From the IMG/VR virus record IMGVR_UViG_3300030376_005322: a stretch of 64,000 nt of DNA. One strand, 5' to 3'. This document shows, one piece after another, positions 1-64,000 of this stretch. The stretch comes from an uncultured virus (IMG/VR IMGVR_UViG_3300030376_005322) (taxonomy: Duplodnaviria; Heunggongvirae; Uroviricota; Caudoviricetes). The translations under genes and the position numbers were made by a program. The notes below the pieces were generated by a model. That model had not been told where the DNA came from and made no database searches. It worked only from the letters and a program-made list of their open reading frames with translations. The stretch's first letter is position 1. Every line of letters begins with the position of its first letter.

Positions 1-626
1 TTAATCGCATCAAACCCTTTAGGGAAATTTGTTACGTCTTGTACAGGAACCTTTGCTGGGTCCAATTCGGACCAATGGTTCGCTATAGCGATTGGGGTGA
101 CCGCGGCACCACTAAATTTGCGGCGGTACACTTGAACTCGCGTGTGAATCTCTTCTGCAGTCGCATTCGATTCTTTTAACAACTTCACAGCCTTGTTGTA
201 TCTGCCTCTTTCTTGGCTATTCAAAGATGAAGTGTTTACTCCGCAGGCTTCCATGATCGAGTCCCAAATTTCGTCTTGTCGTTTAGGCTTAACCTCGCTG
301 ACTACTGCAGGAAGTTTTTCTTTTTTATCTTCGGGCCATAACTCAACAATTTCTGCTACTTGTTCCTTCATCAAGACTGTGTAAGTGTTACTTCTGCGCC
401 CTCCACCGGGAGAGCAATGTAGTAGCCCTTTATCTATCAAACTTTTCAAAGCCCGATTAACAGTCGAACGTGAAAGTTCCGTGTATCTGGCTATTGTGTC
501 TACCGAAGGGAAAGCGTTGCCTCCATCTCGGCTCGCATGGTTAGCGATACCGAGAAGAACAAACTTCTCGTTGGTTGTCATTGTTCCTGTCTGGTCTAAA
601 ACCCAGACCATTGCTTCTATGCTCAC
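1..626 (-). CDS. HTH-domain replication initiator-like protein (3' end runs off window)
   Basis: Not in the ORF track. Read by hand from GTG at 626, which overlaps the TGA of the upstream gene: VSIEAMVWVLDQTGTMTTNEKFVLLGIANHASRDGGNAFPSVDTIARYTELSRSTVNRALKSLIDKGLL..., a typical phage HTH_36 'FPS..TIA....SRSTV.RAL..L...GL' N-terminus. Confidence 0.75.
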   Translation of the reverse strand, partial: MSIEAMVWVLDQTGTMTTNEKFVLLGIANHASRDGGNAFPSVDTIARYTELSRSTVNRALKSLIDKGLLHCSPGGGRRSNTYTVLMKEQVAEIVELWPEDKKEKLPAVVSEVKPKRQDEIWDSIMEACGVNTSSLNSQERGRYNKAVKLLKESNATAEEIHTRVQVYRRKFSGAAVTPIAIANHWSELDPAKVPVQDVTNFPKGFDAI

Positions 627-1195
627 TTACTTCTCCTAAGAACTGCTTTGATGCTTCGTTTTACATCACAGAAGTTATCAGGATTTAGACCGGGAATGTT
701 GTTCCTTAAAGCAGTGACTCTCCAGTCCCTAAAAGCGGCGCATTCGAGAAGGCGATCAACAACAGCGTCCATCCAAGGAGCAACAATTTCTCGCTCATGG
801 ATCGGTTCGCCAGTTTCTTGATCTACATATTCTCTTGGCTGTATTTCATCTAATGCTGAATTTATGACAGCGCGAACTAAAACATCGTTCTGCCAGTTCG
901 AGCGGTAGTTGGAAACTCTACGCTCAACAGAGATAGAAGAATATTCGAGATTGCGTTGCCCCATTTTGTCCATAACAGTGACTAGGGAAGGGTTTGCTTC
1001 GTTGTCTATATCTCGTACTTGTGACTTGATATCTCCGAGAACGTCAAGTAGCCAAACCATGCCTTCGGAGGAGCCTTCAAGGTTCCCACCTTCTGCATCT
1101 TGTTGTGCCTCTTGTAAGTAGTCGTTAAGCATTGACCGCAAACCATCTGCATAGTCTTGAATGTCAATAATTTTTTCGTTGTAATTAGTGCTCAT
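623..1195 (-). CDS. hypothetical protein
   Basis: 190-aa ORF with AGGAAC RBS, translationally coupled to the downstream gene. Confidence 0.7.
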   Translation of the reverse strand: MSTNYNEKIIDIQDYADGLRSMLNDYLQEAQQDAEGGNLEGSSEGMVWLLDVLGDIKSQVRDIDNEANPSLVTVMDKMGQRNLEYSSISVERRVSNYRSNWQNDVLVRAVINSALDEIQPREYVDQETGEPIHEREIVAPWMDAVVDRLLECAAFRDWRVTALRNNIPGLNPDNFCDVKRSIKAVLRRSK

Positions 1196-1205
1196 GTTTT
1201 GTTCC

Positions 1206-1574
1206 TTACTTGTTTCTTAATTTATTCTCTACCCAAGATTTTGGGTATATGAGTAGTCGTAAACCGGGTTGATCTACGTTCTCTGGTGAGACGATAACCC
1301 TGTCTACTGTTGCGAGCCAAGGTTCTCCACCATCTATATTAGGTGAGAGTTTCTCGGCAAGTCTTGCTGATAGATAACCAACATGTTGATCCCCCACTAC
1401 GACACGAATCGCATTTGGGTCTACAGGGTTATCTGGTTCACGCTCTAACAATGCGCGGATCGGCCTGTTAGTCAATGCGGAAGCACGACCGATGGCGAAA
1501 ATATTACTGGGGTAATGAGAACCCCTGAATGTGACACCAACGACTGCCGCCTCCATAGGAGAAGGCAAAGTCAT
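1206..1574 (-). CDS. HIRAN-domain protein
   Basis: VVGVTFRG...LEREPDNPVDPNAIRV...HVGYL is the HIRAN signature. Start placed at ATG 1574 (TAATG overlap with upstream stop). Confidence 0.85.
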   Translation of the reverse strand: MTLPSPMEAAVVGVTFRGSHYPSNIFAIGRASALTNRPIRALLEREPDNPVDPNAIRVVVGDQHVGYLSARLAEKLSPNIDGGEPWLATVDRVIVSPENVDQPGLRLLIYPKSWVENKLRNK

Positions 1575-2320
1575 TACGCCTCCAAGTCTTGCTTGGCGTA
1601 TTCTTCGGCTAAGGCTTGAACAGATTGTGCTACAGCGTTGAACTGGGCAACTGATTCCATTGGCCATTGACGATTGTTGATTTCGGTATGGGCGTCTCGG
1701 GCTTTTTGCCGTAAATCTTCTGGCAGGCTTTCAACAGTTTCTTTCAAAAGGTCGTGGGCTTCTTCCATTTCCCATTTATCCTTCCAGCCACCTACTTCTG
1801 CTAAAACTTCTGCTTCTTCTTCTGGAATTTCAACAATTTCAGGTTCGACTTCTTTTACCAATGGGGATTGCTTAACTTCAATCTGGGTATCGGTAACGAT
1901 GCCGGGAGTTTCAGTTTGTGGTGATGGAGTAGGTACGCCATCACGTATGGCTTCTTGTTCAGCCATGCGTTGCTTGTAAAGGATAAAGAGTTTTAAGTCT
2001 TCGGTTGTGTCTGGATAGCCAGCACGTTTGATTGCTCTACCTAATGCTTTAGTGCAAAGGATATTCCATTTATCTGAAATGTGGTCTCCGCGTATGCCTT
2101 TAGTATCAGCAACAGGTTTGTACCCGATAATGGGTGAGTCGTCACCGGGGTGACGTGAGATTGTGGCGAGACAATAATCTTCGTCTCCACCAAAATCTTT
2201 TGGTATGCCGAGTGTGGTGCCTTTAACTGAAGTGAATTCGACAGAGGCGTCTGGGTGGTCTTCTTTGAAAATTCCCCATCTTAAACTCGGGCTAACATAA
2301 TCTTCGGCGATATTTGCCAT
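1574..2320 (-). CDS. putative ssDNA-annealing/recombination protein
   Basis: N-terminal 'DYV...R...F.EDHPD' and 'T.ALGRAI..AG' resemble Rad52/Sak-like phage annealing proteins; replication-module context. Confidence 0.45.
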   Translation of the reverse strand: MANIAEDYVSPSLRWGIFKEDHPDASVEFTSVKGTTLGIPKDFGGDEDYCLATISRHPGDDSPIIGYKPVADTKGIRGDHISDKWNILCTKALGRAIKRAGYPDTTEDLKLFILYKQRMAEQEAIRDGVPTPSPQTETPGIVTDTQIEVKQSPLVKEVEPEIVEIPEEEAEVLAEVGGWKDKWEMEEAHDLLKETVESLPEDLRQKARDAHTEINNRQWPMESVAQFNAVAQSVQALAEEYAKQDLEA

Positions 2321-2370
2321 GTCTTTCTTCTCCTAAATGTAGGTGTTCTTATAGTTTGAGTATACAGAGT

Positions 2371-2622
2371 CTATTTTTGATTGACAACCTCGCCGCCGCA
2401 GGACGCAACAGCGTTAGAGAACAATTTATGGATCATCACGTATTCTGCGTTCCCTCCGTTGAGGTTAAACATAACTGAAATGTCCCACATCATGCTCTCT
2501 GTAGACTCTTTAATATGCACTAAAGCATCGGGGTCGAAAAGTCGAATCCCTTGGGCAAGAGAAGCAGCGAAATCATACGCTGGCACCTCTGCTGTTTCTT
2601 TGAATTGGAAACCTTTAGTCAT
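2371..2622 (-). CDS. hypothetical protein
   Basis: 83-aa ORF in gene-dense minus-strand run. Confidence 0.55.
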   Translation of the reverse strand: MTKGFQFKETAEVPAYDFAASLAQGIRLFDPDALVHIKESTESMMWDISVMFNLNGGNAEYVMIHKLFSNAVASCGGEVVNQK

Positions 2623-2661
2623 ACTCTATTCTGCCTTATCTGAGGCAGATATTCCACTAGC

Positions 2662-2844
2662 CTATTTTTTGGCTGGTGGTTCTTTAGGAGCAGGCATTTC
2701 CTGTGAAGCGTTATTTGCGAGCATCTCTTGAAGTTGAGAAATCATCGCCTCTTTAACTGCTAAATCTGTTGTCAGCGCTGCGATTTTATTCGCCATACTG
2801 TCGATAACTTTTTGAACGTCTAGTTGTGTCTCTTGATTTGTCAT
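2662..2844 (-). CDS. small coiled-coil protein downstream of tail genes
   Basis: 60-aa ORF; TATAGT -10 lies 7 nt before ATG (leaderless). Confidence 0.6.
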   Translation of the reverse strand: MTNQETQLDVQKVIDSMANKIAALTTDLAVKEAMISQLQEMLANNASQEMPAPKEPPAKK

Positions 2845-2866
2845 AACAGCAACTATACCACGTTTA

Positions 2867-5800
2867 TTATGATTCCAAAGCGGAAAGTCGTGTTTCCATT
2901 TCTTGGATGGCTTTAACTATTGGCGCAATCAACTCTGTGTATCTAATTCCCTGAGTGTTTCCTGCTTCAACAGTTACCTTAGATTTCCCATCAGGGTCTC
3001 CTGATTCTATATCTGCGTGTTTCCAATGTTCTTCTTTATCGTATGCCCCATCTATCCACAGTGCAGTAGAAGATGCATCATCACCAAGTAAAGTTTCTAC
3101 CTCTTGGGCTATAAAGCCATGATGCTTTCTCGCACCATCTCTTCCAGTAGCGCCTTCTTTCCAAGTGAAAGAGACAGGTCTTAACCCTTTTATGAAGTCT
3201 AAACCAAGAGAGGCATTTTGAATATCATCTTTCAAATTTACATCCGAAGTAGTTACTCCACTCTTAGCGTAAACATCGTCCCAATATTTACTTGTGGAAC
3301 CGAGGTCTGCCCCATGCCAATCTCCAGCACTAAAACTAGCAGTAGATGCAGGGACTATACTTCCTGTGCTTGTTATCCCGCCAAGGCAAGTAATGTCTGA
3401 TACAATATAAGCCCAACCATTAACATATGCCTTTATACCAAACCCACCGGGAGCAGCAGAATCGCTACCCACTACAAGGTTGTGCTTTATTCTGATGTCT
3501 CCCCACACATCAAGAATGTCGTTAAGAGAAGCGCCGCCACCCTCTAAATTGAAAAACATATTAGAAGTACTTTGCATTCTAACATGAGGTGAGTTCCCTG
3601 TATTTTGAAGAACAATATAATTATCTTTTGCATTGTTATACATGCCAAGCCCGCTATAAGAGAACCCACCAAAAGAACCTGAGCCGTAATTTATTGACCC
3701 GAAAGCATCATCGTCACTTGTGGTCCCAAATTTTATTGAAGAACTGACGGACGTACTTGTATTAAAAGTCACTCGTGCAGTTCCAGAACCCTTAAAGACA
3801 TAAGAACTGCCGGGGAATGTGCCGCTAGCGATATCAGCACCAGTAATTGTTAAAGCATTAACATCAATTCTTGCCGCATCGATTGTACCGGAAGTTATAT
3901 TGTCAGCATTCAGATTAGTGATCGTGACAGTGCTTGCATTAATAGTACCAGCCGTTATTTTGCTGGCATTCAAATTAGGAATCCTGTCAGCATTGAATGT
4001 GCCAATATGCGCTTTAGACGCATCTATAGTTCCACGGAAAGTACCGTTTTCAAACTCGACGCTTCCATCGGCTTTAATAACCCACCCTGCGCTACCGGGA
4101 TTGTAATTCGATGACGCTACATGGCCGCTAACAATAGTGACGTTAAAAGAACTCAAATTAAATTCAGACTCGGTGCTCCAAGCAGATTTTCGTTGGTCTC
4201 TGTTAACGCTTCTTACTTTTGCTTTATATTTACCGTCTGGTCGTCCTAACCCATTGACCATTACGCTAGTGCCCCCAGTTTTAATCCTTACCGGGTCATC
4301 GTTATAGGTCACATCAGACCCAGAAGTATCTTTACCTCTATAGTCAGTTGAACCATCTGCACGTTTCCCTGTTGGTGCTACTTCAACCTCAAAATGTTCA
4401 ATAAGGTTTTCTTGTTTAGCAGGTGTATTCCAACCAACAAGCACACCAGAGTTAAACGGTCCACCTTCTTTAGTGACCGAAGTAATCGAGTCTGGCGGGT
4501 CAGGTATCCTTCCTGCCTTAAAATCGACCAGATCAATCTGGTCAGAGTATTGGCCTGTGCCTTCTTTCTTTTGTATCCGTCGAAGCACCCCGTCGATTAC
4601 GTCACCGATGACTACTTCTGTCCGAACTTCGTCAGGAGTCAGCGCTAAACCTAAACCAACGATTTGCCGGTCTTGCGTTACCCCTGCTTCGTATTCGATC
4701 TTTACTGTGTCGCCGGGAACAAAATCAATCCATGCTCTAGTCGTATCTGTTTCTATATATTGGAAGGTGTATTCATCTAATGGGTCTTTGACTGAATCTA
4801 AAGCCTGTTTCGCTGCGTCAGCGTTAGATTGCCCATCAGCGTGCTGGTGTCCTATGAACCCTTCACGCCTACCAAAGGCGCTTACTTGCGAAGTATTTTT
4901 TTGGCTCTCTATGGTGAACCCATTTGAAGCGAACATAAACGTTCTTAAATCTGGGCGGCGTAACGACCTTGAAGAAGAAGTCGCATTAGGAATAGTCAAA
5001 AGAATTGTGGTCGATCTATCTGTACCTAATGTTTTAGAAATAAAGATAACACCAGAAGCGTTCACATACCATTGAGCGTTAGAAGTAACAGCACACAGTT
5101 GATTGAGAGCGTCAAGATAAGTTATGCCAGACGGGATTTCAAATAAATAATTAACTTCATCAGTAGGATACGTTGCAGTAGTTGTCCATGTTGTTCCGTT
5201 AGAGTCTTCATTTGTTAAAGGCGCTAACGCTTGGCTTCCGCTCCCTGACCAGCCAGTTAATAATTGTGCAGAAAGGCTTAGTGGCCAATCAACAGGATCG
5301 CCGTTTCTGTCCGCTGACCCATGTGCATAATTAGTCCAAGTTTGATTTACCCCATTGTCTGCTTCCTTAAATAAGAAAGTAAACGCAGCGCCACCATAGG
5401 CTTTGAATTTAGGGTTATCTATTGAATGAGCACCAGAGTCGAGTTCAGCAGTAGTTTCATGCGTTTTTCCGAACCCGCGTGAAACGTTAACAACGTTCGC
5501 ATCAGGATCGCTAGTGTTCCCTTCGTCCCAGTTTTCTGGGAGAACAACAGCCCATTCTAAACAAGCCGCCAACCCACGCCCTTGCATAACAACTAGGCGC
5601 TGATCCCCAGAATATTGAACATCTGAGTTCTCTATCAAAAACGTTGCTATAGCAGTTCCGTTTCTAACAACCTGAACAGCGAAATTTCCTTCCCACGGAT
5701 ATTTACTGCCGTTGTTTGTGTAAAAGTCTGCGAGCATAGGGTCGTCGAAATCCATTTCGAGAGACCCGCCACCAACATCATTTATCACATCAGTGACTTG

Positions 5801-5887
5801 TACGGCAATATAACTAGGGACGAACGCTACTGTCGCCAACGTTGTTGCGTTGACGATCTTTACATCCCATGCCGAATCTACGGCCAT
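2867..5887 (-). CDS. tail tip/hub (Tal-like) protein with FN3-like domain and C-terminal peptidase S74 chaperone
   Basis: Follows Dit. FN3-like segment (VGWNTP...YKAKVRSVN), I-x-A-x-x-I-T-x-G-T-I repeats, C-terminal 'SDVNLKDDI...LRPVSFTW...GFIAQEVE...YTELIAPIVKAIQE'. Confidence 0.85.
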   Translation of the reverse strand: MAVDSAWDVKIVNATTLATVAFVPSYIAVQVTDVINDVGGGSLEMDFDDPMLADFYTNNGSKYPWEGNFAVQVVRNGTAIATFLIENSDVQYSGDQRLVVMQGRGLAACLEWAVVLPENWDEGNTSDPDANVVNVSRGFGKTHETTAELDSGAHSIDNPKFKAYGGAAFTFLFKEADNGVNQTWTNYAHGSADRNGDPVDWPLSLSAQLLTGWSGSGSQALAPLTNEDSNGTTWTTTATYPTDEVNYLFEIPSGITYLDALNQLCAVTSNAQWYVNASGVIFISKTLGTDRSTTILLTIPNATSSSRSLRRPDLRTFMFASNGFTIESQKNTSQVSAFGRREGFIGHQHADGQSNADAAKQALDSVKDPLDEYTFQYIETDTTRAWIDFVPGDTVKIEYEAGVTQDRQIVGLGLALTPDEVRTEVVIGDVIDGVLRRIQKKEGTGQYSDQIDLVDFKAGRIPDPPDSITSVTKEGGPFNSGVLVGWNTPAKQENLIEHFEVEVAPTGKRADGSTDYRGKDTSGSDVTYNDDPVRIKTGGTSVMVNGLGRPDGKYKAKVRSVNRDQRKSAWSTESEFNLSSFNVTIVSGHVASSNYNPGSAGWVIKADGSVEFENGTFRGTIDASKAHIGTFNADRIPNLNASKITAGTINASTVTITNLNADNITSGTIDAARIDVNALTITGADIASGTFPGSSYVFKGSGTARVTFNTSTSVSSSIKFGTTSDDDAFGSINYGSGSFGGFSYSGLGMYNNAKDNYIVLQNTGNSPHVRMQSTSNMFFNLEGGGASLNDILDVWGDIRIKHNLVVGSDSAAPGGFGIKAYVNGWAYIVSDITCLGGITSTGSIVPASTASFSAGDWHGADLGSTSKYWDDVYAKSGVTTSDVNLKDDIQNASLGLDFIKGLRPVSFTWKEGATGRDGARKHHGFIAQEVETLLGDDASSTALWIDGAYDKEEHWKHADIESGDPDGKSKVTVEAGNTQGIRYTELIAPIVKAIQEMETRLSALES

Positions 5888-6816
5888 TAGATATATGCCT
5901 TCGAGTACGTTATTACAACGTTTGCATTGGTTTTCTTATCGATCTCATTTACGATACCGGGTCGTAACTCGAACCAGTCGAGAGTGGTAGAGCCAGTACG
6001 ATCAACGCTTCCTGTCGGATAAGTCGTAGCATTGCCATCTGAGACATCAACAAGAGTCGCCGTGTACGCTTCTGTGTCGAAAGTTATATGATCGCCGTCA
6101 TCAAGAGTTCCGTTCCAAGTTAATTTACTTCCAGTTGTTGCGTTCTGTACCCAAGGGTTAGCAACGCTTGCCCCAACAGCAGTTAATTTGATAGTCATTC
6201 GAGTCGTCACTGCTGTACCACCGGGGTCAGCATCCGCATCAGAACCACCACCACTCTGCATAGTCGAAGCAGTTTTAACGCCTGCCGAATTGCATTCATA
6301 CCAGCGAGGGTCAAGATAATCGACACTCGCTGTAAACCGAACATAATTAAAGTCAGATTCCGCAATCTTTATCGGACTCACAACCTCACCATAATTAACT
6401 CGATACGAGTCTGCTGGGCTAGCAGCATTTGATTGTAATTTTTTAACAACCATTAAAGGAGCGTCATAGCCAGAAGCCTTATGACTGGTGTAAAGCAATC
6501 CTTTTACTTCATCTAAATTAGCGTTCAACTGTGCGAGTTGTTGCTTCTGCCCAGTCGTAGTTGGTGTACCTGTTCCGCTCCAAGTAGGTGGGTAAACAGT
6601 CCCATCTGCTTTAGCGTCACAAACCCACATCATCCATTGTTCGTTGTTCTTACCTAACCTTTTCTGTCGCCAACTTCCACCATGTGCCATCGCTGGAACT
6701 AAATTGCTTCCACGCCACATAGGGGTGCCTGCCGTAACAGACTCTATATTGAAACGCGGGTCAGAGAGTTCTGTGCCGTTAACTGAAATTGATTCTACCC
6801 ATCCAAATGCTGTCAT
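5887..6816 (-). CDS. distal tail protein (Dit-like)
   Basis: Immediately after tape measure; 'DPRWY' and 'WFELRPG.NEI' motifs typical of siphovirus Dit. Confidence 0.75.
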   Translation of the reverse strand: MTAFGWVESISVNGTELSDPRFNIESVTAGTPMWRGSNLVPAMAHGGSWRQKRLGKNNEQWMMWVCDAKADGTVYPPTWSGTGTPTTTGQKQQLAQLNANLDEVKGLLYTSHKASGYDAPLMVVKKLQSNAASPADSYRVNYGEVVSPIKIAESDFNYVRFTASVDYLDPRWYECNSAGVKTASTMQSGGGSDADADPGGTAVTTRMTIKLTAVGASVANPWVQNATTGSKLTWNGTLDDGDHITFDTEAYTATLVDVSDGNATTYPTGSVDRTGSTTLDWFELRPGIVNEIDKKTNANVVITYSKAYI

Positions 6817-6819
6817 CTT

Positions 6820-9800
6820 CTATCCACCAGTCCTTCCGCTCTTTGGATGGCCTTTTCTGCCACCGCCACCGCTTCCATATCTTCCGCCACCACTAGGGTC
6901 GCCTTTATCTACATTGTTAGAGACTTCAGCCACAATCCTTGAAGCGGTTATATCGTTTGCTTCCATCGAGATGTTTAAGTCCCCTTTAACAGTAAACCCT
7001 ACATTTTCTAGTATTTCGTTTAATGCTGGAATATCTTCAACACTGAAAGGTATCGGAGCAAAATCTTGGGCCATGTGTTCTCGGAAGGTGTTGCCTCTAT
7101 GGAATGATTGGTAATCTATTTGGCTTTGCGCACCGCCTTGCCCAAACTGATTACTTGTCCACATGCCAACTTGATTGAAACCGGCGGAATCAAGATCATT
7201 TTCGGTCCATGGTGTGTCCTCGTCGTCGCCGCCGCCTGTTGCTGTGCTTATCCACCCTAAACCAGCAGCGACATCTTTAACGGCCTGAACAGTCTCTGGA
7301 GAGAACACCTCGCCCATCATCGCTTCATCTCCCGCGGAAAGCGAAATAAGGTTACTTACTTGATCTCCAGTTAAACCAACAGCCTCTGCTAATGCCTTAA
7401 ATGTTTCTATCGCTTCGTCGCCTTCCATTTTCATTTCCGCTGTTGCAGTAGCGACCTTCAACCCAGCCTCTGCTAATTCTAATTCAGCGTCAACTACTTC
7501 TCGGCCAACATCAGCCTTGGTGTCAAAATCTTCTAAAGCAAACTCTGCTTCCATTAAAGCAATTTCAAGGTCTTCTTGGTTACCTGCCCCAAGGAACAAA
7601 TTACGTTTCGCTTCTTCAACAGCACGCTCTAACTTTCTACGATTTAATTTTTCCCACTTGGTGTCTACACCCTTACCCCCAGCAGTGGTAGTTAACCTGT
7701 CTAATTTTCTTTGCGCTTCCCCTAAATCAAAAACGCTAGTTATAGCATTGCTTGCCGCTGAAAGAGCATCTTGTGCAGTTGACATAGCATCATCAACAAC
7801 TTCACGAATGACGTTTTTCATTCCCTTTTTGCCGTCGAGTATCCCCTTAGCGATACCTGCAGTTATTGGTTGCCCAACATCAACAGCGAAAACTTTTGAA
7901 GGAGATTTAATGCCAAGGATTTTCATAATCTCACTCTTGGTATAATCTATAACGCCTAGAAGTTCGTCACTTACCAGCCTGCCTCCCTCCCCTATGCCTA
8001 CTGCCATACCTGTAACAAACGAAGTCCCTAATTGCTCACCAGTAAGTTCTGCGTAACCTGTGCCTTCTGCTAACACTAAATCCATTCGTGCTTCAAACGC
8101 TTGAGTAACCTCAGTGTTCGCAGCGTCTGCTTCTGACATAGCAGAAATAGCAATAGTGTCAGGAGTTACCCCAATTTGGCTATACAAATTTTCGACTTCG
8201 CTAATCTCCAAGCCAGCCAATGCCGCCACTCTTTTAATCTCTTCAAAGCCTCTAACTAAAGTGCTATGCGCCTCTTCCCCCCTGCCAGCCTGATATAGAT
8301 TAGCGACAACATCTTGCAAACTTTCCACCGAATCGAAAATAGCCTCTTTGGAGGAATTGTTTAACACCCCTCCTGACTCGGCAATGGCATCACCCATGTC
8401 GTTTACGCTTTCAACCCAATCAATCCTTGCTTGCTCTAAATTCATTGGGCGGCCGATAAAGTTATCGAATGTGTTATTGAATCGTTTAGCAGCCTTATCT
8501 GCCGCAGCGAAAGCAGATTCCAAGTCAGTCAAAATGTCTTCGACTGTCGAAAATCCACTTTCCATATCTATAGCGTTCATTTCCGCAGAACGAGCCATTC
8601 TTTCTATCGCTAACTCGATAGCAAGCATATCTTTCGTTGCACCTTCTGCTAAGCGCTCGGTTACGGATTTGCCCCCTATCATCAACAGGTCTGCTTGGCC
8701 CCGAGCCAATACTGTATTAATATCAGTCATCGAATAAAGCGCTTGTTGAGCAAAAGACCCGTCCCGATCAAACTCTGTCCCCGTTAGGGTTTTACTTATT
8801 CCCTCAAATTTGTCATCGTCCCAGTCCATATTTGCTATTATTTCCAAGACTTCATAAAGACTCGACGCACCTGCAGTGAATTCTTCAAGTTGAGGAATTT
8901 GCTCCACAATTTTGTCCAAAACCCATTCGGACCCCTCCCCTTGCCCCATTGCATCCACTATTGCACTATTGAGTTCTGCCCAAGCAACTCCGAAATCTTC
9001 AAGCGACCCTTTTCTTAACATATTGTTTAAGTCGTCAATTAACTCTTCTTGAGAGTCAACGAACTCACGTCCTGCTTCTTGGACGTCTCCCATATCTAAA
9101 ATAGTCCAATCATCTTTCTCATACTGTTCGCGGAGTTCGTCAAGATGCTGTGATGATACATTGATTTGCGCTCTCGTTCTAGCCCCGATAGCAGCCGCAA
9201 TGTTTTCTTCTGACTGTTCAAGGTCTCCAATAACAGTTCCTGTAAGAAAATTACTCAAATCGGCTTCGGAGGTGAATAGACGATGCCACATGTTTTCATC
9301 GCCAAACTGTTGCCCATATCTAGAAACAATCTGTTGTATAGCAGCCCGAATCATCGGGCTGTCTCCAGCCCCGTGAAATGCTCTTACCATCGCAGTTTCA
9401 AACACGCCAGCAGCACTTTCTGGCATTGTGTCAAAAGCCTCTTGTATATCAGCATCGAAGGCTTCCTCAAAGAATCGCATTTCTTCTCTTACACCAGACA
9501 TGTTGGAAAGCCCTGTTATCTGGTTACCGATGCCACCGGCATCGCTCAAAACTCGATCTCCGAAGTTACGAACGTCTGAAATCGAAGCGACTAACTCATT
9601 GACTTCTTCGGCTGCAGTTTTGGATTTTTTACCAAACCCCATAAAGATAGCGCCAAGAGCAACAAGAACAATGCCTACGCCTGTTGAAATCAGCATGGCT
9701 TTTATTGCCATTCCGAGGGCACCGACACCAAGGGCTGCAAATTTGGCTTGGATACCTGCCCACATCATTGCTGCGGCTTGTCTAATAAGACCGCCTGTGT

Positions 9801-11151
9801 GAGCCGCCCCAGCAGCAGTAGCGGCCGCGGTGCTTCCAGTTAAAGCGGCTAAAGCCGCACTCTTAAGAGCAATACTTGTAGCGACATGACCAAAGCCAAC
9901 AGCCAAGAAAGCAAGCATTGACACCAGTAATCCTATTACCGTAATCGTACTTACGAAAGTCCCATGATTTGAAAGAAAGTTAATCAACCCTGCAAACCAT
10001 CCAATAACTTTTTGCAAGATACCGATTAGCGGAAGCATCGCTTCGCCTAGTTCCAAGAAATTAACTTTAAGTTCAGCCATCGCCACAGCCATCTTATGAG
10101 CCGCAGTTTTTGCGGTTATTTTAAGAGCCTTATCGGTATCACCGGCAGAGTTAGCCAACGCCTTAAAGATTTGTTCGTTCTCTTCAAGGTTGGCCCCCGT
10201 AATATCCAAAGCACCAGCCAAAGCACGAATGTTAGGGAACACGTCAGCGAAAGCATCGGCGTTCTCTTCAGATAAATCTCTCAACCGTTTCAAAACCGCC
10301 AACAAGCCTTGCGACTTAGCCATGTCTCGTAACTCGCCTTCAGCAATACCCATTTCTTTCATGGCTTTAGTCGCCTGACGAGAAGGGTCTAACAGAGACT
10401 GCATTATCTGACGTAACTGAATAGCCGAAGTTCTCGCATCAGTACCAGTACGGGTCATAGCAGCGATTGCTGCAGCGACCTCATGGAACTCGACTCCCAT
10501 AGCGGAAGCAACCGGAATTGCTTTACCAATAGCAGGAGCCAAACGATCTGCCTCGACTTTACCTTCCCTAACGGCGGCTGTAAGAACGTCTACAGCCAAA
10601 CCACCTGAAAGGTTTTCAGCGCCATAAGCGTTAACAGCAGACGTAGCGGCATCTGCAACAACTTTTGTTGAACCTAAACCAACCGCTGCGGCTTTAGCAG
10701 AAGCATTAAGAACATCTACAGCAGTACCAGCACGCAAACCAGCCGAGGTGATAAAGAACATAGCCTCTGCGAGTTCCTGTGGGGCTCGACCTGTGGCTTT
10801 TGAAATTCCTTTTACATCAGTTTTGAATCTTTCTACAGCACCGCCTGCTACACCCACCAACGCTTCAATCTTGGCAAACGAAGCCTCAAATGAAGAAAAA
10901 GATTTAAGCGAAATTGCTGCAAGCGCTCCCATTGGGAGCACAACGAATTTCATCAGTGTACGGCCGAATGTTTGAGCCCTAAAACCGAGAGTGTTAAGGC
11001 TTTGACCCATCTTCATGGTTGAGGCAGTTGCAGCATTCGTTGCAGCCTGCACTGGCTTCATGCCCTTAGTTATTGCTGTAGCGCCTTTTTTAACGCCAAC
11101 AGGATTCAGAACAATGTTCTGGACAAGGGTAGGTAATTGGACTGCAGCCAT
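6820..11151 (-). CDS. tape measure protein
   Basis: 1443 aa, Ala-rich helical; TP901-type TMP core (ELAEAMFFITSAG...), hydrophobic central segment, 'LGIKSPSKVF' motif. Confidence 0.95.
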   Translation of the reverse strand: MAAVQLPTLVQNIVLNPVGVKKGATAITKGMKPVQAATNAATASTMKMGQSLNTLGFRAQTFGRTLMKFVVLPMGALAAISLKSFSSFEASFAKIEALVGVAGGAVERFKTDVKGISKATGRAPQELAEAMFFITSAGLRAGTAVDVLNASAKAAAVGLGSTKVVADAATSAVNAYGAENLSGGLAVDVLTAAVREGKVEADRLAPAIGKAIPVASAMGVEFHEVAAAIAAMTRTGTDARTSAIQLRQIMQSLLDPSRQATKAMKEMGIAEGELRDMAKSQGLLAVLKRLRDLSEENADAFADVFPNIRALAGALDITGANLEENEQIFKALANSAGDTDKALKITAKTAAHKMAVAMAELKVNFLELGEAMLPLIGILQKVIGWFAGLINFLSNHGTFVSTITVIGLLVSMLAFLAVGFGHVATSIALKSAALAALTGSTAAATAAGAAHTGGLIRQAAAMMWAGIQAKFAALGVGALGMAIKAMLISTGVGIVLVALGAIFMGFGKKSKTAAEEVNELVASISDVRNFGDRVLSDAGGIGNQITGLSNMSGVREEMRFFEEAFDADIQEAFDTMPESAAGVFETAMVRAFHGAGDSPMIRAAIQQIVSRYGQQFGDENMWHRLFTSEADLSNFLTGTVIGDLEQSEENIAAAIGARTRAQINVSSQHLDELREQYEKDDWTILDMGDVQEAGREFVDSQEELIDDLNNMLRKGSLEDFGVAWAELNSAIVDAMGQGEGSEWVLDKIVEQIPQLEEFTAGASSLYEVLEIIANMDWDDDKFEGISKTLTGTEFDRDGSFAQQALYSMTDINTVLARGQADLLMIGGKSVTERLAEGATKDMLAIELAIERMARSAEMNAIDMESGFSTVEDILTDLESAFAAADKAAKRFNNTFDNFIGRPMNLEQARIDWVESVNDMGDAIAESGGVLNNSSKEAIFDSVESLQDVVANLYQAGRGEEAHSTLVRGFEEIKRVAALAGLEISEVENLYSQIGVTPDTIAISAMSEADAANTEVTQAFEARMDLVLAEGTGYAELTGEQLGTSFVTGMAVGIGEGGRLVSDELLGVIDYTKSEIMKILGIKSPSKVFAVDVGQPITAGIAKGILDGKKGMKNVIREVVDDAMSTAQDALSAASNAITSVFDLGEAQRKLDRLTTTAGGKGVDTKWEKLNRRKLERAVEEAKRNLFLGAGNQEDLEIALMEAEFALEDFDTKADVGREVVDAELELAEAGLKVATATAEMKMEGDEAIETFKALAEAVGLTGDQVSNLISLSAGDEAMMGEVFSPETVQAVKDVAAGLGWISTATGGGDDEDTPWTENDLDSAGFNQVGMWTSNQFGQGGAQSQIDYQSFHRGNTFREHMAQDFAPIPFSVEDIPALNEILENVGFTVKGDLNISMEANDITASRIVAEVSNNVDKGDPSGGGRYGSGGGGRKGHPKSGRTGG

Positions 11152-11178
11152 AACCTATTCTCTCTCACTTAGGGTCTG

Positions 11179-11547
11179 TCATTCAACTTTTTCAGAGAAT
11201 TCTTTAATTATTTCTTCAGAGGGAGCAGTTTCTACAGACATTCCACCTAAAGCCGAAGCCCAGCCTAGTAACTCTGTTTGAGATTTAGGTTTCTTTTTGA
11301 CTTCAGGGCGACTACACGCAGCAATAAGTTGAGCGGGAGAAGCATCCCAAAAAGAAGAAAGAGGTTGGTGGACTTGACACCAAGCATAAATTGCTTGGTC
11401 CCACGGGTAGTTCCCTAATCCGTCTTCTCTTCCGCTTCCATCTCGTCTAGGCTCTTTACCAATTCGTCGTTCAGCACTGTCATCTGCGAGTCCGCCGCCG
11501 CTTCCGCTTGTTTTAGTAGGCGACTCGCTGTTGTGGGGTCCACGCCG
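11179..11547 (-). CDS. tail assembly chaperone, frameshift extension (gpT-like)
   Basis: -1 frame relative to 11415..11915 is open from 11547 to TGA 11179 and encodes ...YPWDQAIYAWCQVHQPLSSFWDASPAQLIAA...; no plausible own start; classical position before TMP. Confidence 0.7.
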   Translation of the reverse strand, partial: RRGPHNSESPTKTSGSGGGLADDSAERRIGKEPRRDGSGREDGLGNYPWDQAIYAWCQVHQPLSSFWDASPAQLIAACSRPEVKKKPKSQTELLGWASALGGMSVETAPSEEIIKEFSEKVE

Positions 11548-11915
11548 TTAGCGATAGCCCATGCGACGCCAACCGCACCACTGTAATCTGTGAGTCTCCC
11601 TTCCAACATGCGTAAACCAACTTTCTCAGTACTCTCTGAAAGAAGTAATGAGAAAGTTCGGCGCATTGAAGAAACAGGCTTTTCTTCCATCTGTTCCTGC
11701 CAATTTGGTAAACCATCCCACAATTCTTCGATATCAGCAATCGAATTATGGGTAAAGCGAACATAAAACTCTTCGGTTTCCTGTTTGCCTTCGGCATCAT
11801 ATATGGGCACCCATTTGCCGTCTTCTTCTCGAAGAGTCGCAATCTGCACAGGCACGCCTTTGTTTTTAAGTACTAACGGTGAATAATCCATACCTGTAGT
11901 GTACAACGCATTCAT
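11415..11915 (-). CDS. tail assembly chaperone (gpG-like)
   Basis: Between major tail protein and TMP; overlapping -1 ORF downstream. Confidence 0.8.
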   Translation of the reverse strand: MNALYTTGMDYSPLVLKNKGVPVQIATLREEDGKWVPIYDAEGKQETEEFYVRFTHNSIADIEELWDGLPNWQEQMEEKPVSSMRRTFSLLLSESTEKVGLRMLEGRLTDYSGAVGVAWAIANGVDPTTASRLLKQAEAAADSQMTVLNDELVKSLDEMEAEEKTD

Positions 11916-11925
11916 AGACGCGGCA

Positions 11926-11952
11926 AGGACAGAGGCGGTATACCTCTGTCCT
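11926..11952 (-). terminator. hairpin after major tail gene
   Basis: Perfect 10-bp inverted repeat AGGACAGAGG/CCTCTGTCCT; weak U-tract. Confidence 0.5.
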
Positions 11953-11981
11953 CGAACGTACTAACTACTGTTGCTTAAAAA

Positions 11982-12551
11982 TTAAGCAGTTGTTTCAGCA
12001 GTTTCTGAGAATACGATACTTCCGAATCCCTTGTTTGTATCAAGCGGAAGGATTGCTTCTGCTGTGAATGAAGGGGTAGAGAAATCATCGGTGGACCCAG
12101 AAATAAGAGTTCCGCCCGTAATTTGGCACTTGTGAAGAAGCATACTTACAGAACCAACAGCATCACCAGCACCGCCAGTTTGCACGTCAGTAAGTAAGAA
12201 TTTAACACCGAAGTATGGGAGTGACCCACCAGCAATGCTCAATTCGCTTGTCTCTGCGTCACTTGAGCCTCCTGCAGCGACAGTGCCGCCGAGGATTTTT
12301 GAAAGAACATCTAAAGATAATTCAGAGTAGGTGGCTGAAAAGTTAAGACGATCAATCTTTCCTTTTTTCGCTACTACTTTTGCGTCACCTTTAAGTTCTG
12401 CAGTTATTAAGTTTGGTTCTACGCTTACTTCTTGAATGCCGGGAACATCGATAGGGCTCGATGAGGCCCAAGTACCGCCAACTGTGTCAGCGATCGTATA
12501 GACCTTACAGTCCTGAACATCAAAAGTAATCGCACTATTTGCAACAGCCAT
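11982..12551 (-). CDS. major tail protein
   Basis: ~190 aa, 'IDVPGIQEVSVEP....ELKGD' tail-tube pattern; upstream of chaperone and TMP; start at ATG 12551 after GAGGT. Confidence 0.85.
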   Translation of the reverse strand: MAVANSAITFDVQDCKVYTIADTVGGTWASSSPIDVPGIQEVSVEPNLITAELKGDAKVVAKKGKIDRLNFSATYSELSLDVLSKILGGTVAAGGSSDAETSELSIAGGSLPYFGVKFLLTDVQTGGAGDAVGSVSMLLHKCQITGGTLISGSTDDFSTPSFTAEAILPLDTNKGFGSIVFSETAETTA

Positions 12552-12652
12552 TGTATACCTCATCTCCTAAATGATTGGGGGCCGTGATTTACTAAATCTA
12601 TTCTGGCACGCTATTTTGTAAGGGAGAGAGAGGGTATAGGAAGACTAGGCGT

Positions 12653-15600
12653 TTATTCCTGTACGTCTATTATGAGTTTGTACCAGCCTGTTGTCCCTGC
12701 ACTATAAACCTTTGGTTTGACTGTATAAGTACCAGCGGTCAACTCTCTTGTTATTAAAGAGTCCCAGCAGTTCCCGTCACTAGGGCAGTTGTTCCCACAT
12801 GAGCAGCCGTCATCATCGTCTTTTTCTATCAAGTTCCCGTTGCTGTCATAAAGATAAATGTATGGGTCTCCATATTCATCTTCCTCATTATTAGCGTCAC
12901 CGGGCCAGCCATCACAAGTCAATTCTGTTTCAGCCCGTATTACAACAGTTGTTGTTTCCGTGAGTGTGAATGTGACTGAATCTTCGTCGTTGGTAAAGTT
13001 CTCAATGTCTGCGATACAGAAGTCTCCAAACCCTGTCCATACAGTATTGTTGCCTCCTGTTAAAGCGCAGTCGTTAGACCATGAAGATGTTGAAGTCGAA
13101 ACATCAGTTACGTTATATGCGTCAGAATATGTTGTTTCAACAAAACCATCACTCCATATAACTTCAGTGATGTCTGTGTATGTAGTTACAGTTGTTTCAG
13201 TGGTGGTTATGTAATCATGCCAATAACCATCAGTGGCTTCACTCGTAACTGTCTCCGTACTCGTAGTCATATTCTGAGCATCCTGCCTCTGGGTAACAGA
13301 AGCAGTACCCGGAGTTGCACACCCACTCGGTTTGTCCGCTGTCATATTCATCATATTCATAGGACTCATCATCATCATATTCATAGGACTCATCATCAGA
13401 CTCGTAGACATCATCCCCCCAGTCCCACTCCTCCTCGGATTCCTCACCATAATCCCCTGATTCGTCTGACCCGTATAATCCTCCCTCCAGATGCACTCCC
13501 GATCCGTCGCTATCAGTTCCGTTACTTCCTCCATATCCGTCCCAGTCGTAATAACTGTCGTCACTTCCGTCACTGAATCCCCCCAAATAGTCTCCGTCGT
13601 GATCTCCCCCCCCGTATTCCAAGTCTGGATTATCCCAGTCGAATTCTCCGTCTCCATAAAAGTCATGTAAGTCGTCAGAGTCGTGAAAACTGTCGTCCTC
13701 CAAATCTCCGTCATCGTCCCGCCCTCGTCCATAAAAGTCTGGGTGTTGGTTGTAAAGGTACTGGTCGTATTCGGAGTAACTGTAGTCCAAGTCCGAATCG
13801 GTAAACTCCTCTGAATCGTCTCCGTACTCACCAGAATAGGGGTCGTAATAACCCCACTCGCTAAAGGGTCGTCATCACCCCAATCATCCCATTCTTCTTC
13901 TTCTCGAAACCATTCCTCGTCATAGTTCACCTCTTCCCAATATTCATCTTCCCAATATTCATCATCTATATCTAAAAGAACATCTGTTAAAGATTCTTCA
14001 GTCTCCCAATATTCTTCTTCCTCATATTCTTCAACCCAAGATTCGCCTAAGACTTCTTCTAATCTCCCCTCGCTGACAGCGATAAAATACTCAGCATCTG
14101 TAGCGACCCAAGATTCGATCTCGTCTTCCTCTTGAATAATTTCCCCAGATTCTTCGTCGTAGTCGATCTCTACAACAAGAGGAGGGGGCTCTATCTCACC
14201 TTCATCGTCTCCTTCTTCAAGGATGTATAAAGAAAGATCGATTTCTATTTCTGCGAGAGACTCCCCATCTTCGCTCCTAACCCCAATGTCCATTGTTTCT
14301 GGTTCGTCTTCTAAAGTTTCAGCATCATCTGAAGAGAACTGAACTTCAATTTCTTGTCCTTCGTCTAACTGGATTTCTGCTTCGAGAGCATCGATGGCAA
14401 TAGAGACTGTTGCTTCAGAAGCGTCACCGATCTCTAACGAATCTTCAGAGAAGTTAACTAGCGATTCTTCTTCTTCTCCTTCTACCAACTCTTCTTCTTC
14501 AGGTTCTTCCTCTAAGACTGCTTCAACCTGTAGTGATCTTTCTTCATCGAGAATTAGTAACGAGAACCGTTCTTGTGTGTCGTTACTTGCTGGAGTTCCT
14601 GTAGAAGTTCCTGAATCTAAAACCTTTACGTCGGCAGAGAAAGTTTCTACCGTCGCTGGTAAAGAAACAAGAACAGGGTCTGCTGTAGAAGGACCTGATA
14701 TTAAATACCTGAAAGTAGCACCCGGAATCTCGTTAATGAACTGCCCGTCGTAATACCCGATTCTTTGACCGTCGCTAGTTTCAACTTGGAGGCTTGCTTG
14801 CTTCTGCCCTGAAGAAGCAACCGTAAGAAGTGTCCCTGATTTTGCGTCTCCCTCTGTTGGGCAGAACGGGCAACTAAAAGGTGGCTTTCTGGAAGTCATA
14901 GGTGTGAGTTCCATAGTCCCAGCGCCACCCGACCAAGCAGAAGCCTCTTCTGAAGGGTTCACAGCGGCAAGAGCATATATCCAGCCGTCTTCGTTTACGT
15001 CTATCCATCGTTCTTGGTTGGGCCAGTTCGAGTCGTAAATAAAGATTCTATATCCTTCAGAGTTTTGCTCAACCCTGTATGGCGTGACAGCATGTCCTCC
15101 TTCATCGGAGTAAATGCCTACGGTGAAACCATTTGCTTGCCCGCCGGATTCAGATTCTTGAAAGTCTTCCATCAAGATGCGAGCCAAATCTAATGGTTCC
15201 ATTTGTCTGTAAACTGAAGCCCTTTCTTGAACTTCAGGTGCGAATTGTGAAACGTACCAGAACGCTAATTCGCTTAACAGAGCAGGGTCGTCTTTGACTA
15301 ACTCTGCGACTGTTTGTACCTGTTGAAAATTCTGGATAGTTGAAACATCACCAGATAATCTCAAACTCAATACTGCTAACCCCTCACACAAACCGCCTTT
15401 CATGGATCGGTTTGCCTGAGCGATCAACTGTAAAATCACAGGGAACGGGGTGCATTGGTTATCGACTACTGACTGGCAGGCTTGCTCATCGCCATACATT
15501 CTGCGAGCCATGTTTACTGTCAGGTCTGCTGGAGGTTCTCCTCCTCCGAAGTTCTCAAAAGAAAAAGCATCGTTACCGGGAGTGAAAGGTATCTCCCACT

Positions 15601-15733
15601 GTTCAGTAGGTAACCCTAAATCTAAAGTTGTTGCTTGGACAGGTTGAGTTACCTGTGGTTCTTCAATTTTCGCCTTCCCTGAGCAGGCAACCCCTAATAA
15701 TGAGAGGATGAGGATTCCCGCCAAGGCCCTCAT
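12653..15733 (-). CDS. large acidic putative lipoprotein with Thr-rich repeats and C-terminal PPC-like domain
   Basis: Lipobox LGVAC after a hydrophobic signal. Possible papain-like Cys/His/Asp motifs (GLCEG, GGHAV, IYDSN). C-terminal 'DPYIYLYDSNGNLIEKDDD...LTAGTYTV' resembles a bacterial pre-peptidase C-terminal domain. Confidence 0.7.
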   Translation of the reverse strand: MRALAGILILSLLGVACSGKAKIEEPQVTQPVQATTLDLGLPTEQWEIPFTPGNDAFSFENFGGGEPPADLTVNMARRMYGDEQACQSVVDNQCTPFPVILQLIAQANRSMKGGLCEGLAVLSLRLSGDVSTIQNFQQVQTVAELVKDDPALLSELAFWYVSQFAPEVQERASVYRQMEPLDLARILMEDFQESESGGQANGFTVGIYSDEGGHAVTPYRVEQNSEGYRIFIYDSNWPNQERWIDVNEDGWIYALAAVNPSEEASAWSGGAGTMELTPMTSRKPPFSCPFCPTEGDAKSGTLLTVASSGQKQASLQVETSDGQRIGYYDGQFINEIPGATFRYLISGPSTADPVLVSLPATVETFSADVKVLDSGTSTGTPASNDTQERFSLLILDEERSLQVEAVLEEEPEEEELVEGEEEESLVNFSEDSLEIGDASEATVSIAIDALEAEIQLDEGQEIEVQFSSDDAETLEDEPETMDIGVRSEDGESLAEIEIDLSLYILEEGDDEGEIEPPPLVVEIDYDEESGEIIQEEDEIESWVATDAEYFIAVSEGRLEEVLGESWVEEYEEEEYWETEESLTDVLLDIDDEYWEDEYWEEVNYDEEWFREEEEWDDWGDDDPLASGVITTPILVSTETIQRSLPIRTWTTVTPNTTSTFTTNTQTFMDEGGTMTEIWRTTVFTTLTTYMTFMETENSTGIIQTWNTGGEITTETIWGDSVTEVTTVITTGTDMEEVTELIATDRECIWREDYTGQTNQGIMVRNPRRSGTGGMMSTSLMMSPMNMMMMSPMNMMNMTADKPSGCATPGTASVTQRQDAQNMTTSTETVTSEATDGYWHDYITTTETTVTTYTDITEVIWSDGFVETTYSDAYNVTDVSTSTSSWSNDCALTGGNNTVWTGFGDFCIADIENFTNDEDSVTFTLTETTTVVIRAETELTCDGWPGDANNEEDEYGDPYIYLYDSNGNLIEKDDDDGCSCGNNCPSDGNCWDSLITRELTAGTYTVKPKVYSAGTTGWYKLIIDVQE

Positions 15734-15735
15734 GG

Positions 15736-16155
15736 TTAACGTCTTCGGCGTTTTTGATAAATATAAAGAAGGGCGATAAATAACATGACGCCACCAGCAA
15801 TAAGTATCAGAGTTATCGAACCTGAAGTTGTCGATGGGTCGAGACTAAAGTTTTTAGTCCCCCCTCCTAATAGGTCATTCCCGACTTGTAGTTCTGCTAC
15901 TGCTTCTTCTAGTTGTGCTACTTGATCCTGTAAGGCTGCTTCTTCTGCGCTTGATTCCCATAAGAAACCGAATGCTCCAGTTATCGCTGCCGGTAACCCC
16001 AGTATGTAAGCGATGTTGTCTTTGATTTTGTCAACGATCCCTACAGCGGAGTCTGTTTTTTCTTTTATACTTTTTGAAGGCGTGTCGCCTCCTGTTGTCA
16101 GCATTGCTTCTTGTAGATGATGTAATGCTTTACCTAAATGTTCTGATTCGCTCAT
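15736..16155 (-). CDS. membrane protein
   Basis: Two hydrophobic segments and basic C-terminal tail KRRRR. Confidence 0.65.
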   Translation of the reverse strand: MSESEHLGKALHHLQEAMLTTGGDTPSKSIKEKTDSAVGIVDKIKDNIAYILGLPAAITGAFGFLWESSAEEAALQDQVAQLEEAVAELQVGNDLLGGGTKNFSLDPSTTSGSITLILIAGGVMLFIALLYIYQKRRRR

Positions 16156-17960
16156 GATCCCTCCAGCGCCGCAACTCTTGTTGTTAATTCTTGTACCGCT
16201 TTCAAAAGCATTGGTATAAGAACAGATGTTTTAACTGTTTTAACTCCAGTGTGTTCCACCACCATTGAAGGAAATACTTGTTCAACTTCCTGAGCGACTA
16301 AACCAAGCATCTTCTCAGATGGTTCGTCAAGAGGCTCGTAAGTTATAGTTCCTTCATCGAAAACCATTTGATTACCTAATTGGTAAGTGACGACACGCAA
16401 ACGGTTTAAGTCGGTTAAGTAACTTCTAGCGTCAGCAACGTTTATTTTTAACCGTTCGTCTGAAATACCTCCCCATGAATCTGTCTTGTTGTATGCGTTG
16501 CCTGAATTGTCAATATAAAACATCATGTGTGCAGTTGCACTAGACGCTGCGGCTGTACTTAACGTACTACCAGTAGCCCGACTAACAGCAAATACGTCAT
16601 CGTTGCCGTAAGGCATACCTGAATACCAAGTCCGATCAGAATAAGCGTTAAAATAATAAGTCCCAGCCCCACGTTGTTGGTCGTATGCAGTAATCATCAC
16701 AGACCCTTGCGTATAACCCACATCGTAACCACCTAAAATCTGAAGATCGGTAGAACCAGAAGAATCAACCTGAATTTTCTGCGACCAACCACCATCACCA
16801 GAAGTGTAAGAATCTTGAAACCATAACCTGAATTGACTTGAACCAGCGTTTTGCCACAGCCAAGCATCATCACCATGATGCGCCATGATTTCTGACCATA
16901 CGTCTAGTTCACGCATTGGTGTTGTAGTACCAATACCAACATTGCCAGAAAGATCAATAGTCATTGCAGTATTTGTAATCCCTGATGCATAACTATTAGA
17001 AGTTCCAAAATGCATAGAAGAACCGCTACCAGTTATTTTTGTAGCGATACGACCTAAAGCATAGTTATTCCCTGAATACCCAAAATCAAGTGCCGTAAAA
17101 TCACCAGAATCATATTGGTTGTTTACCAACTTCATTACACCCAAACCAGTGCCAGTGAAAGAAGTCAAATCATCGTCAGAATGAATCTCTAAAGTATGCA
17201 AAGGAGAAGTATCTCCGATACCAACCTTGCCAGCAGGGGTCATAATCATGTGAGTAGTAGGGTTAGTCGTGTGATTATTTTCATAATCCTCATCAGCGTT
17301 AAATAAAATACCAGTATGCCCAAGGTCTATACCTACTGCTTGAGGATAACTATTAATATCTAAATGATGGAAATTGCTGTCAGTCCCACGCTCATAATTC
17401 CATGCCAGTGAAGTTCTGTAAGAACCCTGAGTACCTACAGACCCGTAATTACCTAATGCAATAGTTGAATTATTCCAAGGTTCCTGAGTATACGACGTTT
17501 GGCCTGTCTGCATTTTTGCAGCAGCAAAAACAGGACCATTAACAATAAGAGAGTCAGCACTTTCATCCCACAACATGTACTTACCAGAAGTAGCACCAAA
17601 GAACTTGACATCATGCCCAGTGTCATCTACTCCGACAGTAACTGTGTTATCTATTTGGACAGCGCCATCAATGTCTACAGCATCAAGATTCGTGGTTCCG
17701 TCAATATCGGCATTTCCTGATATGTCTAAAGTTGCTGCGTCAAGTTCGCCAGCCACAGTTAAATTAGTTCCATCAAAAGTAAGGTTTGCTGAACCCGCTA
17801 AGGAACCAGAACTGTTATATTGCACCTGCGTGTTAGAACCAGCGACAGCAGTAGCACTAGCAACAGTTAAATTCCAAGTAGTGCCATCCCAAGTCCAAGT
17901 ATGATCGCCTTGCGTAACCGTGTCGTTTACAGAAGGGCTGTCAGTAAAATTAATAGCCAT
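16152..17960 (-). CDS. tail fibre/spike with peptidase S74 chaperone domain
   Basis: GNVGIGTT repeats; C-terminal SDERLK...GLVAQEVE...LIPMLLKAVQEL. Confidence 0.85.
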   Translation of the reverse strand: MAINFTDSPSVNDTVTQGDHTWTWDGTTWNLTVASATAVAGSNTQVQYNSSGSLAGSANLTFDGTNLTVAGELDAATLDISGNADIDGTTNLDAVDIDGAVQIDNTVTVGVDDTGHDVKFFGATSGKYMLWDESADSLIVNGPVFAAAKMQTGQTSYTQEPWNNSTIALGNYGSVGTQGSYRTSLAWNYERGTDSNFHHLDINSYPQAVGIDLGHTGILFNADEDYENNHTTNPTTHMIMTPAGKVGIGDTSPLHTLEIHSDDDLTSFTGTGLGVMKLVNNQYDSGDFTALDFGYSGNNYALGRIATKITGSGSSMHFGTSNSYASGITNTAMTIDLSGNVGIGTTTPMRELDVWSEIMAHHGDDAWLWQNAGSSQFRLWFQDSYTSGDGGWSQKIQVDSSGSTDLQILGGYDVGYTQGSVMITAYDQQRGAGTYYFNAYSDRTWYSGMPYGNDDVFAVSRATGSTLSTAAASSATAHMMFYIDNSGNAYNKTDSWGGISDERLKINVADARSYLTDLNRLRVVTYQLGNQMVFDEGTITYEPLDEPSEKMLGLVAQEVEQVFPSMVVEHTGVKTVKTSVLIPMLLKAVQELTTRVAALEGS

Positions 17961-20014
17961 TACGCACCTTCCAGCGCTTCTACTTTATCTGCCAATTTTT
18001 GACACATTTGAAGCAACATAGGTATGAGCACTGTTGTTCTTATGCCTTTATACCCGTGCTCATTTGTAGTCACTAATCCAGATATATGTTTTTCAACTTC
18101 TTGTGCTACAAGCCCCAGCATTTTTTTACTTGGAGTTTCTAAATCTTCTAATGTTACTGTTCCATCTCCATTATCTTTAATATCTTTTGTTACCTGATAA
18201 TTGATGACTTCTAATTTGCGTAAATCTTCATAATAGTCACGACAAGGTTCGGTTGTTTTCAATCTACTATCTGAAGGAAACGCCCCATAAGAGTCTGTTT
18301 TGCTGAAAACATCTCCGTCTGCTTCAACATAGAAGATAACAGCACCTGTGCTGCCCACATTGCTTTTAAGAACAAATACATCGTGAGTGGTTGTTGAACT
18401 GTTTCGGTATCCACCTAATGCTATTGATGTGCTTTGACCCGCAAGCGCAGGATCAGTCCCGGGATAAGAAGCGCCTTCTAAACCAGCAATTACATTTCCG
18501 CCAGAAGTAATACGCATACGTTCAGTTTCATTTGTAGCAAACATAAGTGTTCGTGAACCAGAATTATGACCAACCCACATACCTGTATCATCTAAAGCGA
18601 TACCGCCTGAATACGATGGGCCATCAATCGTAAAATGCCCGTCCCAACCAGCACCGGGAGTAATCGCTGCCGAATTGTTTATATAAAACTTACCGGAAGA
18701 ACCTAAATGAAGATAGTCAGAACCGTTCGCTCTGATTTTCAAACTGTTATCGTTGTGGTCGTAATTAAAACCTCCAGATGATGAAGAGCCACTATCGCCA
18801 AACCGTATATAACCGTTTTTAGTTGTTCCCGAAGCGATAAGTAAGCCCATGTCGTCATCGGATTCAATAACAACATGGTGAGAAGCGCTAGGGGTTACAC
18901 CGCTATCTCCTTCTGTGACTTGAAGTAGGCGAGCAGGAGCGATGTTGTTGATACCAACTTTGCCGTCTGACAAAATCGCCATTCGGCTGTTGGAGCCATT
19001 TGTTTGAAACACAATATCTGAGGCGTTTGGATTGCGAAGCACCACATCGTCGGCAGTGGCGTAAGTAGTGCTAGAAGCAGTTTCTTTGAACAGAACGTCG
19101 CTGGCAGTCCCACTACGATTAAATTTTAATCCTTGACCAACAGGTAACTCCATATCGCCACCTGCGATGATAAGAGAGTCAGCACTTTCATCCCAAGTAA
19201 AGTTCGCTGACGAAGCGAACGCACCCGAAGAAGCATACTGAATCTGACCAGTAGCCCCAGCCGCCGCAGCAGAAGAAGCCCCAACCTCAACCCACTGGTT
19301 ACTAGAACCATCACCATAATAAATAAAAGTTTTACCAGTATCGGACTCAAACCAAAGGTTACCAGCCGAAGGGCTACCCGGAGCACTGTCAGCAATCGTG
19401 ACACTAGCGCCACCACCAGCAGAATCTTCCCACGCTACTCCGCTTCCTGTTGAAGTTAAAACCTGTCCATCAGAACCTTGAGCACCATTAACTTTGAAAT
19501 TAACTGCATCGAGTATGCCGGTAAGTGTGCCGTTTCTAAAACCAGTAATGTCTTTATTGCTGTCAACGATGACCGCTTTAGAAGCAGATATTGTTCCCGC
19601 TGTTATCCCATCGACAAGATTTAACTCAGCCGCAGTTGCAGTAACTGCTGTGCTGCCAAGTGTCAATAAGCCATCAGCGATTTCTAAACCGGTTCCGTTA
19701 ATTAACTTAAGAGCGTCTGAAGTCCACCTTGCAGAAATATTATTTGAGCCAGCCTTTACGTGTGTTACCTCAATAATGCCGTCTTCAGTGGTGTCTGTAG
19801 CGTCACCAATTTTTGCTGTTATTTTTGCGTAGACAACTTTCTGATCGTTGTCGTTCTCGCCCTGAAATTTAAGTTGGCCGATGTAATCTGAATCGGCGGG
19901 GCTAGAACTATTTCTATATAACTCGATTATTGGGGCTGCTGAAGAACCGGCATCTGTGTCTGTTACCGTGACAGTGCCCTGAAAGTTAACGTCTGATAAA
20001 AAGTCTTTAGCCAT
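17960..20014 (-). CDS. tail fibre/spike with peptidase S74 chaperone domain
   Basis: GKVGIN and ERMRITSGG repeats; C-terminal SDSRLK...GLVAQEVE...LIPMLLQ. Confidence 0.85.
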   Translation of the reverse strand: MAKDFLSDVNFQGTVTVTDTDAGSSAAPIIELYRNSSSPADSDYIGQLKFQGENDNDQKVVYAKITAKIGDATDTTEDGIIEVTHVKAGSNNISARWTSDALKLINGTGLEIADGLLTLGSTAVTATAAELNLVDGITAGTISASKAVIVDSNKDITGFRNGTLTGILDAVNFKVNGAQGSDGQVLTSTGSGVAWEDSAGGGASVTIADSAPGSPSAGNLWFESDTGKTFIYYGDGSSNQWVEVGASSAAAAGATGQIQYASSGAFASSANFTWDESADSLIIAGGDMELPVGQGLKFNRSGTASDVLFKETASSTTYATADDVVLRNPNASDIVFQTNGSNSRMAILSDGKVGINNIAPARLLQVTEGDSGVTPSASHHVVIESDDDMGLLIASGTTKNGYIRFGDSGSSSSGGFNYDHNDNSLKIRANGSDYLHLGSSGKFYINNSAAITPGAGWDGHFTIDGPSYSGGIALDDTGMWVGHNSGSRTLMFATNETERMRITSGGNVIAGLEGASYPGTDPALAGQSTSIALGGYRNSSTTTHDVFVLKSNVGSTGAVIFYVEADGDVFSKTDSYGAFPSDSRLKTTEPCRDYYEDLRKLEVINYQVTKDIKDNGDGTVTLEDLETPSKKMLGLVAQEVEKHISGLVTTNEHGYKGIRTTVLIPMLLQMCQKLADKVEALEGA

Positions 20015-20046
20015 TGCGTCGCCTTCCTATAATCGGCCTCCTATTA

Positions 20047-21780
20047 CTAACCGATTACTACAACTTTATACGCATTAGAGGAAGGAGCGGAAGCAAATGT
20101 AATAGTTACTTCATTTGTGCTTGTTCTATCGACATCGCAAACTACTGTTTCTTTGCTTGAAGCGTCATAAACCTCAACCACTACGTCATCAGTTCCAAGG
20201 CTGTGTGTAACCGCTATAGAAGTAGCGGACCCATCTCCGATAGTTCCAGTGACTTTTGTAGTAGCAGAAAGAGCAGTTCTTGCTGCAGCCGCAGTCGAAG
20301 CACCAGTACCACCATTTGCTATCGCCAACTGTCCAGTGACAGCATCTGATTGAGCGAGTGCTAATGCACCGAACTCAGGTGTTCCACCAGAACCGGCTTG
20401 AAGAACTTCGTACTGACTTCCAGCCGCAGTTACTTGAACAGCGCTAGCGCCGTTACCGTAAAGAATACCTTTAGAAGTAAATGTTGATACGCCAGTACCA
20501 CCGTAAGCAACTCCAATGTCGGTTGCTTCCCAAGTACCAGTAGCGATCGTTCCTAAAGTAGTGATCGAAGATTGGCCAGTGTAAGAAGCGCTTATTTGAA
20601 CATCGTTAGCGTTTACTGTTATGCCAGTGCCAGCGCCAACAGCGAAAGTAGTTCCAGTCTTTGTAAGACCTGAACCAGCAGTCATTTCACCAGCCTCAGA
20701 GAACTGAGTCCAAGTGATCGCTGTTGTTCCTATTGTTGCAGTTCCGTTGGTTGTTATTACAAAGCCTCTGTCTGCGCCAGCAGTACCTTGTTCAACGAAT
20801 ACGAACGATCCGCCAGATAGGACACCGTTTGCTGAACCATTTGCGTCAGTAGTACGGGTAAGAACCCAGTTAGTTGAACCGTTACCAACAGTTGTTACTG
20901 TATAAATACCGTTGTGAGCGCCACTAGATTGGTCTTTGATAAGAACACGATCGTCTGCTGAAACCGAAACACCGTCAAGAGTAAGTGCTGCTTGAGAGCC
21001 GCTGTTTGTAAGAGTCGCCCCTACGCCAGATGACCCATTGCTATATGAAGCAGAAAGGTTCGCTGTCGAAGCCACCACTACAGAAGCCTTTACGTCGAGA
21101 CCTGAACGAGCAGCATCAACATAGCGTTTGTTCGCTGCGTCAGTGTCTGCTGTTGGGTCTGCGAGGCTTGTTATCTTTTGACTGTTAGCACTTACAGAAC
21201 CAGTTGGGGCTGCCATCTGGTCGAGTCTGCTTGTGCGTACTTCAGTATCGAAATCAGAAATAGTTGAAGCGGCCTGTGAGCCAGTGTGATTTGCACGGGC
21301 TAAGTAGTAGTCGCCTTCTTCGTAGGTTCCTGAACCATCTGATGTTTCTAAATGACCTGCATTAGTTGCGGACGAAGCATTACCAGTCAGGGCCGCTGTT
21401 ATTGTCCCAGCGGTAAAGTTGCCTGACCCATCTCGTTTAACAATCGTTGACGCTGTATTAGCGTTAGTTGCAGCATTTACAAGAGTGTAATGAGCCGAAG
21501 ACATCGACCCTGCTGCTGATCCGCTAGAAGCACTAATTGAAATTGCTGGAGTTGCACCACCTGAAGAAACTATAGGAGAGGTTCCTGTTACAGAAGTAAC
21601 AGTTCCTGCAGCAGTTAAATCAACCCAAGCGCTACCAGCACGAACATACAAGTTATTGTCTGTCGTGTTGAAATAGATTTGCCCTTCAACAGGGGAACCC
21701 GGAGCAGAGGATAAATTCTCCACTCTCGCTTTGACAAGTTGGTTCTGGTTTAAGTCTACGTTTACTAAATACTTAGGCAC
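20047..21780 (-). CDS. tail fibre/virion structural protein
   Basis: Gly/Ser/Thr-rich; 'DAANKRYVD', 'DRVLIKDQ....NGIY', 'NGGTGASTAAAARTAL' fibre motifs. GTG start after GGAG. Confidence 0.8.
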   Translation of the reverse strand: MPKYLVNVDLNQNQLVKARVENLSSAPGSPVEGQIYFNTTDNNLYVRAGSAWVDLTAAGTVTSVTGTSPIVSSGGATPAISISASSGSAAGSMSSAHYTLVNAATNANTASTIVKRDGSGNFTAGTITAALTGNASSATNAGHLETSDGSGTYEEGDYYLARANHTGSQAASTISDFDTEVRTSRLDQMAAPTGSVSANSQKITSLADPTADTDAANKRYVDAARSGLDVKASVVVASTANLSASYSNGSSGVGATLTNSGSQAALTLDGVSVSADDRVLIKDQSSGAHNGIYTVTTVGNGSTNWVLTRTTDANGSANGVLSGGSFVFVEQGTAGADRGFVITTNGTATIGTTAITWTQFSEAGEMTAGSGLTKTGTTFAVGAGTGITVNANDVQISASYTGQSSITTLGTIATGTWEATDIGVAYGGTGVSTFTSKGILYGNGASAVQVTAAGSQYEVLQAGSGGTPEFGALALAQSDAVTGQLAIANGGTGASTAAAARTALSATTKVTGTIGDGSATSIAVTHSLGTDDVVVEVYDASSKETVVCDVDRTSTNEVTITFASAPSSNAYKVVVIG

Positions 21781-21810
21781 TGGTTTCTCCAATAAAAAAT
21801 AAAAGTCCTA

Positions 21811-22494
21811 CTATGAAAGATACGCCTTTCCACCGAAGGATTGTAAGAAGGTCACCGTAAGAGCGTTATCACTGGTGTATGTAACATCACCAAGGCATTG
21901 GTTCTCACTGGTATCAACAACACTTACATTCGGGCGGAAACCTAAATTATGCGTAATCGACCATGTAGTCGCTGGGGATTGTTGTGAAAAGGTGTATTTT
22001 GAATTAGCCCGCACCTCTTCAATCGCGGCCTGAACATTTGTTGAAGAAATTTCATCAGTAGCAGAAAAAGGCACTGTTGAGGCAGTAGCGCCAATTTTTG
22101 AATCAACATACGAAGTAGTTGCGTAAGCGTAAGAAGCCACAGGTGTGTGCACCGGGGTGACATCAGCAAGATTTAATGTTGGTGTACCCCCAACGGAAGG
22201 TGAATTTTTTGGGACAGCAATGTTGTATTTATTCTCTGCTGCGTCAGTTATCCGTTCCGTTACCTCGTAAGTAACTCCGCTAGGGGTAGTAGTTGTATCG
22301 TCAGTAGCAGTAAGAGTGACACTAAAAACCCCTGAACTGTTCAAAGTCCCTGTAACGCGAGTAGGGGCAACGACCTGATTGTTAGTCGAATCAGTCATCG
22401 CATGGGAAGCGACAAAAGATACTGTCCCTGCTGCCGCAGTAGTACCATCGCTTCTTTTATATGTACCTGTCACTGTCACTGAAGTAAAAGCCAT
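21811..22494 (-). CDS. minor tail/virion protein
   Basis: Thr-rich; C-terminal 'W.ITHNLG..P.V.V.D' beta domain; start ATG 22494 coupled to upstream stop. Confidence 0.7.
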   Translation of the reverse strand: MAFTSVTVTGTYKRSDGTTAAAGTVSFVASHAMTDSTNNQVVAPTRVTGTLNSSGVFSVTLTATDDTTTTPSGVTYEVTERITDAAENKYNIAVPKNSPSVGGTPTLNLADVTPVHTPVASYAYATTSYVDSKIGATASTVPFSATDEISSTNVQAAIEEVRANSKYTFSQQSPATTWSITHNLGFRPNVSVVDTSENQCLGDVTYTSDNALTVTFLQSFGGKAYLS

Positions 22495-22883
22495 TACGCC
22501 GCCTGTGTTATTCTTACCGTCACTGCGTGATGGCATAAGTTTTGATCTATGGTTGCAAACCTTACAACCCCGTCTACCCTGCAGCCGACAATATTTTTAT
22601 CAGCGCCAGTTAAATCCGCTGAATCAAGCGCAGCGAAAAGACTGTCTATAAGAGTTACGTCTTCGGCATCAAGTTTTTGAAACAAGTTGACTTGTACAAG
22701 TCTTGTGCTCATCGAAATTTTTGAGTCGCCTAAAAAAGCGCCCACCCTCGATATATCATCATCGAAAGTGATAAACGGCATCGCTGTAGAATCTGGAGCG
22801 AAGTCACGGAAAACCTTGGTTGTCACATTAGACAAGTCGGCGGCAACTATTTTTGTTCGTAATGCAGATGCAACGGTAGCCAT
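22494..22883 (-). CDS. tail terminator-like protein
   Basis: 'AP.....PFITF' motif; position after HK97 gp10-like gene. Confidence 0.7.
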   Translation of the reverse strand: MATVASALRTKIVAADLSNVTTKVFRDFAPDSTAMPFITFDDDISRVGAFLGDSKISMSTRLVQVNLFQKLDAEDVTLIDSLFAALDSADLTGADKNIVGCRVDGVVRFATIDQNLCHHAVTVRITQAA

Positions 22884-23479
22884 TAGAGTCCCATCGTTGA
22901 GCCGAGAGCCGCTGCTCTGCGGTTCAAAGTATTGACTTCTATAGTTGGAGCCATCATAGCGATTGCTCTATTTCTATGAAGAGTAAAATACCTTCTAGTT
23001 ACGACTGTGACCCTTTGATTTCGCGCCATCTCTACTGCAACTGGACGCCAATTCGGTCGTATTGGAGTCTCATCTGAACCGAATTCATGGGCGGCGGCAT
23101 ATTCAGAATCAGCCCAAATGCTTATATTAACTGCGCCAGATTTTTGAAACTTCCCGCCTGCGCCTCTGCTTGGGACTTTACTAACTCTAAAATCAACACT
23201 GTCTCGGAGCATCCCAGTCTGCAAGGCAGGAGGCGTACCCCTAGCAGAAGACATAACTTTCTGTTTAGTCACAGGGTGCGTGTACATTCTACCGCCACCG
23301 CCGGATCGCGAATATCCTGCTTGAATCTGTTCTTTCCATTCTATGCCTATCACCCCACCGGCTTGCTTTAATCCTCGGACACCGGCTTTGAAGCCGCGAA
23401 GAGCATTAAGCGTTACCGCTTGCGCTAATGCCGCATGCTGCATCTGTTTGTATGCTTTAGTTGCTCCAGCGATATTCAT
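22883..23479 (-). CDS. HK97 gp10-like tail completion protein
   Basis: 'PPALQTGMLRDS' and 'YAAAHEFG....PIRP.WRP' motifs. Confidence 0.75.
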   Translation of the reverse strand: MNIAGATKAYKQMQHAALAQAVTLNALRGFKAGVRGLKQAGGVIGIEWKEQIQAGYSRSGGGGRMYTHPVTKQKVMSSARGTPPALQTGMLRDSVDFRVSKVPSRGAGGKFQKSGAVNISIWADSEYAAAHEFGSDETPIRPNWRPVAVEMARNQRVTVVTRRYFTLHRNRAIAMMAPTIEVNTLNRRAAALGSTMGL

Positions 23480-23802
23480 TCCGCCACCCCTCTTAAAGCG
23501 AGTCTTAAATGAATGCGCGTGTACTGAATGCTGTCAATGTCATACGTCCCATTTATAGTGCTATCAATACCTGCAACAACTATTTGATCGTTGTCAGTAA
23601 TTGTTGTACCTAAAGGAACAAGAGCGACACAAGTTTCTCGCTGAGCGAACTGCCCACGATCATCTGGGGTCAATGTGTCCACAGCCCTCATGGTGACAGA
23701 ACCTTTAACAGTCGAATCACTATTGGAGTAAGAAACTCGTCCTTCAGTGTCAGTAGTAGCACTTCTCTGCCGGACAGTTAGGGAATGCCGCGCCCCCCGC
23801 AT
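23476..23802 (-). CDS. head-closure/head-tail adaptor
   Basis: 108 aa, beta-rich, syntenic position. Confidence 0.65.
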   Translation of the reverse strand: MRGARHSLTVRQRSATTDTEGRVSYSNSDSTVKGSVTMRAVDTLTPDDRGQFAQRETCVALVPLGTTITDNDQIVVAGIDSTINGTYDIDSIQYTRIHLRLALRGVAE

Positions 23803-24362
23803 TAGAAAATTCCTCTACGGAAAGTACGCCTTACATGCTTCAAATCGTCGTCAGTAAAACCACCCTGCCCGTTATTGGCCAGTGTGTAACTTGTTCCTTC
23901 AACCGAAAGGCTTCTCAACCCTTGAGCGTCAGCAAGAACAGCCGACATTTCCCTAACAGAAGCACGAAGCATCACTGCCTCAAGTTTCTGAGTATCAGAA
24001 GCAGACATACCTGCCGTGTAAGTAATAAGAGCACTAAGCCCCTGTGAAACTACACGCAAGTTATCTATGCCCCACGGGTAAATATCGTAATTGCTTACCG
24101 TTTCAGTGGTTTCGGAACCTAACTCCCCGATCTTTATTGCCGAGACAGCAGTAACAGGATATTCCTTTAAGAAAATTTGCGATTGCCCGATTTGAAGCAA
24201 GTGTGCTTCTTCGGTAACGGTTACTCCTGACAACGAACGATTAAGGATCAAAGAAAGTTCACGCTCTAAAGCGCCAATAATTGAAGACGCTGCCGTCTGT
24301 TCACCAGAGTCAAACGTCTTATTCATGTATTCTTGTAAATCGAGATAAGTTATGACAGCCAT
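23802..24362 (-). CDS. head-tail connector (gp6/gp15-like)
   Basis: 'L.EYPVTAV.AI' and 'ITYTAG' motifs; syntenic position. Confidence 0.75.
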   Translation of the reverse strand: MAVITYLDLQEYMNKTFDSGEQTAASSIIGALERELSLILNRSLSGVTVTEEAHLLQIGQSQIFLKEYPVTAVSAIKIGELGSETTETVSNYDIYPWGIDNLRVVSQGLSALITYTAGMSASDTQKLEAVMLRASVREMSAVLADAQGLRSLSVEGTSYTLANNGQGGFTDDDLKHVRRTFRRGIF

Positions 24363-24397
24363 ATCACTAGCCTACGCTTAAAGATGCCCGTAATCGG

Positions 24398-24679
24398 TTA
24401 GGCTTCGCCCTCCTCTAACATACGTTTGGCCCTCATAATCAGAAGGCGTTCTCGGGTGCTCTTCCCACCCCAAATTCCATAACGTTCTTTATTGTTGAAC
24501 GCATACTCTAAGCATTGAAGCACAACTGGGCACTGAGTGCAAATTTCTTTGGCCGCTCTTAAAGATTGAGTGTCACCGGGCGAAGGAAAAAATATTGACG
24601 GGTCTTCAACCCCGGCGCAAGCCCCTTTTTTCTGCCACTCTGGCCTCTCTACCCAAAAGGGTGCTCCGTTTTCCTGCAT
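24398..24679 (-). CDS. whiB: WhiB-family transcription factor
   Basis: W...AC...FFP...AK.IC..CPV..QCLEYA.....GIWGG....ER: four Cys plus GIWGG turn. Confidence 0.95.
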   Translation of the reverse strand: MQENGAPFWVERPEWQKKGACAGVEDPSIFFPSPGDTQSLRAAKEICTQCPVVLQCLEYAFNNKERYGIWGGKSTRERLLIMRAKRMLEEGEA

Positions 24680-24723
24680 TTATATAGTTTCCCACATAAA
24701 TACGGAGGCAGTGGACTTATAGG

Positions 24724-24861
24724 TTATTCAGGGCCTATATTTCTCCACTTGTTGCACTTCTTGCAAGTTTCCCATTTCCATTTTTTATCTTGAGGCCATG
24801 TCTCTCGATACTCAACATGGTGAGATTTCCAAGAGTGGTCACATTGTTGCTTGTTCGCCAT
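24724..24861 (-). CDS. small Cys/His protein (45 aa)
   Basis: Read by hand: MANKQQCDHSW...CKKCNKW...; TAATG coupling to upstream gene. Confidence 0.5.
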   Translation of the reverse strand: MANKQQCDHSWKSHHVEYRETWPQDKKWKWETCKKCNKWRNIGPE

Positions 24862-25400
24862 TATTCTCCCCAACAATATTCGGAAGGATACCAGTGAGAA
24901 GTCCCTTGACTCGTTTCATATAAAAGCCAACTAGCGATATAAACATTATTTTCTGGGTCCATAATGTCGCCGCCGGGAATTCCCGCTTTCGTGCTTCGTT
25001 CTTCCCAAAACTTTGGAAGATGCTGGAACCAGCCTGCTGCCCCACTTGATCTATTGACAGCATCAGAAGTTATGTCTTCTGGGAACCCAGTAGATTCACA
25101 AAACGCTACACGCAAAGCCCATTGCCTATCTTCTGGTTCAAAATACTTATCAACTAAATCCTGAAGAGTTAATGGAGGTTCAGGTAATTCAACTTTTGAT
25201 ATTTCGTTTTCAACCCAATTCATATCTAATTGAGATTCAGGGAAACTAATAGTTGTAGTACTTGTTTGCACCGGGACTGCGACTGGCTCGTCACGAACCA
25301 CCCGAGTGTAACCAGCCCGTTTAGATTCAGTCGGTGCTGTCTGACTCTGAGTCAGAGGAAACAGTGCCGTCAAGATTGCTAATATTGCTAGTGTCTTCAT
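24861..25400 (-). CDS. secreted lytic transglycosylase/SLT-like protein
   Basis: Signal peptide; 'VAFCES...AVN.SSGAAGWFQ....W...DPENN' lysozyme-like motifs. Confidence 0.8.
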   Translation of the reverse strand: MKTLAILAILTALFPLTQSQTAPTESKRAGYTRVVRDEPVAVPVQTSTTTISFPESQLDMNWVENEISKVELPEPPLTLQDLVDKYFEPEDRQWALRVAFCESTGFPEDITSDAVNRSSGAAGWFQHLPKFWEERSTKAGIPGGDIMDPENNVYIASWLLYETSQGTSHWYPSEYCWGE

Positions 25401-25740
25401 CGTTTGGTCCTAACCTATCTGACAGCCCTAGTTCAAGGGCTTCAGCAGGATTGTCATGTTTCCAAGTGTGGTGCGCTCTGCATAGGACTTGGCAATTATC
25501 GGGGTCTAACCAATCTCCGCCTCGTCCTCTTCCGATGATCTCATCAACATCTAGAGGACCCCAGCATTGGATATGTCCGAGTATTTCTTTAGCAGTACAA
25601 GTATACCTGTCCCGCTTTAGAACTTCCTCCCTCACACGTGTACGTTTGTTCAAATCTTTCCGCCGCTTATCGCTCATTGGCTTAAGCGGAGTCTTTCGAC
25701 GCAGGGGAGTATTCCGTCGTAACGGTCCTGATCGTTTCAA
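25327..25740 (-). CDS. HNH-like endonuclease
   Basis: 'VL.RD.YTC...C.G.LDVDE....RGG.....NCQVLCRAHH...H'; MKR.PLRR..PL N-terminus. Confidence 0.75.
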   Translation of the reverse strand: MKRSGPLRRNTPLRRKTPLKPMSDKRRKDLNKRTRVREEVLKRDRYTCTAKEILGHIQCWGPLDVDEIIGRGRGGDWLDPDNCQVLCRAHHTWKHDNPAEALELGLSDRLGPNDEDTSNISNLDGTVSSDSESDSTD

Positions 25741-25750
25741 AAGAGGAAAC

Positions 25751-25972
25751 CTAGAATAGGCGTTTGTTTAAGGTAGGGACCTGATCTTGACGATCAGTAG
25801 GTCCGCTAACTTTAGATTCCATTGGAGGAACCTGTGCTGATTCAACGCCATGTTTTTTGGCGAAATCTGGAGAAACTCTTTCACCTTTACGGCCTACAAG
25901 TTTCTTCGCTCCGTCCTTTTCTTCATAAATGTCAGAAGTAAGGATAATCGTTTTCATAAGGTCAACTGTCAT
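25751..25972 (-). CDS. hypothetical protein
   Basis: 73 aa, leaderless TAGACT-6nt-ATG. Confidence 0.6.
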   Translation of the reverse strand: MTVDLMKTIILTSDIYEEKDGAKKLVGRKGERVSPDFAKKHGVESAQVPPMESKVSGPTDRQDQVPTLNKRLF

Positions 25973-26015
25973 ACAGGCAGTCTACACATCTAAAAAGAAA
26001 AGTGCGAGAGTGAAA

Positions 26016-26054
26016 ACTAAAAAATCGGGCCACCGAAGTGACCCGATTTTTAGT
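26016..26054 (-). terminator. intrinsic terminator after major capsid gene (bidirectional)
   Basis: AAAAAATCGGG..CCCGATTTTT stem flanked by A and T runs. Confidence 0.75.
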
Positions 26055-26084
26055 CGCCCTCCTAAAAGGTGGACGCTAAGTCGA

Positions 26085-27353
26085 TTACAGACCGGTTACG
26101 GTTGCGAAAGACTCTGGGCGCTTCACAGCGAGAGCAATTCTTTGCTCTGCGAGAATTGCCACTGCATTACGTACGAAGTAATCGCTATGGTTCTCGCTAA
26201 CGCGTACAGAACCTTCCATGCGATCGTACAGAGTTGCACCTATGCCGAAAGCACCAAGCAAGGCTGTGTTTTCCGTAATTGCTGAAGTTTCAACAACTGG
26301 AAGACGCCAGATTCTTGCTTCACTACCCATAGCAATGGAAGCAGCCATCATGTGACGGTTGTCTCCATCTTTTTCCAACTCTAAACCTTCAAGGTCATTA
26401 GGGTGGATAATGATGCCGGTTGGCTCATAGTAGGCAAGAGCGACTTTGGTGATACCTTTACGTATCGCGTCGATGCCTGTGAGTGAACCTTTGGCTTGGG
26501 TGCTGATACCACTTGTTTGAGTAATACCAGTTAGGTTAGTGCCTGAACCGTTTCCGTTAAGGATTTGATCATCCTCAACCAAACGAAGGCCATAAAGCAA
26601 CTCGTTGTCGATAATTCCACGAAGTGCGGCTTCATCGTCAAGAGTGTTGCGGTGTGCAACTTCATAGTGACCAATAGTGCGTACTGGTGCTTGCGTACCA
26701 GCGATGGTCAAAGTTGATGCTGCCATTGAAGTGAAGGTTTCAGGAGAACCTGAACGTTCGCTTACAGTTGCTGCGTTGTTGGTAAATCCGGTTACACGGA
26801 AGTACTCAACTAGGTTTGTATTGGTTTGTTGAACATTGAACAAGTCACGAATACGCATTGCACGATGTGCACGTTCTACAATCGCATCACGTTGCGGAGT
26901 TCCAAATTGACTTGGAGTACCGGAAGGAAGCGTTGTATAAACGTCTTTACGCTGCCACATTCCACCAAGGTCTCCCTTGAAGTTATATGGTGCGTTCATG
27001 GTGTAACCATTACGGCCACCATCTAATGCTTTGTATTCGTCACTATCTACAAATGCTTGACCAATGGACGAAGGTACGCTTTTGGCTTCAAATGCTGGAG
27101 CGGCTTCTGGAGCAGGAGTTTCCTCTGCCCAATCTGCCATTTCCTTTTGACCTTCTAAAGCCTCAATTTGTTCACGTAGTGAACGAGCCTTTCCAAGGTT
27201 TTCGCGGAATGAAGTCAGGTGCTTGGCCTCGACCTGAATATCTGGTCCACCTTCTTCACGATTTGCTTCTGCGTGAGCAACGATTGTGTCGTTGTCTGCA
27301 AGAACATCGCGAAGGGTAGACTTTAGTCCCTTAAGGTGGGAATCTACTGCCAT
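26085..27353 (-). CDS. major capsid protein, HK97 fold
   Basis: 'EDDQILNGNGSGTNLTGI', 'IWRLPVVET', 'F.RN.VAILAEQR..LAVKRPESF'; start ATG 27353 after GAGGT. Confidence 0.95.
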   Translation of the reverse strand: MAVDSHLKGLKSTLRDVLADNDTIVAHAEANREEGGPDIQVEAKHLTSFRENLGKARSLREQIEALEGQKEMADWAEETPAPEAAPAFEAKSVPSSIGQAFVDSDEYKALDGGRNGYTMNAPYNFKGDLGGMWQRKDVYTTLPSGTPSQFGTPQRDAIVERAHRAMRIRDLFNVQQTNTNLVEYFRVTGFTNNAATVSERSGSPETFTSMAASTLTIAGTQAPVRTIGHYEVAHRNTLDDEAALRGIIDNELLYGLRLVEDDQILNGNGSGTNLTGITQTSGISTQAKGSLTGIDAIRKGITKVALAYYEPTGIIIHPNDLEGLELEKDGDNRHMMAASIAMGSEARIWRLPVVETSAITENTALLGAFGIGATLYDRMEGSVRVSENHSDYFVRNAVAILAEQRIALAVKRPESFATVTGL

Positions 27354-27489
27354 TGTTTTACCTCTTTGGTAATAGTGGGTGTACAAGTTTACACAAGGTA
27401 AGCACCTCGCTGAATAGTATTCTTACACACTTATGGTGTAAGCCTATGTGAGGGGTGTGACATTTGCCACATACATTAAGTTGACCGGT

Positions 27490-27882
27490 TCATTCGTTCA
27501 GGTCAAGATCGCCTTCGTCATCAAAGTCATCAAAGCCTTCATCTTCTTTATCTTCCCAAGTTTCAAAACGGCTGGCGTGCTTCATAGGATCGAAAACAAC
27601 TGTTCCGCCATAAGTGACTCTGCTTGGCCAGTGAAGACAACTCAACTCTTTCGATATGCGGGCAAGCGCTGCCGCCGCAACCATAGGAGGAACCGAACCA
27701 AGATCAACATGATTAGGTTCAGAAGGATCGTCAAAAGAAAGGACGATAGTTATTACCGGGAATTCAGAAGCCTGCGGAATCTCAGAATCGAACCCCTCAT
27801 ATTCTTCAGGCTTTGTAGTACTCGCCTCTGAAGATGGCCTCGCCTCTGGAGATTGGAACGAGTTCGACATCAAAATTACCAT
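27490..27882 (-). CDS. hypothetical acidic protein
   Basis: 130-aa ORF overlapping end of phosphoesterase gene. Confidence 0.55.
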   Translation of the reverse strand: MVILMSNSFQSPEARPSSEASTTKPEEYEGFDSEIPQASEFPVITIVLSFDDPSEPNHVDLGSVPPMVAAAALARISKELSCLHWPSRVTYGGTVVFDPMKHASRFETWEDKEDEGFDDFDDEGDLDLNE

Positions 27883-28981
27883 TACCTTCTTCGTAAGTTA
27901 CTATTGCAAAACCTTGTTGCCAGTTTTCCACTGCATTGACTGGTCTTCCGTGAGGGTCCGTAGAGCCCTTCACGCCGGGCACAGAACCGTCGATCCTACA
28001 AAGGCAACCGGGAGAAGCCGCAAGACTTCTTTTCGCTCCCTCGAAAGTTCTACGTGTTTTATGCTGTAACTCTATTCTGTGGATATGCCCATGAATGATG
28101 CTGGTCCGTTCATCATCTACAACCGCTTTAGCAGTCGAACCATTACTCCGCGTTATGTGACCGTGTATACATGCAAGGTTTTGGTTAATCCAATAAATCC
28201 CAGCAGGGTAACCGCCAACATATTCAACTTTTAGATGATCTTCGTCGAGTCTCAAAAGGAAAGGAACAGACAAAGCAGGCCAATCTTCTGGAACATCTGC
28301 ACGCTTCAAGTGAAGAGCGGCAGCCGTATTGTTAGTTACTGCCTTTTGTAACCTTCGATCATGGTTTCCTTCTACAAGGACTATGTGAGCATCAGGAGCG
28401 TTTGCTCTTTGCTCACATAAGAACCTATAACCTCTGTCGATAGAAGCCTGCGAAGTTTTAGCAAAAGCAGGTTCTTGTTCATACTTCCCAAATTCTGCGA
28501 AGTCGAGAAAGTCGCCCAAGTTTACTATCAGGTCAGGATCAAGTTCTCTGGTGATCTGCATAGCAACAGACATTGACTCTTCATGGTGGAAAGGGTCCAT
28601 TGTCCCATCTTCATACATGCGGAACCCGATCTGAGGATCAGGGAGAATGACTGCAGTCTTATATTTGCTCTTGGCTTTCTTTTGCTTTGGAGCAGGTTTA
28701 ATCGTTATAGGCGCTGCTTGTTGGATCGTTGGCCATTCAGGTCCTTCAGACCAAGCAGGACTAATAACAACAGAGACGCCACCAAGATCATGGATTTCGG
28801 CTTCGCCTTCTTCGTTCTTAGTTATCCCTTGCCATTCAGAGATGCGAACCTTTTCAATAGTTCCTATCTCTTCTGCCTCTATGCCTGATCTTTCTAGGAG
28901 ATCGGCTATTTTGCCTAATCTAGACTTTGCTAGGTCTTGCTTGAAATCCCCAGCGAGATCGGTTTTCTTTTTAGCGCTCAT
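27806..28981 (-). CDS. calcineurin-like metallophosphoesterase
   Basis: Motifs D-P-Q, GDFLD, GNHD, IHG, GHIHR. Confidence 0.85.
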   Translation of the reverse strand: MSAKKKTDLAGDFKQDLAKSRLGKIADLLERSGIEAEEIGTIEKVRISEWQGITKNEEGEAEIHDLGGVSVVISPAWSEGPEWPTIQQAAPITIKPAPKQKKAKSKYKTAVILPDPQIGFRMYEDGTMDPFHHEESMSVAMQITRELDPDLIVNLGDFLDFAEFGKYEQEPAFAKTSQASIDRGYRFLCEQRANAPDAHIVLVEGNHDRRLQKAVTNNTAAALHLKRADVPEDWPALSVPFLLRLDEDHLKVEYVGGYPAGIYWINQNLACIHGHITRSNGSTAKAVVDDERTSIIHGHIHRIELQHKTRRTFEGAKRSLAASPGCLCRIDGSVPGVKGSTDPHGRPVNAVENWQQGFAIVTYEEGNGNFDVELVPISRGEAIFRGEYYKA

Positions 28982-29205
28982 TTAGCGACATTCCTCATGC
29001 GCCAATTCTTAACGGCGTGCCAAGAAATCGGCCAACCCCGTTCAGACAAAACTTGAGATATTCTCTGGTTTTGTACACCTCTGTCGTTAAGTGCGGCTAA
29101 CAAAGATTGCTTGTCGTCGTCTTCCATAGAATCCATAATTTCATCTATGCGTAAACGCGGCGTTCTATTTGTTTGTCGCGACATTTCTGAATACAGGTCA
29201 CTCAT
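28978..29205 (-). CDS. small HTH-like protein
   Basis: 'ISQVL.ERGWPIS..AV.NWR'; coupled to phosphoesterase gene. Confidence 0.55.
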   Translation of the reverse strand: MSDLYSEMSRQTNRTPRLRIDEIMDSMEDDDKQSLLAALNDRGVQNQRISQVLSERGWPISWHAVKNWRMRNVAK

Positions 29206-29281
29206 GTGAACAGCCTTTCTAGTTGTCCACATCATTTTAACACACAACGCGTCCTACGTTGTGCGACCTATGGTTGTTCGG

Positions 29282-30883
29282 TTATTCTCCGAGGTCAGAA
29301 AAGGAAAGAAGGCTTTGGAATTCTGATAGTTCTTTGAAAGAAAGAGTATCTTCTACTTCTTCTTCAACTTCTTCTGCTTTAGCCTCTTCGACTTCAGCAT
29401 CGACAACTTCAGTTTCAACTACTTCTGCTTTTTCGGATTCTTCTGATTCTTCAGCCTCAGCCTTTTTAGGGGCTTTCTTTGGCTTTTTAGCATCAGCGTT
29501 TCCAGCAGGAGTTCCTTCTACTTCCATTTCTTCAGGAGTGGAAGTACCACCATGAGAAAGGTTAGCAACAACGTCAGGTGCGGCTTCGCCAGCGCCTTCG
29601 CCTCGTTCATCTGAATCTGCATCAGTATTTGAGAAACCAGCGGTATCGCCAGCCTTCTCTTCTAAGTCTTCTAAGCGTTCAGAAAGAGTGTTAAGTGCTC
29701 TTACTGCATCGCCTAGTACCGTTTGAAGATCACTACCGGCTGGTGCGACCTCTTCCTCGGTGGTCTCATTGATTTCGGCATCATTAGCCATAATAGTGTC
29801 CTCCAGTAGGGACTTGATTTCGGTTATTTCTTTACCTTCCTCTATTAAAACATCCAATTCTTCTTGGATGCCTTCGGGAAGATTTTCTTTAAGTTCCATA
29901 ACGGCATCTATATACCCATCGGACTTTAGTTCTGGTGGCGTGCGGCCATCATCTCTATAGTGCCGTGCTATATGATTATAGACACCCTTACGGTCTGAGC
30001 CTCTCAACTTAGTGCCTTTACGAGCACCGTTAAGAAGTCCGAATGTGTTTTGTAGGGCTGAAAGGGCTGCTGGCCCGGGACGCCCATCTGAACCAACAAA
30101 ATGATGCACAAATGTGTAGTTTGTTTTCATTGCTGGGTCTTCGCCGGGAATATGGTAGGCAAAGATTTTTGAGAAATAAGCCTTATCTGCTGGTGACCGC
30201 ATATTCCTATACGCAGTCTTGTCATACCAGCCTTCATCACGCACGCCGGTTTTATGGCTGCGGGTAGGGCCTTTAAGTTCCATCTCTTCTAAATCAAATT
30301 CTTTAGGCTCAACGGGTGTTTCTTTAACACTTACAGTCGAGGTTCCGGGAGCAGCACCAAAAAGAACTGGGCTGTATTCGTACCATTCAAGAGACTTGAT
30401 AAAGCGGGTTTGAGATTCACCCTTCATTTCGGATTCGCCTTCTGGAACTGAATAGCCGATTGACCATTCTTGTTCTCCGCCAAAGAACTTAATGTCTTCG
30501 TAAGCCTCACGTCCACGTGTTGTGTTTAGGTTGAATTGCATTTTCACTAACACCCCTCCAGCATCTACTGCTTTGAGGTGTTCTGGAAGCCTGTTATCGC
30601 CGGGCATTAATTCTTCTGCAGATAAAGTTCTAGCCACTGGGATAGTTGTATCGTGTGACCAGACGCCTTTAGGCATTCTTTTCGTAAGAGTCTTTGTGTA
30701 AGCACCGGGTTCAATGACATCATTCACATTGTCAACAATGTTCGTGACAGAGACAACGGCTTGAACCGTTCCTTCGATATCATTTATCGCTTTTGCTTCT
30801 ACTCGCGCATTCTTGTGGGAAAGTTCCACTTCTCTGGCCTCCTGTGACCGTGTTTCTTTTAAGACTACGGGAACTTCTTGCAA
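29282..30883 (-). CDS. HK97-type prohead protease with C-terminal extension
   Basis: 'D.VNDVIEPGAY', 'WSHD', 'EWSIGY', 'EYSPVLFGA'; acidic scaffold-like tail. Confidence 0.9.
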   Translation of the reverse strand: MQEVPVVLKETRSQEAREVELSHKNARVEAKAINDIEGTVQAVVSVTNIVDNVNDVIEPGAYTKTLTKRMPKGVWSHDTTIPVARTLSAEELMPGDNRLPEHLKAVDAGGVLVKMQFNLNTTRGREAYEDIKFFGGEQEWSIGYSVPEGESEMKGESQTRFIKSLEWYEYSPVLFGAAPGTSTVSVKETPVEPKEFDLEEMELKGPTRSHKTGVRDEGWYDKTAYRNMRSPADKAYFSKIFAYHIPGEDPAMKTNYTFVHHFVGSDGRPGPAALSALQNTFGLLNGARKGTKLRGSDRKGVYNHIARHYRDDGRTPPELKSDGYIDAVMELKENLPEGIQEELDVLIEEGKEITEIKSLLEDTIMANDAEINETTEEEVAPAGSDLQTVLGDAVRALNTLSERLEDLEEKAGDTAGFSNTDADSDERGEGAGEAAPDVVANLSHGGTSTPEEMEVEGTPAGNADAKKPKKAPKKAEAEESEESEKAEVVETEVVDAEVEEAKAEEVEEEVEDTLSFKELSEFQSLLSFSDLGE

Positions 30884-30906
30884 AATAGTGGGAGCATATA
30901 GCCTAA

Positions 30907-33297
30907 CTATTCAGATGTTAATTCTCTACCTGTTCTAGCCACTGCAGTAGCAGCCAAACCGCCTGCGACAATGCTACCTATACGGGAGCCGCTACGGGCG
31001 GAATCTATGCCTGCCGAGTCAACTCCGAACTCAAGAAGTCCCCCTGTTGCAGGAACATTTGTGAATAACATTGTGCATCGGCAATTTATTACCTGATCTG
31101 GAGGAGCAGTAGGATCGCCGGGATTCATCATTGCATTACCGCCAACACTGAACCTGTCTGTGAGTAGTCTCGCTTGCCCATCTGCATCTGTATGAGTGTG
31201 TCTAACTTTTGCATCTTGCATCGAAAGCCAGACCTTGTATCTCAACCCAGCCTGTGTAGCAGCAATCATTTGGCCTTCATTGACAGCGAAAGACGCTTCA
31301 GTGGTGCCAATCATTCTTGCTCTCGTCTTTGTTGCTGATGCAAAAACTTCTTCAATACCTTCAGCAATAACATCGACAGATTTACCGCCCGTTAGTCCCT
31401 TCGAGATAACTTTTTCTAATTGCCGTCTTGTCGTTCTGTTGATTTCTTTCATGCGTTCAAGCCCAGCAATGATCGCTGCAGCAACTAAAGCATCTTCAGT
31501 ATCGAAGGCTTTCTCTCCAATAATCATCGCTACATCATTACCGCCATCAACTATTGCTGCTGAAAGGAACGACGTTGCATCGTCTTGTAATTGCTTATCC
31601 CATTTCGGACTATCGAACACTTCACCAACGGTGACAGAAACACCCTTGTTTACTTTTTCGCGTACTTTGCGTGACTTCCATTTCTCTAAAACAACTCTGC
31701 GTTGCCTCTGGAAAAGTGAAGTTACTTGAATAGCAATCGAATCTTCTATTCTTGCCAACTGCTGATCTCTTCTCATCCGAGTGAGGTCAGCCTCTTTTTT
31801 GTCAATCCAAAGATTCCCGTAATGGAATCCCCACTTCGTTTCGTCTAAAGGGACCGCATCATCGGCTTTAGCCTCGACCCCTTCCTCAGATTTCATAGGA
31901 GTGATAGCCCCCATCGGGGTATCTACAGAAGGAACAGTACTAGCAGGCGCTTCAGGTTCCACTGGGGGAGCAGTCGGAGCAGGTTGAGGCGGGGTCGCTA
32001 TTCCTTGAGGAACAATTTGTATTAAAGATGGCCCACTTGGTGAACCTTCTTCAGATACCTGACCCACAGCCATAAGGTTGCTGTTAATAAACAAGTGGTC
32101 AGCGCCAACTGGGTCTCTGCCAGTTAATTGCCTGTACTCGTCGATTGTTATTGCCCCATTCTTCAATTCATCTAAATGGAATGTGGCTCTTTCTCTTTCA
32201 TCACGGGAAAGGATCGCTACGTCAGAAAGATCAAATTTCACAGTTAGTTCTTCAGAACCGTCAATACGGTCGAACGCACGTTCGATAAGCATTAAGTGTG
32301 GGAGCATCGTTTCTCTCCAGAACACTTCAAGTTCCGTATCCGCATTAGCGAAAGTCGAGTTCTTAGCATTACCTACAACTGATTCAGGAACGCCGAAGGC
32401 CATGAGAATTTCTTCTTTAGCCAACTGTTTCGACTCAGCGTATTGAGAATCACGGTTCGTTATAGAAGTATCGAAATATGCTGCGTGCTCTGCTTCCATA
32501 ACTGTTAAACGCCCAGCCCCGCCTAAAGCAGAACCAGTGTTACCCAAGAAGCGGCGACGTAACTCGTCTGCGCTATCGTCGTCCATCTCACCTTTGACCA
32601 TCAAAATTCCGCCGGGTCGCCCATCGTTAATCATAAAGTTCCGATTGAACACCCTTGCAAAATAATCAATCTCAGTAGCAAGTCCACAAGACTCTAAAGG
32701 AGACTGACCTCTGTAAGGATCAATAGGGTGAGGTATCCGAAGCCAAACAACATTCTCAGGTGGAATGATCCTGTCCTGATGAGGGTGAGGCATTTCGACT
32801 TTGAAACCAGAAATGAATTTATTCGCATCTGGAATTGGGAAAGTTTTTTCTGGCGGTAATAAAGAGAGGCTCGTTATTTCATCAAGACGATTACGTGTCA
32901 CCTCAATAAATGCTCCTCGTTTAGAGAGAAGGATTTGAGAAGAAAGTTGAAAGCGGAAATTGTAAGCGTCATGGTAAGGGTTAGCCATACGGTTAAGTAT
33001 TGGCAATAAGAAATGATCGCCCTTTTCGTTGCCATCAGAATCATTTATGAACGCCCGGAGCCTCGCAGCGTTAGAAGCAATAGCGTAAACGCTCTTATAG
33101 ACCCAAGTAACTCTGTCGTTACCATGCGTCACAGCACGCTCTACGTCCCAGTCATCTTTGTAAGGAGTGTTTTTACCGCCCCCTACTCCGTATTGGTTCA
33201 TGCTTGCACCGGAAAAAACATTTGCTTTCCCGCTGCTTAAGCCTTCCCAACCATCACGGTTGTGACCTCTGAATCTAAACCCATCTAAGAAACCCAT
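30907..33297 (-). CDS. portal protein fused to MuF/head-morphogenesis domain
   Basis: HK97 portal motifs (GQSPLE, I..AFGVP, IT.DE.R); C-terminal 'KVWLS..D.KVRHTH...DGQ...PGDP.....INCRC'. Confidence 0.9.
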   Translation of the reverse strand: MGFLDGFRFRGHNRDGWEGLSSGKANVFSGASMNQYGVGGGKNTPYKDDWDVERAVTHGNDRVTWVYKSVYAIASNAARLRAFINDSDGNEKGDHFLLPILNRMANPYHDAYNFRFQLSSQILLSKRGAFIEVTRNRLDEITSLSLLPPEKTFPIPDANKFISGFKVEMPHPHQDRIIPPENVVWLRIPHPIDPYRGQSPLESCGLATEIDYFARVFNRNFMINDGRPGGILMVKGEMDDDSADELRRRFLGNTGSALGGAGRLTVMEAEHAAYFDTSITNRDSQYAESKQLAKEEILMAFGVPESVVGNAKNSTFANADTELEVFWRETMLPHLMLIERAFDRIDGSEELTVKFDLSDVAILSRDERERATFHLDELKNGAITIDEYRQLTGRDPVGADHLFINSNLMAVGQVSEEGSPSGPSLIQIVPQGIATPPQPAPTAPPVEPEAPASTVPSVDTPMGAITPMKSEEGVEAKADDAVPLDETKWGFHYGNLWIDKKEADLTRMRRDQQLARIEDSIAIQVTSLFQRQRRVVLEKWKSRKVREKVNKGVSVTVGEVFDSPKWDKQLQDDATSFLSAAIVDGGNDVAMIIGEKAFDTEDALVAAAIIAGLERMKEINRTTRRQLEKVISKGLTGGKSVDVIAEGIEEVFASATKTRARMIGTTEASFAVNEGQMIAATQAGLRYKVWLSMQDAKVRHTHTDADGQARLLTDRFSVGGNAMMNPGDPTAPPDQVINCRCTMLFTNVPATGGLLEFGVDSAGIDSARSGSRIGSIVAGGLAATAVARTGRELTSE

Positions 33298-33298
33298 A

Positions 33299-33532
33299 TC
33301 AGCCCTCGTAGCCTAATAACCAAGCGACCATAAATAACATTCCAGCAGAAACAAACAAACCAGTCGCAGTGTTAACCGTGAATCCACCAGATGCTCCAGC
33401 CGCCACTGACGAACAAAGTGCAGTGATTGTAACTTTTTCTCGTATACCTGTCCGCGCAATAAGTGACAAAATCATAGCAACGAGAGTTACAGAACCCCAA
33501 ATAATGAGTGCAGTTGAGCCAAGCATAACCAC
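33299..33532 (-). CDS. small membrane protein
   Basis: Hydrophobic segments; typical gene just upstream of portal. Confidence 0.6.
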   Translation of the reverse strand: MVMLGSTALIIWGSVTLVAMILSLIARTGIREKVTITALCSSVAAGASGGFTVNTATGLFVSAGMLFMVAWLLGYEG

Positions 33533-33786
33533 TAGCCTACGTCTCCTGAACGACTATTCGTGGTAGGCGCAGCAAGAGAGTTTGTCGATTCATATTTTCT
33601 GTCTGGATCATACACATATACAGATAAGCCCGGTCCCTTCCTGTAATAAGGTGCTCTACCCATATCAAGCATAATACGTTCAGCGAGAGGAACAGCAACT
33701 CTTAATTCTTGTTCATCGCAAGGTCCACCTTCAAAAGTTACAACCCGCGCAGTTTCCTTTTTGTTGTTTAGTTTTTTCCTGCCCAT
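33532..33786 (-). CDS. hypothetical protein
   Basis: 'F.GGP.D' motif; leaderless TAGGAT-7nt-ATG. Confidence 0.6.
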   Translation of the reverse strand: MGRKKLNNKKETARVVTFEGGPCDEQELRVAVPLAERIMLDMGRAPYYRKGPGLSVYVYDPDRKYESTNSLAAPTTNSRSGDVG

Positions 33787-33980
33787 TACTTACATCCTAG
33801 CGCGCCAGAAACCCCCAAGAGGGGTCCCGGCTAACACACCTCCAGTCATAGACGAGTATTACCTCTGCCAGACTTACACATAAAATTGGTTAGTCAGGGT
33901 TAACGCGACAGCCCCACCCTGCCGGGGATACAGGGTGGGGCCGGAACCCCACCGGGGAAAGGAGGGAAAACCCGGAGGGG

Positions 33981-34226
33981 CTAATTCCCTGTACTATAAA
34001 CTGTTCCATCGTCTAGACGAAAGAGGATAGGCTCTCCCTGATCGTTGTAGATCACTTCAACTTCTTCTCTAGAGTCGTCATGCTCTTTTGCTAATTGGCC
34101 ACAAGTCACAACACCCCAGCCAAAAACTACAAAGAAAAGAATGAAAAAAAGAACTGTCAAAATTCTTTCCGCTACTGCTGTATCTTTAATCATGGTTGAA
34201 TCAAGGCGGGGTAACGAGGACGACAT
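33981..34226 (-). CDS. small membrane protein
   Basis: One strong TM segment; true start may be ATG near 34193. Confidence 0.5.
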   Translation of the reverse strand: MSSSLPRLDSTMIKDTAVAERILTVLFFILFFVVFGWGVVTCGQLAKEHDDSREEVEVIYNDQGEPILFRLDDGTVYSTGN

Positions 34227-34299
34227 GACAGCATCCCCGCTACACCCACCTTTCTATTAAGTAACAGCAGGCAGTGTCCGAGGGGATTGGGTGTCACTG

Positions 34300-34554
34300 T
34301 CAGTCTCCCGCTGCTCTTAACAATAAAACTTTTTGCCGGTCTCCATTTAAGGATGAACAACAGCCAGCCCCAAATGCAGGAGAAACCCAACTTGATGGGT
34401 TTTCCATAATCTCATCATACTTCTCGCAGAAATGCCCGCCGGGGATATCTCCACCTAAGAACGAACACTGATTTTTCTCAACGTTCCATTTCCCAAAAGG
34501 ACAAGGCCCTTGTTTACAGCACCAGCCTGAACGCACACAAGGGGAAGAACTCAT
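34300..34554 (-). CDS. Cys-rich protein
   Basis: C..SG.CC...PC...C...C...GCC pattern; ATGA overlap with upstream gene. Confidence 0.6.
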   Translation of the reverse strand: MSSSPCVRSGWCCKQGPCPFGKWNVEKNQCSFLGGDIPGGHFCEKYDEIMENPSSWVSPAFGAGCCSSLNGDRQKVLLLRAAGD

Positions 34555-34889
34555 TTTCTGTTATGAAGGATTAATGGAGTGTGCTCACCTAAGTAAGAAC
34601 CAAAAGTGTTGAAAGAAAGAAACTCATCTGCCTCTGAGTAACTCATGTCCATAGTGAACATCAATTTTTCGAGCATTTTTTCTGCATCGTAAACGAGTAC
34701 ATCAGGCATATTTATTCTTCTTGCCGCACCAATGATGCAAGAGTCGAATAGGTCAACTGGTCCGGGACCATCAAAAACTACTGCCTCTGGATTGTATTCA
34801 GCAAGTTCCTGCCAGAACTCTCCGGCTCTAATAACTAATTCTTCATCTGGGTATTCGTATGTCTCATTCATAACTGTTCTGGTATCCAA
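34551..34889 (-). CDS. conserved phage hypothetical protein
   Basis: 'D..IIG.....VLVYD..KM...M...EA.EF.SFN..G.Y.GE.TP' is a recurrent phage family pattern. Confidence 0.65.
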   Translation of the reverse strand: MDTRTVMNETYEYPDEELVIRAGEFWQELAEYNPEAVVFDGPGPVDLFDSCIIGAARRINMPDVLVYDAEKMLEKLMFTMDMSYSEADEFLSFNTFGSYLGEHTPLILHNRK

Positions 34890-35380
34890 CCAGTATTTAT
34901 TTTGTTCACGAATTTAGGGCGTGAAAGTTTGTTGTATTTTTCCTGCAACTGTTGATGCTCTTCCCATAACTCGTCGTATTTCTTTTTCCAAGAGATGCGT
35001 CGAGGGTTAGGCTCTAAAGTGTCAGCGTCAGGGTTGGCTAAATACTTTACGTTTTCAGCCGTGACATAAGCGTGCTGATTTTTGCGAACCTGAACTGTCT
35101 TAACTAAGCGTCCAGCAAGTTCCAAGTTTCTAATACTTGAAGAAACCGACTGGTGTTTTTTATTAGTAAGCGTTTCTGCTTCTTCGCTTGTCAGCCCTAA
35201 CTTGCCATTCGCATGACATAAATTAATAATCGTTTGCTGCAATGTTGCCGCTTGTTGAATTTCGTACTGTTCATGCATCTCTGAAGTTTTAGAACCAGCA
35301 ACACTCCCAGTCCCATTGTTGTATTCAAAAGATGGTTCAAAATGTTTCATAACTTCCCTTGTGTAGTCGAACCGTTCCAT
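34868..35380 (-). CDS. winged-HTH DNA-binding protein
   Basis: 'GLT.EE.E......HQSVSS.I..L...G.L'. Confidence 0.6.
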   Translation of the reverse strand: MERFDYTREVMKHFEPSFEYNNGTGSVAGSKTSEMHEQYEIQQAATLQQTIINLCHANGKLGLTSEEAETLTNKKHQSVSSSIRNLELAGRLVKTVQVRKNQHAYVTAENVKYLANPDADTLEPNPRRISWKKKYDELWEEHQQLQEKYNKLSRPKFVNKINTGWIPEQL

Positions 35381-35644
35381 CTAAGCCACTTCCTTTCTAC
35401 GTTTAGCCATATCCTTGTCTTTAATTTCTCTAAACCAGCAACCGTTGCATAAAGTAGCATTAGCGTTGACTGGGATTCTCTGAGAACACTCACCCATTAT
35501 TGGGTACCCCAAGCAACCCCGAGAGAGACCTGTGTATTGACGATGTTCTTCCCAAGTGTCTCTCCTGTTCGTCTTCTCACACACTTTCCCGGAACCAGTC
35601 CAGTGTGTAATCATCTTTACTCTTGTGTTTTTGAGTTGCCCCAT
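35381..35644 (-). CDS. hypothetical Cys-containing protein
   Basis: GGAAGG RBS; 87 aa. Confidence 0.55.
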   Translation of the reverse strand: MGQLKNTRVKMITHWTGSGKVCEKTNRRDTWEEHRQYTGLSRGCLGYPIMGECSQRIPVNANATLCNGCWFREIKDKDMAKRRKEVA

Positions 35645-35656
35645 ATTTTTCCTTCC

Positions 35657-36910
35657 TTACGCCGCATCTGTTACTGCGTAAACAACTTTGTCGAACTCTT
35701 TGAACGGAGCATCTTCTGGACCCTTAATGTGAGAAGGGATCAAAATTGCTCTATGCGATTTAGGATTTTTTATAGTTTTTTCTTCATCTAAATATGCAGG
35801 CCCCAGTGTTGGATAATGTTGCTGGCGAATATGTTGCTCCACAACAAACTGGCATGTCAGCCTTCTACCTGATTCATTATTTTCAGAAGGTCTATAAGGC
35901 TTCCGAGGTAAGTCAATAATTTTTACAGTCTCTTTCAAGGAGCCTGAATTGAAACCAGATTTATCTGCTTTGCGTTTAATCTTTTTAGCCGTTGATTTAG
36001 AAATTACTGATTCGCTTAAATCGTTCATGCCTTTTCTATTTATGTAATCCAAGAAAGCACGAAGGCCGCAAAGCACTCTTGCATTTTCTGGATACTTACA
36101 CCATGTAGGCAGATAATATTTTCCGCTTTCTAATTTGCTGTTTTTTTGCAAATCAATAACTTCGTCTTTTTCTATGACATGGAAGTCTTGGTTGAAATCC
36201 CATCCCCACATATCAGTTGGTTCATCTTGACCAAAGAAGTTCAAATCTAAAAGACCAGTGCCGATCATGGTGTCCCATAGGTCAATAGTGTCACCTATCA
36301 CATCAGCCAGAGAAGTGTCTTCTGGTATGCCATATAGATGTTTCCCTTCTTCTAAAGACAACCTCGTTTTTTTATGAGACCCTCTTGTAAGCCACCGGCA
36401 ATTCATCACTCCAGAATCATCATCTATTCTGAAGTAGTCACCGGATTCTTTGTCGAACCTTGCCTCGCTAGAGATAGAGCAAATAAACATGTTGGTATCG
36501 AATAGGACAAATTCTTCAGGAGAAAGAACTGGCCATTGGTCTGTTTTCATTCCGTGCTGGTAAAGAGACGCCGCTCCCCTGTCTATGATCTCCGCCATCA
36601 TTGGCTCGATCCAAAAAATTTGTGCGTTCATAAGTTGTTGCCCGACATGCTTATACGCTTCGTTTGGATTTATGTCACCGAACAGCGACCAGTCGAAAGA
36701 GAACGCAACAGCCCTTTCGCTGATTCGTTTTTCATCACGGACTTCTCTCAGCCACCGTTCATACTCTCCATTGAGACTTTTCCTCCCGGTGGTGTTTCTT
36801 AAGAAATAATCCACCACTCTCGAATGAGCAAACTGGGCAAGGCTAGCCCCTTGTTCTTTTGAAACGATAGGCAAGCCAGATTCATCTAAACCTAAATCTA
36901 ATAATTTCAT
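35657..36910 (-). CDS. hypothetical protein with conserved actinophage-type C-terminal motif
   Basis: C-terminus 'VVEQHIRQQHYP...HR.ILIP.HIKGPEDAP'; start moved to ATG 36910 (ATGA overlap). Confidence 0.65.
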   Translation of the reverse strand: MKLLDLGLDESGLPIVSKEQGASLAQFAHSRVVDYFLRNTTGRKSLNGEYERWLREVRDEKRISERAVAFSFDWSLFGDINPNEAYKHVGQQLMNAQIFWIEPMMAEIIDRGAASLYQHGMKTDQWPVLSPEEFVLFDTNMFICSISSEARFDKESGDYFRIDDDSGVMNCRWLTRGSHKKTRLSLEEGKHLYGIPEDTSLADVIGDTIDLWDTMIGTGLLDLNFFGQDEPTDMWGWDFNQDFHVIEKDEVIDLQKNSKLESGKYYLPTWCKYPENARVLCGLRAFLDYINRKGMNDLSESVISKSTAKKIKRKADKSGFNSGSLKETVKIIDLPRKPYRPSENNESGRRLTCQFVVEQHIRQQHYPTLGPAYLDEEKTIKNPKSHRAILIPSHIKGPEDAPFKEFDKVVYAVTDAA

Positions 36911-37170
36911 AGAGCGCCTTCTAACCAGACGTTCAAAAACTCTTCCATCGAGTAATAAGCGGAGCCTTCCATATCTTTGACCCAAGCAACCCATTCGTCG
37001 TCTTGCCGAACAATTATTGCCGCCCATTCCCCATAACTATCGTTGGCGTATAAGTACCAACCAGTTTGAAGACCTTCATCAGGATGAGGGGTGACAGTAT
37101 AAAGATCAGGATGTGCTTCAGCGTGCTGTAAAACCTTCACGACAGGAATTGGTGTTATCAACATGACCAA
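36907..37170 (-). CDS. hypothetical protein
   Basis: 87-aa ORF overlapping neighbours. Confidence 0.55.
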   Translation of the reverse strand: MVMLITPIPVVKVLQHAEAHPDLYTVTPHPDEGLQTGWYLYANDSYGEWAAIIVRQDDEWVAWVKDMEGSAYYSMEEFLNVWLEGAL

Positions 37171-37568
37171 GTACCTGACCTTCCAGTCACATACTCATTT
37201 GCTGGAACTCTTTTTTGGAAATCAGAAAACTCAACAAGGACAGTGTTGTCTTCAAAGCATTCAACAACAAAGCCGGGAGATTTTTTAGTTCCCTTTGCTT
37301 GCTTTAGTTGAACCCAAACGTTAGTGCCCGGTTTAAGTATTCTTTGACCTTCTCTACGTATCTCACCAGAGAAGACTTCTCTTTCCGGTGTTTCGATAAT
37401 TGTAGTTTGGCTACTCATAGGAAACTCTTTAATAAAGAAGGGGAACTTGAGTCGCTCCAGTTCTTTTTTATCGAACATCTGTTGCCATTGTCGAACACCT
37501 ACTCCCGAGTTAATCTCGGTCCAGTGCTTCTTGTTCTTTAAGTCGTATTCTTCTGTGAAGTCTTTCAC
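37158..37568 (-). CDS. hypothetical protein
   Basis: 136-aa ORF, divergent from the DUF1599-like gene. Confidence 0.55.
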   Translation of the reverse strand: MKDFTEEYDLKNKKHWTEINSGVGVRQWQQMFDKKELERLKFPFFIKEFPMSSQTTIIETPEREVFSGEIRREGQRILKPGTNVWVQLKQAKGTKKSPGFVVECFEDNTVLVEFSDFQKRVPANEYVTGRSGTWSC

Positions 37569-37658
37569 GTGTCATGTCTTTCATCTAGTCAACTATCTAT
37601 TGTATCTTCTTTTAAGAGGGTTCACAACCTCCACCTTGAAAGCCCCTATGCTTCAAGT

Positions 37659-38189
37659 ATGGCTAAACCACAAGTTTGGGAAGACGGAGCAACAATCGTC
37701 GGCATGTCATACTTCGACCTGTGGAACGACGAAGACGCCCTCAACTTTCCTGATGAGCACGCCGCTCTAGATTTCATAGAGCAACAAATCTACGAACTAA
37801 GAGAATTGTATTTCACCGCTGGACAACCCCAGCCTGACCATGCAGACGAGACTGCTGTGAGCCACTTGTTCGCAAATATTGGAGCAGCGGCTTTTGATGC
37901 TTACGTCATAGCCGGGAAAATACTTCCATCAGAAGCGATGAAACATATTCTCCTAACCATCACCAGCAAGCAGTCAATGTATGGACACAACAATATTGCA
38001 GGCTTTGGTATACCCGGAATTATTATTCGTTGCTGGGATAAAGTTCAGCGACTACACAACCTTGAGAACCATAACGGCCCAGTTTTATTTGAACCAGAAT
38101 TAGATTCTTGGCTAGATATAACCGGCTACGCAATCATCGCAATGATGTGGATTAACGATTGGTTTATGTTGGACTTGTCTAAGAACTAG
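37659..38189 (+). CDS. DUF1599/nucleotide-modification-associated domain protein
   Basis: 'KQ..YG..NI..FG..G..IR..DK..RL.NL...DS.LDI.GYAII'; leaderless TATGCT-6nt-ATG at 37659. Confidence 0.7.
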   Translation: MAKPQVWEDGATIVGMSYFDLWNDEDALNFPDEHAALDFIEQQIYELRELYFTAGQPQPDHADETAVSHLFANIGAAAFDAYVIAGKILPSEAMKHILLTITSKQSMYGHNNIAGFGIPGIIIRCWDKVQRLHNLENHNGPVLFEPELDSWLDITGYAIIAMMWINDWFMLDLSKN

Positions 38190-38602
38190 AAAGGTTCTGC
38201 AGGTGCTGAACCAGCGCCACCTTTAGAAGCGCCAGAGCCGCCCTTAGCAACCTTTGTTACTTCAACAGTTGCCCATCGGCAAGAAGCCCCAATGTCGTCA
38301 GCAACGATTACGACTTTACGGCGAGGTTCGCCTGAGTCTTTATCTTCCCAACGTTGTTCTTCTAAACGTCCAGTGACCATTATTCTTTGTCCTGATGAAA
38401 GCGAATCGGCAACATTTTCTGCCATAGCCGCCCATGAGGTTACATCAAAGAATGATGTTTCTTCTACCCATTCTCCGTCTTTCTGCCAACGGCGATTTAC
38501 TGCCATTCTTAGATCGGCAACAGCCGCACCATTCTTGGTGAAGCGGATTTCAGGGTCAGCGGTGAGATTACCCACCACCATAATGTTGTTATCAACAGCC
38601 AT
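38186..38602 (-). CDS. ssb: single-stranded DNA-binding protein
   Basis: GNLTADPEIRFT..G.AVA...AVNRR; acidic-PF C-terminus. Confidence 0.95.
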   Translation of the reverse strand: MAVDNNIMVVGNLTADPEIRFTKNGAAVADLRMAVNRRWQKDGEWVEETSFFDVTSWAAMAENVADSLSSGQRIMVTGRLEEQRWEDKDSGEPRRKVVIVADDIGASCRWATVEVTKVAKGGSGASKGGAGSAPAEPF

Positions 38603-38728
38603 GTCTTTACTCCTATCTGGCGTGTCTTACTTTTAAGGGGACGATATAAACCCCAGCCCGTGCATGTAATAATCCGGCGGCAACTGGAGCATGTATGGGC
38701 AGGGGCAAATATCGCCTATTTCAGCGGT

Positions 38729-39028
38729 TTATACCCGCCCTAGTAGTCTATCAGTTGGCACAAGCGTTCGCGCTTGTTTAGGCAAATATGTGACAAGCCC
38801 TGCTTCGACAAGGCGTTCTATGTCAGCCCGGACTGTCCCGAGAGAAGAAACGCAAGTCTCTGATTGAATCTCTCTCAACGTAGGGCCGAACTTATTTGCT
38901 TCCCAGTAGTCGGCTATAAAGGTTGCGACTCTGGAAAGACGCTCCCCTGTTATTACCGCACGCTGAGTTTTAGGTTCTGCTTGTGGAGGTTCCTGAACTG
39001 AACCAAAGGTGTAACTAAATGTAGACAT
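38729..39028 (-). CDS. LexA-like DNA-binding domain protein (no peptidase domain)
   Basis: 'FI.DY....FGPTLREI......S.GTV...I.RL...G.V.....ARTL' matches the LexA N-terminal winged HTH pattern. Confidence 0.75.
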   Translation of the reverse strand: MSTFSYTFGSVQEPPQAEPKTQRAVITGERLSRVATFIADYWEANKFGPTLREIQSETCVSSLGTVRADIERLVEAGLVTYLPKQARTLVPTDRLLGRV

Positions 39029-39035
39029 AACTCTC

Positions 39036-39830
39036 CTAAAAAGGCCGTGGCGTAGATTTACCTGACGACTGCGGCACTCCTATTGCTTTCTTACTACGTC
39101 CATTAACCCAATGCCAAACTTCAAGCAAAGAACAGAAAGTTCTCCACATTTCGCAGTCTTGGCTTTGCGACGCGTTTAGTTCAACAAACGACCATTCATC
39201 TGGTCGAAGCCAAAGAACACCAAACCGGTCGATACGAGGTATCTCCGATGTGGAGCCATCTGGATGTATTAAAGATTTACCGTTGGCGTAAGCCGCTAAT
39301 TGAAGCGCCACTTCTGGGTGGACCCCAGAGCGTGTGGTCTTAAAATCAATTAACCAATTTTCTCCAGAAATCTCTGTAATCGCATCGAATGATCCTGCGT
39401 ATCCAAGACCCATTGGCGATTCGCCATAAACGGTTTGTTCTAGTTCTAGCCATGTTGGTGAAAACCTCTCACAAAATTGATCGTAACCTGAAATAAATCC
39501 CTGTTGTTCCGTGGGGACATCAACTGTCTCACCCAAAGCCAACCTTTCAAGGGTGTCGTGAACATTTGAGCCCATATCGGCGGCATTGTCCCGATCCCTG
39601 TTGGGTGCTGCTTTTAAGAATTGTACTGCACCTTTTTCGCCTCGCTTATTAACTAAGGCAGGGATATCGGTAGACACTGCTTCTTCTGCAACAACCTTAG
39701 CGGCCCAGTATTGAAGAAAAGGTTTGGGTAATGTGCCAATGACACTTGTTACACCCGGAACCTCTTTTTTATCCCATACATAAAGGCGTGAATCGTCTTT
39801 ATGAATTGTTTTAATTTTTGGGGTAGTCAT
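39036..39830 (-). CDS. PD-(D/E)XK (RecB/Cas4-like) exonuclease
   Basis: 'PGVTSVI', 'G..VH', 'YAGSFD.....LIDFKT', 'LQLAAY'. Confidence 0.85.
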   Translation of the reverse strand: MTTPKIKTIHKDDSRLYVWDKKEVPGVTSVIGTLPKPFLQYWAAKVVAEEAVSTDIPALVNKRGEKGAVQFLKAAPNRDRDNAADMGSNVHDTLERLALGETVDVPTEQQGFISGYDQFCERFSPTWLELEQTVYGESPMGLGYAGSFDAITEISGENWLIDFKTTRSGVHPEVALQLAAYANGKSLIHPDGSTSEIPRIDRFGVLWLRPDEWSFVELNASQSQDCEMWRTFCSLLEVWHWVNGRSKKAIGVPQSSGKSTPRPF

Positions 39831-40402
39831 TATTTATCCTTCTTAAAAAAGAAACGTTTCTTTTTGCTGTCTTCGCTAGAGTCTTCAATCTCTGTGGAAA
39901 ATATTTCTTCCAAAATTGATACATCTTCGGAAATAAGATTCTTCGGGGTAGGGCCATCATGATCTCCCATACGGACAACTTTAACTTCTCCTGCAGAAAG
40001 AGATTCAAAAAAGGACTGCATGTCTCTCTGACTAAAAGTTACAGTTTCCATAATTTCAGTAATGTCTTCTTCTGTAATCATTTGCCGAAGAACAGAAATT
40101 ATTTCCTCCACAGGAACGCCGTTCTGTGCTGGTTCTGGCATGTCAATAGCAAGAAGATTATCTTCGTCGTCAATAAACGCCCAGATGCTAGAACCTTCTT
40201 CACCAAGTTCTACTGGTCTAGTGCAAAAAGCACCGATAGCCATGTGGGGATTCCATAGCGGAGAGGAGGTGACTGGCTTACCAGTGTCTTGATCTTTCAT
40301 CAAAACGTGTGTTACTTGATAAGTCATAAAAAGAACCCTGCCTGCGTCACAAAAGATATTTACAGGTTCAGATTCTGGAATAGGTATGTTGTTTTCTGTC
40401 AT
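39830..40402 (-). CDS. hypothetical protein
   Basis: 190-aa acidic ORF coupled to exonuclease. Confidence 0.6.
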   Translation of the reverse strand: MTENNIPIPESEPVNIFCDAGRVLFMTYQVTHVLMKDQDTGKPVTSSPLWNPHMAIGAFCTRPVELGEEGSSIWAFIDDEDNLLAIDMPEPAQNGVPVEEIISVLRQMITEEDITEIMETVTFSQRDMQSFFESLSAGEVKVVRMGDHDGPTPKNLISEDVSILEEIFSTEIEDSSEDSKKKRFFFKKDK

Positions 40403-40500
40403 AGGTATTACTTTCTCTTAGATATAAGTGTTAGTGGTTCCAGAGGGATTCGATAACCGTCATCCCCCTGAAACCGTTAGAGATGATAGCCGATTATTTG

Positions 40501-40869
40501 TTACTTGTTTTTAAGTTTTTCTCTGCGTGCCTTATCGTAATGATAACGACACTTGAAGTGTGCTGTTGCTGATTTGCCGCAAGGCTCACCATCTACAAGA
40601 ACTGTGCAACGCTCTCTTTGTTTACGTTCATGGTGGGGGTCGCCATGAATATACATCCGTGCATAATGCTTCATGCATACATTCCTAGACGAAGCAGGTC
40701 GCTCACAGTAGAGACAAGTTCCTTGGGAGCCACCTTTCAGATAAGGGCGTACATCTTTTTCAGCATTAACTGAACCTGTAAGACGACGCCTTTGGTAATG
40801 AGCGTGACACAACTCGGCGTAAGCCGCATGGTTGTCACAATTATCTACTGTGCAAAATTCGTTTTTCAA
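40501..40869 (-). CDS. zinc-finger repeat protein (3x C-x4-C...C-x-x-HY)
   Basis: Three repeats like those N-terminal to actinophage HNH nucleases; no HNH domain here. Confidence 0.6.
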   Translation of the reverse strand: MKNEFCTVDNCDNHAAYAELCHAHYQRRRLTGSVNAEKDVRPYLKGGSQGTCLYCERPASSRNVCMKHYARMYIHGDPHHERKQRERCTVLVDGEPCGKSATAHFKCRYHYDKARREKLKNK

Positions 40870-41129
40870 TTTATTTCCTTATCATCAATTTCGTCGAGAC
40901 TGATGTGTGTCTCGATACATGCAGCCGCGAATTTGTCATGTCCTAATAGTTCATAAAGAGCAGCGTCAAGTTCCTGTAAAAGTTTTCCTGCTGTATCAGA
41001 ATCACAAGGAACCATAAAACCAAGTTGAATCCATTCAGCATTTTCAACCGCATAAGGATGTCGTGTTTTAACTTGCTTTATTAAGAATTTTCTTAAGGAG
41101 TCTTCGCCGGGTTTTTCTGGGTTTGCCAT
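40866..41129 (-). CDS. hypothetical protein
   Basis: 87-aa ORF with GAAAG RBS. Confidence 0.55.
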   Translation of the reverse strand: MANPEKPGEDSLRKFLIKQVKTRHPYAVENAEWIQLGFMVPCDSDTAGKLLQELDAALYELLGHDKFAAACIETHISLDEIDDKEIN

Positions 41130-41609
41130 TATGTCTTTGCTTTCTGTGTTAAGTGTTTTATAGAAGAACGGTGGAGGTATTTGTAAGCAAACAAACTAAG
41201 GAGGATGTAATGAACACACCCCCACCGTCCCTCTTATGCCGCAGAGAAAGGAAAGAATGACCGTGAAGTGATTCCTTCGTCTCGCTCATTTAATAATAGG
41301 GACACAAAACCTAAACCGCAACCTGTACATAGGTTTTTTTAGTTATTGTTCCATTCTTCATTACATAAGAAGTTGTAAATGATGTGGGTGGTGACAAAAA
41401 GGAACCTTTGGAATTCTGCTTCGTCGTCGGGGTTAGCGGTTCTTCTTTGCCATTCTTCCCGGAGGGTAACGAAGAAGTTGTCCCAGTCGTCTTCTTCTGT
41501 TCTATCCATTATTTGTTTTTAATTAGACCTGTTTGTTTAAGCATTGTTTCCACTATAAGAGCACCTACTCCGAAAAGTGTTCCAACCCAAATTACAGACA
41601 CAAGCCCTA

Positions 41610-41822
41610 TTACTGGCAACTTTCGCATTCTTCTGGGTTCTCCAAATCACATTCCGCTATTATTTCCTCATCGTTTTCAAAAGGGTTTAACGGCGGGTGT
41701 TCCCCCATACTCGTTTCCTTCATCTCCAACCAGACATCTAAGTAGTTGTTGAGCATTTTGTTTTCCATAGTGTCCTCACAGGTGTATTTTTGTTCACCTT
41801 CTATTGAACCACATGCTGTCAA
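41610..41822 (-). CDS. hypothetical protein
   Basis: C-terminal 'ECDLENPEECESCQ' motif. Confidence 0.5.
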   Translation of the reverse strand: MTACGSIEGEQKYTCEDTMENKMLNNYLDVWLEMKETSMGEHPPLNPFENDEEIIAECDLENPEECESCQ

Positions 41823-41823
41823 A

Positions 41824-42021
41824 TTAGGATGGTTTGTATTTTTTCTTCACATCCATGAGGCGTGGTCGAGGGTCTGTGTATTCCATGACGCTGGTGAATG
41901 CTTTACCTTTTAGGTCACCTTTGGTTACGTCTCGTTTGAACACGGTTAGTTTCCCGTGGGGTGTTTGGTAGATGTCCCAGTCTTCTGTGCTTTCGATTAA
42001 ATTACTCATTTTGCTCTTCAC
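41824..42021 (-). CDS. hypothetical protein
   Basis: 65-aa ORF. Confidence 0.5.
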   Translation of the reverse strand: MKSKMSNLIESTEDWDIYQTPHGKLTVFKRDVTKGDLKGKAFTSVMEYTDPRPRLMDVKKKYKPS

Positions 42022-42042
42022 CCGTTTTCTCGAAAAAATTTT

Positions 42043-42231
42043 TTATTTTGGGTCTTCGTACACTGCTTGTGTGAATCCTTCGCCTTTGTAGTGGGCGTTT
42101 ACTGGTTTGTATAGTCTTTGAGTTTTTTTGTGGCCTTTTGGGCAGGGGGTTTGGTTTTCTGGTTGGTGTATTGATCTTACGACTGTGAACGTTTTTTCAC
42201 AGGTTTTGCAGGTGTAGTCGTATTGGGGCAT
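42043..42231 (-). CDS. FmdB-family zinc-ribbon protein
   Basis: MPQYDYTCKTC...CP......R.Y......YKGEGF. Confidence 0.8.
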   Translation of the reverse strand: MPQYDYTCKTCEKTFTVVRSIHQPENQTPCPKGHKKTQRLYKPVNAHYKGEGFTQAVYEDPK

Positions 42232-42234
42232 GGG

Positions 42235-42957
42235 TTAAGCCCATTGTGGGTTTATGAGTCTGTCCCATGTTTGTTTGCCGACTACTCCGTCTTGGGTGAG
42301 CATTTCTACTCTTTGGAAGTTTTTGACTTGTTTGCGGGTTTTTTTGCCGAAGATTCCGTCTGCTGTGCCTACGTCGTATCCGTGGGTGTTTAAGCGTTGT
42401 TGAACTATTTTTACGGCTTGTCCTCTGGAGCGGTAGCGGACTGGGGTTTTGGCTACTTGTTTTCCGAGGGCTTCTATGTATTCGGCTATGGCTTTTAAGT
42501 CTGGTTTGGTTTCTTTTTTGATTTCGGCGGTTTCTTTTACTTCTGTTGTGTCGAACCAGCCTTGACTGTTTCTTGGTTGGTGATGCCACCATTCAGAAGC
42601 GACTGTGGGGTGCATTCCGTATTCTTTAGCGATGTTGTTTACTTCCCATGTGGTGATTCTTCCGGCGATTATGCGGAAATCTACGGCGTAGCAGTGTCCG
42701 TCGTCTTGTTCCATGTGCCATGATCCTCTCCAGAAGCCGTTAGGTCCGAAGCGTCGGTCTGGGTTGGCGGCGAGGTTCCCTCGGCCACTCTTATAAAGTT
42801 TATAAAAGTACTGTTGTTTGGCGTATGATCTGCACCCGGAAACTACTTGTACTTTCCCTTCGATGCGTGGATCGGCGAAAAATGCTTCGAGGCGTGCCAC
42901 GAACCTTGGGTGGAGGAGAGATAAATCAACTGAGGAAGATGTTACTGGAATGTTCAT
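42235..42957 (-). CDS. endolysin: peptidase M15 (VanY-like) plus peptidoglycan-binding domain
   Basis: SG.RS..KQ, SWH, AVD, EWWH catalytic motifs; C-terminal 'V..VQ..L...GY....ADGIFG..T...V..FQ....L..DGVVG..TW'. Confidence 0.9.
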   Translation of the reverse strand: MNIPVTSSSVDLSLLHPRFVARLEAFFADPRIEGKVQVVSGCRSYAKQQYFYKLYKSGRGNLAANPDRRFGPNGFWRGSWHMEQDDGHCYAVDFRIIAGRITTWEVNNIAKEYGMHPTVASEWWHHQPRNSQGWFDTTEVKETAEIKKETKPDLKAIAEYIEALGKQVAKTPVRYRSRGQAVKIVQQRLNTHGYDVGTADGIFGKKTRKQVKNFQRVEMLTQDGVVGKQTWDRLINPQWA

Positions 42958-42977
42958 AACTGGTATACTAGCACATC

Positions 42978-43382
42978 ATGTCAGATACTGGTGATTCTAA
43001 AAGAGTTGAAGTTTACAGGAACCTTAACTTCGGGTGTTTTAGTGTGCGTGCCCTAGGAGGGAAACACAAAGGACTCGTTATCGACCATGTAATTCAAATC
43101 ACGCTAGAAAACGCGTCGTTTGTTGTTCAGCCTGCAGGGAACCGTCGAGTCAAAGCCGAGAAAAGAAAAAACGTTCACGCTTTCGTCCGGGGTGAGAAAA
43201 GTGGAGGAGGGCAAATAACCAACCCTCTAACCATCGCCTACGACCCATACCAAAACGATTCGTTTGTAATTACAGGACCCGAAGGACACCCACGTGTAGG
43301 GGAACAAATAAAAGAAGCCCCCTACGTAAGAATGGTGTTCACCCTAGAAGGAAATTCCCTTATCCAAATACAAGACCTATAA
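42978..43382 (+). CDS. conserved phage hypothetical protein
   Basis: 'VYRNL....FSV....G.VI.H.......F.V..AG..RV..EKRKNVHAFVRG...YDPY'. Confidence 0.7.
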   Translation: MSDTGDSKRVEVYRNLNFGCFSVRALGGKHKGLVIDHVIQITLENASFVVQPAGNRRVKAEKRKNVHAFVRGEKSGGGQITNPLTIAYDPYQNDSFVITGPEGHPRVGEQIKEAPYVRMVFTLEGNSLIQIQDL

Positions 43383-43461
43383 AGTCAACTACAATACTAT
43401 GTCACTGTGAACCTACAACAAACAACACCGTCAACCACCTTATTACGTCACTGTGACACCC

Positions 43462-43530
43462 CAGCAGGTTCACAGCCTGAACCACCAGCAGGTTCAAGCC
43501 CTGACATGGCAGCAGGTTCAAGCCTTGAAC
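43462..43530 (+). repeat. three direct repeats CAGCAGGTTCA(A/C)...
   Basis: CAGCAGGTTCACAGCCTGAAC / CAGCAGGTTCAAGCCCTGAC / CAGCAGGTTCAAGCCTTGAAC. Confidence 0.75.
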
Positions 43531-43979
43531 TAGGAACCGTAATATAACCGTACTACAACCCAAATATAACCAAGCAAAAAATGAAACACCTAATCAAAAT
43601 CCTATTCACAGCAGTATTCGTGATATCCACCACACACGCAATCATGTACAAACAATGGTGGGCCTTCGGAATACTCGCACCAATAGCAGTAACCGTAGAA
43701 TGGAACAAAAGACTAAATAGGTAAACAAACAGTTGACCTATAAAAAGTATTACAAAAATGCCGGGACCGCTCAAAAGGGGGGGAGAGGGGGGGCCTCTCC
43801 GTTTCGTTCTCTCTTTTGTGCCCGATCTTATTAGAGCCATTTGCAGCCCTTCTAAGACGTCCCCGCGTGAATAAGGTACTTATACCCTACGACGCTAGCG
43901 CGGCACGCCTTAGGCGGCTTATATGAGTGCCCTAACGCGGAACGATCCCCGCCATAAGCGGGGACCGTTTGCGATCCGA

Positions 43980-44273
43980 TCAGATCAGATTAGGCAACCA
44001 TTCCCAAAATATCTCGCCACCTTGAGTTCTAAAGTACTGTTCAGAACCGACCAGAGCGTTAACGTGATGTGATGCATAATTGAATTGAATTGCGACCGTT
44101 AACTCGGTGCCGTCTTTATCTTCTAGCGTGATTGAGACGTAGTTACCTTTAGCCATAGTTACGTAACCGATTAGGTCGTACTGTCCGTACTCCCCGCCAC
44201 GTAGCCAGCCGATGCCCTGATCGCTTAAAGATTGGAGTTGGTTCCAATCTTCTATGAGAATTAAGTGTGACAT
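43980..44273 (-). CDS. hypothetical protein (cassette array)
   Basis: AGGAAG RBS, downstream hairpin at ~43943-43970. Confidence 0.65.
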   Translation of the reverse strand: MSHLILIEDWNQLQSLSDQGIGWLRGGEYGQYDLIGYVTMAKGNYVSITLEDKDGTELTVAIQFNYASHHVNALVGSEQYFRTQGGEIFWEWLPNLI

Positions 44274-44354
44274 TTGTTTCTTCTTCCTATTTGATTAAGT
44301 GTTTAATCTAAACACTGTCAAGAGTGGCGACGTTGCCGCCACTCAAGACGCTAC

Positions 44355-44618
44355 TTAGATTATTCCCACTATGAGCAACTCATGAGCGGCAGTAGCGTTG
44401 TCTGCGATCATAGTTGCACGGTTGGCCTTCATAGTGTTCTTGTGAGTCACTCCACATATTTGGTCGTTGCCATATTGGTTTACGATTGTGGTGTTCAAAA
44501 CTAATTTGCTGATACTGGTTACCGGTACACCGTTGTAGATATTTGTGACCTTCACGGTTTTGCGGATATCAGCCAAAACCTTTTTATCGGTGTTTGGTTG
44601 GTTGACTAGTTTGCTCAT
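44355..44618 (-). CDS. hypothetical protein (cassette array)
   Basis: Same AGGAAGAAGAAACAAATG leader as the neighbour; hairpin at 44321-44344. Confidence 0.65.
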   Translation of the reverse strand: MSKLVNQPNTDKKVLADIRKTVKVTNIYNGVPVTSISKLVLNTTIVNQYGNDQICGVTHKNTMKANRATMIADNATAAHELLIVGII

Positions 44619-44861
44619 TTGTTTCTTCTTCCTGTTGCTAAGAGTTTCTCAGCGACAAGGTATTCCTACCAGCATTAGCAACGACCATCAACTCGGGATT
44701 GACCTAACGACCTAAAAAACCCGACTTTGGCCCCTGTTTATATAGAAAAAAAATTTCTGGATTTCTTCTTTTTTAGCCTCTAAAAACACCTAAAAACTAT
44801 TTCTAAAGTCGCCGCGTGCAGCAAATGAGCGCGAGAGAAACCGCGCTATTTCTCAAGATCA

Positions 44862-44923
44862 GAGACCGAGACCGAGACCAACCGAGACCGAGACCGAGAC
44901 CGAGCGCGAGCGCGTGAGCGCGC
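44862..44923 (+). repeat. tandem GAGACC hexamers followed by GAGCGC repeats
   Basis: GAGACC x3, short interruption, GAGACC x3, then GAGCGCGAGCGCGTGAGCGCGC. Confidence 0.85.
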
Positions 44924-44926
44924 TAA

Positions 44927-45009
44927 GTTACCGAGCAGTAACAAATTGAGGGAGTTAGTGAAACAATTCACAATGTTAAGCGTGCCTAACATAGTGAAAC
45001 GTTTCACAA
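44927..45009. promoter_or_regulatory. cluster of palindromic operators (GTTAC-N6-GTAAC, two Rex-like, one IdeR-like)
   Basis: GTTACCGAGCAGTAAC; AGTGAAACAATTCACAA; TGTTAAGCGTGCCTAACA; AGTGAAACGTTTCACAA. Confidence 0.6.
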
Positions 45010-45357
45010 TGTATTTTGAGCGTCGAGACGCCTCCCGGGATGCAGCGTTTCAGATGCAGCGGCGCGTGAATTTTCAAGTGTCAATCTGGGATGCAGCCCT
45101 CGATTAAAATTCAAGTGTGAATGTGGCCCGGCAGGGCCCGGTGCATACACGCAGGTGTGAATCTCAGGCGTGAATCTTGGGAGGTCGAAGTCTAATGAAT
45201 GTTGAATGTCGATGCGGGGCCCGGTGTTCCGGCCTCCGGTCAGCCTTCTCCTATCCGTATATATATACTATACCAGACCTGAGAAAAAAAAGCAACCCCT
45301 AAATAAAAAAAAATAAAAAAAAATCGGGCCACCGTAGCGACCCGATTTTTTAATTCC

Positions 45358-45609
45358 TCAGACGAGGGCGATCCACCGGTGATACCAGCGGTTCGTATCC
45401 CAGCGGATACTTCCCACCTCGATCATCAGCACGAGGGCCTCACGGAAGTCCTTCTCGCTGAAGTGACGGAGAGGGTGAGATTCGATCTCATACTCCACTT
45501 CTGCTCTCAGGTCCTCCGTTGGGAGATCGAAGTCGTCGCCTTGTTCGATCTGCCTCGCACGACAGGTGTTGAGTATATGGAACTCATAATTCTTATGAGT
45601 GGTTCTCAT
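45358..45609 (-). CDS. hypothetical protein (cassette array)
   Basis: AAGGAGGT RBS, own promoter (GAGGTTG...TATTAT), terminator 45320-45351. Confidence 0.7.
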   Translation of the reverse strand: MRTTHKNYEFHILNTCRARQIEQGDDFDLPTEDLRAEVEYEIESHPLRHFSEKDFREALVLMIEVGSIRWDTNRWYHRWIALV

Positions 45610-45778
45610 GTTCTACCTCCTTAGTAGCACCCTTTAATAATACCTTGACATGAAAGAAACAACAACCTCGAAAGCAATATTTCTTAAATAAATATTTCTG
45701 AAATAATTTAGTTTTGAGGTTGGTGTTGGCGTGTGCACAAAGTACAATAGATAAGGTAAACAACTACGAAAGGAAACC

Positions 45779-45943
45779 ATGCCAGACTTCAACCACACCG
45801 AGGAAGAACTTCAACTCTTCACTCATGAGGAACTTGTTGAGATAATTCTCTTCAACCAAATGATTCGACTTAGGAGAAGAAGGAATGAGGAAGACCTTCA
45901 CACTCGGATCAGAGACCTAACCAATCTGCTACTCGCAGACTGA
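45779..45943 (+). CDS. 54-aa protein (not in ORF track)
   Basis: MPDFNHTEEELQLFTHEELVEII...; GAAAGG RBS, GAGGTTG-20nt-TACAAT promoter, hairpin at 45950-45980. Confidence 0.7.
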   Translation: MPDFNHTEEELQLFTHEELVEIILFNQMIRLRRRRNEEDLHTRIRDLTNLLLAD

Positions 45944-46049
45944 TCAAACCGGGAAGGGGGGCGAAAGTCCCCCAACCCGATGATGCGGGGCCTCCGGTCC
46001 TCCGGGCCAGTACGCGCAAATGTGGGGGCTCTCACCCCCACGCTCAACT

Positions 46050-46193
46050 TTAGAAAGTTCCGTTCACCATGTCTTCGATGTTCTTGGCAACCTTACTTTT
46101 GTTACGGCGTCGGTCTGCCTTGTTGTTTACTTTGCGCTCTGCTTTGGTAATCCAGTAGTTCGCTCGGTTGGTGTTGTTTGTTCCTGCTTGCAT
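46050..46193 (-). CDS. 47-aa basic protein (not in ORF track)
   Basis: MQAGTNNTNRANYWITKAERK...; AAAGGAAG RBS, own promoter and hairpin. Confidence 0.65.
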   Translation of the reverse strand: MQAGTNNTNRANYWITKAERKVNNKADRRRNKSKVAKNIEDMVNGTF

Positions 46194-46365
46194 TGTTTCT
46201 TCCTTTGCTATTTGGTTATATATTAACTATACACTCTTAATTGACTAATACCAACCTCTAAATAAATAAATATTAAATAAATAATTAGTAAGAAATCTTT
46301 GTTTTGAGGTTGCGGTTAGTGTGGGTATAGAGTATAATGGTTATATACCAATAAGGAGGTGAGCA

Positions 46366-46653
46366 ATGAAACAGCAAGACTTAAGCGATCACGGTTTAGT
46401 TGAGACAGTCACAATGTCTGGAGACCTTAAACAGAATCCAGCGGCGACAGTCCACAGGATCGTAACCGCTTGGCAAGCCAGCGAGCGAGTAATGTTTGAA
46501 GAGAAATTCTATTATGTGTTCTCTTACAACCGTTACGACACCGATGGCGAGACCTTCACCAGAAGGCAAAAATTGTCAAGACGGTTTACATCCTTAGGCG
46601 AGTGTAAAGAATCCCTCAGTGAAGAGTTCGAGGAATTCAAGCCACTATTCTAA
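46366..46653 (+). CDS. hypothetical protein (cassette array)
   Basis: TAAGGAGGTG RBS, GAGGTTG-20nt-TATAAT promoter, hairpin 46661-46688. Confidence 0.75.
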   Translation: MKQQDLSDHGLVETVTMSGDLKQNPAATVHRIVTAWQASERVMFEEKFYYVFSYNRYDTDGETFTRRQKLSRRFTSLGECKESLSEEFEEFKPLF

Positions 46654-46796
46654 ACGGTGAAGGTTGGGAGGTGAAAGCCTTCCAACCTGAATCCGTGCGG
46701 GGCCTCCGGTCCTCCGGCCGGGTACGCGCAAATATGGGGGGCCTTAACGCTTCACCCTCCCCCCCAAGCGGTTGGGGGGAAGGTGTTGCTATCGCG

Positions 46797-47060
46797 TTAT
46801 ACTATGTCGGTTTTTTTCCAACCGGTAGGGACTGATGATATTTTGAAATATCCTGTCGCCTTGTTTGTGATTGGGTTAAAAGCAAAACCCATTCCGCTCG
46901 AAATGACTGCGATCATATCGCCACCGTTATAAGTGAAGATGTCAGCCTTTCCTTCATTTTTCAAGAAGGCGATTCGCCATTTCCAGTTTTCCGCTTTCAT
47001 GTTGCAAGGGTTGTAGAGTCTTTCGACTGCTTCTTCCCCTGTTAGTGTTTCGTAGAGCAT
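46797..47060 (-). CDS. hypothetical protein (cassette array)
   Basis: AAAGGAGG RBS, promoter and hairpin. Confidence 0.7.
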   Translation of the reverse strand: MLYETLTGEEAVERLYNPCNMKAENWKWRIAFLKNEGKADIFTYNGGDMIAVISSGMGFAFNPITNKATGYFKISSVPTGWKKTDIV

Positions 47061-47180
47061 GTGCTCCTCCTTTGTTGTATATATTAACTATACACTAATA
47101 CCCAACATTTAGCAACCCCAAACTAAAATTATTTCAGAAATCTTTTAATCCAGATGCGGGGCGAGAAGGCGCGAGGACAC

Positions 47181-47194
47181 CGAACGTATGTTCG
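47181..47194. promoter_or_regulatory. SOS (LexA) box, Gram-positive type
   Basis: CGAACGTATGTTCG is an exact CGAAC-N4-GTTCG. Confidence 0.7.
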
Positions 47195-47267
47195 ATGCGG
47201 GGCCTCCGGTCCTCCGGCCGGGGGGCGCGAGAATTGGAGGGCTCTCGCCCTCCGCATCTCGTAAGCG

Positions 47268-47519
47268 CTATTTCTTCACTCTCGCTTGACCAGCGAACCG
47301 AGAGAGAACCTCTGCCTTCTTCGCTATCTCTCGGTCTTTGCGTATCGCTATGGCGTGAAGAGTTTTAATGTCTCGTTCTGCCTTTGCGAGGTCTAACCCT
47401 GATTGGATTAGTTCTTCCTTGAGAGAGTCGATCTCTTTGTAGAGGTCACCTCTTTCTTGAAGTGCTAAAAACGTTATGAGAACAAATCCCACTAACGCTA
47501 CTATTGTTAATGCTAACAT
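47268..47519 (-). CDS. membrane-anchored coiled-coil protein
   Basis: N-terminal TM followed by heptad pattern; GAAAGG RBS. Confidence 0.7.
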   Translation of the reverse strand: MLALTIVALVGFVLITFLALQERGDLYKEIDSLKEELIQSGLDLAKAERDIKTLHAIAIRKDREIAKKAEVLSRFAGQARVKK

Positions 47520-47653
47520 TTGATTTCCTTTCGTAGTTGCTTACCCTTTAATAATACCTTCATTTCAACTAGATACCAACCTCAAAACAAAGAAATCTTA
47601 GAAATATTTTAAGCCGGATGCGGGGGCTACCGAAGTGCGGGGGGCGTTGAGGT

Positions 47654-47687
47654 TTGTGAAAACTTTCACTAATCGAACAGACGTTCG
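47654..47687. promoter_or_regulatory. adjacent Rex-like and LexA boxes
   Basis: TTGTGAAAACTTTCACT then CGAACAGACGTTCG. Confidence 0.65.
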
Positions 47688-47814
47688 GTGCGGGGCTCCC
47701 GGTCCTCCGGCCGGGTTCGCGGGAATTTGGGGGGGATATCTTCCCCCCCTTTCATTTATTCCCTTCTCTGGTTTGGGGGATTCTGTTGCCACGCTCCCCC
47801 GAGCGCCGAGTCCA

Positions 47815-48228
47815 TCAGTCTTCTAAGACACCTAGTTCAAGCCCTGAACCGTCGCTATCTCCGATATTCTGAAGATAGTCAAGCGGATCAGTCGCACACC
47901 AGACCGTTGCCGCTCGTGGTACGTCTTTTGTACCGGTAGCGATACCGTCTCTATCAGCCTTGCGTATCCAAGAGATAATGTAAGTATCTGGTTTGGATAG
48001 TTTCGCAACATTGATAGCGATGTGGTTTGCAGGGTTCTTAGGGTTACCAGTGATAGCAACTACAGTCCTTTTATGTTGGACTGCTCGAAGTTTCGCAACT
48101 TCGGCGCGTTGTGTACCTTTGACGGCATCGCCTAAGAACTTCAACCAACTACTTCGCCGACCTGTCGGCCCCATAGGGCGACCTGTCTTTTTGTTGTTGG
48201 TGTTGTGTCCCACGCTAACAAGTTTCAA
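47815..48228 (-). CDS. hypothetical basic protein (cassette array)
   Basis: AAAGGAGGTG RBS before TTG start; own promoter. Confidence 0.7.
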   Translation of the reverse strand: MKLVSVGHNTNNKKTGRPMGPTGRRSSWLKFLGDAVKGTQRAEVAKLRAVQHKRTVVAITGNPKNPANHIAINVAKLSKPDTYIISWIRKADRDGIATGTKDVPRAATVWCATDPLDYLQNIGDSDGSGLELGVLED

Positions 48229-48343
48229 TTTTTCACCTCCTTTATTTGCTTACCCTATTTATTCTAGGCCGCTCACAGCCAATACCAACCTCAAAACTAA
48301 TAAATCTTAGAAATATCTAAGAAATATTTATGCCCTAAATAGG

Positions 48344-48412
48344 GGTACAGGTGTTCGATTAGTGAGCACTTAGTGAAACAATTCACAAACTACTTAGTGA
48401 AACATTTCACAA
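48344..48412. promoter_or_regulatory. degenerate LexA box plus two Rex-like boxes
   Basis: GGTACAGGTGTTCG; AGTGAAACAATTCACAA; AGTGAAACATTTCACAA. Confidence 0.6.
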
Positions 48413-48703
48413 AGTCAGATTTTGCGGGGGCGGGGGACCTCCGGTCTCCCGGGCTACATCGCGTGTGTGAATTTCGTGTGTGAATTTGGCTTCCGGTGCC
48501 TATACGCAGGTGTGAATTTGGGCTCCCGGCTTTCATCGATCCACTTCATAGGTGTGAATCTTGGCCCGGAGGGCCCCGGTGCCTATACGCAGGTGTGAAT
48601 TTTGACCTCGAACTTCTCCCCCCAACCACCTCTCTGGTTGGGGGAGTTTCTGTTGCCACGCTTTGCTATTAGTGCGCCGAGTCTGAGTCAGTAGTCCAAC
48701 GAA

Positions 48704-48928
48704 TTAAATTACGTTTGCATGAGGTCGGGGATCACTAATGATGATCGGTTTTACCGTTCCTCGTTCGTAATCTTCCAACGCCTCCGTCATTCCGCAATCG
48801 CTGCAAATCCAGATTCGTTGCTCGGTGTTCCGAGTCAAACGACTTAAGGCATTTGTTTCGATCGGGGAACGTAATTCGGTTACGTCACATTTAGGACAAA
48901 TTGCTGTTTCCACTTTCACCTCCTCCAT
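48704..48928 (-). CDS. small zinc-ribbon protein
   Basis: CPKC...ALSR......ICSDCG..EA; true start possibly GTG after GGAGG. Confidence 0.65.
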   Translation of the reverse strand: MEEVKVETAICPKCDVTELRSPIETNALSRLTRNTEQRIWICSDCGMTEALEDYERGTVKPIIISDPRPHANVI

Positions 48929-49267
48929 TTGCTTACCCTTTAAGCGTACACTGTTGATTGACTAATCACAAGTGACATGTGTCACACCAAGTCCTCCGGT
49001 TGAGAGTAATAAGAATGTTGGCGGCCGGGTCTCCCGGTCCTTCCGGGGCAAGACGCACTTTTCCCTATGTATATATAATAGCAAATTTTCAACCAAATAG
49101 CAACCCCAAATTAAAATTATTTCAGAAATATTTTATTTTAAGATTTCTAAGATTTCTTTATTTTGAGGTTGGTATATATGCCAAAAAAAGATACTATTAA
49201 AGGAGTGGAGGTGCTGAATAAAAACCACCATGTTAAGCAACCCTAACAAACTTAAAAGGAGTTTGAT

Positions 49268-49705
49268 ATGAAAGTAATAACGATAGAACATAGAAAGATT
49301 AAAGACGGAGTGCCCTACACACTCCTACAACAACAACTAAGTTGGTTCCGTTCACTCGGTAACTACGCCAAAGGTTGTGGTTGGAAAGTTGAACAACCAG
49401 CCTCTGTTGATCGTGCCGCTACTAATTGGATCGCAAATGGAACTTACGCCATAGCGAACTTTACAGTAACGCCACCAGTCAAAGGTTGGTTCCGTTTGAA
49501 TTGGGTACGCCCAAAGACACGGAAGAACAACTACTCCGACACTCAAGCGAAGCAAGAAATTGTTCGCACTGTAAAACTCAAAGTTTTACAAATTGACGGA
49601 GTAGACGCCACCGGAGTATCGGCACAAGACGTGACCGACTACCTCCGAGGCTTGACCACTCACAATTCCATCACCATAGGAATTGACGAACAAAAAAATT
49701 GGTAG
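49268..49705 (+). CDS. hypothetical protein (cassette array)
   Basis: AAAGGAG RBS, GAGGTTG-20nt-TACTAT promoter, GAAA-loop hairpin 49728-49747. Confidence 0.75.
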   Translation: MKVITIEHRKIKDGVPYTLLQQQLSWFRSLGNYAKGCGWKVEQPASVDRAATNWIANGTYAIANFTVTPPVKGWFRLNWVRPKTRKNNYSDTQAKQEIVRTVKLKVLQIDGVDATGVSAQDVTDYLRGLTTHNSITIGIDEQKNW

Positions 49706-49855
49706 GAGTTCAGCACCTCCAGCCCGACGCCTCCCGAAAGGGAGGCGAAAGGCCTCCGGTCTTCCGGGCTGCAGCGCGTGTGTGAATCTTGCGTGTGAAT
49801 TCCTCCGGTGTTCCACGATCCACTTGATAGGTGTGAATTTTGGCTTCCGGCTTGG

Positions 49856-49930
49856 TGGTGACCCTAGAGAGAATTGAACTCTCGTTTCCAACTTGAAAGG
49901 CTAGCGTATTATCCACTATACGATAGGGCC
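49856..49930 (-). tRNA. tRNA-Glu (TTC), CCA encoded
   Basis: GGCCCTA acceptor stem, D arm, anticodon loop CT-TTC-AA, T arm GAGAG-TTCAATT-CTCTC, 3' ACCA. Confidence 0.9.
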
Positions 49931-49988
49931 GTGTATGTGTTCCGGGTAGGGCGAAACTATCGGGGAGGGCCGAAACCCTCCCCAAATG

Positions 49989-50246
49989 TTAAACTGCTTC
50001 GGGCAGGTAGTCCGACCCGATAGCCGCGATCCGAGTGTCAGCAAAACGTTTCGCGTTGTGCTCGGCTGGGTGAGTTTCACCTTCTTCAAGGATAGGGAAC
50101 TCGTACCCGCGTGGGTCTAAACCGGTAACAGTTGTATAAATCCTGTTTCCGTTCTCATCAAGGAATGAGTAGGCGCAGGTGGTACGGTTTCTGCGATGTC
50201 TCGCTGATTCCGCCTCCGTTCTGCGTGGTGTGTTTAATCTGGTCAT
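49989..50246 (-). CDS. hypothetical protein (cassette array)
   Basis: Own promoter; hairpin GGGAGGGCCGAAACCCTCCC downstream. Confidence 0.65.
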   Translation of the reverse strand: MTRLNTPRRTEAESARHRRNRTTCAYSFLDENGNRIYTTVTGLDPRGYEFPILEEGETHPAEHNAKRFADTRIAAIGSDYLPEAV

Positions 50247-50531
50247 TTTGGCTCTTTCTGGTTAGTGGTGAAGCCGATTGCCTCACCCTTTCAATATAAC
50301 TCCATATTGAACAAATACCAACCTCTAAATAAATAAATCTTAGAAATCTTTTTGCCTAAAAATCTGCGCCTCCCGGTCATACCCATAATAGATAGCACCA
50401 GCAGCGCCCGGTCCTTCCGGGCAGAGAAATATGTCATCGGAGGAGGGTAACCACTCCCCCCTCCGGTGACATCGGGTTGACTGGATCGGAGGGAAAAGGA
50501 GTAAACCTCCGGCCCGAGTCTTTATATCTTT

Positions 50532-50753
50532 TTAGAGATCAACTTTTGGTTTCCCTCCATAGCCTCCGGCGGCGAGCATGAACTTTGCATAGTCAAATCG
50601 TGGATTATCTGCCGCGAAATGATCTGCCCATTGCTCACAGGTTTCCCGGTGCGCCTTTTTGTCGGTTACGGTCTTAGTGCTTCTGCTGAGCACTCCGGCC
50701 ATGTCCCTATAGTGTTTTCTTGTGTATAGCATTTTTGCCTCTTTCTTTGTCAT
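50532..50753 (-). CDS. conserved small phage protein
   Basis: 'TRKHY...A......FAADNPRFD..KF..A' pattern; leaderless start. Confidence 0.7.
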   Translation of the reverse strand: MTKKEAKMLYTRKHYRDMAGVLSRSTKTVTDKKAHRETCEQWADHFAADNPRFDYAKFMLAAGGYGGKPKVDL

Positions 50754-50970
50754 ATTTTAAGTATACCTTGAATTGACCTAGTTCCACTGTGACATCTGTC
50801 ACACCGCCCCCGGTCTGCTCTATATGTAAATGTGGAAAATCCCCCGGTACTCCCGGTTGCAAGTTCATGTGTGAATCTGCGTGTGAATATGGGTGTGTAG
50901 GTGTGAATGCCGCTCCCGGTCTTCCGGGCTGGCAAGCGTGAATTGGGGAGGGCCGAAACCCTCCCCGACT

Positions 50971-51270
50971 CTACGATTGTTTACCGTCAGTACTCTCGCG
51001 GGTCCACGGTTGGCTACTTAGGAGTGCTCTCCACTCCACGAAGAGTAATCCGAAGCCTTGAATTTTGCATTCAAGAGCGACAAGCCAGAGACGATCGAAG
51101 TATTTACTAACCGACCATTTAGGTGGATGTAAAACTACCGTGTCGTCATGTCCACTGAAAATAATATGGATGATTTGCTCTTTTTTGGTTTGTGGGAGGT
51201 AGTCGGCCGAGTGGACCCAGCAACGACGTAATCCGTTATTTTTGATTAGGTATTTCTTGGTTTCTTTCAT
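50971..51270 (-). CDS. hypothetical protein (cassette array)
   Basis: Leaderless TACCAT-6nt-ATG; same terminator hairpin as at 49962. Confidence 0.65.
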   Translation of the reverse strand: MKETKKYLIKNNGLRRCWVHSADYLPQTKKEQIIHIIFSGHDDTVVLHPPKWSVSKYFDRLWLVALECKIQGFGLLFVEWRALLSSQPWTRESTDGKQS

Positions 51271-51559
51271 ACTTTAATGGTACACCGTAAATTGACCTTT
51301 CCACTGTGACATCCGTCACATCGCCACAGCCTGCGCCAGCCTGCGCCAGCCTGCGCCTCCCGGGCATATATGCGCCTCCCGGGCATACGGTAGACAGCGC
51401 CCGGTCCCCCGGGTGCAGCCGTGTGAATTTGCGACCGTGTGAATTTGCAGTCGTGTGAATTTAACCACGTGTAAATTTAATACGATTTCTTTGTTTTGAG
51501 GTTGGTATTCACTGTGCAAGGCTTATAATGGATAAGAGAAACAACTACAGGAGAAACAA

Positions 51560-51841
51560 ATGAAATTTGATCCAACAGCAAAAATAGTAAAGAAAGCCAA
51601 AAGAGGCAAAGACAAGTTCACTCTTACCGAGTGCAAAGGTTACAATCTTTTTAACCTCTGGCTAATGGTTCCAGCCCCAAGCGCGGCAGAGCGTCAAGCA
51701 TGGGAAGATCAAGGCATCGCTGACATCATGGAAGATTGCTCAGGCCCTCAATTCTGCGGTCACGTTAACGATCCAGACAATATTGAGATGGCGATAGACG
51801 CCCACCTTGAGGAAATGCATTTTCTCATGCAAGGCATCTAA
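51560..51841 (+). CDS. hypothetical protein (cassette array)
   Basis: AGGAG RBS; GAGGTTG-20nt-TATAAT promoter. Confidence 0.7.
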   Translation: MKFDPTAKIVKKAKRGKDKFTLTECKGYNLFNLWLMVPAPSAAERQAWEDQGIADIMEDCSGPQFCGHVNDPDNIEMAIDAHLEEMHFLMQGI

Positions 51842-51989
51842 GGGCGGAGGGGTCATTTGACCCCAAACCCCCCCCGGTACTCCCGGTCACCCGGGCAGAG
51901 AAATGCCCCCCGAACGTGGAAACTTCGTCCGGGGGGCTGGGGTTAGCAGAGACAAGGAGAAAATGAAAGAAAACTCCTTGCCCCGGCTT

Positions 51990-52430
51990 CTATGATCCGT
52001 ACAGAACGTAACTTTTATCTAATGCTACCGGACTGTAACGTGCGTCTACTTGCGCTTGCTGATCTAACCATTCCACGCAAGACCAATACCATTGTTCTGC
52101 CGTCATGCTTTCGCTATGAGTGACACAATCAAAGTTCACCATCTCACGACTCATGCCCTCCGGGTTCATGGTTGATGCCATGCGCCAGATGTTCGTAATG
52201 TGGTAATCGGTTTCTATGTTGTCCGCTGCCGTGAATATAAAAATTACGTCACCGCGTAAAATAACGGAGTTGTAGGTATCTGCGTGGACCTTCCCGGGTT
52301 CATCTGTGTGGGTTGTCCATTCGTCTACGATTGTTTGCATGTTTGCTTTTGCTTCTGCCTCTTGGCGTTGCAGTTCGTCAAACTCTCGCTGTTCGTCTGT
52401 TGGGTCTACTTCTGACCATTCGTCATTCAT
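51990..52430 (-). CDS. hypothetical acidic protein
   Basis: AAGGAG RBS, own promoter. Confidence 0.7.
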   Translation of the reverse strand: MNDEWSEVDPTDEQREFDELQRQEAEAKANMQTIVDEWTTHTDEPGKVHADTYNSVILRGDVIFIFTAADNIETDYHITNIWRMASTMNPEGMSREMVNFDCVTHSESMTAEQWYWSCVEWLDQQAQVDARYSPVALDKSYVLYGS

Positions 52431-52755
52431 TTTTGGCTCCTTGCCGTTTTGTTTACCTTATCTATTGTAAAGGTTTAATTGACTAATACCAACCTCTCCA
52501 GTTAATTATTTTTTCCAGTTTCTTTCTTTAGTTGGTTTACAGATTTTTTGACAGATGCAAAAAAACTCGTTCCGGTTGCAGTTGCATTTACTTTTATATT
52601 GCCTACATGGGCATAGTGTCGTGTCGTTCATTTGTCCTCCGGGGCTTCATACATCTCTGGAGGGATAATTTGCTTTATCTCGTCCTCCGGGAGACCGTTC
52701 GCTCTTAGGTATGTCATTAAATCCGAGAAGGTGCTCCCGGGCTGTACTTTTCCAG

Positions 52756-52971
52756 TCATCGCAATATCCTTTGTGCTTGTGCGTATTCTCGGTCTCGTCT
52801 TGCTATCTGCGTGATTTCTTCTCTCGCTTCTTTAAGAGAACCCACCATAAAGTGCCCGATGGTGTCGGTGCCGTCCGGGGTTAGTTCCCATACGGTGATA
52901 TCGCCATCTTCTTCTACTTGTATTTGGTGACCTTTATAGTCAATGATCCGGGCTGTTAATTTTCCGCTCAT
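52756..52971 (-). CDS. hypothetical protein
   Basis: ATGA-coupled small gene. Confidence 0.6.
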   Translation of the reverse strand: MSGKLTARIIDYKGHQIQVEEDGDITVWELTPDGTDTIGHFMVGSLKEAREEITQIARRDREYAQAQRILR

Positions 52972-53111
52972 TTGTTTCCTCTCACATGTACGACGCTAAT
53001 TCCCATGCTTCCCATGATTCGGTCGAACTCTTGCATTGGCGAGTCGCAGTATTTCCCTTCGTTTCCTCCGGGGTGCTTCTCTTTACATTTCTTGCAATAG
53101 GTATCGCTCAT
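52968..53111 (-). CDS. small Cys protein
   Basis: Start moved to ATG 53111 after AGGAAG. Confidence 0.55.
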   Translation of the reverse strand: MSDTYCKKCKEKHPGGNEGKYCDSPMQEFDRIMGSMGISVVHVRGNK

Positions 53112-53348
53112 TTTTTCTTCTTCCTGTTTGCTTCCTGTATCCATTGTACAACTTTTAATTGACTTTCCACTGTGACATGTGTCACATCGCTTCCGGGCGG
53201 GGTTACCAGTTCCCTTTCCGACAAGCCTTCCGGTTGCCGTCTTTCTTACGGTCGGCAAAATACACCGATCTGGTCTTCCGGCCGTCACGTAGGGCGGAGA
53301 GGTGCTCCTCCCTATGTAGCCTGCGAATGTTTTTACTGTCCTCCGGGT

Positions 53349-53630
53349 TCATGATGCTTCCCAGTTGGTTGATAATTGGTTGTGCAAGAATTGGGCCTGC
53401 AAGTCCGCCTCTAGTTTCTTCCGGGCGATTGTTGCCGCACGTTTTTTATTGGCGTTTAATTTTTTGTAGTAAGGAGTTACGTCGTCAATAACTCGCTCAC
53501 CGTAAAAGATTTCCCGGGCGACTGGCATATCTCCGCAGTCCCTGATTTCTTGGGCTTTTTCTTCTAGTTCGTATTCGTCTACGATTTCAGAAGTGCCCTC
53601 ATTATAAGCAACTAATAAAAATTCTCTCAT
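53349..53630 (-). CDS. hypothetical protein
   Basis: GGAGG RBS, own promoter. Confidence 0.65.
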   Translation of the reverse strand: MREFLLVAYNEGTSEIVDEYELEEKAQEIRDCGDMPVAREIFYGERVIDDVTPYYKKLNANKKRAATIARKKLEADLQAQFLHNQLSTNWEAS

Positions 53631-53876
53631 TTTGTTTCTCCTCCGGGGGGTTTCCCCCTGTTGTTATTTCCTTGTTAATTTAAGTATACCAGAAATTGAC
53701 CTAATTGCAATGTGACATTTGTCACCCTTCCTGTTCCTTTAATGTCCAGCCACAATCCGGGCAAACATCATCTTCTATGACCTGCTCACCACAAGCGTCA
53801 CAGTTCCAAACCAACCCGGGCCCATGATTGCTCACGTCGTATTCGGGTGCTCCGGTCCAAGGGTTATGCCACATGC

Positions 53877-54164
53877 TCATTTTTTTCTCCTATGTAAATT
53901 GTTTGTAACGCAGTCCGGGTCTTGGCACTTTGGCAGGGGACCGTAAGGGTGGTTGTCTGGGCAGGCAGCGCAAACGTAGGTAGTGATAAGGAAGCCGAGT
54001 TCCGGGTCTGCTATTGATTCCCTTTCGTAGGCGTTTAAGTTCCTAACGATTTCTTCGGCTTCTTCCTTGCTCCGGGCTTCAACTTCTATGTCGCCATAGT
54101 TCAGGGCGTAAACGCCTACTGTGAAGGTCCGGGTTATTCCTGTGGTTTCGTTGTTTTCTTTCAT
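53877..54164 (-). CDS. DpnD/PcfM-like small protein
   Basis: 'IEVEARSKEEAEEIV' motif; leaderless start. Confidence 0.6.
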   Translation of the reverse strand: MKENNETTGITRTFTVGVYALNYGDIEVEARSKEEAEEIVRNLNAYERESIADPELGFLITTYVCAACPDNHPYGPLPKCQDPDCVTNNLHRRKK

Positions 54165-54308
54165 ACTTTAAGGGTACACGCTTAATTGACGTTTCCACCG
54201 TGACATGTGTCACACGGCCTCCGGGCCACCCGGGTTCGAGAAAGCCACCATGCCTCCCGGGTTACCCATATAACCCGAAAAGCACGTGTGAATTTTCACG
54301 TGTGAATC

Positions 54309-55220
54309 TTACGTGTGAATCTCGGACAGTTCCGGCGACGGTATTTCGTCTGCCGCTTCGGTAATGAACTTGAGCGCCTTACTCGCTTTACTAGCCGCGT
54401 CCCAAACAAACTTATGATCTCCGTTTAAGGCTTTAAGCCAACTAGCGATGTAAGAACCATGATCCTTCCGGGGACTGGTTGCTACTCCGTGATGATTGGA
54501 TAAGAATACGGCACCTAATTCAGCGACTAATTCTTCAAAAGCATATCCGGTACGCTCTCCGTTATTTTCTGCTTTACGATTAAGTCGTGAAGATGCTCCG
54601 GTCCAATGTGTGAACTCATGGGCAACCACTCCGAACCATTCAGCAGTACCTTCAAACTGTACGTCCTCCGGCGTGTTGATGTAGTCACCTGATGGACTGT
54701 AAAACGCTCTATCGCTAGGAGTTTCACGCCAGTCAGCACCGATTGACTTAAACCACTTCCGGTAGACCTCTACGTCTATGTCTGGTGATGGTTCTGGTTG
54801 TTCCCACTTTGGAGCGTTCTCTACTTGTGATGCATGAAAGACACTATAAGAGCGTGCCATCATACGAGATTGAGATGCTCCCGGGTGAGCCTTACATTCG
54901 TTCTTGGACCATTTTCCGCATGTCTCACATACGAAACTTCTGCCCCAATAAATGATTGGTGTTCCGGTTTCGCCCTTCTTGACATTGCCGCCTAATTTCG
55001 CCCAGCCTTTATAGGTGGACCAACGCGGATCAGCAGGATCAGGAGATAGGAACATGAGAACCATGTAATTGCCTCCGGTGTAGATAGTTCCCGATTGTGG
55101 ATTATGTGGCATACGCCCAGCACCTTGCCAAGGCTTAGTCCAATCCTCCGGGTTGTTCTCTAATTGGCGGATAATTGCTTCTGTTAATTGTTTTTGGATT
55201 ACTTCAGTTTTTTCACTCAT
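54309..55220 (-). CDS. ardC: ArdC-like antirestriction ssDNA-binding protein with zincin domain
   Basis: W.KPW, P.N..SG..Y.G.N, W.TY..W..LG..VKKGE.G, VF..SQV, AFYSP..DYI..P, HEFTHWTG...RL.R, YAFEELVAELGA, YIASWL. Confidence 0.9.
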   Translation of the reverse strand: MSEKTEVIQKQLTEAIIRQLENNPEDWTKPWQGAGRMPHNPQSGTIYTGGNYMVLMFLSPDPADPRWSTYKGWAKLGGNVKKGETGTPIIYWGRSFVCETCGKWSKNECKAHPGASQSRMMARSYSVFHASQVENAPKWEQPEPSPDIDVEVYRKWFKSIGADWRETPSDRAFYSPSGDYINTPEDVQFEGTAEWFGVVAHEFTHWTGASSRLNRKAENNGERTGYAFEELVAELGAVFLSNHHGVATSPRKDHGSYIASWLKALNGDHKFVWDAASKASKALKFITEAADEIPSPELSEIHT

Positions 55221-55394
55221 GTATATAAGGATAAAGGGTAAATCTGGGAATTACTCCACAATGTGACAGAAGTCACAAAATTAAAAAAGTAGCGGCATCC
55301 GGTACACCCGGCACCCGGGCGCACTGCAAGGAAGAAGCAGCGCCCGGGTTGCATGGGGTGGATAAATCTTGCGTGTGAATCTCATGTGTGAATT

Positions 55395-55742
55395 TCATGC
55401 GTTTAACCAGACTGTCGGAGGAGCAGTATCTTCCCACATATCGTCATACCTGCACCAATAACAGACGCCATCTTGCGTGAACATCGTTATCCCATAATGG
55501 GTATCGCAGTTATAGCAAGCGTCGTAATCTTTATCACCTGCCGCCGCTTTCTCTTTAGCAATATCGCTGTCACGGTGTTCCGGTAACACGAAAGGGACAA
55601 TCACTACCTTCAAAGGAGTGCCGTTCATGTCGCGAGGGATATCTTTATCTGTTACACAGTTTGGGCAAACAAAGTAGTCGTGGGCGACATAAGTCTCCAT
55701 GTCCATGTCTATAAGAACATCACATCTTGAGCATTCGCTCAT
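55395..55742 (-). CDS. Cys-rich protein
   Basis: Four CxxC pairs; start ATG 55742. Confidence 0.6.
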   Translation of the reverse strand: MSECSRCDVLIDMDMETYVAHDYFVCPNCVTDKDIPRDMNGTPLKVVIVPFVLPEHRDSDIAKEKAAAGDKDYDACYNCDTHYGITMFTQDGVCYWCRYDDMWEDTAPPTVWLNA

Positions 55743-56197
55743 ATTATCTCTACTTCTTTTACACCGTATTGGCTTAGAGTGCCTACCCTTGAACGTCCGG
55801 CGTACTCGCATTTAGCAGAGGAGTCGTGCTCCCAGAACATGCCATTGTCGTCGCCTTTTTCGTGCGCCCAACCCCGAGAAACAAAATCTCGTGCTATCTC
55901 TAAAACCTTCCGTTCAATGTAAGCCTCATCAACATGACGTGCAGACAAATCCCGGTCTGGGTCTACCCACTGGTCATAGGCGAGCCAGCCGTGATCTAGG
56001 GTGACCTCTTTCTCTACGAGAACCCTGACCTTTATGGACTTATCCCGAGCAACAAAATCTTCAACGAATTCGTTGAACAGTTTCTGTTTGTAGCATTCAT
56101 CGTGATAGACCGTTGAGTATTCTGCGTGAACTCCGCCAGAAGTTATCTCTGGGTCATCGGTAAAGTCTGAACAATTTTCGTAATCGCAAACCAACAT
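55739..56197 (-). CDS. hypothetical protein
   Basis: 152 aa, operon member. Confidence 0.6.
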   Translation of the reverse strand: MLVCDYENCSDFTDDPEITSGGVHAEYSTVYHDECYKQKLFNEFVEDFVARDKSIKVRVLVEKEVTLDHGWLAYDQWVDPDRDLSARHVDEAYIERKVLEIARDFVSRGWAHEKGDDNGMFWEHDSSAKCEYAGRSRVGTLSQYGVKEVEII

Positions 56198-56199
56198 GA

Positions 56200-56355
56200 C
56201 TATCCTTCCTCTACGCTAACAAGTTCGCCTAGTTCCATTTCTTGTGCTATATCCCAAGCACTGTCCGGTGTCTCCGCCTCAATACAAACTGATTGAGTGC
56301 CCCATTGCCAGACATTAAAAAACTCAACTTTATATTTATTCAGTGTGTCCGGCAT
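56200..56355 (-). CDS. DpnD/PcfM-like small protein (not in ORF track)
   Basis: MPDTLNKYKVEFF...VCIEAETPDSAWDIA... Confidence 0.55.
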   Translation of the reverse strand: MPDTLNKYKVEFFNVWQWGTQSVCIEAETPDSAWDIAQEMELGELVSVEEG

Positions 56356-56357
56356 GA

Positions 56358-56615
56358 TTATTCCTCATCATCTTCGTCGTCGTCATCTGAATAACCGTCG
56401 CCATCATATTCCCAACCTGTATACATGTCGGTAACCATGCTTGGTTCTGGGAAGCCGTGTTCAACTGCTTCCGTAATTTCAAATGAGTTCCATTCCGCAT
56501 CAGTCAGAGCCCTAGCCTCTGAAACTTTCTGCGATGCTTCCTCTGGGCTGTCTGCGTCTATTTCAAATATGCCGCTGACGGTCCATTCTGTAACTTCTAC
56601 TCTGTAACTTCCCAC
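56358..56615 (-). CDS. DpnD/PcfM-like acidic protein
   Basis: 'YRVEV....FEIDADSPEEA.QKV'. Confidence 0.65.
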   Translation of the reverse strand: MGSYRVEVTEWTVSGIFEIDADSPEEASQKVSEARALTDAEWNSFEITEAVEHGFPEPSMVTDMYTGWEYDGDGYSDDDDEDDEE

Positions 56616-56672
56616 TGTATTCTTCTTCCTGTATTGTTTGTTATATCTAATTGTAAAGGTTTAATTGACTAA

Positions 56673-57155
56673 TCACAACGTGTCATCGGTCACATCGCCT
56701 CCGGCAACGCTTTCTTCTAAGTTGCGTAAATAAGTTCTGATCTTGTATATGTCGTGGCGATGCCATGCCGCCGAAACATGTATTTGTTGTTGGTTCCCCA
56801 ATTTTTCCATTTCGTCATACGGCAATTCTGCCAACCAATCCAAGAACTCTATGGTCCGGGTGAGGTCATTATCTTTGCGGTCTACTTTTTCCTCGCGGAC
56901 TTCCGGCATAGGTTTTAGAGAGAAGAGTATTTCATCGTCGCCGTCTTTTTCCCAATCACCGTTTTCGCTAACGATCATGTAAACATCAACATGTTTATTC
57001 TCGCTCCGGGCCTTATAGACTTTGTAGGCCTCACGGATTGCAGTATCCGAGAAAGCATAAGAGCGTTGAAACTCGCCATCTACCCACATTGTGTACCTAT
57101 GATCTCCGGTCGAATGAGGTGGCTTATGTTCTCTGTAGTCTTTCCAACTAGTCAT
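56673..57155 (-). CDS. hypothetical protein
   Basis: AAGGAAG RBS. Confidence 0.65.
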   Translation of the reverse strand: MTSWKDYREHKPPHSTGDHRYTMWVDGEFQRSYAFSDTAIREAYKVYKARSENKHVDVYMIVSENGDWEKDGDDEILFSLKPMPEVREEKVDRKDNDLTRTIEFLDWLAELPYDEMEKLGNQQQIHVSAAWHRHDIYKIRTYLRNLEESVAGGDVTDDTL

Positions 57156-57757
57156 TGCTTTCTTCTTCCTTAATAGAGAAATGGCTCATGATATTGTCAA
57201 ATGCTTCGAGCAAGTTTTTAGCGTGGGCCATCTCTGGGTTTTCGGTATTTTCTGTTTCTTTATCCATACCTTTCAGGATAAGGGGTAAATCTGGGAATTA
57301 CTCATTATTCCTTGAATTGTTTTGTGACCCATGTCACACGCCCTCCGGTCAATAGAATGACAGCGGGCTCCCGGTTACCCGGGCTTGCAGTAACTTAATG
57401 CAGCAAGCGTGTGAATCTTGCGTGTGAATCATTGTAAAGATTTCAACACGTTAATTTCAGACTGCCAATCATCTCCGTACTGCTCATTCTCTTCTAAGAA
57501 GTTTATGATCGTAGCCAGCACCCGGCTGTTGTATTGTTTATCTGTTTCTTGATAAGTCATGGCTTCCTTATATCTTCTCTAGGATCGCGGCGACCTTTTT
57601 TAAGGTCTCTAAATCCATATTGTTAATAGCATCTTCGTTGATGAGTTTTGGGCTCCTCCACATGTCTGCTAATTCTTCTGATGGGTCTTTCTCTGTGTTT
57701 GTCATATATTTAATGATAGAGGGTAAATCTGGGAATTACTCTATAATGTGACAGGAG

Positions 57758-58075
57758 TCACACATTTATTACCCTTAAGTGCATTCTCCCATCGTTAGTG
57801 ATCTGCCCGGTAGGCAAAGCCTCTACCCGAACAACTTCCGCTCTAGGGAAATATTTATCCCGATAAGTCTCAGCCGCCTTCCGGTAACGCCAGACCGAAG
57901 CCGTAGCCATATCCGGGCTGGCATAGAACCGTTCGTGGACGCTGTAATATCTTCCGGTATGTAGTGGTAGGTCCGAGTCGCGTAACGCATACATTGAGTG
58001 GACAGACTTCTTGTTCCACCCGTGAATCATCTCTATAGGGCCGCGCAGAACATACCCGGTTGGGTGCTTGCTCAT
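57758..58075 (-). CDS. hypothetical protein
   Basis: GGAGG RBS. Confidence 0.6.
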   Translation of the reverse strand: MSKHPTGYVLRGPIEMIHGWNKKSVHSMYALRDSDLPLHTGRYYSVHERFYASPDMATASVWRYRKAAETYRDKYFPRAEVVRVEALPTGQITNDGRMHLRVINV

Positions 58076-58077
58076 AT

Positions 58078-58221
58078 TTAAGCCTCCTCAACATATACTT
58101 CTTGAAGTTTCCCCATCGGGACTATTTCAGCATCGTTATATGCTTGCTCAGGGTCTCCGGCTTCGATGGTGTATACCATTTGTCCGTATTCGTGTACAAA
58201 TGAAACGTTGTATAAGGTCAT
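58078..58221 (-). CDS. DpnD/PcfM-like small protein
   Basis: 'YNVSF......YTIEAGDPEQAY'; start ATG 58221. Confidence 0.55.
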   Translation of the reverse strand: MTLYNVSFVHEYGQMVYTIEAGDPEQAYNDAEIVPMGKLQEVYVEEA

Positions 58222-58961
58222 GCGTGCACCCCATTCTGTATGTCGTGAATAGTTACTTTCTTCAAACTTTCTAAAGAAATCTCCCATTCAGGAACAAGAC
58301 GTTTGGTGTCTCCGCACATCGCTTCAACAACACTTTCACAATTCTCGTAGAACACTCCCCACGCTATTTCTCGTTGATTATCAGTGAGTGTGTCGCCACG
58401 TTCCGGCATCTGGTCAATAAGGTTTTCAGTCTCATCAACTATCTGAACACCGTTATCCCATACGCCGTGATAGCGCCATTCAGGTGCTTCCATAATTGAC
58501 AGCACAGTTATGCGGCAACGATATCGTCTAGAAATAGTTTCTAGAGCCTTCTCCGGTGGGCACCACGCACTTGTAAAAGCGTAAGCGTGAACGAATAGTT
58601 CATCAGCGACAGAGCGAACTTTATTTATATCCAATTCGCCATAGTCGGTACTGAACCCTGCGGTACTGTCAATTTTGCGGAAATCGTAGTCTCCCCACTT
58701 GGAACCCCAATTCAGATCAGCCCATAGGCGACCGTCAATAGTCCCGGCTTCATCATCTTGGTCAGTGAACGCACTGCCGATAACTTCCCCATCTATAACG
58801 ATGTCTTTACGACCATTTTCAGGGAAGGGAATCAAATGACTAATAAAAGAGTCAATTTCTCCGGCGGCGGTATCTTCCAACACAAGATTTAGAATCTTCC
58901 GTTGGGCAGGTGGTGTGTCTGTGAAATCCACAAACATTTTGTTAAATACGTGATTAGGCAT
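58218..58961 (-). CDS. Api92/YubB-like ferredoxin-fold (DUF1281-type) protein
   Basis: MPNH..N, W...NWGSKW, F.SAW.PP motifs. Confidence 0.75.
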   Translation of the reverse strand: MPNHVFNKMFVDFTDTPPAQRKILNLVLEDTAAGEIDSFISHLIPFPENGRKDIVIDGEVIGSAFTDQDDEAGTIDGRLWADLNWGSKWGDYDFRKIDSTAGFSTDYGELDINKVRSVADELFVHAYAFTSAWCPPEKALETISRRYRCRITVLSIMEAPEWRYHGVWDNGVQIVDETENLIDQMPERGDTLTDNQREIAWGVFYENCESVVEAMCGDTKRLVPEWEISLESLKKVTIHDIQNGVHA

Positions 58962-59033
58962 TTTTTAATCTTTCTTGTAAGGGTAACCCTTAACCGAGTC
59001 CCCGAAGGGACCCGGTTGGGTGGGTTTACCGAA

Positions 59034-59294
59034 TTAGTAAACTGATATTGTGGTTTCTGCTTCTAAAGTGATAGTTCCACTAGCGAGAGATTCTTTAATT
59101 TGATCTGTAATCAAATCAGAGAAATCGAACTCGTCTATTTCAGCGCTGACGTAATCAGAGAAATCTACATCTCCAATAGCGTTTTCAACAGCAGTTTCAA
59201 TAGTTCCCTGCATATCTTCGTCTACTTCAGTAGAGGGCAGATAAGGAACTAATGCTTCTGCTAATGCTTTAAGCAATTTTTCTATTGTGTCCAT
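59034..59294 (-). CDS. acidic hypothetical protein
   Basis: AGGAAG RBS; own promoter; hairpin downstream. Confidence 0.65.
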   Translation of the reverse strand: MDTIEKLLKALAEALVPYLPSTEVDEDMQGTIETAVENAIGDVDFSDYVSAEIDEFDFSDLITDQIKESLASGTITLEAETTISVY

Positions 59295-59538
59295 TATTTC
59301 TTCCTAACTATATTTCGGTGGTATATCCACATATATTACGATAGGGGGTAAATCTGGGAATTACTCAAAAAAGACGTGTTTGTTTTGTGACGTGTGTCAC
59401 ATGCTAAAACAGCGCCTCCTCCGGTCTTCCCGGGCTACTGAAAAAAGAAAATACCGCCCGGGGAGCGAAAGAAGTAACAACCCGGGCGGTATAGGAAATC
59501 TGGGAATGCAAATCTGGGATTGCAGCCACGTGTGAATT

Positions 59539-59733
59539 TTAGCGTGTGAATTCCTCCGGATAGTGTATTTTAGTGATCCGGTTACATTCTTCTGCCCAGA
59601 ACTTTGCTTTTTTTATGTCCTCTAATGTGATGTCATCTTCGTCATTCACATAGTTTTCCATATTGTGAGCCTGTGTTTCGTAGAGTAAATCCAACGCTTC
59701 GATTACGATGTCTTTAGGGGTGAAGTCGCTCAT
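59539..59733 (-). CDS. hypothetical protein
   Basis: Last gene of coupled operon. Confidence 0.6.
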   Translation of the reverse strand: MSDFTPKDIVIEALDLLYETQAHNMENYVNDEDDITLEDIKKAKFWAEECNRITKIHYPEEFTR

Positions 59734-60194
59734 TTCTCCCCCAGTCCTTCGGGAAAGTTTTTCTCTAGGTATGTCCGAAAGAATCTTAAGTCTCGTAAAA
59801 TGGAATGAAGTCCTTCGTCGTACTGCTCGTGTTCTTCATTAGACATCTCTAATAGGTTCTTTGAATAAGGCTTTAAGCATTCCAAGAACCTTATGGCTTT
59901 ACCGACACTTTCTGACCAGCAGCCTCTGTCCGGTGACGGTGTATCCCAGTCAATGTCGAACTTGTCGATATTTCCTAAGTGGACATAGATGTCTGCTGGT
60001 ACTCCGGCACCTACATGGTCGCCTTCTTCTACCACGGTAATCAAAAGCCCATGATCGTCATGCCCTTCCTTGACCCCAATTACTTTTGCGCGAAGCCAAG
60101 GCATGGCTACCGTGTCTCCGAATGTTCGGGCTCCTCCCCAGTAATTGAATTCAGTTCCGACAGTTGTTAATTTGTCTAATTCTGATTGGCTCAT
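59730..60194 (-). CDS. hypothetical protein
   Basis: ATGA-coupled. Confidence 0.6.
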   Translation of the reverse strand: MSQSELDKLTTVGTEFNYWGGARTFGDTVAMPWLRAKVIGVKEGHDDHGLLITVVEEGDHVGAGVPADIYVHLGNIDKFDIDWDTPSPDRGCWSESVGKAIRFLECLKPYSKNLLEMSNEEHEQYDEGLHSILRDLRFFRTYLEKNFPEGLGEK

Positions 60195-60388
60195 TGTTCC
60201 TCAACTCCTACTATTGTGCCGTCCGCCGCTGGGTCCTCAACGTATGCTGGTTCCCAGTTCCCGGTGTTCCGTAATGTGTTCCAGTTCGCTTCGTCATCAA
60301 CGAACTTTTGCATTGCTTCCTGTTCACTGTCGGCATCAACCATGACAGCGAACTCTGCTTCTGCAGTGAATGTAACTTGGTATTCCAT
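60191..60388 (-). CDS. DpnD/PcfM-like small protein
   Basis: 'YQVTF......VMVDADSEQEA.QKF'. Confidence 0.65.
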   Translation of the reverse strand: MEYQVTFTAEAEFAVMVDADSEQEAMQKFVDDEANWNTLRNTGNWEPAYVEDPAADGTIVGVEEQ

Positions 60389-60624
60389 TATTGCCCTTTC
60401 TTAACGTTGAACCGTGCGAGAGTTTCCTCATCAAGGTGTGGTGCGATTACGTCCATGAACCATAGGTAACGGTCAATATCTTTGATGCCAGTCAAAAATT
60501 CTGTGACTGCTTCCTTGCGGTCTTTACGAGCCGCTTCGATTACTTGTTGTTCAAACATTGCTAAAATGTTTTTATAACCCTCATCACTTGGGGTCATATC
60601 TACTGTCATTACTTCTTCGCTCAT
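60388..60624 (-). CDS. hypothetical protein
   Basis: First gene of operon behind CRP-like site. Confidence 0.6.
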   Translation of the reverse strand: MSEEVMTVDMTPSDEGYKNILAMFEQQVIEAARKDRKEAVTEFLTGIKDIDRYLWFMDVIAPHLDEETLARFNVKKGQ

Positions 60625-60853
60625 TGTTTTCTTTCTGTCAATAAATGTTGTGGAACTTCCACATATCTAATGGTACACCTTTGGTTGACTTTTACCTCAT
60701 TATTTAAGGGTTAATTTTGTGACGCATGTCACATGCCCGTCCGGTCCCTTCCGGGCTAACCAATCCACACCGCCCGGTCCCTCCCGAATCTGGGAATGCA
60801 AATCTGGGAGTACACCGGCGTGTGAATCTGGGCGTGTGAATTTCACGTGTGAA

Positions 60854-61024
60854 TTACCAGTCTCTAACCTCGTCTGTAGTGATTTCCACCAAAGGTCCAG
60901 CCTCTGCTAAAAGATCAGGGATATGAACAGTTTCGGCATAATGCTCTGCCTCGTCTCTGTCCATTTCAACAGTTGTGATTAGTATGACATTTTCGTAAAC
61001 AAACGAAATATTATATTTTCCCAT
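60854..61024 (-). CDS. 56-aa protein (not in ORF track)
   Basis: MGKYNISFVYENVILITTVEMDRDEAEHYA...; stop overlaps GTGTGAAT motif. Confidence 0.5.
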   Translation of the reverse strand: MGKYNISFVYENVILITTVEMDRDEAEHYAETVHIPDLLAEAGPLVEITTDEVRDW

Positions 61025-61166
61025 TAGATTATCTCATGCCTTCCGTTCTCGTTCTTCTCGGTGAACTTATCTGCACAACAAACATCTCCACCTGTGCTAT
61101 CAAAGAACATGCCTTCATGTTCGTAAATCCGATCCCCACACCAGTCGCATTCTCCGCCTGAATCGC

Positions 61167-61595
61167 TCATTGGTTTATGTACCATTCATCTACGAAGTGC
61201 TCCGCTATTTCACGCCATTGAACTCGCCAGAAGGAACCGATGTCGTCACGAACGTCTGAAAAACCGTAGCCCTTACCTTGGACGATTTCCGACAGTTGGC
61301 AATAATCACCAACAAAGAATTCTTCTAACGCACCAGCAACGTCGTTATGTAAAATATTCCAGCCTGCATTAGTTATCGCAGTAGAGCCAAATGCTTCGCC
61401 TTCGTCAGGGTCCTCGCTATTCCAATGACCAGCCATTTCAAAAACATGGTCAAATATGCCCAGTTCTTTAACCTGTAATTCGCCAGCCCAAAGGTTTACT
61501 GCCCATGTCTCGCGATTAGTCCAGCCGTTGTAATCTTCAAAACCCTCGTGACTTCTCCAATCTATGCGCCGCATTACTTCCTGCTTTTCTTTCAT
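61167..61595 (-). CDS. conserved phage protein with YNGWTN.ETW..NLW motif
   Basis: YNGWTNRETWAVNLW and V.W.EIAEH motifs; start ATG 61595 after GGAGGTG. Confidence 0.7.
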   Translation of the reverse strand: MKEKQEVMRRIDWRSHEGFEDYNGWTNRETWAVNLWAGELQVKELGIFDHVFEMAGHWNSEDPDEGEAFGSTAITNAGWNILHNDVAGALEEFFVGDYCQLSEIVQGKGYGFSDVRDDIGSFWRVQWREIAEHFVDEWYINQ

Positions 61596-61846
61596 TGCGT
61601 CACCTCCACGCCAATAATACGCATGCTGTGTATCTCCATATTGAAACGAGTGAGAGAGTCCCAGCATTCATTGGGCATCGCATACGATCCTTCGGATAGT
61701 TGTGACCATGCCACCGCTCGGGCTTGTAACTCGTTTTGAATTTCGTGACTGAAAGAATCTAATTCGACTTCCACAGTTAGCGCTTCGTTTAGTAATATTT
61801 TGACAAAATAGTTTGTCACTGTTTTCTGTTTTACTACCATTACCAT
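61592..61846 (-). CDS. hypothetical protein
   Basis: First gene behind CRP-like site. Confidence 0.55.
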   Translation of the reverse strand: MVMVVKQKTVTNYFVKILLNEALTVEVELDSFSHEIQNELQARAVAWSQLSEGSYAMPNECWDSLTRFNMEIHSMRIIGVEVTQ

Positions 61847-62197
61847 TCCTTAATGTTGTAAATATGTACACCATCTATGGTAGGGGGTAAATCTGTAATT
61901 GACAAGTGACATGTGTCACACCCAAACAAGCGCCCTCCCGGGTCACCTCCCGGCCTTACCCGGTCTCGAAATCTGGGGATACAGCGCCCGGTGTCAATCT
62001 ACGTGTGAATCTTGCCCGGTGCGGTTACGCAAGTGTGAATTTTGCCCGGTGTGAATCTGGGAATACAGAATCGGGGATACTTTCATGTGTGAATTTTCAT
62101 GTGTGAATCTGGGCACACAAACCCACGTGTGAATCCATGTGTGAATCCCCACCCGCATCAGGGAGATGCAGGCAGGAACCCAACCACATGTGTGAAT

Positions 62198-62407
62198 TTA
62201 ATCGACGAGAGAAGCGGAACCTCTAGTTCCAGCCAAACGAGAAGCCGCAGCACCCTTCACTACAGAAAGGGCAGCAGACACGCCAGCCATAACAATCATC
62301 TTCCACTGATCAACACCAAGGTCCATGACACTATTAGTTGACATAGCGCCAATAGCCGCTTGGCAAAAAGTCGCCAACGTCCTCTCAGCGAGGTCTTTAT
62401 AATTCAT
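62198..62407 (-). CDS. holin, r1t-like
   Basis: 'KDLAER.LATF.QA...W......AALSV.K......G...SASL'. Confidence 0.85.
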   Translation of the reverse strand: MNYKDLAERTLATFCQAAIGAMSTNSVMDLGVDQWKMIVMAGVSAALSVVKGAAASRLAGTRGSASLVD

Positions 62408-62571
62408 TACTACTCCTAACTAAAAAAAAACAATCCACGCCAGCAGGGGCGCATTTCGCCTTTTTTGTTGTTTTTGGTTTGTTGTTTGTTTGTTTCTGGG
62501 GGTTTGGGGGTTTGTGGTTAGTTTTTCTATACTATTGGTCGTGTGTTGGTTTACTTGTTGGGGTGTGTGTT

Positions 62572-62793
62572 TTACAGGCTTTCTGCCAAAGTTATCGCTG
62601 CAGCAATGATGGCTGTCAGCAACGACGCTGGTACTGCGTAAATCCATTTCTCTACAGTACGTACCCTTTGTTCAAGGTCTGTTATTTGACGATGCTGATT
62701 TAACGTTAGATCATCTATTTTCTGTTCAATAGATTCAAGTCTTTCCGCTAACACCGCCAACGCAACATCGACGCTTTGCTGACTATTAGCCAT
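62572..62793 (-). CDS. coiled-coil membrane protein (lysis-module type)
   Basis: Coiled coil ending 'EQRVR.VEKW' followed by C-terminal TM. Confidence 0.65.
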   Translation of the reverse strand: MANSQQSVDVALAVLAERLESIEQKIDDLTLNQHRQITDLEQRVRTVEKWIYAVPASLLTAIIAAAITLAESL

Positions 62794-63340
62794 CTTCAGG
62801 TTCACAGTCACAAGCATCTACAGGGCATACACACCCAATGTGACATTGACACAACTCTACTTCTTCGGATACTTCGACATCTTCAGCATCTACTACTTCC
62901 TCTACTATTGGTGTTACTTCCTCTATAGGGATTTCAGAAGGTTGCTCTTGAGGAGACGCCTGCGGCGGGCTTACGCTTGGCCACTTAGCGCCTGAAGATA
63001 ACCCCATACTTGCCTCAAATTTTGCTTTCGAGTCATCAGCCCAGCAGCGTAAATAAAACATGTAAGGAGCGAACTCCTCAGAAGCGTGGGCTGTCGGATA
63101 CTGAATGCCTTGACCGCATCTAGCGGCTAAGCAGCCATCTTCGACGAGGCTTGCTATTAGTTCACGGATAGCGTCTGCTTGTTTCCGTGACATCACACCT
63201 TTAGGTGTTTCGACTTGAACATTCAAAACGTTCCCTACCGGGTTCACTTTTGGTTCGTTTACTTTTCCACTGGCCTTAACTACCCAAGCATTTTTAGCGG
63301 GGGAGACAGGACCAATCCATATTTCGTTTGGTGTAGTCAT
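62786..63340 (-). CDS. hypothetical protein
   Basis: Leaderless TAAACT-6nt-ATG; Cys-rich C-terminus. Confidence 0.6.
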   Translation of the reverse strand: MTTPNEIWIGPVSPAKNAWVVKASGKVNEPKVNPVGNVLNVQVETPKGVMSRKQADAIRELIASLVEDGCLAARCGQGIQYPTAHASEEFAPYMFYLRCWADDSKAKFEASMGLSSGAKWPSVSPPQASPQEQPSEIPIEEVTPIVEEVVDAEDVEVSEEVELCQCHIGCVCPVDACDCEPEDG

Positions 63341-63381
63341 ATCTAGAGTTTAGGGCACCACACTTACGAGGCGTTGCAGGG

Positions 63382-63624
63382 TCAGGCCACTCGGCTCTTA
63401 AAAACTGGGGTTTTCTTTAATAACTGGGTGGAAGGAGTAAGCACTGGTTTCACCGATGTTTCCCGTGTTTTTTCAAGATTTCTTATTTTTTTTTCGGCTT
63501 CTTGTATTAGGTCTGCGAATGCTTTGAATGCTGCTTCTGCAGAGGCCGAAAATTGTGTGTTTTCAGGGGTTTTTTCTCTTTTTTCCATCTCTGTTCCTTC
63601 CGTGGGTCTACCATCTTTACACAT
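63382..63624 (-). CDS. hypothetical protein
   Basis: 80-aa ORF; start uncertain. Confidence 0.45.
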   Translation of the reverse strand: MCKDGRPTEGTEMEKREKTPENTQFSASAEAAFKAFADLIQEAEKKIRNLEKTRETSVKPVLTPSTQLLKKTPVFKSRVA

Positions 63625-63714
63625 AAAATCGGATAGGGAGACCTACCCTGCACCTTTTTTCTAAGAAATTCTATTAAAGTCGTGTACAGGACATCTATAT
63701 GTTCGGAGGTCACT

Positions 63715-64000
63715 ATGCGGTATACATTGGACAGACCAGAGAATTCTATAACAGCCTTTGGTTTACAGGACAGGCTTAAAGGGCCTGCCGTTGTTGGGGT
63801 TCTTATTCCCCTCCCCGAGTCATCGAAATCAACTGCTTCTAAGTTCGGCAGGTACACGTTAGGTAATTGGGAAACTCCCCCACCTTATGCTTGCTTTAGC
63901 ACTAAAGAAGGTTCTATGGTTATCCGTTGGAACCCTAACGCTTATTCCATTGACATTGTTGAAGATTCTTTAGACCGGATTTTGCAAGGTTACCTATCTG
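63715..64000 (+). CDS. hypothetical protein (runs off window)
   Basis: GGAGGT RBS then MRYTLDRPENS..., open to the window end. Confidence 0.55.
   Translation, partial: MRYTLDRPENSITAFGLQDRLKGPAVVGVLIPLPESSKSTASKFGRYTLGNWETPPPYACFSTKEGSMVIRWNPNAYSIDIVEDSLDRILQGYLS

Follow-up and report, generated by a model that had tools for sequence, protein, structure and literature searches.

The window, i.e., the whole 64-kb stretch of DNA analyzed here, belongs to a marine siphovirus-like phage and is transcribed almost entirely leftward. Its capsid and portal proteins are 45–49% and 35–38% identical, respectively, to those of Gordonia and Brevibacterium phages, and an L5 gp82-like protein and Gram-positive-type LexA boxes were found as well, so that the lineage looks related to actinophages by its sequence. 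Scanning the proteins of the window and of relative G001 revealed no repressor, integrase, or other lysogeny genes; there was likewise no indication of lysogeny or plasmid maintenance, and ParA was not found among the proteins scanned. In relatives, genes for the small and large terminase lie about 6–7 kb beyond the largest of the repeat arrays described below, and two ParB_N proteins are kept upstream. The following genes are referred to below:

62572 to 62817, minus strand: coiled-coil and transmembrane protein of 81 aa, a family marker
62198 to 62407, minus strand: r1t-holin-like membrane protein of 69 aa, the final gene before the largest array
54309 to 55220, minus strand: ArdC-like anti-restriction protein with ArdcN and zincin peptidase domains
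49856 to 49930, minus strand: tRNA-Glu (anticodon UUC), immediately upstream of array 9 in the sense direction

The r1t-holin-like gene keeps its position before the largest array in relatives. The 81-aa protein was present at all 13 array-bearing viral loci and missing from every array-less locus that shares the holin homologue.

Counting by strand and region revealed 44 matches to GYGTGAAT in the 64-kb window, all on the plus strand, against an expectation of 4.24 (sd 2.2, maximum 10; 100 dinucleotide shuffles), an excess that is real and stronger than the preliminary description had it. The form GTGTGAAT by itself occurred 39 times on the plus and never on the minus strand, with three and zero copies, respectively, in the first 44 kb. 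All 11 clusters listed earlier were recovered at nearly identical coordinates; they hold 39 of the 44 GYGTGAAT copies and are confined to 45,064–62,197, the other five copies lying at 142, 12964, 39786, 42069, and 43865. Since the window is transcribed almost entirely leftward, the sense-strand unit reads A-R-ATTCAC-V-C (ten letters). The clusters form arrays of 2–8 units, mostly spaced by 12–16 nt:

62003 to 62197, minus strand: array 1, the largest, 8 units (sense ATTCACAC), the first abutting the TAA (62198–62200) that ends the holin-like gene, at the junction of lysis cassette and small-gene region
60820 to 60854, minus strand: array 2, 3 units, the first sharing one base with the stop codon of ORF 60854–61024
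59530 to 59551, minus strand: array 3, 2 units flanking the stop codon of ORF 59539–59733; downstream, two Q copies (see below), then a terminator-like hairpin (59468–59454)
57409 to 57429, minus strand: array 4, 2 units
55373 to 55393, minus strand: array 5, 2 units, 1 nt past the TGA of ORF 55395–55811 and upstream of the ArdC promoter region
54286 to 54320, minus strand: array 6, 3 units, one in the final ArdC codons and two past its TAA
51421 to 51460, minus strand: array 7, 3 units spaced 16 nt apart, behind a divergent plus-strand promoter-like site (51502–51529), with no adjoining sense-strand gene end
50869 to 50943, minus strand: array 8, 4 units, one of them GCGTGAAT, 27 nt past the end of ORF 50971–51270
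49780 to 49838, minus strand: array 9, 3 units, 17 nt past the tRNA-Glu 3' end; hairpins, a T run, and a convergent plus-strand gene come next, with neither palindrome nor promoter
48465 to 48600, minus strand: array 10, 5 units; a hairpin (48619–48644) separates it from ORF 48704–48928, which ends about 100 nt before it; next come two TGTGAA..TTTCAC palindromes and a promoter-like TTGGTA-16-TAGAAT
45064 to 45175, minus strand: array 11, 4 irregularly spaced units, two of them GCGTGAAT, downstream of a strong terminator-like hairpin (45351–45318; 15-bp stem and T run)

Thus, in five of the 11 arrays the first unit overlaps a stop codon or lies at most 2 nt from it, and in two more it follows a tRNA or gene end by 17–27 nt. 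The contacts described earlier for the holin-like gene, 60854, 55395, ArdC (54309), and 59539 agreed with the coordinates when checked. ArdC (stop codon 54309–54311) and ORF 59539–59733 each carry one unit inside their final codons, in differing frames, and the next unit 1–2 nt past the stop; the stop codons fall in spacers. The accompanying statement that clear hairpin terminators are missing was only partly right, as sense-strand terminator-like hairpins adjoin several arrays (59468–59454, 45351–45318, and after 49780) and are not absent in general.

The arrays make up the upstream end of an intergenic cassette that is repeated at many gene junctions and reads array, TCCCAGATT (Q), CCGGRRG (G), GTGAC-N4-GTCAC palindrome (P), and TAnnnT promoter. 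The order array, Q, G, P is kept in the window wherever these elements co-occur:

61906 to 61919, palindrome without assigned strand: P box, one of 12 in the window (0.03 expected)
60719, 59387, 57748, 57324, 55263, 54200, 53712, 53172, 51306, 50789, and 48972: the other P boxes
60787 to 60809, minus strand: Q motif, two copies after array 2
45083, 55241, 57288, 57726, 59351, 59497, 59511, and 62054: the other Q copies
47203 to 47217, minus strand: pair of G motifs (sense CCGGAGGaCCGGAGG)

Every P box is followed by a TAnnnT hexamer about 22–46 nt downstream, and 10 of the 11 arrays have a palindrome and a promoter behind them, the palindrome (P or P') lying 54–130 nt past the last unit. The ten copies of the Q 9-mer (0.56 expected) are all on a single strand, and four lie inside promoter-like blocks. 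For CCGGRRG, 66 sense and 5 antisense copies were counted in 43–64 kb; it lies between arrays and P boxes, and by itself in the cassettes at 45–48 kb. A role of the 10 arrays with palindrome and promoter behind them in promoter control is possible. Array 9 faces a convergent gene and lacks a promoter downstream, and is therefore more than a promoter part; such promoter-less arrays before convergent genes were also found in relatives.

The word recurs with identical polarity in related uncultured phages with a G+C content of 0.44–0.61, amounting to 128 sense versus 5 antisense copies at 74 viral loci and 387 versus 12 at 68 metagenome loci. Four relatives revealed sense:antisense ratios of 21:0, 20:1, 17:1, and 4:0, with 0–1 for reversed-pattern controls. 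Seven antisense copies from five loci (L172, L174, L331, L357, and L361) were inspected; each stood alone and was either coding or belonged to one conserved single site. The largest array lies at the border between the late/lysis unit and the small genes, at most 40 nt from the holin stop codon, in 12 of 14 lineages inspected. Between phages with 52–68% protein identity and G+C contents from 0.44 to 0.61, units were kept 8 of 8 where spacers and flanks could no longer be aligned, which suggests that selection acts on the word itself. Decayed copies were rare, array copy number changes between close relatives, and unit spacing varies across lineages (modes of 13–14, 17–18, 20, and 37–38 nt). 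Gene and genome direction coincide in every genome seen, and the two kinds of polarity are therefore inseparable.

No known family matching the arrays was found. From motif, position, and conservation, it seems most likely that the arrays are docking sites for a factor separating transcription of neighbouring small early gene groups. The earlier suggestion of a protein-dependent terminator or roadblock gains partial support from the position of the arrays, their co-orientation with transcription, and their conservation across a divergent phage family, while the version of a pure 3'-end terminator is weakened by arrays 7, 10, and 11, by the palindromes and promoters behind 10 of 11 arrays, and by the hairpin terminators that do occur. 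How such a factor would act can be read in several ways. The reading we favour, if tentatively, is a factor-dependent, sense-strand-specific boundary that would be read co-transcriptionally; nearly as likely is a stoperator-like roadblock, in which a monomeric phage or host protein on each asymmetric 10–11 bp unit of double-stranded DNA would block RNA polymerase in one orientation and thereby insulate operons or shut off early ones. The repressor (gp71) of mycobacteriophage L5 acts in this way at its 13-bp stoperators. The stoperators of cluster A mycobacteriophages are described as asymmetric sites, many to a genome, that occupy short intergenic gaps, point strictly with transcription, and are proposed to stop elongation (PMC9283540); the units resemble them in these traits. 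The 13–14 bp period would suit one monomer footprint, the lineage looks actinophage-like, and array 7 and array S10490 of relative G002, both of which sit where no sense gene ends, fit a DNA element of the cassette. In contrast to stoperators, however, the 10–11 nt units stand in tandem arrays of 2–8 within a 17-kb small-gene region rather than as single genome-wide sites, their spacing differs from lineage to lineage, and the protein scans of the window and G001 turned up no repressor homologue, integrase, or other lysogeny gene. Moreover, the arrays lie at operon ends and not right after promoters, which would leave the next operon unsilenced, and a protein sitting on the stop codon would hold up the polymerase before it had copied the stop, so that ArdC and the holin-like protein would be made from non-stop mRNAs. 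DnaA is known for orientation-dependent termination at dnaA boxes; ATTCACA fits positions 3–9 of the relaxed box TTWTNCACA, and a universal host protein would account for conservation across hosts, but the units have A-R instead of TT at positions 1–2, freely take A, C, or G at the invariant last A, and have a further conserved C next to it. Doubtful, in turn, is a role as an antenna or titration array upstream of the promoter cassette, whose units would bind a promoter factor, either a reader of AGATT in TCCCAGATTT or one of CRP type on GTGA half-sites, and so make it locally more concentrated or postpone activation. It fits the palindromes behind 10 of 11 arrays; AGATT is common to units and Q, which in one promoter class occupies the -35/spacer part, TGTGA lies within the reverse complement of the unit, and the P box fits TGTGA-N6-TCACA with its centre, by the deduced geometry, near -42.5 of the presumed start. 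Against it, promoter-less arrays exist, 4 of 12 P boxes lack an array, the distance between array and promoter varies, the P box is unaltered in the ATTCACCC clade, P' sites are confined to the window's own lineage, and direct repeats 13 nt apart would not accommodate CRP dimers.

Still less probable is a genome-polar DNA signal independent of transcription, as a cue for translocation (also considered in the preliminary description), packaging, or replication, or as a Chi-like octamer taming a host end-processing nuclease that enters from the packaging-start end. Chi and KOPS are strictly one-strand octamers as well, the 3' end of the GTGTGAAT strand points to the terminase side, as would be required of a Chi-like site, and polarity is unchanged even beside antisense genes; however, neither nuclease nor motor would need a fixed cassette slot and stop-codon contact, the other 44 kb lack arrays, and a genome-collection scan yielded tandem matches at chance level only. 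Two further readings appear very unlikely. One takes the arrays as centromere-like or clamp-loading sites for the family's ParB_N-domain proteins, in analogy to the parS loci of mycobacteriophage RedRock, where an 8-bp motif is directly repeated eight times (PMC7157519). The largest array likewise has eight copies, and the actinophage-like genome encodes ParB-domain proteins kept in relatives, but eleven arrays dispersed over operon borders differ from one or two loci beside parAB, and ParA as well as signs of lysogeny or plasmid maintenance were missing from what was scanned. The arginines of the GERRxRA box belong to CTP binding; the corresponding box in L163, GNHTWRAA, lacks them, and the ParB_N domain therefore looks nuclease-type. 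The other, equally improbable, denies the units a function of their own and regards them as tandem expansions riding on a mobile terminator-promoter cassette, which would mainly provide homology for small-gene shuffling, a role proposed for the PeSL cassettes of T4-type phages. The entire cassette is repeated at many junctions, copy number turns over among close relatives, and DNA contigs from co-occurring strains stop or part ways at or near arrays, leaving loose ends at 48543, 57465, and 62049, though these breaks may be assembly failures at repeats; eight letters intact across unalignable spacers and 17 points of G+C, the rarity of decayed copies, and the invariant slot and polarity speak against it. 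We know of no counterpart of these arrays in PeSLs, the promoter/stem-loop cassettes of T4-type phages. PeSLs resemble the present cassette as composite regulatory elements repeated at borders of small variable genes (PMC2839356, PMC4122927). The present cassette differs in combining a palindrome with four distinct words that are strand-polar, and in its unrelated phage lineage.

Within the favoured reading of a co-transcriptional boundary, reading of the sense strand seems to us more likely than a protein bound to the duplex: a signal that has to be transcribed first would leave the stop codon in the mRNA, and non-fixed spacing would be easier for flexible RNA than for cooperative helix binding. 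The conservation of units beside diverged flanks and the lack of G in the 8-nt core on the sense strand count in its favour. Rho rut sites, with their regularly spaced C residues, are alike in lying just past stop codons, in acting from sense RNA only, and in a C-containing, G-free core with a 12–14 nt period; yet Rho does not need an exact 8–10 nt word, spacing here is lineage-dependent, spacers are not G-poor (24–32% G), many arrays do not exceed 40 nt, and 5 of 11 array-plus-Q zones do not either, which makes these zones too short and too rich in G for Rho to load in the classical way. Also counting against a boundary, predicted folds left units only slightly more unpaired than their surroundings (0.37–0.65 versus 0.31–0.44), no RNA- or DNA-binding protein candidate tied to the motif was found among the proteins scanned, array 7 and one G002 array lie behind a divergent gene start, and arrays 10 and 11, like the first array in nine relatives, come after a hairpin; all of these arrays may receive little sense RNA. 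Two RNA runs contributed ten short contigs (8 and 2) of at most 364 nt and a depth of at most 4.3, and no transcript end was found in them.

For this phage family, we infer that the units would be recognition sites of one sequence-specific, multivalent factor, host Rho-like or phage-encoded, and that the arrays would act as orientation-specific elements that bound each modular intergenic cassette on its upstream side. The sense copy would most likely be read either in newly made RNA, close behind the ribosome that has been released, or in the non-template strand of the transcription bubble. Transcripts leaving the upstream operon would be stopped or processed at the arrays, with the result that every small operon would be driven by its own promoter alone.

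Counting of the octamer GYGTGAAT by strand and region revealed 44 copies in the 64 kb of the window, every one on the + strand, compared to 4.24 copies expected from 100 dinucleotide-preserving shuffles (sd 2.2, maximum 10), and GTGTGAAT alone was distributed 39 to 0 between the strands. Altogether, 39 of the 44 copies, here called units, were grouped into eleven clusters of two to eight (arrays, numbered leftward) that span 45,064–62,197 with a spacing of mostly 12–16 nt, while five stray copies were located at positions 142, 12964, 39786, 42069, and 43865. Thus, the one-strand clusters claimed in the preliminary description were found where it had placed them, and the copies were neither equal between the strands nor genome-wide, with those five in the other 44 kb. 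Read on the sense strand, i.e., the − strand, the motif is ATTCACAC, and a logo of 91 units displayed A (82%)-R (G 63%, A 34%)-ATTCACAC-g (48%). The unit is non-palindromic and in this regard resembles a stoperator, an asymmetric site of about 13 bp; a search of the sense strand for inverted or G-U partner copies resulted in one in the window. Since ATTCACCC is preferred by one clade and ATTCACGC was found inside arrays, the seventh letter is A, C, or G.

ORF calling and family scans identified the window as part of a tailed phage with 84 of 111 greedy ORFs pointing leftward and the following organization:

about 2.8–33 kb: structural module with tape measure, major head protein, protease, and portal
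37–43 kb: recombination and lysis block with exonuclease, SSB, and endolysin
45–64 kb: small-gene region with dozens of genes without known family, an ArdC-like anti-restriction gene, and a gene for an r1t-holin-like protein
54309–55220 (−): ArdC-like gene
62198–62407 (−): holin-like gene
62572–62817 (−): gene for an 81-aa coiled-coil membrane protein

Identity with Gordonia and Brevibacterium phages was 45–49% for the capsid protein and 35–38% for the portal protein. Megablast against phage and plasmid collections resulted in no close relatives of the window, and blastn of the array region against the phage collection gave no match. Public runs containing this DNA were marine or aquatic metagenomes, viral metagenomes, and one coded organism. 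Among the scanned proteins of the window and of the relative phage record G001, a repressor, an integrase, and a partition ATPase were all missing, a provisional negative as the genome is incomplete in the window. A phage-type RNA polymerase or sigma factor was likewise not detected in the relatives, a weak negative as the PF00940 control matched nowhere, and Rfam 15 revealed only the tRNA above threshold in 44–64 kb.

When viral contigs were scanned for adjacent unit pairs, several with dispersed single-strand clusters emerged. By strand, the octamer occurred 0:21, 20:1, 4:0, and 17:1 times in four relative records (0–1 for a reversed-pattern control), and the window proteins common to these contigs were the holin-like protein (58–67% identity), ArdC (54–61%), the 81-aa coiled-coil membrane protein, and a few others. 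A search baited with the holin-like protein yielded 74 viral loci (805 kb), which harbored 128 sense and 5 antisense units in total. Arrays were present in 13 of these loci; the remaining ones belonged to other phages and had neither these arrays nor analogous ones. The 81-aa protein was specific to the array bearers (13 of 13 versus none) and, used as bait itself, yielded 68 metagenome loci (401 kb) with 387 sense versus 12 antisense units and at least three units in 45 of them. Seven antisense copies from five loci were inspected; all were single and lay either in coding sequence or at one conserved site before an oxygenase gene. At this site, a single antisense GTGTGAAT is placed about 12 nt 5' of a 2OG-Fe(II) oxygenase gene within a small imperfect inverted repeat (L174:2339, L357:6280, and L361:905).

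The eight letters persist across carriers with a G+C content of 0.44–0.61, while spacers and flanks are unalignable between lineages and the spacing modes vary by lineage (13–14, 17–18, 20, and 37–38 nt). In the high-G+C clade formed by loci L163, L183, L366, L368, and L369, a GG-preceded ATTCACCC replaces ATTCACAC. In Gordonia phage GMA6, the nearest cultured relative examined, nothing comparable was seen in 40,001–83,324. A literature search with the motif strings gave, among the matches listed, only primers or unrelated sequences, which is no proof of an undescribed motif. Two adjacent units matched a genome collection at least 120 times, where several hundred chance matches are expected by arithmetic; those listed comprised isolated tandem repeats and one eukaryote-like CA satellite, but no prophage.

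The surroundings of the eleven window arrays were read manually; an automatic neighbor classification based on the greedy ORF calls was unreliable and set aside. Five arrays start at a stop codon or at most 2 nt away, one starts 27 nt past a gene end, and one 17 nt past a tRNA-Glu gene (UUC; 49856–49930, − strand) among small genes. Two further arrays follow 100–180 nt past a gene end with a hairpin in between, one of these having a 15-bp stem and a T run. Of the other two, one sits behind a divergent promoter-like site on the + strand and one has an ambiguous context. The contacts with stop codons described before were borne out, as the ends of the holin-like gene, the ArdC-like gene, and the genes at 60854–61024, 55395–55811, and 59539–59733 are touched, overlapped, or bracketed by units. 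In two genes, units form part of the last codons in different frames, so that the nucleotides are retained rather than the protein. A P box (the palindrome GTGAC-N4-GTCAC) or a P-like palindrome follows 54–130 nt past the last unit in 10 of 11 arrays, the exception being the array after the tRNA gene, where hairpins, a T run, and a convergent gene come next. Conversely, 4 of 12 P boxes have no array, and there the palindrome adjoins the upstream stop codon. In relatives, inserted antisense genes are flanked on both sides by arrays, which are always sense-oriented. Contigs of co-occurring strains from two DNA runs (X1 and X3) break or diverge at or near arrays (48543, 57465, and 62049), reflecting either recombination junctions or assembly failure at repeats.

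The largest array lies just 3' of the holin-like gene in 12 of 14 lineages inspected. Upstream of this gene, relatives carry a block encoding ParB_N proteins, a methyltransferase, small and large terminase, 2OG-Fe(II) oxygenases, and a lysin-like protein. In locus L130 (21000–39000 of the relative phage record G001, beyond the right end of the window), it comprises genes for an HTH_36/DnaD-like protein, an SNF2 helicase, two ParB_N proteins, a methyltransferase, both terminases, and several 2OG-Fe(II)/TauD oxygenases, and no DNA polymerase was seen in this interval. Based on its position after the holin-like gene and the content of the upstream block, the largest array is thus placed where a long late/lysis unit adjoins the small-gene region.

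Arrays open an intergenic cassette whose sense-strand order is fixed and the same in relatives, namely array, often Q, G, P, and a TAnnnT hexamer. Q (TCCCAGATT) is a 9-mer found ten times on one strand only (expected 0.56 in the window), and G (CCGGRRG), partly located in G+C hairpins, occurs 66 to 5 by strand in 43–64 kb. P is present in 12 copies within 48972–61919 compared to 0.03 expected, and it matches the CRP-type pattern TGTGA-N6-TCACA. In the clade using ATTCACCC, the cassette order is kept and P is unchanged. TAnnnT follows 22–46 nt past P, and in one promoter class an ATG stands 5–7 nt after the hexamer. By count, P would be centered near −42.5 of the putative start, and its combination with TAnnnT and a close ATG suggests activator-dependent promoters of the leaderless type. 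A second promoter class (TTGGTA/TTGCTA-16/17-TAnnnT) is distinct from the P-box class, has a Shine-Dalgarno leader, and serves the genes of 45–53 kb:

46254, 47115, 47579, 48288, 49103, 50321, and 52492 (sense): TTGGTA/TTGCTA-type promoter-like sites
49169 and 51502 (+): TTGGTA/TTGCTA-type promoter-like sites

CGAAC-N4-GTTCG, the LexA box type of Gram-positive bacteria, was found three times (32271–32284, 47181–47194, and 47674–47687; expected 0.06), the latter two in intergenic cassettes 5' of TTGGTA/TTGCTA-type promoters. In relative G001, the corresponding position carries this box twice in tandem. These boxes hint at SOS-linked control and at the type of host; together with the leaderless-looking starts and the actinophage-like capsid, they would fit a Gram-positive-type, perhaps actinobacterial, host. 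Directly past two promoter blocks (59300–59340 and 60630–60680, sense), short ORFs of 8–12 codons start with ATG-TGG (MW...), one of them ending in TAATG and overlapping the start of the next gene; they may encode leader peptides. Five TGTGAA(A/T)-N-TTTCAC palindromes lie at 44955–45010, 48385–48415, and 47670–47685. Their left arm TTGTGAAT is identical in 7 of 8 positions to the reverse complement of the unit, but a common half-site was dropped as the palindromes occur only in the lineage of the window. Past array 11 (45064–45175), a long untranslated stretch contains a run of GGTCTC/GAGACC hexamer repeats (about 44790–44880), and a 4-nt length variant between DNA runs was observed at 44877.

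All array contexts fit two readings, namely that arrays bound sense transcription or that they are a genome-polar signal in the DNA, and as nearly all genes point one way, the polarity of the genome and that of transcription are inseparable. The transcription boundary is favored by the proximity of stop codons and by the constant position of arrays at the upstream edge. Arrays without promoters and promoters without arrays make a mere promoter part unlikely, and arrays past a divergent promoter or a strong hairpin are hard to reconcile with nothing more than a 3' untranslated element of the upstream gene. For the arrays, the protein-dependent terminator or roadblock of the preliminary description would still be the foremost idea. 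A conserved factor, encoded by the phage or acting as a host adaptor, might, directly past the terminating ribosome, read the tandem A-R-AUUCAC-V-C words on nascent RNA or the non-template strand and thereby split the one-directional genome into independent operons. Such co-transcriptional reading of the sense strand, which we propose tentatively, would make the polarity automatic, keep the stop codon in the mRNA, and tolerate variable spacers, and the lack of G in the unit core on this strand counts in its favor. Against it, the unpairedness of units in predicted folds (0.37–0.65) is just above that of the surroundings, and the G content of the spacers and the short length of many arrays do not agree with a classical Rho loading site. 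Such a rut site is about 70–80 nt of C-rich, G-poor, unstructured RNA past a stop codon, whereas array zones have 30% C and 19% G overall, but the spacers alone 24–32% G, and 5 of 11 zones do not exceed 40 nt. Pairing of the unit with the left arm of P (UCACAC with GUGUGA) was predicted in several folds and rejected, since no co-variation appeared in the ATTCACCC clade. Two RNA runs contained eight and two short contigs and no usable transcript evidence; one contig, 100% identical to 60715–60852 including array 2 (60820–60854), has an A-rich, untemplated-looking tail, with DNA carry-over possible and contigs unable to show ends. A sequence search with three candidate binders against solved structures gave no match.

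Somewhat more doubtful is a protein bound to double-stranded DNA at the units that would block RNA polymerase in the manner of stoperators. The asymmetry, intergenic position, and orientation rule are those of the cluster A mycobacteriophage stoperators, the closest known analog (PMC9283540). As there, orientation follows transcription (39:0 in the window; 128:5 and 387:12 in relatives); a monomer footprint is compatible with a period of 13–14 bp, and some arrays sit where little sense RNA is expected. However, cluster A stoperators are more than 20 single sites spread genome-wide over short intergenic spaces and the early promoter, whereas here eleven arrays are confined to 45–62 kb at operon ends, not just past promoters, and with unit spacing that is not fixed. 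Moreover, stoperators belong to a temperate lifestyle with a cognate immunity repressor, and neither a repressor nor a lysogeny gene was found among the scanned proteins of this incomplete genome. With a block at the stop codon, the polymerase would also be halted before it has transcribed this codon.

Known binding sites were compared as well. The DnaA box (TTWTNCACA) ends in an invariant CACA; the unit fails at three positions, as positions 1–2 of the box do not match and the last A is replaced by C or G in whole clades. CRP/FNR-type operators are inverted repeats (TGTGA-N6-TCACA) seating a dimer, whereas arrays are direct repeats of one half-site; the separate P box does fit the inverted repeat. 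An antenna or titration array for promoter factors might explain the AGATT common to units and Q as well as the GTGA half-site, but is improbable given arrays without promoters and a P box unchanged in the ATTCACCC clade. A genome-polar octamer serving as a Chi/KOPS-type or translocation signal appears a little less probable again; octamers of this type, read by a host motor or nuclease, are enriched on the host chromosome and skewed there. ParB/parS-like arrays would have an anatomical precedent in phage RedRock (PMC7157519) and potential readers in the ParB_N proteins of relatives. Such a centromere has its sites beside parAB and a ParB with a CTP-binding box and HTH, whereas the present arrays are scattered, the scanned proteins included no ParA, and GNHTWRAA stands in the ParB_N box. 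This reading is considered very unlikely. A selfish repeat on a mobile cassette, by analogy to the PeSL cassettes of T4-type phages, does not fit a conserved word. The arrays are best described as polar boundary sites that belong to none of the known families that could be tested. That they are the cis sites of a new sequence-specific system for termination or insulation, widespread in uncultured marine phages of probably Gram-positive-type (actinobacterial) hosts, is a rather unlikely proposal as it stands.

Altogether, the initial observation was borne out and now covers a family of uncultured marine phages that is widespread and for which the word is a clean marker; the word appears to be missing from the nearest cultured phages, those of Gordonia and Brevibacterium. 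Together with Q, G, P, the LexA-type boxes, and the leaderless-looking promoters, it makes the regulatory grammar of a phage without cultured host readable, which is rare, and this vocabulary also hints at the host. If the arrays are factor-dependent boundaries, they would supply a word for termination or insulation that is compact and portable, and a way to fish out the protein that reads it, and they would show how dozens of small early operons are controlled separately in a phage whose entire genome is transcribed in one direction.
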